Shown here: one piece after another, positions 1-36,880 of the stretch
How positions within the stretch are numbered: the first letter of the stretch is position 1
How the letters are laid out: each line of letters starts with the position of its first letter
Assembly: GCA_023231475.1 (NCBI GenBank)
Contig: JALJEE010002443.1
Location: forward strand, 1 to 36,880
DNA length: 36,880 nt
Origin: Seison nebaliae
Taxonomy: Eukaryota
Direction of reading: 5' to 3'
Program-made: the position numbers and the translations under genes
The notes under the pieces: generated by a model
Told to the model about the DNA's origin: nothing
Seen by the model: only the letters and a program-made list of their open reading frames with translations
Databases searched by the model: none

Positions 1-290
1 AAACGAACAATATTCAAATGAATGAGAGATAAGAAGGCGATTGGACGTTAAAATCTCAAAAAAGATATTTCTCTGGTCAATGGATTCCCTAAATGATAGT
101 TCTGTGATTCGCCAAATGATATTTTTGAAATTTGAAACTTCCTAATAAAATCCATTTCCGGTCGATAAATTCTCAAAAGGAAATTTCGGAGATCGAGTGA
201 TTCTCAAAATGAAATTTCCAAAAAGGACATTTGACACTTCTAAGAGACTTACACTTGTTCGTTCTAACGGACAAATTTGCCGCGCACAAA

Positions 291-376
291 TGACGTGTCA
301 TATAAAAGTTTTTAGTGCATATCGGAGAGGATAACTGCCACGTCATCAAATCTTAACGGACTTATTTGACGTGGCA
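291..376. promoter_or_regulatory. Cluster of three bZIP (CREB3/XBP1/ATF6 UPRE-like) ACGT-core sites with adjacent TATA-like element
   Basis: TGACGTGTCA 291-300, TATAAAA 301-307, TGCCACGTCA 336-345 and its reverse complement TGACGTGGCA 367-376. Target gene is not established. Confidence 0.45.
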
Positions 377-1121
377 AATGGGAAGATATTGGTCATTCAT
401 TTTTTACAAAATAATTTCGTGCATTATCTTTCTTCCATATTCTATCTTTCAGAATCTCATTCCATTCCATGTTTATTATTTTATCTTTTTAATTAATTTT
501 TATTTGAGACAACAACACAATGTCAGTGTGCGCTGAAAACTTCGGAAACATTTTCAAACTAACTATTCAACTGATTACATTTATTTTTTCTTTATTCAAA
601 GATTTATTCTTTTCAGATTACAATCAATTAGTGTTTTTTATCTTATTGGTTCTGAATTTCATTATGACGACGATAGTTGATTCTATTTGTGTGGATATCT
701 ATTTATGTCTCCATACATTCAGTTTCTCAGTTTTCCCTTCTTTCTATTTCTCTCTTTCATCTCCCATTAAATTTTGGAAAATGAAAAAAATTTCTTGTTC
801 ATCAACATCATCATCTTTAAGAATTTCTTCTTCTCATCACAAACATCAGAGAATAGAATATCCCAATTTTTAAAAATAAACTTATTTCTTATATTAACTT
901 ATCTTCAACGATTCACAAAAGTTGTATGATTAGGCTTAATATCTTAAATGACGAATAAGAAAAGAAAAAAGTCGTAAATAATTTTTTCATAAAATTCCAA
1001 CTAATTTTAAGTGACGTCGACTAACAAATTGTAAGATGGAAATTAATTTAATTTGGTTAAATTATCTCGATCAAAAAATAATTGGAATTGTTGAAAATTG
1101 GGGAAGTGATTTGGACAGACG

Positions 1122-2194
1122 ATGGGACTATGTAAAGTTAAATTATTTGTTTTCTTCTTCCAATTAATTAACTTATTAATCTCACAACATTGTCAGTGTC
1201 CAAACAGGAAAGTGACATCGTTGTTCTGTTTCCATCATCGAACAAATGTTTGTGAAAAATGTATTTTATCCGACCACCCACAATGTGTGGTTCGAACTTA
1301 TGTGAAATGGTTGGAAGATAATGATTATAACGATCTCTGTGTTTTATGTGATGAGCAGTATAGTCAGAGTAAAACCATCAGATTGTTATGTCTCGATGTT
1401 GTTCATTTGAATTGTCTCGATCGTCATATAAGTCGATTGAATGAACAAAATCCATCATTAATCAATTACAAATGTCCTGTATGTCAAGCATATGATGTGA
1501 TTCCCAAATCGAATGTAAAAGGACGAATTGCTGATATTCTGAGAAAGGAATTGATCGACTTCGATTGGGCGAAGATTATTCTCGGAATTACTAATGTTTC
1601 CTCAATTCTTTTATTATTTTTATTAATATAATTCAAATTAGATGAAACTGGAGAATGAGGAAGAAGGACGATCACCAGAGAATGTATTACGGAAACATAT
1701 GAGTGATAATTCTTTCGAAGAAACAAACGAAGAAAGAGGTTAAAAATTTAAATGAATTGTCCTATAAATTGAATTTCATTAGATTTCCATAGGGATTATT
1801 CTATAGATTTTAATGGAGGAGAAATTACTTCATCGATACCGAACGCTATTTACAGAAATCATGATGATGATAATTCGAAGAAATATCAGAAACCGAGTAT
1901 ATTCTTAAAATTGAAGAGAAGATTTCGGTTTTTAATTTTTATCATTTTTCAATCAACAAATCATTTATGAATATTATAATTTCCAGTTCTGCAATTAAAC
2001 TCGATCGACCAATTCGATATAAATGGACATTAGCCGTACTCATGTTCATTATATTCTTTCTCTTCATGATATTTCTGGCAACGTTTCATTCGGAAGAACA
2101 TATTCACAGATCAATTGACGTTCCTTCACGAGATTATGTCGACGATAAATTCGACCCACATAATAATCCCAATGTCCATGTCGACGTTTACTGA
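1122..2194 (+). CDS. ZFPL1: Zinc finger protein-like 1 (cis-Golgi, B-box-like + RING/PHD-like + C-terminal TM), ~287 aa
   Basis: Exons 1122-1136, 1197-1595, 1642-1738, 1783-1927, 1987-2194, all phases compatible. Splicing restores MGLCK|CPNRKVTSLFCFHHRTNVCEKC...HPQCVVRTYVKWLEDNDY, with LLCLDVVHLNCL, YKCPVC, TM helix and the C-terminal FDPHNNPNVHV motif typical of ZFPL1. Confidence 0.95.
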
Positions 2195-2302
2195 CCGAAA
2201 AATCAACGAAGCGTAACATTATCATTTATAAGCTATCAACATCCATTCCCCAACTGCTCATTAATAGTTTTCATTAAAATTTATTATTCTTTTTTTTTCT
2301 GA

Positions 2303-3848
2303 ATGAAGTTCCATCTCAATAAATTATTTGCCAATTCCATTTTTTTCATTATCATTTTCATCATCTTTTCCAATTGTCAATTGATGAACGGGGAAGAATT
2401 AGAAGATTCAGATGATACAGGATATCCACTTGATTTATTATTCGATGATGATGATGATGTTGATCATGTCATTTCCTACACCACTAATCTGACGATGATT
2501 GGTGAATTTATGACGAATCTCCAGATGATTATGAGACGAGAATCGAAAAATATTCTTCTAAAAAAACAATTGTTTCATATGAACGTTCATTCCTTATCTC
2601 ATAAAGATGGATTATTGTTAGAGAAGAATTCATCAACTAAACATTCTACTCTACTTCAATTCCGATCAACAGTTTTGAATTTTATTAGATTAAATTTCAT
2701 TTACTCAATTTTTGAAGGTGAAATATGAAATACTTTTGCTGGATATGGTTAGTGAATTGAAGAATGAGATGGAGAAATTAATAATTTATCACAAACAATT
2801 TACCTTGAGACTCATTCACGAATCGAACATGTTATTAATATCGTCGAAACAGTTGATTGAATTGTTCGTCATCCAAATGATATTTTGTGGTAATTTATCG
2901 ATTTCTTCCTTTTATACTGTCCATAAAGTGAAGAATGAATATTTGGATGAAATGGAAGCGATGAATACAGTAATCATTTCGAAAGAAATCATTCCAATAT
3001 CGACGATTATGAATCATTCCGTTGAATTTATGACGCCACTTTGTTCTTTCGATATAATTTCTGAATGGACGGAGGGAAATGAGACGGATACTTATTTGAA
3101 ACTCAAATTCCTTCTCGAATCATTTACGAATGATTTGAATTTGGAGAACATGCAAATTTATTCAAAAAATGTCAGTCAATTGATGGATATCGATAATCAA
3201 TTCATTCATCTCTCAATGACACAATTACCGTTATCGATTTGTTACGTTACATTTATCGATCATTCAACAATCCCTATTCCATTATTACCTAATTGTCTTA
3301 CCGTTCATGCTTATTATCAGACAACGGATCGATATCTCTATAATCTCTTTCTCGTCTTCATTATCTACATATTTCCATTTATCTTTATTATGACGGGATA
3401 TTATTTCATCCATAATCTCAAAGAAAAATATAGTAACGAAACTGATTTATCATCTTATCCAAAAATTAAAAAGATGAGAGTGGGAAAATTCATTAATAAA
3501 TTAGAAGCAAATACAAATAAATCGAAGAAATCTGATATGAAAATGGAGACACTTCTCGAAGCAATTCGAATGAATATGTTAGATGCGAAATCGAAAGAGA
3601 ATGAATTTCTTCCCAAAACCGAATTGAGTCATATGGAGAAAGAAATGATAGAACGATCAAGAAATGGATATGAGAATCAATCATTCCGATCTTGTGTCAG
3701 TTCCACGTCCCAAATTGCAGAGACGACCATCACAGATTGTGAAGAGATCAAAAGTAGTGAAGAAAAATTTAACGATGTAATGGATTTCATTCAATTGGCA
3801 CGGGTCAAATGTACAATAAATAAATGTTTGATAATTCCTAAAAAATGA
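2303..3848 (+). CDS. Orphan type I membrane protein (signal peptide, acidic patch, single TM, cytoplasmic tail), ~499 aa
   Basis: Exons 2303-2671 and 2718-3848 joined by a 46-nt phase-0 GT..AG intron. Hydrophobic N-terminus (SIFFIIIFIIFSNC) and TM LFLVFIIYIFPFIFIMTGYYFI. No family recognised. Confidence 0.7.
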
Positions 3849-3856
3849 TCTTTCGG

Positions 3857-6800
3857 TTAATTTCCTTTTTCTAATTCGTACGAAATTCTTAATAGAAGTT
3901 TTGAATCATCAATAAATTTGGCAGTTGTTCGAAAGTATTGTCGGATGAGATTAATATTACAATTGTTCGATGGAGGTGACATATTTAATTTGAATGTTCG
4001 ATATAATCGAATTTGACGTAACATCGATGCCATATATCTCATCTTCTCGAAATTGATGAGGAGAGTTTTCGTTTCGTCATTTGTCGGAACGTCTTCTAAC
4101 GATAACGACGGATCGACTCTCAGATCTTGTTGATGTACAAAATCCTCTACCTGATAATAAGTTTTCTTTCCTTCATGTGTAAATTGGAGATCTGAATAAA
4201 ATAATTTTTGAAAATCATTAAAGAAATATAGAGAGTTCAAAAGAGAATTAAGAAAAACCTCTTAATAGAATTTGGACATAAGGAATAATTTGAGAATTGG
4301 CAGTGATACTGTTCAATCCACCCGAAACTTCTTTCACTTTTTTCTCATCTGCTGATGTCATATATGTCGTCGAATTTCTTACTTCAGTATCAGATGTCAA
4401 TTTATTTGACATTAGTTCGTTACTCTCGCGAAGAACATTCTGTTGGAGTAATTCCTGTTTCCGTTTCTTTGATTTATTTATCATTTCTCGTAACAATCTC
4501 CGATATTTCAAATAAGATCTAGATGGATCGATAATATTTTCCATTTCTGTGAACAATTTCTTAAATTTCCATCCCAACTTATCCCATGTTTTCGTCAAAC
4601 GTCCAACTGCTAAATTTTTCAAACCGAGAGTGATGGAAACGAAGGTAGAGAGATTACCATAAACATTCCTGCAGATGTAAGCGATTTTGATGAATTTCCG
4701 TAAATAATGAACTCGATTATCTAATTTGTTCGTTAATAACATTTCGGTAGCTATCCAATTGGATATTTCATTGAATCCACGAAGGAATATGTTGAGATTG
4801 GCAATGAAATTATGAGGATTAGTTTGGAGACGATCAATCGTGTACCATAAAAGTTCATGTTCATGAATAGAAACGAAATTATTATACTCACGACATGATA
4901 ACACGTAAGCAATTTCTCGTGAAGAGAAATTGACTAATTGTTGAAATGTTCCGTTGAATAAGGTCGTATTTCTTTCCGTCAAATATGTCGATAATCCCAA
5001 TTGTTCGTTCAATGGAACGAGTGAATCAAGATGACATTTATTCACGAAAAATAATCGAACATTACCATTTTCATTGATGATACAATTCATTTGGTCATTC
5101 TTCAAAATTCTCATTATCTGATTCGATGATAATTCGGTCAATAACATTTGCTCTTTATCATCCGATCTGATCCATTGAGTATTCTTTGATAGAGCCGCAT
5201 TCAAAATATCTTGAGAAGTGGCGATTACCGGTAATCGGACAATGAATTGTGTATGATCAGCACAAAATATTCTGAGAATGACTTTATCATTTTTCCTTAT
5301 CGGTTTATAATTCAACATAACCGTATCGAGATCAGTGTAATGTTGTGATCTGATCAATTGAACGGTACGTTTTCTATCCATTCCAATCTGTTCTGGCCAC
5401 ACTTTCGATTGAGAGTTGGTCGGTTCCGTAATTTCTTCTGATTGTTCATTCTCGTCCGACATTTGACTACGATGAATAATGTCACAAATATTAATATATT
5501 TGTTAATATATCGACGTTCGCTAGCTAATTTGGAGAGTTGTTGTTGTAATGTTTGTTTGGCGATTGGTTCGGGTTCGATTTGAACCTTTGGTTGGGCTAA
5601 ATTATTCTCTGAAGAATAACGGACATTTTTGGGCGAATCGACAATTTGAATATTCTTCATACTATTCTTCTTCTTTCGACGAGTAAGAAAGGAGGGACGT
5701 GTATGTTGATCTTTTTTTGGAGAGAAAGTGTTGAGCGATGATTTTTTTGCGGGACGAACTGGACTTAACGATTTGGAAATTCGACTATTGGGAGATATTC
5801 GGACAATTGATCGACGAATACTATTTATATTGGGCAATTTCAATTGTCCAATACTCTCACCACTAATCCGAGTACTTGTATAGGAGAAACGAGATTGAAT
5901 ATTCTTCGCAAATATTGTCGAACTCGAACTAAAACGTTCGGAGAGTGTACTCTTTCGACAATGTTCTTGATCGACGTTTGTCGTCATAATAATTGGAGCT
6001 AACCAAACATCTCCACTAATACGAGAGATACAACAAGTGGCATTCGTTAAACGTTTCGTTATCGGATCGGAACGATTATCACATTTTTTTTCTTCTGGAG
6101 ATTTCTTCTCACATTTCTTCAATGTTTCATTTGAACGATCGATAATTTTTAGACCTAATTCTTCATCGTGATTCGTTGTCATTTCGTCATCTTCTTTATC
6201 GAAATTATTCACCATAAAAAAATAAGGATTTGGATTAAATTGATTCATGTAATAAGCATCACAATCGTTGATATTACCACGAAGTATAATGTTCAATTGA
6301 TTTATATCATCATTCAAATCATCCAAATTTTGATTTGGTTCATTTCGATTCTTTTCGAAATATTCTATCAATTTCTTTATCGTACTAATAATAACGGAAT
6401 TATCATAAAAAGTATGACGAGCAATACATCGCCAAGCACGAAAAAATCTCGTCAATTTTTTTCTTGTTATCGCTAATGTTGGAACGGAATTCGATGACGA
6501 TATATTCGTATCAACATTATCAATCGATTTGACAATCGATAATTTATCTTTGGCGATATTTTCGTAATAATTCAACGACCATAAACATAAATCTTTATCT
6601 GATATGAATGTTTTATAAGTGATGAGGAAATCATCTAAAAATGGATCTAAAATAAATTTAGAAATTAATTTGATTAATATGTATTTAAATAAAATTAAAC
6701 CTAATTCTAATAGATCATAAGATTTGAAATTGATAGTTGTCTCATCATAAATGTCATATTGTTGACAATTTAAACTCGTTTCGAATAAATGTTCTAATAT

Positions 6801-9231
6801 TTTATTGGGACTTCCAGCCGTTACCAAATATCGATAGGAATGATTGATTTCATTCTCGTCGAACATATTTCTTTCTGTACTCTCCTTTTTTATTCGTACT
6901 GGAACTTTGTCCATTATTAACGACACAATATTATTATCTCTCCAAATTACTCGACTCGTTTCATTCTCTGCCATTATCCTGATAACATCCTCTTTGTTCA
7001 CTTTAAGGAAATGACAATCCGATTCATTTAACATCACCGTCGCGGTTCTATTATCAATATTAATACGTAGAATCTTATAGAATATTTAAATTGTCAACCT
7101 GGCAACATTATTGACACAAGCGAATTTCCCAAAATCTTCACCACTGTACAATGTGTGAACAATTCCTTTTCCATGAATGATGATGTTGACGGAACCTTTC
7201 AGTATTATATACCATGCATTCGATTCATCACCTTGATGGAATACTAAAAATTTGGAATATAATATTAAAATTTAAATATAAAAAAAAGTTCTTACTAATT
7301 GTATCTGGTTCAGGATATGCTTCAAAATAAACCACTTTACACACTTCCCTCCTCACCAATTGAGAGAGATTACGGAAAACTAATAAATTTTGTAATTCGT
7401 TATAGATGTGTGAAACGTCTCGATCGGTTCTCAATTTAGATCTGAATAATTATTTCATCATTTATTGATAATAATAATCATTCTAACGGTTTTCGTAACA
7501 GTTTACGAAGATAAGCATCAGGAGCAATACGACCCAACCACAAAACGGCCGTTTGTAATTTGATGTCGTTGAGGTCGATTTCGCCATCGGTTGAATCATT
7601 GGCAGTTGATAAACGAAAACGACTTAACACTTTCATTTCCATCGATTTTCTACCTCGTTTCCGTTTCGTCGAAATCATAGCAAGTGATGCACGACTGTCA
7701 AATTTGGAATGACGTGGCTCTTTTTCGTCATTCATTTGTTTCTCCGATTCTTCTGTATACGTCTCCAACCATCGAACGAATTGATTCTGATATTTCGTAT
7801 TATCGGGATCATCTTGAGCGAATCGATAGAAAACATAATCGTCTTGAAATTCGAATTGACGGTTAACTAAATAAAGTTGAATTAATTTGGAATATGGAAT
7901 TTAAATTCGAACCATGATAGATGATACCTTCCTCGATAAATGCCTGCCACATATTCACTGCTTGTTCTCTCGATTCGGTTACGGGTGATGATTCCAATAA
8001 CCAATTCACCATTTCATCACCTGCCATACATTTGGGATATGTCTATTTAATTAAATTTTATTTAAAATAATTTAAAATGAAAAGAAACAATTAAATGATA
8101 AGTTCGGTCTCTAATCAATTCTGGAGTATTTTTCATGATATATTTTCGGATAACCCATCCACATTCCATCAATCTAGCTGATGGATGCTAATCATTAAAT
8201 ATAATGATTAAATAATAATTTAATAAAATGACCCGAACGGCTGTAATTATTGAAGCTGGATTTTGTATGGGAAGATAATCCGAATTTAAATTATAAACCG
8301 GATTATTCCCAATAATCGCTAAAATGCCATCTGGTATAACTCCAGAATTCATTAACATTTTTGAAATACTCTGTTCGTCATAATTGACGTCATTCTCCAA
8401 AATGTCCTTCTCCGAAAATTCGACAGTCGCCGTATTCTCGTCAGTGAACATGAGAGAACCGAACGCTCTTGGAGTTCCCACTTTCTTCGTCGATATATTA
8501 TCATCATCCTCTATTGGCGGTTCTATTTTTTTTTTCGAATGTTTTTACGTTCTCCTTAATTAGTAAAGAAGAAATAAAACCGTGAAATAAAGTTGTCGTT
8601 AATTTCGTTATTATTTCTTTTACATATTTCTTATGATTCTGAAAAATAATTTCAATTAGAAATAATAAAATTTATGTTTGAATAATTTTCTGAATTAACT
8701 TCCCAAATCACTTTAAAATCATTTTTATGAACACATAATAATTCACAGAATGAAGCAGTGACAGCTGTCGCTTGTCGACATGCACTATCATCTAGCACCG
8801 ATTCACCGAAAGTTGCACCAGCGTGTAGTGTAGCTACATGTTGGAATCCGATTCCTTTCTGATATGGAACTAAAATTTTGACTTGTCCCGAAATTATCGC
8901 GTACCAATAATGTCCGATATCACCAAAACGGAAGACTGCACAATAAATGCACAAAGCGAGAAAAAAATGAATTAACGAGTTACATTAGGAATTAGATCTT
9001 CATAGAATCCATAAATGGACAATTGTTGAATGACTCTCGGATTAAATTTTTCAAATACTCGAATCTCTTTCAATTTATTATAAATGATATCGATATCTTC
9101 ACCATTCCGATAACATGGTCTAGTCAAATAAGATAATTAAGTTAAATGAATTAGTTAAACTTCTTGTCCAATCGTGAAATTGAACTACTCATTTGACTGG
9201 TTTTTAATTGGGAAAATTGTTCGGAAATCAT
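3857..9231 (-). CDS. RAPGEF4: Epac (cAMP-regulated Rap GEF, Epac2-like: CNB-A, DEP, CNB-B, REM, RA, CDC25-HD), ~1586 aa
   Basis: 13 exons: 9231-9161, 9119-8977, 8935-8700, 8638-8581, 8522-8239, 8187-8089, 8042-7913, 7866-7488, 7441-7296, 7243-7099, 7047-6701, 6646-4259, 4191-3857. Motifs GATFGES..R (CNB-A), [18 protein letters not shown] (DEP), EDFGKFA..N..R (CNB-B), [11 protein letters not shown] (REM), [10 protein letters not shown] and INFEKMR (CDC25). Exact start codon less certain. Confidence 0.95.
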
Positions 9232-10505
9232 GTTTCCTTCTTCTTCTGATTAATTTGAATTTTTTGGAATTGATGGAATCGGCTCATTAAATGGTTTTTC
9301 CTTTTAGGAGGGAGTGGATGAAAGTGGAGGAATATGATAGCAAAGAAAGAGAATTTGCATATTAGTGTAATTAAACATGCAGGAACATATAAGAGGCTTC
9401 TACAATATTTTTATGTGGAGAATATTCCGAAAACTATAATTGTCTCATGACATAATACTGGATCGATAAAGGAGAAGAATATTTGAAGATTCCCATCATG
9501 TTCCGTATCTACGTCGGGAAATAGAGAAGAAGTCAATCGAAGGCAATTACTTTCCAGCAAAGAGATATTTCCATAAATTCCCCGCTCCACATGAACGAGA
9601 TATTCTTCTTATTGAATTTTCCATGCAACATTCTTCCACATCGATGCCATTGAAATGTATTAGACGATAAACATCCTCCACCCCAAAAGACTAATAAGAA
9701 TCAGATTGTGTAGAGGTGATATGAGAAGATGACAGAAACGGAATAAATCCAGGAAATAAATTCATTCAATATACAAATCAATTAATTTCCGACCGATAAC
9801 TAATTAATCTATATTTTCATCTTACACATCACATTCGTGATATATAAAAGTGTGAGAAACATCGAATTTCCTTATCAAATTTATTTTCAAAATGTTTTCC
9901 TTTCCTCTTCATATTTTCATATGACAAATTTATTTTCACAATATTTTTATTTTCCACTTTGAATTTTCTTATCAAAATTTATTTTCCAAAATATTTTTCA
10001 TTTCCATATCGAATCTTTCTCGGAAGAAAACACATCGACCAAATCCTAATTGATGTTCATCGGCACCGGAAAAAACGGATGTGCATCACCGTCTGTGTTT
10101 GTGGGGAATTAGAGAATGGGAAATTTTATAGAAAAGAAAATTAATATCGATAAATGGAAAATGGTGAATGAAATGAATCATTGAAATAAATATATAAATA
10201 TGTTCTATGGATTGTCTAGACTTTAGACCACCAATAGAATCATGTAAAACAGAAGAGATTGTTGTTATTGTTGTTGTTTTTGTTGTTGAACAAAAAAGAC
10301 GTTGAATGAATTGAAAGAGAATATCAATCTTGTCAGAGTTATGACATATCGAATGGATGAATGAAAAGAATGATCAGCGAAATGAAAAGTGAGAAAAGTT
10401 TAAAATGAAATTATTTTTAAAATATAATTTTTCTTGTTTTTTTCCTATGCATCGAAATTTGAAAGTTTTTCTTAGAAACTTGAAAAAAAAGGGAGATTGT
10501 GAAAA

Positions 10506-13500
10506 TTAATGATTGCTACTCATGAATTGTGGAAACATGCCGTTTTGTGCAAGTGGCGATTCGAGCACGGCATTCACCATATCCTCCGTTTGCTTCTCCA
10601 CTTGTTGATAATTGTGATTTACCTGATCTGGATCCTGTACCAACTTATTTAAATCAGACGGATAAGATGATGATTGTAATCGACTAAATCGTCCCGGTCT
10701 CCTCAAAATCAGTTCGTCTGGTTTCAACGGATTCTCGTTATATTGGAAAATGTTATCGATTTCCCTTTCATGATTCGCCACCGAATCCAATTGTGCCTGT
10801 TTGTTTTGAGCGGCTAATCGAGAAAAGATTGGAGCGAATGCCTTTCCCGCAAATGCCAGTTTTTGATATGGTTCCGAAATATCTGTTTAGGAAAGAAATA
10901 TGTTTAATGATTAATAATTTCTAGACTAACTATTATATTCATTTCCACTATCCCAATTGTCTGACCGTTCTAAAAAGAAATGAAATTTATTAAAATTATT
11001 TTAAAAATTTAAATTTTATAAAATTGAAATTAAAAAATTGATTACCAGCAAGAATAGCGGGAGGATGATGAAAATCGAATGAAAAACTAACTAAAAATTG
11101 GAGGAGGAATCGTCGTATCAGGAACGTCGAAGAAATTGTTATGTGAATTGTGATAATGAGGTGGATGATTAGCATGATAATTAGTGAACATTTTATTAAG
11201 ATTATTTGGTAATATCATCGTTTTCCGTCCATCACCCAATTCGTTAATTTCGTTAAGACTATGATTATTGTGATTGTCGAATTTAGAGTGACGATCGAGA
11301 TTCGGAGGAACATTCACATTATTCATTTGATGGAAATATCCATTTCCATGATGATTATTATTAATCGAATTAGTTATGTTATTATTAGAGGAATAAGTCC
11401 AATGACATTTAGCACTTCCTGACGTATCACTTCCATCCGTCTCATCATCATCATCCTCGACATTATGACGATTATCATCAACCTCATCATCTTCCGTATT
11501 TAAGGCGAGTGAAGACATTTGGTTAGTTGGATTACTCGTAATACTTTCCGTTAATGAATCAGTCATTATTGAACTATTACCATTACTTAACGTTTTCGTC
11601 GGTCGTAAACTGTTCATTTGTGTCCTGTAGAAATAATTTAAATAAATATATGATAAAAAGAAAAATATACGAAAAGAAAAACGGTTTCAATGGTCTCAAT
11701 GGAACGGATCGGAATATGGTGGCTGAATTGGGACTTAATTCACGTAGAGTGACATAGAACTCTCGAAGTAAAGCGCGTTGACGACAAGTGAACGCTTCAT
11801 GTTTTTGACATCTATCCAAGATTTTGATATATTCCCGTAAACATTCATCTTCTACCACCACCAAATCATCATCAATAGGATCAGTTGATGATGTGTTCTC
11901 CATTGAGAAGAGATTAGAAGTGAAAGATCGAAGGAAATAATGATTTTGTTGATTAGTTTCATTCTTCGAATCATCCTCATTAAATTTAGATACGCCATTA
12001 TTTAAATGAGCTTTCGATCGAAGAATTGTTGTTTGTCGATTGACACCGTTATTGCACATCGGTTTCTGGAGAAGTGGTTGTACATCCTTATAAAAAGGGA
12101 AATAAGAACAAATGAAGACGAATGGTATCTGGAAAAGTGGATGGCGAACACCAAACATCTGATCTTGTTCACATTGAACAATTCGTTTAATATTTTTATT
12201 TTCGATATTTACTGTCTCATTCGAAGTAGATTTAGTATCATCCGAACGGAAGAATGTAAAATCATTCATTAATTGGAGGATGGAGGATTGATCTCTGGGA
12301 TGATAAAATGGTATAATTGATGATATTTTATCTGCTGCCAAATAGACGAAAATGCAAGCCATCAACGAAATGAATTGACCGGGCAAATCGCCGACAGAAA
12401 CATCTTTTGGATTCCAATTAAATAATTTCTCTTCCTTCAAATATTTCTCTAAAGAACTGTCTGATTTCTCGTCACATTCATCCAAATAATGGAAATGTGA
12501 CGGTTGAATTAAGAAACTGCCTTGTTTGGGATGAGATAATGGTTTATATTCATCTCTCGTCTCCAATTTCCATGAACGGATTGGCGTATGAATGAAAATC
12601 TTCGCCATTTGAAGTGCATGAAGAATGCTCATAATTCCTGAGCGCAAATGCATTTCCATATACAGCAACGCCTCTTGACGTTTATTGAGACCTTTGATTA
12701 ATTTGACGAATTTATCTCGAGCTCCTTTCGTGATATTTTTCTCTTCCATCGTCTCATCTCTCAAATTCAACATCTCTTCGTAAGTAAGTGTGGAGAAGAA
12801 TTGTGTATATTTGTGCAATCGATGAGATTTCAACCAATTCGGCACATCTTTCATTCCTGAATTGAATGTATATTCAACTTCCATTTTTCCCAACTTCCCA
12901 CCAAATCTATTCAACGATTGCGTTCCCATCAATGTCTTGTTGGTGGGAGTTCCATTTAACCGTTTTTTTGGTAGTAATGACGATTTATTTGAAATGAAAC
13001 TTTTATTGGAAGTGGTCGATTGTAATTTCGATGCAGTCGATCCAATCGAATTCATATTTAATGGTCGATTCCAACAATTATGTCTCAATCGATAATCGTT
13101 TTTATTCTTTTGAAATAAATGACCGTTGTCATTCTCACCGTTCTGCTGGTTATGTTTAATGAAATCATATCGATTCGACTTCGTCGATGAGAGAGTCGGT
13201 TTACTATACTCATATTTCATCTCATCTGATGTCACTGATGGTGTCTGTTGTTTTGATGATGTTAAGAGAATAGTCGAATCATTAACAGAAGAAGCCGGTG
13301 AAGATTTCATTAGAAAAAATGGATTTGCCAATAATCGATCATTAATCGTTATAATTCTATCACCAAACTCATTCTTCAGTGACGAGTCCATCAATCTCAT
13401 ATTAATCAATTCAACATATTTCTCCAACACATCACTCGTCGCCAACGAATTGATATAATTGACACTGTTGAGAACCTGATCTAAATATTCGGAAATCATC

Positions 13501-13796
13501 ATCTTATTCACATCGGATGATTCTTCTAAACTTTTCAATCTATTCTCCAATCTCTCCACTCCATATAATTTATTACTGCGGATGACGGCGTCCATGTCAG
13601 TGAAATTAGGGAAATCTAACGGATTCAACAGAAAACGTTTTTTCTCCTCTTCGTTCGACGACGATGTCGACATCAGCGATTGTATGAGACAATTTGCCAT
13701 GTAAAATCGTTCGCTTAACTGTAATTCATTTAGAATGGTCTCCATTAACGAAGCGAATCTTTTATCATCTGTTAATTTTTCAGTGGAAAATTCCAT
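10506..13796 (-). CDS. SAMD4: Smaug / SAMD4 family SAM-domain RNA-binding translational repressor, ~1020 aa
   Basis: SAM signature SGMKDVPNWLKSHRLHKYTQFF...ITKGARDK followed by a PHAT-like region (TPIR...GDLPGQF..., HEAFT). Exons 13796-11683, 11624-11092, 10969-10931, 10882-10506. First ATG at 13796 (the ORF track starts at an upstream TTG). 3' exons are less certain than the SAM exon. Confidence 0.9.
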
Positions 13797-14938
13797 TTTG
13801 TTTTCTTCACATTTAATCACGGACAAAATGAATGTTATTTGAGAAAGGATTTGAAGACACTTCCAATTAAACTGTCAAGTTCACCAGCTTGTTAGTTGAG
13901 ACTGAAAATGAATGAAAAGGAATGAGAAATCTGTTGAAACACAATAAAATAAATACATTTAACACAATTTCCATCAAACAATTTTATACCGAAAAAAAAT
14001 TAACAAAAAAATGGGTAGAACTGAAAAAAATTTAAATGAAAATATTTAAAACTGAAAAAAATTTTAGACTAAAAAATTTAGCACTTGAAGAAAATTTTGA
14101 GAGAAAAAAATTTTGAAGAAAAAAATATTTGGAATTAAAAAATTTTTGGGCAGAAAATAAAATTGAAAGAACAAATGTTGTTGAAAAATTTGTGCGTTGA
14201 TAGTACAATTTATAGTTGATGATGTTTATTATGAAATTGATGAATAATTAAATGTTTCTCAATTAAAATATTCCTACGAAGATCAATGACGGTCGAATTA
14301 CGTCGAAAACGAATTTTGTAAAGAATAATCTGAACGTCATCCACGTGATGATAATCAGAATAGAACAAACGCCTAAAACGCTATAGAGGTGACTGTAAAT
14401 AGAATTTCAAAATGGAGTGTGTAGGTGTGGTTGTAAAGGGAGTGAGGAGAATAGTGATTGGATAATAAGAGAAAGATTCCAAAATGAAATGAATTGCAAA
14501 ATTATTCGATTTCTCCAAATGACGTAATTACATTATTAATTTGTCTAACAAATTGTAAGAAAAATTAATAGAGAAATGACTTCAGTCGAGAGAAGAGGAA
14601 GAGTGAAAGTTTGAAATATGTGAAGGCTTTCTTTCAAACTACAGAGAAATTCCAATGGAGTCGTTTGTGGGGATATGGTGGTGAGGAAAGGTGAAGTCCC
14701 ATGGGAAGCGATAGATAGTGGATATGAAATGAACAAAGGTTATTTCCAAGATATTGCCAAACGAAATTGAGAAATATTGAAGAATAATTAGGAAAGCATG
14801 TTTTGTTTAGATGATTAATAATGTGCGAAATAATTGTTGTCTACTTACCCAACAAACATTCAACTGTAGATTTTTAAATCACACGAATGTATTGTAGAAA
14901 CAGTACACACATGTCTTGTAATTACAGCTCCTTCTTAC

Positions 14939-14959
14939 ATATATATATATATATATATA
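14939..14959. repeat. (AT)10 microsatellite
   Basis: Perfect AT dinucleotide run upstream of Smaug. Confidence 0.9.
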
Positions 14960-15556
14960 CATACAGACACAGAAAGACACAGGGAGGACAAGCGTGCACA
15001 CTTCCTTTCCAGATGATAAATATATTTTTCTTTTTTTTTCCTTCTTGTCTCATTCCATTTTTCTGATGAAATTTCTGTGTGGACGGGAGATATTAAATAA
15101 ATGAATTTTTATATTAAAAAAAATAAGAAAATGTTGAAGGAGAATCAAAAGATAAGTAACAGTTATCGAAGGACTGGTGGAGGGAAATAAATGTTAATAT
15201 GAAACGTTTGTTAAATGAGAAATGATTTCTTCAATTCTTGTGTGTATCATATACGCAGTTATGTAAGGGACGTACATAAGGTTAGTGAAAGGACGAAAAT
15301 GAAATGTGAATAAATTAATCACGTAAATAATTTTTCTATATATTTTCGAATGTAAACATGTGTGTGAACATCGTCGCTGATTAAATATTAGTTATTTCGA
15401 ATTTGGTAAAAGTTGTTGATAAATTTTCATTTATTGAAAAAAAACAAGAGAGAAGAATTCAAATGAGAATGGACAAGTCATTTGAAATAGAATAGAAATT
15501 GATGATGCTATTAATGGTACATCATTCAGATCCACGTCTTCCACTTTTAAATCGAT

Positions 15557-16802
15557 TCAACTACTCTTCATTCTCCGTCGATGGATATCTCCATTCTCAT
15601 CTCGGAAATAGTCATTGGGAAAGAGATTCAACGCCTCCTCCGAAACCATCTTCCACATCGTGTCTTTATTCAATTTGTTCGTCGTTTTCCTATCACTTTT
15701 CTTGTTCGGGTTACGTTTAATTCGTGAATAAGGTCCGATATTGGAATTCATGATGAAATTCCAGATAACCATCGTCCATGATGTGTATGACGGAAGATTT
15801 TCATAATATTCGGGAGCGATTTCTCGCACTTGTCCCAATTTCCATCCAGGAATCGAAGGGAAATCATGATGCTCGTTATGATATCCGACATTATACGTCA
15901 ACAAATTTCCCGAACCATAATACGAATATGTTTCGAAACCTTAAGAAACATGAAATTATGAGAAGTCTATCGTAAGTTTAACCTTCGTTGAAGACGTAAT
16001 GTTCACTAATAAAATGACCGGCCAAAGGATGATATCCCATTCCGATAAGAGATCCCATCACTAGATAGATGAGTGATTTCACTCCAAAGAAATAGAGAAT
16101 GGTAAAATCGAATGATAATTGAGTGACTATATTGACCATTTCATAAATGTTCATGACTCGCGGCAAAACGATCAACGGTCGAAGACCATAGAAAAAGGGT
16201 TGAAAAAGAACCCAAATACATTTCGTCCATTTAAATTGAAAGAAGAAACATTCGAATGCTGACGGAATATCAACATCTAATTCATCGTCGCCCATATATC
16301 TGAAAAGTTTGATTTAATTTTAATGAAATTAGGAAATAAAAACCGATGATGATCCAAATGATATTTTTTAAATGTTGATGAAGCCGGAATTCCGAGAGGC
16401 ATATTAGCCACATATCCCAAAATACGATTCGCCCACAAATATTTATTACCGAATGCCAAATTGTGGGAGACTTCGTGCATGGCTAACTGGAGAGAATTGT
16501 TGAATGTTCCTCCCACTATCCATGACATGAGAATGATCGTTGTCCATGAATAGTCGTGAAGAGATATGAGATAAGTAATTAGGACTTGAATAGTCACTGT
16601 GAGTAATATCTATGTAAAATGAGAAATTTAATAAAATTTCTTTCAGTAGAAAATCTTGGTAAACGGGAAAAACAATTCGCTTATCATGTCCCATCAATTT
16701 TTTGATTTTTGGATATTTATGTAGAATGAGACGTCGTCTGGTTGCGTGAGGCTCTTCCGTATAAGTCCAATCGAATTCAGTTTTCGAAATTCTGCCACCC
16801 AT
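15557..16802 (-). CDS. DEGS1: Sphingolipid delta-4 desaturase (DES1/infertile crescent family), ~367 aa
   Basis: Exons 16802-16665, 16609-16344, 16299-15983, 15939-15557. N-terminus MGGRIS...EEPHATRR...[10 protein letters not shown], His boxes HEVSH, HLDHH, HNEHH, and GHFISEHY. Confidence 0.96.
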
Positions 16803-17926
16803 TTTTTTTAATGAAGAATGAACTTTCTACTTTCTTATCTGATGACTGAGGAGAGAAATAGAGAAGGAAATGAAATAAGAGAATAATCTTTTGAAAATTT
16901 GACACTTTCACAAATATTAATAATTCCTTTAAAAATTCTATGTGTAACATCTCAATCGAGATCATGCACATTTGGGATATACATATAAGTTCTAATCATT
17001 TATCTCAACATCAGTTTACACCATCGAACACATTAAGTCTCTCAAAGGGAAAATACAGTAAACAGCGATACAAATGGAACGGTGAATTGTCAATGATGAA
17101 GCTTAAGCTTTCTAGAAAATGTAGGTGGAAAATTTTCTCGTAGTAACTATGACATCATAATAGAATTAACAGACAATTATACGAATCAGACGAAGGTTTC
17201 TTGGTAGAACTGCCACTTTGGAAGTTTCAATGCCGAAAATTTGAATTTTTTAATTCTCATAGATGAATATTACGTTCGTTTTATTACTATTCACTTTAAT
17301 GCTTGTTTCTAAGGGAACGATTGTTGAGGTAAACTTAAATATTTTTTCTTTTTCACTTGTTATTAATAATTTCTAAAAACAACAGTTGTCCGATTATTCT
17401 ACATATTTAAGATCATTAACAATAAACCATAAGTGCAGCGATGTAATGACGAAGAACATACTTAAAAAACATTTTATTTCCACCAAGGTCCTATATTTAT
17501 TCCTATAATAATTTATATTTTATGTTTGTCCTAATAATTTCTGATGAGAAACTTTCATTCGATATTTAATTCAATCAATTAATCAATAAAAAAATCAATT
17601 CGGTCCATAAATTTCATTAACTATAATATCAATAAATTTTCAAAATAATATATAATATATATTATTTAATATATTTTGTATTTACGATAAACAATCCTAT
17701 CGGTTTCGATACAATGATAGTTCCGAATGTTGGTTTTGATTTATTATTAAACTACTAGAATATTAACACTATGTAAGTGAGAACTTGCTAAACTTAATTT
17801 CTATATTGAATTGAAATGTCAAGTTAAAGGTAAATAAATAATCGAACACTACATATATAAAATTGAGAATATGGAACCTGGTTTCGGATGACCAATATCA
17901 GAACGCTTCTAAATAATTATTGGAAC

Positions 17927-20187
17927 ATGAATATTAAATTAATATTATTATTAACAATCTTATCTTTGTTTCGGGAAGGGAACAGTTAAAACATTTATTC
18001 GAAATTATGTTACCAAAATAATTATGTGTAGCCTTTTCTTGTTTTTCATGTAATTCGAACTCCGACCCAAATTGTGGTTCACGACCTGAACACTTCATCA
18101 ATAACAATGGAATTAATGTTGTCGATTGCCCTGTGGGCGCTTGTGTGGTAGGAATGAACGCCTACCAGAATGGAAGTTATTATTGAAGAAGTTTTTAGTA
18201 GTTAATAACAATATTGAATTAGACATTTATCGAGATTGTTTAGATAATCTTCCGAATATACCAAATAATTTTCAAAATAATAATGACGGCTCTTCATGTT
18301 ATAGAGATCCATCCGGAGCATATTGTGTATGTACAAATAGTTATTGTAATCAAGATTCTCTTATCCAACAAATAGCGAGGAGTGGTAATAATCCCACGGA
18401 TTTTATCGGTGTGGCAGGTTTTGCTTCACAGAACACTGACGACACAAGTCAAAATCAACAGGTTAAATAATTTCTTTTCAACTGTTCCTGACTATGTCGA
18501 AATCGATTTGTTTACTTTCTTAATAATTTATCTTCCTTTAATTTAATTAATTAAACTTAATTGAAGTAAAATTTGAAAAGTATTTTCCTATTAACTAATG
18601 TCAATAAAATTTAAATATATTTCTTAAATAGCAACCCCCTGAACGTTATCAAGTGAATTATTATGAACCAACCTCTAACGGAAATCTTAATTATTATCAA
18701 TCTGTATTTCATTAAATTTAACTGTATATTTTTATATTCTATTTTGTGTTTCGATAGCCGAACAATAATGTACCACCTTATAATTCTGTACAACCTATTG
18801 GTAATGTTCCGGTTATTACATATGTTCAACAACCAGTGTCGGTACCAGTGCAACAACCTGCTCAAGTTCCTGTTCAACCAGTATATGTCCAGGTAGAACA
18901 ACAAGGACAGCAACCTGTGAGACAACCAGTTCCGGTCCAAGTGCAACAACCTGTCAATAATGTAGTCCAGCAACCGATAAGGCAACCTGTATACGTTCCG
19001 GTAGAACAACCTGTAAGGCAGCCGGTTGCCGTACAACAACCAATAAGACAGCCAGTTGTTGTTCAACAACCGGTTTATGTTCAACACCCAATTAATCGAC
19101 CAGTTCCTGCTCCTCGTCCTGTACAACAACCTATAAGACAACCTGAAACAGTACCTGTACAACAACCGATTAGACAGCCCATACAAGTTCCTATACAACA
19201 ACCTATAAGACAACCAGTTGTTGTTCAACAACCGGTTTACGTTCAACAACCAATTAATCAACCAGTACCTGCTCCTCGTCCTGTACAACAACCTATAAGA
19301 CAACCTGAACCAGTACCTGTACAACAACCGATTAGACAGCCCATACAAGTTCCTATACAACAACCTATAAGACAACCAGCTCCCGCTCCCCGTCCAATTC
19401 AACAACCGATTAGACAACCTGCACCGGTTCCCGTTCAACAACCGATTAGACAACCAGTTCAAGTCCCTCGTCCAATTCAACAACCGATTAGACAACCAGT
19501 TCAAGCCCCTCGTCCTGTTCAACAACCGATTAGACAGCCCGTTCAAGCTCCTCGTCCTGTTCAACAACCGATTAGACAACCAAATATTAATAATGGTCAG
19601 CGATATCCTTCTCAATATCCGATTAATGGACCGATGCAACAGCCCAACTTTCAACCAAATTTCAATTATCAACAGCAACCTAATAATGGTTATAGACCAG
19701 TCGTACAAATTAATGGACCAAATAACAACAACAACAACAACAACCAAAATCTGAATGGTTCTTTAAATTACTGAAATAGATATAAATACATTTTACCATA
19801 AGGTAATACCGGAGGTACTGGTTGAAGTTATTTAACGGTTTTTTTTAATGTTTTCCATTTACTAGGAGGACTAAAATGTATGGTATGTGATCAGAGTAAT
19901 TATCGTTGTCGGGGAAATGTTGTATTTGACGCTACTCCTGGTACTGTGAACATGGAACCATGTAACGGTCATTGTGTTTCATACCGAGAGAATGGAGGTT
20001 AGTAGATCTATATTACGATTCTAACATTTATTTCATCAACATAGTCTTCCATCGTTCATGTTCAATTTATCTACAAGACTTAGTTGGTGTCAACGTTCCT
20101 CCCAACGGTTATGTTCGAGGAAATAGTGGAAATATGTATGAATCATGTTCATTTAATTTATGTAATGGAATGATCCATAATATTTAA
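17927..20187 (+). CDS. Secreted protein: signal peptide, Ly6/three-finger domain, long Pro/Gln/Val repeat, second Ly6-like domain, ~601 aa
   Basis: Exons 17927-17984, 18032-18175, 18223-18461, 18632-18703, 18758-19757, 19803-19820, 19866-19997, 20045-20187, all phases compatible. Domain 1 FSCFSCNS..DPNC...YRDC...YCVCTNSYCN; domain 2 LKCMVC...C...CNGHC...HRSC...CSFNLCN. Confidence 0.8.
18827..19582 (+). repeat. Coding tandem repeat with core QQPIRQP, including a 162-nt duplication (19040-19201 / 19202-19363) and 42-nt units (QQPIRQPVQAPRPV)
   Basis: Directly visible recurrence of caacaacc(g/t)at(t/a)agaca(a/g)cc; variation is mostly at third codon positions of the + frame. Confidence 0.92.
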
Positions 20188-20188
20188 A

Positions 20189-21304
20189 TTACAATAAATT
20201 TGGCATTTGAAAATCATATTGTTGGAAACCGGATACTTCCGGAGTATCCAGAATGCCTTGTGTGCCATATTTTGTAGGAATTCTCAGGAATTTTATCGTT
20301 CCATTTATTATTAATATTGCTAAGATGACTATTATCAGGAGTACGATGTTAATATGAATCTTGGGCCACAATGGTCCTATTCTGTATAATCGATGTCTCC
20401 GAAATATTATGATTAAGCTTAAAATAAATCTCCTAGGCAAATCCAAATACTTTAAACATTTCTCTTCAATTCAATTTAATTAAGACTAAGTCTACCAAAC
20501 AAAATAACTTTGCTTTCTTCTAAGTATTTTTCGATATTTTCTCTTTTTCACTTCCATATAATCCTCCCAATCGAATCCATCCGATAGCTGATTTTCAGAA
20601 CTTGATTCTGATTTTTCCGCAATTGGCATTTTACCTCCAATTGCTATTCTTAAATTTTTTTTCACGTCCATAAATTTATCTTGAACATGCTCGAATCGTT
20701 TCCGGAATCTTTCCCTATTTTTCCGTCGAACTCTTTCTGATAATCTTCTGTGTCTTTGATATCTTGCAAATTTCCGTCTGCTCGCAGCTTTCTTACTCAC
20801 TAATGCATGAAGTTCTCTCTCTAGAATATCGTCATCGATACAAACATTATTGTTATTTCGGTTTCTCCTTGTCATTTCATTTCCTTCCAGAATAATTTCT
20901 AACGAAATTTATAAATTGAAAAAGGATATTTGTATTTAAGTTTCATTATAATGAAACTTTTATTCCATAATCGATTTCCATATTTCGCTTTCTCCGATTT
21001 CCAACAATATTCCAATTTGAGATAGATCAAACTTGATCTATGTAAATCATTTACCGCTAAATATTTCGAATGATGCGGCTAAATTTGACGAATTGAAATT
21101 TGAAATTTTTTATAAAAACTTTGTAGAATAATTAACTGGAATTATGATAGATTGTCTTAAATTCAATTCATTTCCACTACCTCCAATCACATTCAGATGT
21201 TCATTCTTACAATTTTTCATTCTCAAAATTAAACAGATATTCTTTGAAGAACTCTCATTGTAATATACGTCTAATAATTGGACGATGAACTCATTTCCTT
21301 TCAT
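20189..21304 (-). CDS. Orphan membrane protein B: beta-rich (MSP-like?) N-terminus, Arg/Lys-rich middle, C-terminal TM, ~317 aa
   Basis: Exons 21304-21137, 21078-20958, 20898-20509, 20463-20189 link three ORF-track fragments through 58/59/45-nt GT..AG introns. TM INIVLLIIVILAILIING. Shares motifs with the neighbouring gene. Confidence 0.72.
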
Positions 21305-21341
21305 TTCAATTTAATTCATTTCAATTTAATTCATTTCAATT
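21301..21341. repeat. 15-nt tandem repeat (TCATTTCAATTTAAT) x2.7 abutting the start codon of gene B
   Basis: tcatttcaatttaat tcatttcaatttaat tcatttcaatt read directly. Confidence 0.85.
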
Positions 21342-21412
21342 ATCAAAAATCTCCAATATCATTTTATACTAATTAAGAATCGAAAATAAATTTTTAATTC
21401 TCCTCAATTAAT

Positions 21413-22958
21413 TCAAGGTTTAAATGGTATATGGATATGATCGTGCTTAAAACCTCGAACATTGGAAACTAACGGTTCTGTTGTTTCGAAAATTGATTTT
21501 TTCACTTTTGTTAACATTATCATCAGCACGATTAAAATTAATAAAGATATACCAATAATGAAGCCTACCCAATTTTGGAGACCTAAATCCGGAGAAAATC
21601 TAAACTGATCCGGTTTATCACGAGTACCTAACATTGATCCGAAATATTCGAGGACATTTGACTTTCCGTCCTTGTAATTTCCTTTTCGTTTTTTTGACTT
21701 TTTAAACCATTTTTTCTTCATTTTTTTTGATTTTTTCGATTTCCTTGATTTTTTCGATCTTTTCGATCTCTTAGATTTTTTTGATTTCTTCGATCTCTTT
21801 GACTTTTGTGAACTTTTTGATTTCTTTGACCTTTTCAACTTTTTAGATTTCTGTGAATTTGTTGACATTTTCAGTTTCTTCAATGCTAACGATTTCCTCG
21901 AACTTTTCGATTTTTTGGAACTTTTTGTTATTTTTGGTTTTTTCAATTTTAACGATTTTTTTGAACTCTTCGACTTTTTAGAACTTTTTGTTTTTTTTGG
22001 TTTATTCAATTTTAATGATTTTTTCGAACCTTTTGACTTTGTTGGTTTCTTCGAACTTTTTGATTTTTTTAGTTTCTTTGAAATTTTCGATTTTTTGGAT
22101 GTTTTTGATTTTTTAGGTGATATGTTTTTAGGTGATTTTCCCCATCGATTATTATTTGTATTCAAACTATTTGATTGAGATTGATTGTTTTGGTGAAATA
22201 ATAAATTATTAATCTTTGACGGTAAAACGGATCTGGCCATTGTGAAAATGTCTGGAAATTTTCGATTGTCTCTCATCTTTGGTGGTTTTATCCATTCTGT
22301 TGAATGTAAACTGTCTATTGATTGATTTCGTCGTTGAATGTTCCTTAAAAACTGGAATTGCTTATCCGAATTTCGATGGAAGATATTCGTCGTAATATCA
22401 TGAGATGTTCTTAATGATGAATTCGAATAATTGCGATCACACTTTTCCCAAAACAATATGGCAGAACAAGAAGATCGCTCGAACATTTCTTCTTTCAATT
22501 TCCTTAAATCGAAATGTATAGTTTGATAGAAGGTGAATGGTTTATGAACTAGAATAATAATATAATATTGATATTGTTTTATGATGAAATGGAACTCTCT
22601 AATAATGAGTTGACGTCATTATTTGTGGCAGTGATGGTATCGCACCATAAATAAGTTAATTTCAAATAACTGAGTTCAGGTCGATTAACTTCGATTTCGA
22701 TTAATACATATATTGGTGTGATACTCTGGAAATATGAATGATTGTGAGATGATTTGGAAGAATGAAATGAACTTTCAATTTAATGAGTTTCGGTATCGAT
22801 ATAATACCAGGATTTCCTGGGGTGATTTTGATGATGAGATATTGTGTTTGGGATAAATTGTGGATTTGGAAGGAGGCGATGCATTTGGAAGAAGAAGAAG
22901 AAATTAGAACAATGGGCGATATTTTGATTTGAGTGTGCTCATTCATCTCCTCAAACAT
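21413..22958 (-). CDS. Orphan membrane protein A: MSP/PapD-like N-terminus, Lys/Ser-rich (SKK) repeat, C-terminal TM (VAP-like layout), ~483 aa
   Basis: Exons 22958-22773, 22725-22596, 22548-21413 (two 47-nt introns). N-terminus IKISP...FQIHNLSQTQYLIIKITPGNPGIISIPKLIKL resembles the MSP pattern (judged by eye). TM WVGFIIGISLLILIVLMIML. Confidence 0.75.
21680..22135 (-). repeat. Coding low-complexity Lys/Ser repeat (SKK triplets; ~21-aa higher-order unit SKKSLKLxKPKxTKSSKKSKS)
   Basis: Seen in the translation of 21413..22498; boundaries approximate. Confidence 0.85.
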
Positions 22959-23238
22959 TCAACTTTTAATTATTTAAGTTTTATTTGAAAAAAAATAATT
23001 TTTGGAATAAATAAAGTTTTGATGAAATGATTTTTGAAGATTAAATAATATTTTGATAAAGTGATTTTTGTAGAATAAATAAAATTGTTTGAAATGATCA
23101 GAATTTATTATAATAAGAACTGTAAAATGTGTAGACATACAAGAACAGATGTCGGAGTGAGTGATGGAAGGAAATGAAGAAGACTTCCTTTTAAAGAATG
23201 TTCAACATTAAATTTATCGTTTTATTATGATGTGGGTG

Positions 23239-26200
23239 CTAGTAGATGCGAGGAAAGATTCGATAAGGAACGCGTGCACAATATTGTGTCCAAAATTGTT
23301 CATATTTCTCTTGGCAATGAATATTATCTCGTCGATCACGATGGATGAGTAAAATAGTGAAATAGATCGGATAGAACCAAGGTGCCACATTCAGGAAACC
23401 GCATGGTAATGACCAGGATATTGCCATGAGAATATCTCCGAAATAATTTGGATGTCGCACAATTCCCCACCAACCCGACACTAATAATTTCTTCGTTTTA
23501 TTCGTATCGATAGTTTCCATCGCTGATGAGATAATTTTAAATTAGAATTGAACTTTAATAGAAAAAATATTAACTTTTAAATTGTTCTGCTTGTGGATTG
23601 ATACGGAAATCATTTTTCTGGTTATTAGACGAACGGAAAATGATGTAGCCGATCGCCATGAAAAAAACAGCGACATTAAATAGAATACTTGCTCCCGGCA
23701 AAGGTTTTGGCATTTTCAATAAATATTGACATTGTAGAGAATAGAGGAAGGGCACCCAACAGATGTCGCCGAATAATAACATGAAACCGAAACCATCCGT
23801 CAAAATGTCCATCGTCGTCAATACACATTCCTATATATAATTATTTTACTTTTTTGAATTTTGAAGAATGAAAATAAAATTAACTTCGTGCCAAAGTGCG
23901 TCCAATACATAGATGAATTGGAAGAGAGCAATGAGACATAACGAACTATTAAGTGATCCATAAATTTCTCGACATTTGATGATACAACTATAATTAATTA
24001 AGCACTAGAAAATTGGAATGAGAAGTTAGATGGATTGGAAGGAAGAAGACTAACCCAGCCGATGAGTCCTGGTCGGAGTTCGAAGAAGAATTTCAAATCG
24101 AAATCAGCTCCTTTAAATGTGATTCTCGGATTCAATTCTCGTCCCATAAAATAATCGTATATGGGAATCGCTTTCGCTCCGTATGATGATAATTCGATGG
24201 GATTCAATTGACATGATCTCAAGTAGAGATAGTAAGCGAAGAGGAATGAAAATATAATACTCCAAAATATCAGTCCACAAATATGATCGTAGATGGCGGA
24301 ATAACGAACAAATCGAGCAGTCAATGCGATAATGACAATGGTAATAACTAAAGCTTGAATTCCATTACAACGATATTTTAAACGTTTACCATCTCTCAAT
24401 ACTTGTCCGAGTACTAAACGACCAATGGGAAGAAGTGCCAAACAAGCTTGAAATGTTATCCAGCCTAATAACATCCACAAAGCGGTCATATCAACAACTT
24501 CGTACCATTTGGGAATAAACGGAATTTTCAATAAAGATGCTGCCTAAATTCGAATTAGAAAAGATATTAAGAATAAAAAAATAAAAGATAATTGAAACTG
24601 GATCAGCGATCATGTTCATGTAAATGGTAATGAGTGGAAGGACAGCAAGTAAAATGGACGTTCCAACAACACCGCCAAATTGCAATCCTTCCACCTTCAA
24701 ATCGGCTTTCAACGATCTGACTTTTTCTTTCATTTTATCCTACGACGTTCAGTTAGTTAACAGTGAGTGAAATTAAATTAAAAGAAGAAAAAAAGAGGAA
24801 AAACAGAATAAAGGAAATTACTAAAACAATTCCCCTACAATTTTTTTCTGGTTCGATCTTATGTTGGTTCTAACTCTCTTTGGAGGACTATTCACTTTCC
24901 ACATCATTCTTCCAATATCATCATTTCTAAGATTACATTCAAATGTTTAGCTTCAATTTGTTATTATGAATTTTATCCATTAACTCTCATGTACGAATAA
25001 TGCGTTTTCTGAAAATAATTCTTCCAATTATTCTCACTCAACTTCCAATTGTCAATTCGATCAGATGTTATCAATGTAGTTCGGAAGAGAATCCATATTG
25101 TGCATCATTCGGACGATTTAATCCACATAAGAATGCATTGGTCGATTGTTACAGTTTGGAAGCGACAACACCCGGATATTATTGTATGAAAATAACGAAA
25201 CATTCACAAGACACTGTATTTGCTAGAGGCTGGAAAGTTGTTCAACGTCGATGTACTAGTCGTTCCAGTACAGCTGTTGGACAAGGATGTATCCATTATA
25301 CGGATGAATATGGAAATCGAATCGTCGAATGTTATTGTGATCATGATGGATGTAATTCATCGAATTCTTTACAAATTTCTCAATTCCTGTTTTTATGTCT
25401 TTCACTTCTATTCATATTCATCTATTCCATTTAATTATTCCATTCCATTCTGACACTTTTACATTCAATTCCATTCTCAAAATTTTCCATTTAATTTTGT
25501 GATTTTTTTTTTTTGAACATTTTTCAAATTTTATTTTAAAATTTTTCAAGTTTCAGTTTTGGCAATTTTCCATTTTGAATCTCATATATTCTTCATTCAC
25601 ATTCCATAATAAATATATATTTTTCACTAAATTAATTTCATAGACATTATTTCCATTCCAAATGAATACAACAAGTGTTAGTGTGACGAAAATGGAATTG
25701 GACGAATTGAACAAGATTTTGAAGAAAAGATCGACGTCATTGTTGGATGTTGAGAAAAGAATGAATGAGAAGATAAAATCGTATGACGTAAAGAGATCGT
25801 CGATTGAGAAGGACCAAATTGTATCGAAGGAGATAGAAGAATGGAAGGAAGAGTTCTTAGGAAGGAAGAATCATTATAAACAGTTGTCGAATGAAGTGAA
25901 ATCACTTGCTGATATTTTGATAAAAATTGTTGAATAATAAATTTTTCCACTTCTCAACAGAAGTCTTTTTAAATGAAAAATTAATTTTCAACTAACGACT
26001 GGATTGAGAGATGGAGCTTTCATACTCCGAATATGTTTCGAGATGGCACTGGTGGAATTGCAGTTGTTGGTCGTTTGGAGTTTTGATTGTGTTCTCGTAA
26101 ATAGTTCGGGTGGCTGTTCGAATGTTAATAATGATGAGGAGAAAATTTGTAGGAGATGTGACTAACATAAACATCATTTTTGGAGAGGAAGAATTCGGAA

Positions 26201-26385
26201 CCATCATTAAATTTACACATATATTTACTTCCGACAGTAAGAATTGTTGCTTTATGGAAATTGTTGGATTGGGGATGACGAGCGACAACCTGATCGCCAA
26301 CTGCATGAGACGGAATACTTACTTCATGAGATGTTGATTCGCCCTCCTTAACTCGTTTCTTAACACGACAACGATAGACGTTCAT
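23239..26385 (-). CDS. LBR: Lamin B receptor (N-terminal Tudor domain + ERG4/ERG24 delta-14 sterol reductase domain), ~541 aa
   Basis: Exons 26385-26167, 26113-25997, 24739-24599, 24543-24055, 24004-23885, 23830-23575, 23522-23239. Tudor GDQVVARHP...[16 protein letters not shown]; reductase motifs [64 protein letters not shown]. The reductase part is near certain; linkage of the Tudor exons across the 1257-nt intron is inferred. Confidence 0.85.
25000..25434 (+). CDS. Quiver/sleepless-like Ly6 three-finger protein, GPI-anchored, 144 aa, intronless
   Basis: Signal peptide, [31 protein letters not shown], then small residues (SS) and a hydrophobic C-terminal tail. Confidence 0.92.
   Translation: MRFLKIILPIILTQLPIVNSIRCYQCSSEENPYCASFGRFNPHKNALVDCYSLEATTPGYYCMKITKHSQDTVFARGWKVVQRRCTSRSSTAVGQGCIHYTDEYGNRIVECYCDHDGCNSSNSLQISQFLFLCLSLLFIFIYSI
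25662..25937 (+). CDS. Small charged coiled-coil protein, 91 aa, unknown family
   Basis: E/K-rich heptad-like composition throughout; preceded by acceptor-like TTTCATAG ending 25643 with an open frame to the ATG; AATAAA right after the stop. Confidence 0.55.
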   Translation: MNTTSVSVTKMELDELNKILKKRSTSLLDVEKRMNEKIKSYDVKRSSIEKDQIVSKEIEEWKEEFLGRKNHYKQLSNEVKSLADILIKIVE

Positions 26386-26931
26386 AAATGAAAAGTAAAT
26401 TGAATCAAATCAAAAAAAAATAGAATGGTTATCGTATTCAATAGTTTTGTGATGAAGTAAATTCAATTGGAATTAACTTAAATTTTATTTTTTTTAAGAT
26501 TATACATTTTCCTTTTCTTTTTCTATTCACTAATTTATCACTTGCCCTTAATCACTATGATGATTTTATTGACGTTTTAATTTAAAGATGAATTATGATA
26601 TTTGTTTAATATTTCACGTAATAATCATAAATAAAATGTTTTGTTAATTGTATATAAATAATGAATGAAATGAAATTATAAGAGAAAGAGGAGAATGATG
26701 GAGGAGGAGGAGAGGAAGAATAAAGCAAATTTCTGAAAAATAATAATTGTTAGATAATAATTCGTGTTCGTTGCCATGACAACATAAGAGCGCTCCATTC
26801 TTTAAATAATACTAATGGGATTATATAATTGGAGATGAAGAGAAGTTTGTCATTTAGAGTACAGTTGATAATGATGATGATGATGGAGAAGTGAATGAGA
26901 ACCGGAAAAGTGGAATTAATAAGTGACTGTG

Positions 26932-29648
26932 TTAGAAACACCAATTCTTTCCATAAGCATTCTGTGCCAATTGTACGGCGGACAGATAAAGAGAATTCTC
27001 ATTCGAACTAGTTGGATCGGTTGTTGAATGTAAATATTCGTTTGCATTGTTCATATTATTCCAATCGTTCGACTCCTTCTTCAATGGAACGAAAGAAGAG
27101 ATTGATGAATTATCATTATTCAACGATTTGTCTTGATCGTGACTCAGTTTCTTTAAGGAGGACAAAGTCGTCACATCAGGAACACAACCAATTCGGTCGA
27201 TTGTCGCTTGAAATAGAGCGTTGGAAGTGGATGTTGGGAGAGCTGATGTGAGTGTAGATAATGATGTTGTTATTGTTGTTGTTTGGGAGACAGGGGCGGA
27301 ACAACTGGATGATGCTGATGTAGATGATGAAGTGGAAATGGTTGAGCCGTTATTACTACTGCTACTATTACTGCGATCAGCATTAGAACATAAACTTTCA
27401 CCCAAACCACTTGATCGATCCGTTTCACTATGGAATTGTTGTGATTGATTATAAAGATTGAAATATTCGTCATATTTCGGATGTTTGGCATTAGCCATAT
27501 TTTCATCATTATTCTCTTGTTCTAACGGGCGTTTTGTCTGCAAAAGACAATTATTGATGATTTGGAGAACGTTCTTGTTCGAATTGTCATCGTCATTCTT
27601 ATTAACATCTTTCATTTCTCCATTAACCGGCGTGGTGGTAGTGATGGTGGTTGCAGTGGACATTTGACGATTATAAAGTGAAGAATAATAATTGTTGTTA
27701 TATGGAGTGAAATATGCTGAAATATTATTCGTATTTGTTGTATTTTGCATTATATTGTTAGTCGTTAATTCCACATCTTCATTCTCATTCGTGCTCATAT
27801 TATTATTATTGTTGTTGTTGTTGTCATTGTTAATTGATTTTTCATTCATTTCATTGGTTATTCCATTATTGTTCGTTGTGGAATCGGCACCGTTGGTGGA
27901 TGTGATTATATTTGATGAATAGTCACCATCAGTGGAAGTTGTTGAAACATCTTGACTATTTAATGAATTGTAGAAGTTGAGAAGAGCATTCGATTTATTT
28001 TGCATCAGCAAATTCGAATAATTATTATAGAGATAATTGTTGGGTGTCGTTCCATTGAAGAAATTGGTCATTGATGATACTAACGAGACATTGTTCCTCG
28101 CCGTCGAATAATTGTTCATTAAATTATTATAATATTGATAGCTCATATAGTTGTAAGAGGAGGTGGATGGAGTGACACCATCACCTTCACAACTCCCAGT
28201 ATTTCCTGTACAATCCTTCTCATTCATATTATTAATCATATCGATCGAACTCATATTATTCGTCAAATTATTATTCGTATTAGTAATTGGTGATGAGATG
28301 GCCGATATATTCTCCGATGTCTGATTATCATTAGGGAAGACTTTCGTTTTCTCCGATTTGACCGAATCATATTCCTGATATTCATTCTCCTCGTTCGTAT
28401 ACTCTTCGTCTTCCTCATCACTTCCTATTGGAGTGCTATTTGAATTTGTTGTCTTATTCTCATTAATTTCACCTTCCTTCTCCTTATGAGCTCTCTTGCA
28501 TTTATATCGATGGTTTTGGAACCAGATCTTCACTTGAGTAGGAGTCAAATTAATCAAAGTTGCCAATTGCTCCCGTTCGGGAGCACTCAAATATTTCTGT
28601 TGTTTGAATCGTCTTTCCAATTCATAAACTTGTGCTTGAGAGAATAAAATTCTCCTTTTACGTCTCTGATGATGATGTTGATTGTGATGGTGGGCAGCGA
28701 GTGCTGACGCAGCTAACGAAGCATGTGATGGGAGGAATTGACTCATTGCCGCTACATTCATCATTGCTGCCAATCCAGTACCAGTCTGCGATGTACCATA
28801 AGCATTAGACATTCCGAAATTGTTAAGGCCTTTTGTCAAATAAGCCGAATATCGATCCTGCAATGACGATGAATATGATCCTCCATTCTCTTCCATATTC
28901 TCCGTGTTACTTTCATTCGATACCGGATTATTCTTCTCACTCTCACTTGGTGTTGTGCAGATGGAATTTTCAATTTCTCCAACATTTCCCCCATCGAATT
29001 GATTCGGTTCTTCTTTGGTTATACCGTTTGTTGAGACCATATTTTCAGTATTATACGAATAATTAGATGATTGTCGATTAGAAGCGATAGATGTTTGGAG
29101 AGCGTTAATTGTATTCAACAACGATGGATTGTAATAATTCAATGGATTAAGATTATAAGTTGAGGACGATGTTTGTCCCATTATATCAGTGGAAGTGACA
29201 GTAGGTAAATTACCGAAAAGATTCTTTGAATTATAATTATTCATTCCATTATATGAATTGAGATTGTATCCATTGAAATAGTTCATAGTGGACAAGACGT
29301 TCTGATTATGATTCGTTATCGATTCAGCATTTGTCGACGATTCGGAAGTCATTATCAATTGATCAGACGGATTATTGGTCTCATCTAACGACTTTCTCGA
29401 ATCATTGAGATAATTCAAATTCTCGTTCGTCTTGTACGGCATACTCGCCAATTTTTCCCCATTCGATTCAATGTTCGATGGCGCTGCAGCTAACATCGAA
29501 TATGATGGATTCTTATTCAATGCAGGAAAGATGTGGAAAGATGTTGACGATTGGAAAGGAGATAATGAATTATCTGAACGTTGATTTTGTGGTGGTATCT
29601 CCTGCTGATTTCTATTCGAGAAATTGCTGGTGATTGAATTGGGGAAAT
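26932..29648 (-). CDS. NKX2-1: NK2.1-class homeobox transcription factor (Nkx2-1/scarecrow orthology group); 5' end unresolved
   Basis: Homeodomain at ~28665-28486 [58 protein letters not shown] (Tyr54), C-terminus YGKNW-CF resembling the YGRTW end of NKX2-1. Frame is open up to an acceptor TTTAG at 29649; first in-exon ATG at 29496. Confidence 0.92.
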
Positions 29649-32600
29649 CTAAATTTCACAAAAAGAAAAAACATTAATCAAATTTTGAAGTGTATTAGGA
29701 ATGGAATGAAGTTTCTCCGTCGAAAAATCACATAACATAACAGATGAAAACGAGAGAGGAAGAGAGAGAGACAGAGAAAGAAAGATTTAGTATAGCGTCA
29801 TATTCGGTTCATATGCTCCAAAAGAAAAATATATGTGGAGATGTGGAGGTTATCCGTTGAAACTAAACATTCACGCGAATCATCAAGTGGAAAAGAAAGT
29901 TATCCAAACTCTCAAACAGACAACGATAAAGCTAATAATTGTGGAAAATCACTTGAGATGAATTCGGTTTTGTTTGCATTCGTCTTTTTAAAGAATCCAC
30001 TTATCCTTATGGTTTAATATTCCTATGTTTGCTTTCTCCAATCATACTTGAGATTGGAGCGTAAATATGAATTAGAGAATTCTTTTTCATTTTGGATCGG
30101 TGAAAAGGAGAAACTTTCCATCGCGTCACTAAATACGATATCGTTCGTTCGATTCACAACATACCTATCTATTTGCATTCTCATTTCTCATTCCTCCATC
30201 ACTAATGTCTAATGTTTCCATATTTGATGTTGCCTTCTAGCAGAAATTGAATAACTTCAAAAATTAATATTACTTATTCTTCAAACTGTTTATTAGAAAA
30301 ACATTGAAACATTCCTCATTTAATCATTTTTATTACATTTCAAGTAGAGTCATTCCACTCCTCACAAATTTGTTTAGTAATTTTTCCTTATTTTATCAAT
30401 AAATTTTAATTAGAGAACTTTATTGATAATCGTTAATTCATTTCTCTAATTCCTTTCTCTCACTTTTTCTCTTTCAAACAATCCTCTTTTCTTCCAGTCA
30501 CCAATGTCTCTCAACATTCGAGTAGTGCGGATGATTCGAATGAGAGCGACCAAACTGACTGATTATTCTATGAACTACAATGTCTTGATAGAATTACCCA
30601 CTCGAAATCAATTTTCATTCTCTCCTCTACCCTCTAGGCGTCATGTACTAGATGGAATTGTCCGTTTATCTAATGCAGCTTATACTCATTCACTTCTCCC
30701 ATATATTCCTCTCATTTAGAGAAAATAGAAGTAGTACAACAATTCCCAAATAATATATGGAGTTTAATCGAATACGTCTCCACTATACCTATTGTACTCT
30801 AAACTTACACATTTCTTCAGGTATACCAAACACTGTGCATTGGTATGCGTGTGTGTGTTGGTGTATATTTGTGTATGATAGTCCGTTAGGATGTTGCAAG
30901 AAAGTAAAAGTAGGAAGAAAGTACTTGAAACAGAAGGAATAAAATTATTTTAATTATTCTCCAAATTTAAATGGATCCATTTAATAATATCAGAAAAATA
31001 GAAGAGGTATCGTTATCGATTGGAATGAGAAATATTTTTGGGGAGTGATGAAGATACCCGAAGAAGAATAGGAAATTCCTCTCCAACTTTCAATTCTCGT
31101 AATCGATTCCGTAATCGACCTGTTGTCATCGCAACAGGGTACGGAAGGTTCGCACTATCATCAAGAGAAGTGAGAATGTAACAGATCTGTACTAGTCTCA
31201 TATCATAAATCATGGAGGAACTCCTGTCGTTACTCATCAAACTCAAGTGGTCGACAAACGAAACAAATGTCGAAAGAATCGAGAGAAGTGAAGTAAGGAA
31301 TAAATGAAATAATCTAAAAACAATTAACTTCGTCATATTGAGTTTGACGTCAAGTGGACAAGCTACTTTTATCTTTCCCTTTTTTTTCATTAAAAATATT
31401 TTTGTTGTTCTTTTTTCTTGATCCTTTCTCCTTTCACATATTCGTCCGTTTATCGTGTTGTCGTCGTGCCAAAATGACAGACCAGTTTCTCACATACCTC
31501 CATCGAACGTCTTCTAGAGAGATGTTCAATCAACTTCAACATATTTTCCTCATCGAACAAAAGACCTCCGACAAAAAGTTGGAGTTGGACGACGAAAACT
31601 TTCTGTACCTTAACACCGTTGAGTGTCTCTTTAGACACAACCATAAATACTTCTTATTACTAGTAATGATCGACGAAAGAATTTACCCAATAGGTTCCTT
31701 CTTCTTTCTCGTTTCCGCTCATTAGACGAATCTAATTCCACTTGAAATGGATTTACTTTAAATAGAAATCGGACAAAAATAAACAATAATTCTTCTTCAT
31801 GTTATTTTTACTTTTCTCTACCAATAATATTCGGAAAAAAAGAGATGACGATTATTCCTTGTACGACGATGATTAGTTAATGATTAAAAGGAAATTATTT
31901 ATCGAAATGAATTGGCAACAAATCGCTTAATCGCCAAAACAATGGAAATCGTTCAGGGAGAATCTTCCTGCTTTTTTTTATTGAACGTGCAGATTAGAAT
32001 TAATCATTCTTTTTCTCGATCATGATTACGATTAATTGCAGAAGGAAAGTAACCACAACAGAAACAGCGGGTAACTGGATCAAGAGAAGGTACTTGAAGT
32101 ATTTATTCAATTTACATTAATTCGCTCAACAACTTTTGGATGAGACGAGGAGGACACGAAAAGGATGGAGGAGGAGGATGCCTCGTAAGAAAGAAAAAGT
32201 ACGTAGAATAATTAGGATAAGGGACTGAAGAAGACAAGTGGGGATGAATTGGGAAGGAAAATAGATAGTTAGATAGATCGTTAGTTAGTTCGAATGGTAG
32301 GACGTTACGAATCAGTTTGCACACAAATCAATCTTCCAACGAATCAGGAGAGAGCTCCTCCAAAACCAGGAGAGAAAGAGAAATGAATTAATTAGAAGAA
32401 AAGAAAGAAAACTATTTTTATTAAAATAAGCTACTCCAAATAAAACAGTAATTGTAGATTAAATAACCGATTGATAGAGAAATTAATAGATATGCGCATC
32501 GCACTATCCTATTGGAATCTCACATCAAATGGTGAGAGCGAGAAAGAATGCACATATTGTCCAAGTGATGCGAAGCAGAAATAAAGTTGACTCTTTTCAT

Positions 32601-33163
32601 CTCACATCTTCTATTATTATTAACAACATCTCATCTTCTTCCATTACGTCTCCTCCTTTAAGTAATAGGAGACGGGAATGAATTGGATGAAAGATGGGAA
32701 CGATGCAGGTGAAATACGATGTAATGTTTTTCCTCATCATACTGACGATTGTCGGTGAGGAGAATAAATCTATTAACGACAGTTACTTACATGAGATAGT
32801 TTACAGGAATGGCAATTGAAGTGGAAGGAAAAAGATGGAAGAATATTCCACTTGAAATTGATTCTTTTACTTGACATTCAATTTATATTCTGTTTTGGTG
32901 AATGATGGGATTTACATTCTGCACTTCGTCACTTTTCCTATTTACATACCAGATACATTACTGACGAAATACCCTCACAATTGCATAATGGCAGTGCGAG
33001 ATTCTTCTAATTATTTCATTACTGAACGATCATCTCAACTCCATTGGCTATCCAACTCCCCACCTCTTTGTCAACACGACAACTCGTTCCAAGAGAATAT
33101 TTAACAGATTGCCTACGTAATGGGAAAATGTGGAATGCAAACAAATTATTAGACGAGTATCAG

Positions 33164-33261
33164 CTATAATTGCTATAATTCCAATATGGATTCTTGTATA
33201 TTTTACTACATCATCTCCCAGTCACTTACTTGCAATCGCCCTATAATTATAGCAATTATAG
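33164..33261. repeat. 17-bp perfect inverted repeat with 64-nt spacer
   Basis: CTATAATTGCTATAATT 33164-33180 and AATTATAGCAATTATAG 33245-33261. Confidence 0.85.
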
Positions 33262-33398
33262 GATCATAATTCGTGGAAAGTAAAACTCTTAATTTTTTCT
33301 TTCAGACTTTTCTTTTTTTTCAATTTGATTTAATCACAATTTCTCCTTCTCTAATTATCTTCCAACTATTCCTCTCATATCCACTACACATATCCTTC

Positions 33399-33520
33399 TA
33401 TTTATACCATCAGACAATATCAGTGGACGATTATGGGGTGGTATTTTTACAAGTTTTCTTGATTGACCAATTTAACTTCGTTATTCTCTCTACAGGATTG
33501 GCTGACTGATTGGCACTTGA
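33399..33520 (-). promoter_or_regulatory. Candidate core promoter for the NK2.1 gene
   Basis: Minus-strand TATAAATA 33406-33399, two CCAAT boxes (33501-33497, 33513-33509), an abutting NK2 site (33514-33520) and a downstream GTAAGT donor at 33229-33224. Confidence 0.4.
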
Positions 33521-36500
33521 TGTATATGAATACATCGAGTACTTTGCCATGTGGTAATTTAGTGAATTTTATTAACTCAACTCAATATGACTATTGGCTT
33601 CACGTCGACGTGGTTGAGGTGAATTAAAAATTTTTTTTTCTTACTATCTGGACTTTGCTTCCATCTAACGAACGGCTTCACTTCACTACACTGTCAATAT
33701 TGATACGAACAAAGCTCACTCACAAATTACCATGTCCATTTATCTTCAAAGTCAAGCAATGTGACTTGAAGTGCATAACTCCCAATTTGTACGGGAGTTA
33801 ACGAAAATTTTCTCCTTTCCTTTATTTCTTTATCAGCTGCTAACTAACCGGACACTTAACGAATATTCTCACACGCACGACAGATAAGAAAGTAGATAAT
33901 AAAATATTTTTTTGTTTATTTTCATAACGTTTCTCTCGGAAACTTCTCAAAAAAGAAATTATCGAAATCTAACCATCAGTGTTCGTTCGTTGTTGCAGTT
34001 GCGATTCGATTGGAGTTGTATGATAGCAGTCGCTTGGTTGTTGAGATAAGTCGAATTCGGTACATTCGATTGCTGAATCACTCAGGTTGCATGGTGACGT
34101 CATTTGTGTTTCTGTTCTTTCTAAATTTTCATTCTTTTCTACCATTTTTTTTGATGAAATTTCAAAAAATTAATTTTATGGATTTATTGAATTGATCGTT
34201 TTTTTTAATGAAATATCACAGTTCCAATATTTTATATATTGGAATAAACTCAATTTATCGATTGGATACGTATTTAGATGCTGATCATCACATATCATCG
34301 AAAAGAAAGTGTGAAAATTGGGAAGGATGACAATTAATGAGCGATCAACACTTATCTTACCAGACTGTTGTGAAGTACTTGAAAAAAGAATTGGGAAGAT
34401 TCTAAAGTCTGACCAAGGTGTTAACTGCCCAACGAATTCTGATGAATTTCATGATGAGAATAACTCGACTTTTCCCAAATTCAATTCTACAATTATGAAA
34501 CATAATGGATGGAATTTCTATCTATTCTTCTTTCCCAATTTTCTCAGTTTTTATGAGATGAAATTAAACGAGTGAAAAAGAATGTCGTAACGACTGAGAG
34601 TAAAAGATTGATATTTGTAAACAGATCGCCAACTAATTTCCTATAAACTTCCTACTCCTCTTGAAATGGGAGGAATATGAAGGAGAATAGAATAGAAAAC
34701 AGAAAGATGATTGGAATAATAGGGAACTGTTCCAATGGGAGAAGAAAGGAATATTTTAGAATAAGACATCCGCTTCTTTATTCGTCTTTATGTTCGCACA
34801 AAAGAATCGAATAAATGAAAAGAAGAGAGGAATGAAAATTCCAACAATAATCGAACTAGTCAAATGATAAATTATTTGTAAGCAAATCGAATACAATAGC
34901 TATTCTAATTAAGTCTTGAATTAATATTACATCTTCCTTTCTTTATCTTTGTCTCCGCGCCCACTGCATGCACAATCACTCGGACTTTTCTCTTCATGGA
35001 GAAATTTATTAATAAAATTCACTACATCTTTCATTCAATTTCCTTTCAAGAATTTCATTCATTCAATTGAAAATAATTCAAAGTTCACATAATTCAATTT
35101 CTGATTAAAATTATTCAAATATTGAACTAAATTTTGTGAAGTCAAAAGATCTTTATTTACTAAATATCCAAAACGATTTTCTTTAATGAAAAGAAAAAGT
35201 AACGAAAGAAACTTTTATTCAGTAATTATTCACATTCTTTCATTTACCATATCCTACATATATTGTTAGGGCAAAGAATATGCAACAGAAAAATAGAGAA
35301 ATATTATGTTCTTCCTTTTTGTTCTACTGTTCTGTTTCACTGCTGTGATTACGTGAAAGAAAACAGAAGAAAAACAGTAGTTTAGTTAGTTTGAATTTCA
35401 GATATGTGTTTCCATTCCATTCGGAATGAAAGAGCCAATGAAATACTGAGATTGATGTCACGCACAACTAATTTCATTTGATGATGTCTGTTTTCAAGTG
35501 CCTGTTTTATTAATCAGCAGCTGTTGAATAAATAATTACGATAGTGCAACTCATCGAATTGTACGAATGCATTCCTCTCTTAACAAAAGATTTCCATTTG
35601 TTTTCTATTTTTCTTTCCATTAATAATCCGTTTTTAACCAAAAATAATTTAAGGAAACCGAAAACAAAAATTCGAATTATTTATTACAAGAATGAATTAT
35701 AAAAACTGAAAATGTGAACTGAAATTTTAAAACTTTTGGGCGTTTTAAGAAATTTTTTGTAAGATTATTGATCACTTCGTAAATATCAACAAACGGAGAT
35801 AAAGAACGAAACTTTTTTGAGTATTTCAAAATTGTTATAACCATTGATCGTATGCGATCAATTTAGCGGCGAATGTATTATGTCTGTTTAAATTAATTCT
35901 GTAAATTGAACTTCGATATTTTTTTGAATTCAGAAATCACCCATGAATAAATACGATTAAACTATCCTTCTATCGAATATATTAATTTATCAAAAAAAAA
36001 ATAATTCAAACTACAATAATAAACTTGATAATGTTATTTGATAATGATACTGAATATTGATATGATTTTAAACTGATATATCAAATTGACAACGAAATTG
36101 TAATATATAATACTATAATAGGATCAGATAAATAGCTTTCAATTTTCAAATAAATTTCCTAATTTCGTCAAAATTATTATATGAAATCGTATAAATGCTA
36201 CAATAATCATATAACACGTCAGAGAATTATAAGAAATATATTTCTGTCTTACAATTGTTTACCGATATAAAATTGAATTTGATTAACAATTAACATTTGT
36301 AAGAAAAGTAGACGATATTTTCGAATAATATTTTCTTAGCAATTTCTTAAATTTTCAAAATTATTGAATTATTATATGTTATGTTTTCAAAAAATTGTTG
36401 AACGTCGAAATAGAAAATATTTTTTGAAAGTCAATGGATAATTAATAGGCAGAAAGTGCAATAAAGAAGTAATCTGAAGTTTTGATAAAAGAAAAATGAT

Positions 36501-36654
36501 AGATTTAAGCCTAAGTATTTAAATTAAGATATTTTTATGAATAATTGGTGGATGGATTGGATATTTTAATATGAGTGAATGAATGAATATTGGCTTTGTA
36601 AATAAAATAAATTTAAGAGTTTTCCACCAGAATTTTTTTTAATCTTCAATCCCA

Positions 36655-36880
36655 ATGCCGCGTCTGGGAAGAAGCCCAAAAAGTCGTGGAATCCAACCAG
36701 ATAAATCTTCAAGATTTAATTTTATTGAACAAAACACGTATCATGAGACAACGGTAAATGAAACTCCTGTAACCAAGTCTCCATTCACCAATAGACAATC
36801 TACAAATTTAAGTACTCCGAGAAGAAAAGAGAGTAGTCGATCTCAAATAACTTTCCCATCATCTCCTGATGTCCCACACA
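36655..36880 (+). CDS. 5' end of an unidentified gene (partial), S/T-P-rich disordered N-terminus
   Basis: ATG at 36655 open to the window edge: MPRLGRSPKSRGIQPDKSS...TPVTKSPF...STPRRKESS...SSPDVPH; GC content rises relative to upstream DNA. Not in the ORF track because no stop is reached. Confidence 0.65.
   Translation, partial: MPRLGRSPKSRGIQPDKSSRFNFIEQNTYHETTVNETPVTKSPFTNRQSTNLSTPRRKESSRSQITFPSSPDVPH

What the first reader, a model, noticed from the sequence alone, without database searches (positions are those of the whole stretch)
1137..26166. Altered 5' splice-site code: 39 of 41 introns start GTT instead of GTA/GTG
Seen: donors reconstructed by hand in nine genes. ZFPL1 GTTAAA, GTTTCC, GTTAAA, GTTTTT; orphan GTTTTG; Epac GTTTAA, GTTAAT, GTTAAT, GTTTTA, GTTCGG, GTTTCT, GTTCGA, GTTAGA, GTAAGA, GTTGAC, GTTTAA, GTTTTT; Smaug GTTTTT, GTTAGT, GTTAGT; DEGS1 GTTTAC, GTTTTT, GTTAAA; double-Ly6 gene GTTAAA, GTTATT, GTTAAA, GTATTT, GTTCTT, GTTGAA, GTTAGT; gene B GTTAAT, GTTTCA, GTTATT; gene A GTTCAT, GTTCCA; LBR GTTAGT, GTTAGT, GTTTCA, GTTAGT, GTTAAT, GTTAAT. 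Only two have A at +3 and only 10 of 41 have G at +5. Many junctions are fixed by conserved protein motifs, so they are not chosen by the GTT rule, although a few (e.g. Epac GTTCGG vs GTCATT) have alternatives. Known: the usual U2-type consensus is GTRAGT, read by the U1 5' end (ACUUAC) and the U6 ACAGAGA box; +3 T is normally a minority. AT-richness alone would favour A and T about equally. Inference: this lineage may have a compensatory spliceosome change, e.g. U1 reading ACUAAC (perfect partner of GUUAGU, the commonest hexamer here with 6 cases), or altered U6/U1-C/Luc7/Prp8 specificity.
Basis: partly seen in the sequence, partly recalled or inferred. Interest (0 to 1): 0.9.

Follow-up and report, generated by a model that had tools for sequence, protein, structure and literature searches.

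The report
Rotifer introns start GTT, not GTA
In this stretch of DNA from the marine rotifer Seison nebaliae nearly every intron begins with GTT instead of the GTA/GTG usual in animals, likely because its U1 splicing RNA has changed to match (untested), which would be a rewritten splice signal so far described only in an amoeba.

Summary
Confirmed. Database proteins encoded by the window are labelled Seison nebaliae (Rotifera). A published transcript-to-genome map gives 22 spliced gaps here. Each has exactly one GT..AG placement, and 20 of 22 start GTT. Adding introns implied by annotated proteins gives 33 of 35; adding seven frame-only introns gives 39 of 42. Composition predicts 40-48% (P about 1e-9 to 1e-11 for 33 of 35); humans have under 5%. 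Beyond GTT the donor is weak: +5 G 9 of 35, -1 G 11 of 35, no C or G at +3. Introns are short (38 of 42 are 41-67 nt) and dense (42 in nine genes). Shifted register, minor spliceosome and mobile-intron origin were rejected. Best mechanism (about 50%, untested): U1 reading ACUAAC, as in Entamoeba (GUUUGU donors, U1 ACAAAC). No Seison snRNA or other rotifer intron could be reached, so genome-wide extent and lineage limits are open. ACUAAC U1 genes turned up in unrelated metagenome contigs. My literature searches found no animal case. This scan noted GTT donors before in the protist Bonamia, not in an animal.

The parts
1137..1196 (+). ZFPL1 intron 1, GTTAAA, 60 nt
   Evidence: annotated protein P0212
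1596..1641 (+). ZFPL1 intron 2, GTTTCC, 46 nt
   Evidence: P0212
1739..1782 (+). ZFPL1 intron 3, GTTAAA, 44 nt
   Evidence: P0212
1928..1986 (+). ZFPL1 intron 4, GTTTTT, 59 nt
   Evidence: P0212; only open-frame option
2672..2717 (+). orphan gene intron, GTTTTG, 46 nt
   Evidence: P0212; only open-frame option
4192..4258 (-). Epac (RAPGEF4-like) intron 12, GTTTTT, 67 nt
   Evidence: RNA gap; P0050
6647..6700 (-). Epac intron 11, GTTTAA, 54 nt, in frame without stop
   Evidence: RNA gap; P0050
7048..7098 (-). Epac intron 10, GTTGAC, 51 nt
   Evidence: P0050; gap-free homology
7244..7295 (-). Epac intron 9, GTAAGA, 52 nt (the only GTRAG donor)
   Evidence: RNA gap; P0050
7442..7487 (-). Epac intron 8, GTTAGA, 46 nt
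   Evidence: P0050; gap-free homology
7867..7912 (-). Epac intron 7, GTTCGA, 46 nt
   Evidence: P0050; gap-free homology
8043..8088 (-). Epac intron 6, GTTTCT, 46 nt
   Evidence: P0050; gap-free homology
8188..8238 (-). Epac intron 5, GTTCGG, 51 nt
   Evidence: P0050; gap-free against P0052 and P0057
8523..8580 (-). Epac intron 4, GTTTTA, 58 nt
   Evidence: P0050 only; region not conserved
8639..8699 (-). Epac intron 3, GTTAAT, 61 nt
   Evidence: P0050; gap-free homology
8936..8976 (-). Epac intron 2, GTTAAT, 41 nt
   Evidence: P0050; gap-free homology
9120..9160 (-). Epac intron 1, GTTTAA, 41 nt
   Evidence: RNA gap; P0050
10883..10930 (-). Smaug-like (SAM) gene intron 3, GTTAGT, 48 nt
   Evidence: RNA gap in two isoforms, retained in one
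10970..11091 (-). Smaug-like intron 2, GTTAGT, 122 nt
   Evidence: RNA gap
10970..11580 (-).
   Evidence: RNA gap in one isoform
11625..11682 (-). Smaug-like intron 1, GTTTTT, 58 nt
   Evidence: RNA gap in four isoforms
15940..15982 (-). DEGS1 intron 3, GTTAAA, 43 nt
   Evidence: RNA gap; P0025
16300..16343 (-). DEGS1 intron 2, GTTTTT, 44 nt
   Evidence: RNA gap; P0025
16610..16664 (-). DEGS1 intron 1, GTTTAC, 55 nt
   Evidence: RNA gap; P0025
17985..18031 (+). Ly6-like gene intron 1, GTTAAA, 47 nt
   Evidence: reading frame only
18176..18222 (+). Ly6-like intron 2, GTTATT, 47 nt
   Evidence: frame only; GTG and GTA alternatives with lower AT content exist
18462..18631 (+). Ly6-like intron 3, GTTAAA, 170 nt
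   Evidence: frame only; single option between the anchors
18704..18757 (+). Ly6-like intron 4, GTATTT, 54 nt
   Evidence: frame only; single option
19758..19802 (+). Ly6-like intron 5, GTTCTT, 45 nt
   Evidence: frame only; could be one 108-nt intron with the next
19821..19865 (+). Ly6-like intron 6, GTTGAA, 45 nt, after an 18-nt exon
   Evidence: frame only; least certain
19998..20044 (+). Ly6-like intron 7, GTTAGT, 47 nt
   Evidence: frame only; alternatives would remove cysteines or have lower AT content
20464..20508 (-). gene B intron 3, GTTATT, 45 nt
   Evidence: RNA gap
20899..20957 (-). gene B intron 2, GTTTCA, 59 nt
   Evidence: RNA gap
21079..21136 (-). gene B intron 1, GTTAAT, 58 nt
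   Evidence: RNA gap
22549..22595 (-). gene A intron 2, GTTCCA, 47 nt
   Evidence: RNA gap
22726..22772 (-). gene A intron 1, GTTCAT, 47 nt
   Evidence: RNA gap
23523..23574 (-). LBR (ERG4/ERG24) intron 6, GTTAAT, 52 nt
   Evidence: RNA gap
23831..23884 (-). LBR intron 5, GTTAAT, 54 nt
   Evidence: RNA gap
24005..24054 (-). LBR intron 4, GTTAGT, 50 nt
   Evidence: RNA gap
24544..24598 (-). LBR intron 3, GTTTCA, 55 nt
   Evidence: RNA gap
24740..25996 (-). LBR intron 2, GTTAGT, 1257 nt, holds an antisense QVR/Ly6 gene
   Evidence: RNA gap in one isoform; Pfam QVR
26114..26166 (-). LBR intron 1, GTTAGT, 53 nt
   Evidence: RNA gap

Best explanation
The introns of this Seison nebaliae contig are GT-AG introns whose donor has T instead of A/G at +3 in more than nine of ten cases, most likely because the major U1 snRNA of this animal has changed the base facing +3 from U to A (5' end ACUAAC, predicted, not seen). 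Shown: the +3 T rule, weak signals at all other donor positions, short AT-rich G-poor introns, YAG acceptors with no fixed branch motif. Inferred: these are major-spliceosome introns; the rule holds across the genome; an ACUAAC U1 pairs with G|GUUAGU, so that GUU is the obligatory core of a short helix and -1 G, +4 A and +5 G are optional extras; intron length and AT content supply the rest of the recognition.
For: 20 of 22 RNA-defined and 33 of 35 RNA- or annotation-defined donors are GTT. At +3 only T (33) and A (2) occur; C is used 0 times although 191 sense-strand GTC sites lie in the transcribed spans. An A in U1 predicts that; pairing with U6 G44, which faces +3 (PMC11732430 passages), would be expected to admit C as well (inference). 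Residual enrichment lies on both sides of the cut, in U1 register: +5 G 9 of 35 against 5% background (P 4e-5), -1 G 11 of 35 against 16.5% (P 0.02). The commonest hexamer GTTAGT is the exact complement of ACUAAC; 5 of 7 sense copies in the spans are donors, against 1 of 11 for GTAAGT, GTGAGT, GTAAGA and GTGAGA. Counted in fixed register, used donors separate from decoys better with ACUAAC (AUC 0.80) than with canonical U1 (0.64) (partly circular). Precedent: Entamoeba GUUUGU donors with a U1 candidate reading ACAAAC (Roy and Bowser, bioRxiv 10.1101/2022.06.08.495308). Intact U1 genes with ACUAAC exist in nature: 5 metagenome loci, all above the Rfam cut-off.
Against: No Seison U1 was seen. 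Duplex energies did not improve with the variant (AUC 0.68 against 0.70 for canonical). Even with ACUAAC the mean is only about 6 of 11 pairs, +6 T is at background (17 of 35, P 0.53) and +4 A is borderline (P 0.07). U1 stayed canonical in 69 yeasts, Thecamonas and Micromonas with atypical donors and in 227 of 230 Saccharomycotina genomes where a candidate was found, though those are mostly +4 changes. Some transcript isoforms read through or lie inside GTTAGT introns (10930, 11091, 25996), and GTTAG is not depleted in exons (12 sense against 1 antisense). The five ACUAAC loci are not from this organism as far as can be told (35-45% GC), and one sits beside a canonical U1. One contig only.
Confidence: 0.5

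Rival explanations
1. U1 snRNA is canonical, and a protein of the U1 particle or a helper (U1-C, LUC7, TIA-1/Nam8 type) has changed so that it reads or requires U at +3 in these short U-rich introns.
For: The site outside GTT is too weak for RNA pairing alone to explain a near-invariant +3. Entamoeba U1-C is strongly diverged. In yeasts, donor shifts track the loss of proteins (METTL16, SNRNP27K), not snRNA change. C. elegans SNRP-27-sensitive donors tend to exclude A at +3 (1 of 26).
Against: A canonical U1 would leave a U-U mismatch in the middle of the helix in over 90% of introns and should still favour A/G, yet A/G sites in intron-like context are almost unused (1 of 33). No Seison splicing protein was examined.
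Confidence: 0.22
2. Donor choice has moved to the U6/U5 hand-over: U1 is lost or unimportant, and U at +3 is kept because it makes a G-U pair with G44 of an unchanged U6 ACAGA box.
For: U6 G44 faces +3 and interacts only weakly with A/G there; U1 is dispensable in some settings and absent from Cyanidioschyzon (PMC11732430 passages). Roy and Bowser note that GUUUGU increases pairing with an unchanged U6. +4 A tends to go with +5 G (7 of 9 against 10 of 26, P 0.06).
Against: +5 G, the main U6 pair, is present in only 9 of 35 and +6 T is at background. C at +3, which could pair with G44, is never used (0 of 35). 29 of 35 donors fit neither the AG|GU nor the GURAG class.
Confidence: 0.18
3. The bias is local or compositional: T-rich introns plus a small sample from one contig, with an ordinary spliceosome.
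For: One contig. Intron interiors are 48% T. I recall, unverified and from no call, that nematodes and bdelloid rotifers have a sizeable +3 T minority.
Against: Nine unrelated genes on both strands agree. Even a 60% expectation gives P 5e-6 for 33 of 35; 95% interval 0.81-0.99. Matched decoys are not GTT-biased. An ordinary U1 should favour A.
Confidence: 0.05

Closest known systems
Entamoeba GUUUGU(U) donors with co-evolved U1 ACAAAC (Roy and Bowser, bioRxiv 10.1101/2022.06.08.495308; abstract, Introduction and two of three parts of Results read)
   Same: U at +3 in nearly all introns; short AT-rich introns; GT-AG ends.
   Different: Entamoeba is intron-poor with a rigid hexamer (88-90% GUUUGU, 97-98% GUUUGN). 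Seison has 42 introns in nine genes, keeps A as the commonest +4 base, has +5 G in a quarter of introns and its commonest hexamer in 6 of 42. Its U1 is unknown. It is an animal.
Mastigamoeba balamuthi U1 ACGUAC with GUGCGC donors (same preprint)
   Same: Atypical donor with a matching U1 change in a more intron-rich species (2.5 introns per gene).
   Different: The change is at +4 (C); +3 stays a purine.
GUAUGU donors of Saccharomycotina, Giardia and Trichomonas; METTL16/SNRNP27K loss (PMC10581693, passages read)
   Same: Lineage-wide shift of one donor position.
   Different: Position +4, canonical U1 and U6, linked to protein loss and low intron number. Seison's +4 is mixed A/T (17/13 of 35).
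Standard metazoan U2-type donors, NN|GURAG and AG|GUNNN classes (PMC11732430, passages; human counts in PMC5387049 Table 1)
   Same: GT..AG ends; residual -1 G, +4 A and +5 G.
   Different: GUU classes are 3,604 of 215,155 human introns (1.7%, at most 4.6%); C. elegans has A at +3 in 58% (PMC6140464, passage). Here 33 of 35 are GUU, 1 of 35 is GURAG and 5 of 35 are AG|GU.
Bonamia ostreae GTT(T) donors
   Same: GTT donors with weak +5 G.
   Different: A protist with 19-32 nt introns and A-rich acceptors; Seison acceptors are TAG 26, CAG 12, AAG 4 of 42.

Membership tests
Spliceosomal GT-AG introns | Removed from mRNA with GT at the start and AG at the end | tested here: met
   22 of 22 transcript gaps have a unique GT..AG placement
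Standard metazoan U2-type donor consensus | Purine at +3 in most introns | tested here: not met
   2 of 35
Standard metazoan U2-type donor consensus | Most donors fall in the GURAG or AG|GU class | tested here: not met
   29 of 35 are in neither
U12-type (minor) introns | Donor GUAUCCUU / AUAUCCUU (Table 1 of PMC5387049) | tested here: not met
   0 of 42 donors
Entamoeba-type transformed donor | U at +3 in nearly all introns | tested here: met
   33 of 35
Entamoeba-type transformed donor | Rigid GUUUGU hexamer and low intron density | tested here: not met
   0 of 42 GTTTGT; commonest hexamer 6 of 42; 42 introns in nine genes
Entamoeba-type transformed donor | U1 5' end changed to complement the donor | not testable with these tools
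   No genome held, no snRNA in the window; the five ACUAAC loci cannot be tied to this species
+1 shifted-register donors | Consensus G moved to +6 | tested here: not met
   G at +6 in 2 of 35, at +5 in 9 of 35
Introner-type mobile introns | Introns share sequence with one another | tested here: not met
   All-against-all blastn of the 42 introns: only 12-20 nt AT-rich matches, apart from the two overlapping Smaug introns

The most novel reading that the evidence does not exclude
Seison nebaliae is an intron-rich animal that has recoded its 5' splice signal across the genome, from GURAGU to GUU(AGU), by letting a U1 snRNA variant with an ACUAAC 5' end take over from the canonical U1. Tens of thousands of donors would have co-evolved with one snRNA base, against the pattern that such transformations are concentrated in intron-poor lineages.
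Probability: 0.4. Interest if true: 0.9.

Novelty: new variant of a known kind. Interest (0 to 1): 0.72.

Why it matters
The purine at +3 and the U1 sequence that reads it are among the most constant features of animal splicing. Roy and Bowser describe atypical donors as concentrated in lineages that lost most of their introns, and compensating U1 changes in only two amoebae. An intron-rich animal with near-obligate +3 U would test directly whether U1 pairing, U6 hand-over or proteins set the donor consensus, a question still argued in the U1-versus-U6 literature. It would also show whether a whole intron population can follow a change in the machinery. The test is cheap: genome and RNA-seq data for this species exist, and relatives (acanthocephalans, bdelloids, monogononts) can date the shift. 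In practice, splice models trained on other animals will mis-score this genome's donors.

Tried and rejected
Whole-genome search: no genome held. Sequencing runs: no RNA holder listed; four runs laid on part of the window behaved as DNA contigs and showed no intron-sized joint, so they say nothing on splicing. Rfam on the window: 0 matches. Rotifer outgroup: none of the 30 proteins looked up in three cluster calls, apart from the window's own, was named as a rotifer; a DEGS1 scan of viral contigs gave one irrelevant locus; a canonical-U1 pattern in viral contigs gave 0. Papers on bdelloid tubulin introns, bdelloid desaturases, the Pomphorhynchus genome and two intron surveys gave no rotifer donor counts in the passages seen; their figures are not held, and most of their supplements were not read. 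Rejected readings: shifted register, minor spliceosome, introners (membership table); aligner artefact (each gap has a single GT..AG placement); GTTAGT as the antisense of a branch motif (strand fixed by transcript gaps and frames); hidden in-frame introns at exonic GTTAG sites (most are not followed by an AT-rich stretch or lack an AG at intron distance). Not significant: GTTAGT in long introns (2 of 4 against 4 of 38, P 0.09); -1 G versus +5 G see-saw (2 of 9 against 9 of 26). No fixed branch motif: CTRAY within 45 nt of the acceptor in 8 of 35. The statement in PMC5387049 that A is rare at +3 in fly and worm conflicts with the 58% in PMC6140464 and was not used. In one search one Ly6 coordinate was mistyped; one search corrects it, and the RNA and annotation counts are unaffected.

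Full report
Source. The window is an AT-rich (about 32% GC), gene-dense animal contig. Three database proteins that match it at 99-100% and lie on a 36,880-base contig are labelled Seison nebaliae by their source: P0025 (DEGS1), P0050 (Epac/RAPGEF4) and P0212 (ZFPL1). Seison is a rotifer of the order Seisonacea.

RNA check. Supplement 2 of PMC8351084 is a GMAP map of Trinity transcripts on an S. nebaliae assembly (Methods section on RNA-seq read; the file is cut at 19,906 rows). Thirty-three rows belong to a contig in register with the window. Twenty-two rows carry intron-sized gaps; eleven do not and were left out. They give 22 distinct gaps. For each I listed every equivalent placement: each has exactly one GT/GC..AG solution, all on the minus strand, so no splice model chose the donor. 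Twenty begin GTT and two GTA.

Annotation and homology. How that annotation was made is not known to me, so it is weaker evidence than RNA. Ten of 12 Epac junctions and all three DEGS1 junctions are gap-free against named animal orthologues. RNA plus annotation gives 33 GTT of 35. The seven introns of the Ly6-like gene rest on reading frame alone; with them the count is 39 of 42.

Chance. T follows GT in 40% of all window GTs and 44% of GTs inside introns; intron interiors are 48% T, 35% A, 5% G. The binomial P for 33 of 35 is 1e-11 to 4e-9, and for the RNA-only 20 of 22, 8e-7 to 2e-5. The 95% interval is 0.81-0.99. Unused GTs within 25 nt of real donors are 13 of 33 GTT (P 1e-6). Among sense GTs followed by an AT-rich stretch and an AG at intron distance, 27 of 55 GTT, 1 of 15 GTA, 0 of 18 GTG and 0 of 23 GTC are donors. 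For comparison, GUU classes are 1.7% (at most 4.6%) of human introns (Table 1 of PMC5387049), and 58% of C. elegans introns have A at +3 (PMC6140464).

Anatomy. Of 35 donors: +3 T33 A2; +4 A17 T13 C4 G1; +5 A13 G9 T8 C5; +6 T17 A13; -1 G 11. Against intron background, +3 carries 0.78 bits, +5 0.43 and +4 and +6 almost none. Only 1 donor is GURAG and 5 are AG|GU; 29 are neither. Thirty-eight of 42 introns are 41-67 nt. Acceptors are TAG 26, CAG 12, AAG 4, and no branch motif sits at a fixed place. G at +6 occurs in 2 of 35, so the signal is not the usual one slid by a base; no donor is minor-type; the introns are not copies of one another.

Mechanism. Position +3 faces the second U of U1's ACUUAC (established knowledge) and later G44 of U6 (PMC11732430). 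One change, U to A in U1, would both remove the preference for A/G and create one for U. It fits the absence of C at +3, the residual -1 G and +5 G in U1 register, and GTTAGT as the top hexamer (5 of 7 sense copies used, against 1 of 11 canonical-looking hexamers). Entamoeba offers the precedent. A pattern scan of metagenome contigs found five U1 genes with ACUAAC, all above the Rfam cut-off. Four are two versions of one intact gene that differ at 3 of 161 positions while the flanks differ more; the fifth is a weaker copy beside a canonical U1. So such a U1 exists in nature, but nothing ties these loci to Seison. Against the idea: duplex energies do not improve with the variant (AUC 0.68 against 0.70), the rest of the site is weak, several lineages with odd donors keep a canonical U1, some isoforms retain GTTAGT introns, and exons do not avoid GTTAG. 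I give U1 change 0.5, a protein reader 0.22, U6-stage selection 0.18 and a local or compositional effect 0.05.

Novelty. The Seison genome paper does not discuss splice sites: in its main text 'splice' occurs once, 'intron' twice, 'snRNA' and 'donor' never, and supplement 1 has none of five terms. Ten library searches returned no report of a dominant +3 U donor in an animal. The library lacks most subscription journals and holds no figures, so a logo in a survey or supplement could have been missed. Papers seen: passages of PMC8351084 (also abstract, one Methods section, both supplements in part), PMC10125929 (also a supplement search), PMC11347140, PMC11732430, PMC11347168, PMC4901422, PMC10639083, PMC6140464, PMC5387049, PMC10581693, PMC7310846, PMC3464624 and PMC10597677; abstract and one section of PMC1557818; abstract, Introduction and two of three Results parts of Roy and Bowser. 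Earlier notes of this scan report GTT donors in Bonamia and shifted GTT classes in other protists; there were none for this genome or for an animal.

Verdict. It works like the Entamoeba +3 U donor but is not the Entamoeba system: it lacks the rigid hexamer, occurs in an intron-dense animal, and its U1 is unseen. New variant of a known kind, interest 0.72. The two open risks are that other rotifers share much of the bias (untested) and that U1 is unchanged.

Noticed in passing
L001 1080-1240 (-), L004 343-503, L002 2888-3048, L005 347-507 (-): Intact U1 snRNA genes (138-141 bits) with the variant 5' end ACUAAC in two sequence versions; the body differs at 3 of 161 positions while the flanks differ more, which suggests a conserved variant U1 in an unidentified eukaryote that might serve GUU donors.
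   Followed up: partly
L003 1155-2553: Cluster of a U2, a divergent ACUAAC U1 copy (85 bits) and a canonical U1 (121 bits).
   Followed up: partly
window 24970-25434 (+): Single-exon Quiver/Ly6 gene (Pfam QVR, 3e-14) nested antisense inside the 1257-nt second intron of LBR; a further open frame at 25644-25937 (+) lies in the same intron.
   Followed up: partly
window 2186-2308 (+): The public annotation (P0212) fuses ZFPL1 to the downstream orphan frame through a 123-nt intron that skips ZFPL1's stop codon; likely an annotation error, no RNA row covers it.
   Followed up: partly
window 10970-11682 (-): The Smaug-like gene has alternative donors (GTTAGT at 11091, GTAATA at 11580) sharing one acceptor, plus isoforms that retain introns.
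   Followed up: partly
window 17927-20187 (+): Gene with two cysteine-rich Ly6-like segments separated by about 330 residues of PVQQPIRQ-type repeats; no Pfam match at 0.01 for the frames tested and no RNA row.
   Followed up: no
window 26932-29655 (-): 907-residue open frame with a homeodomain (Pfam 2e-19; NK2-like by recalled motif) and long asparagine/serine-rich arms, followed by about 7 kb without an evident gene.
   Followed up: no
window 21413-22615 (-): Gene A carries a long lysine/serine repeat (SKKSK type) followed by a hydrophobic stretch; function unknown.
   Followed up: no
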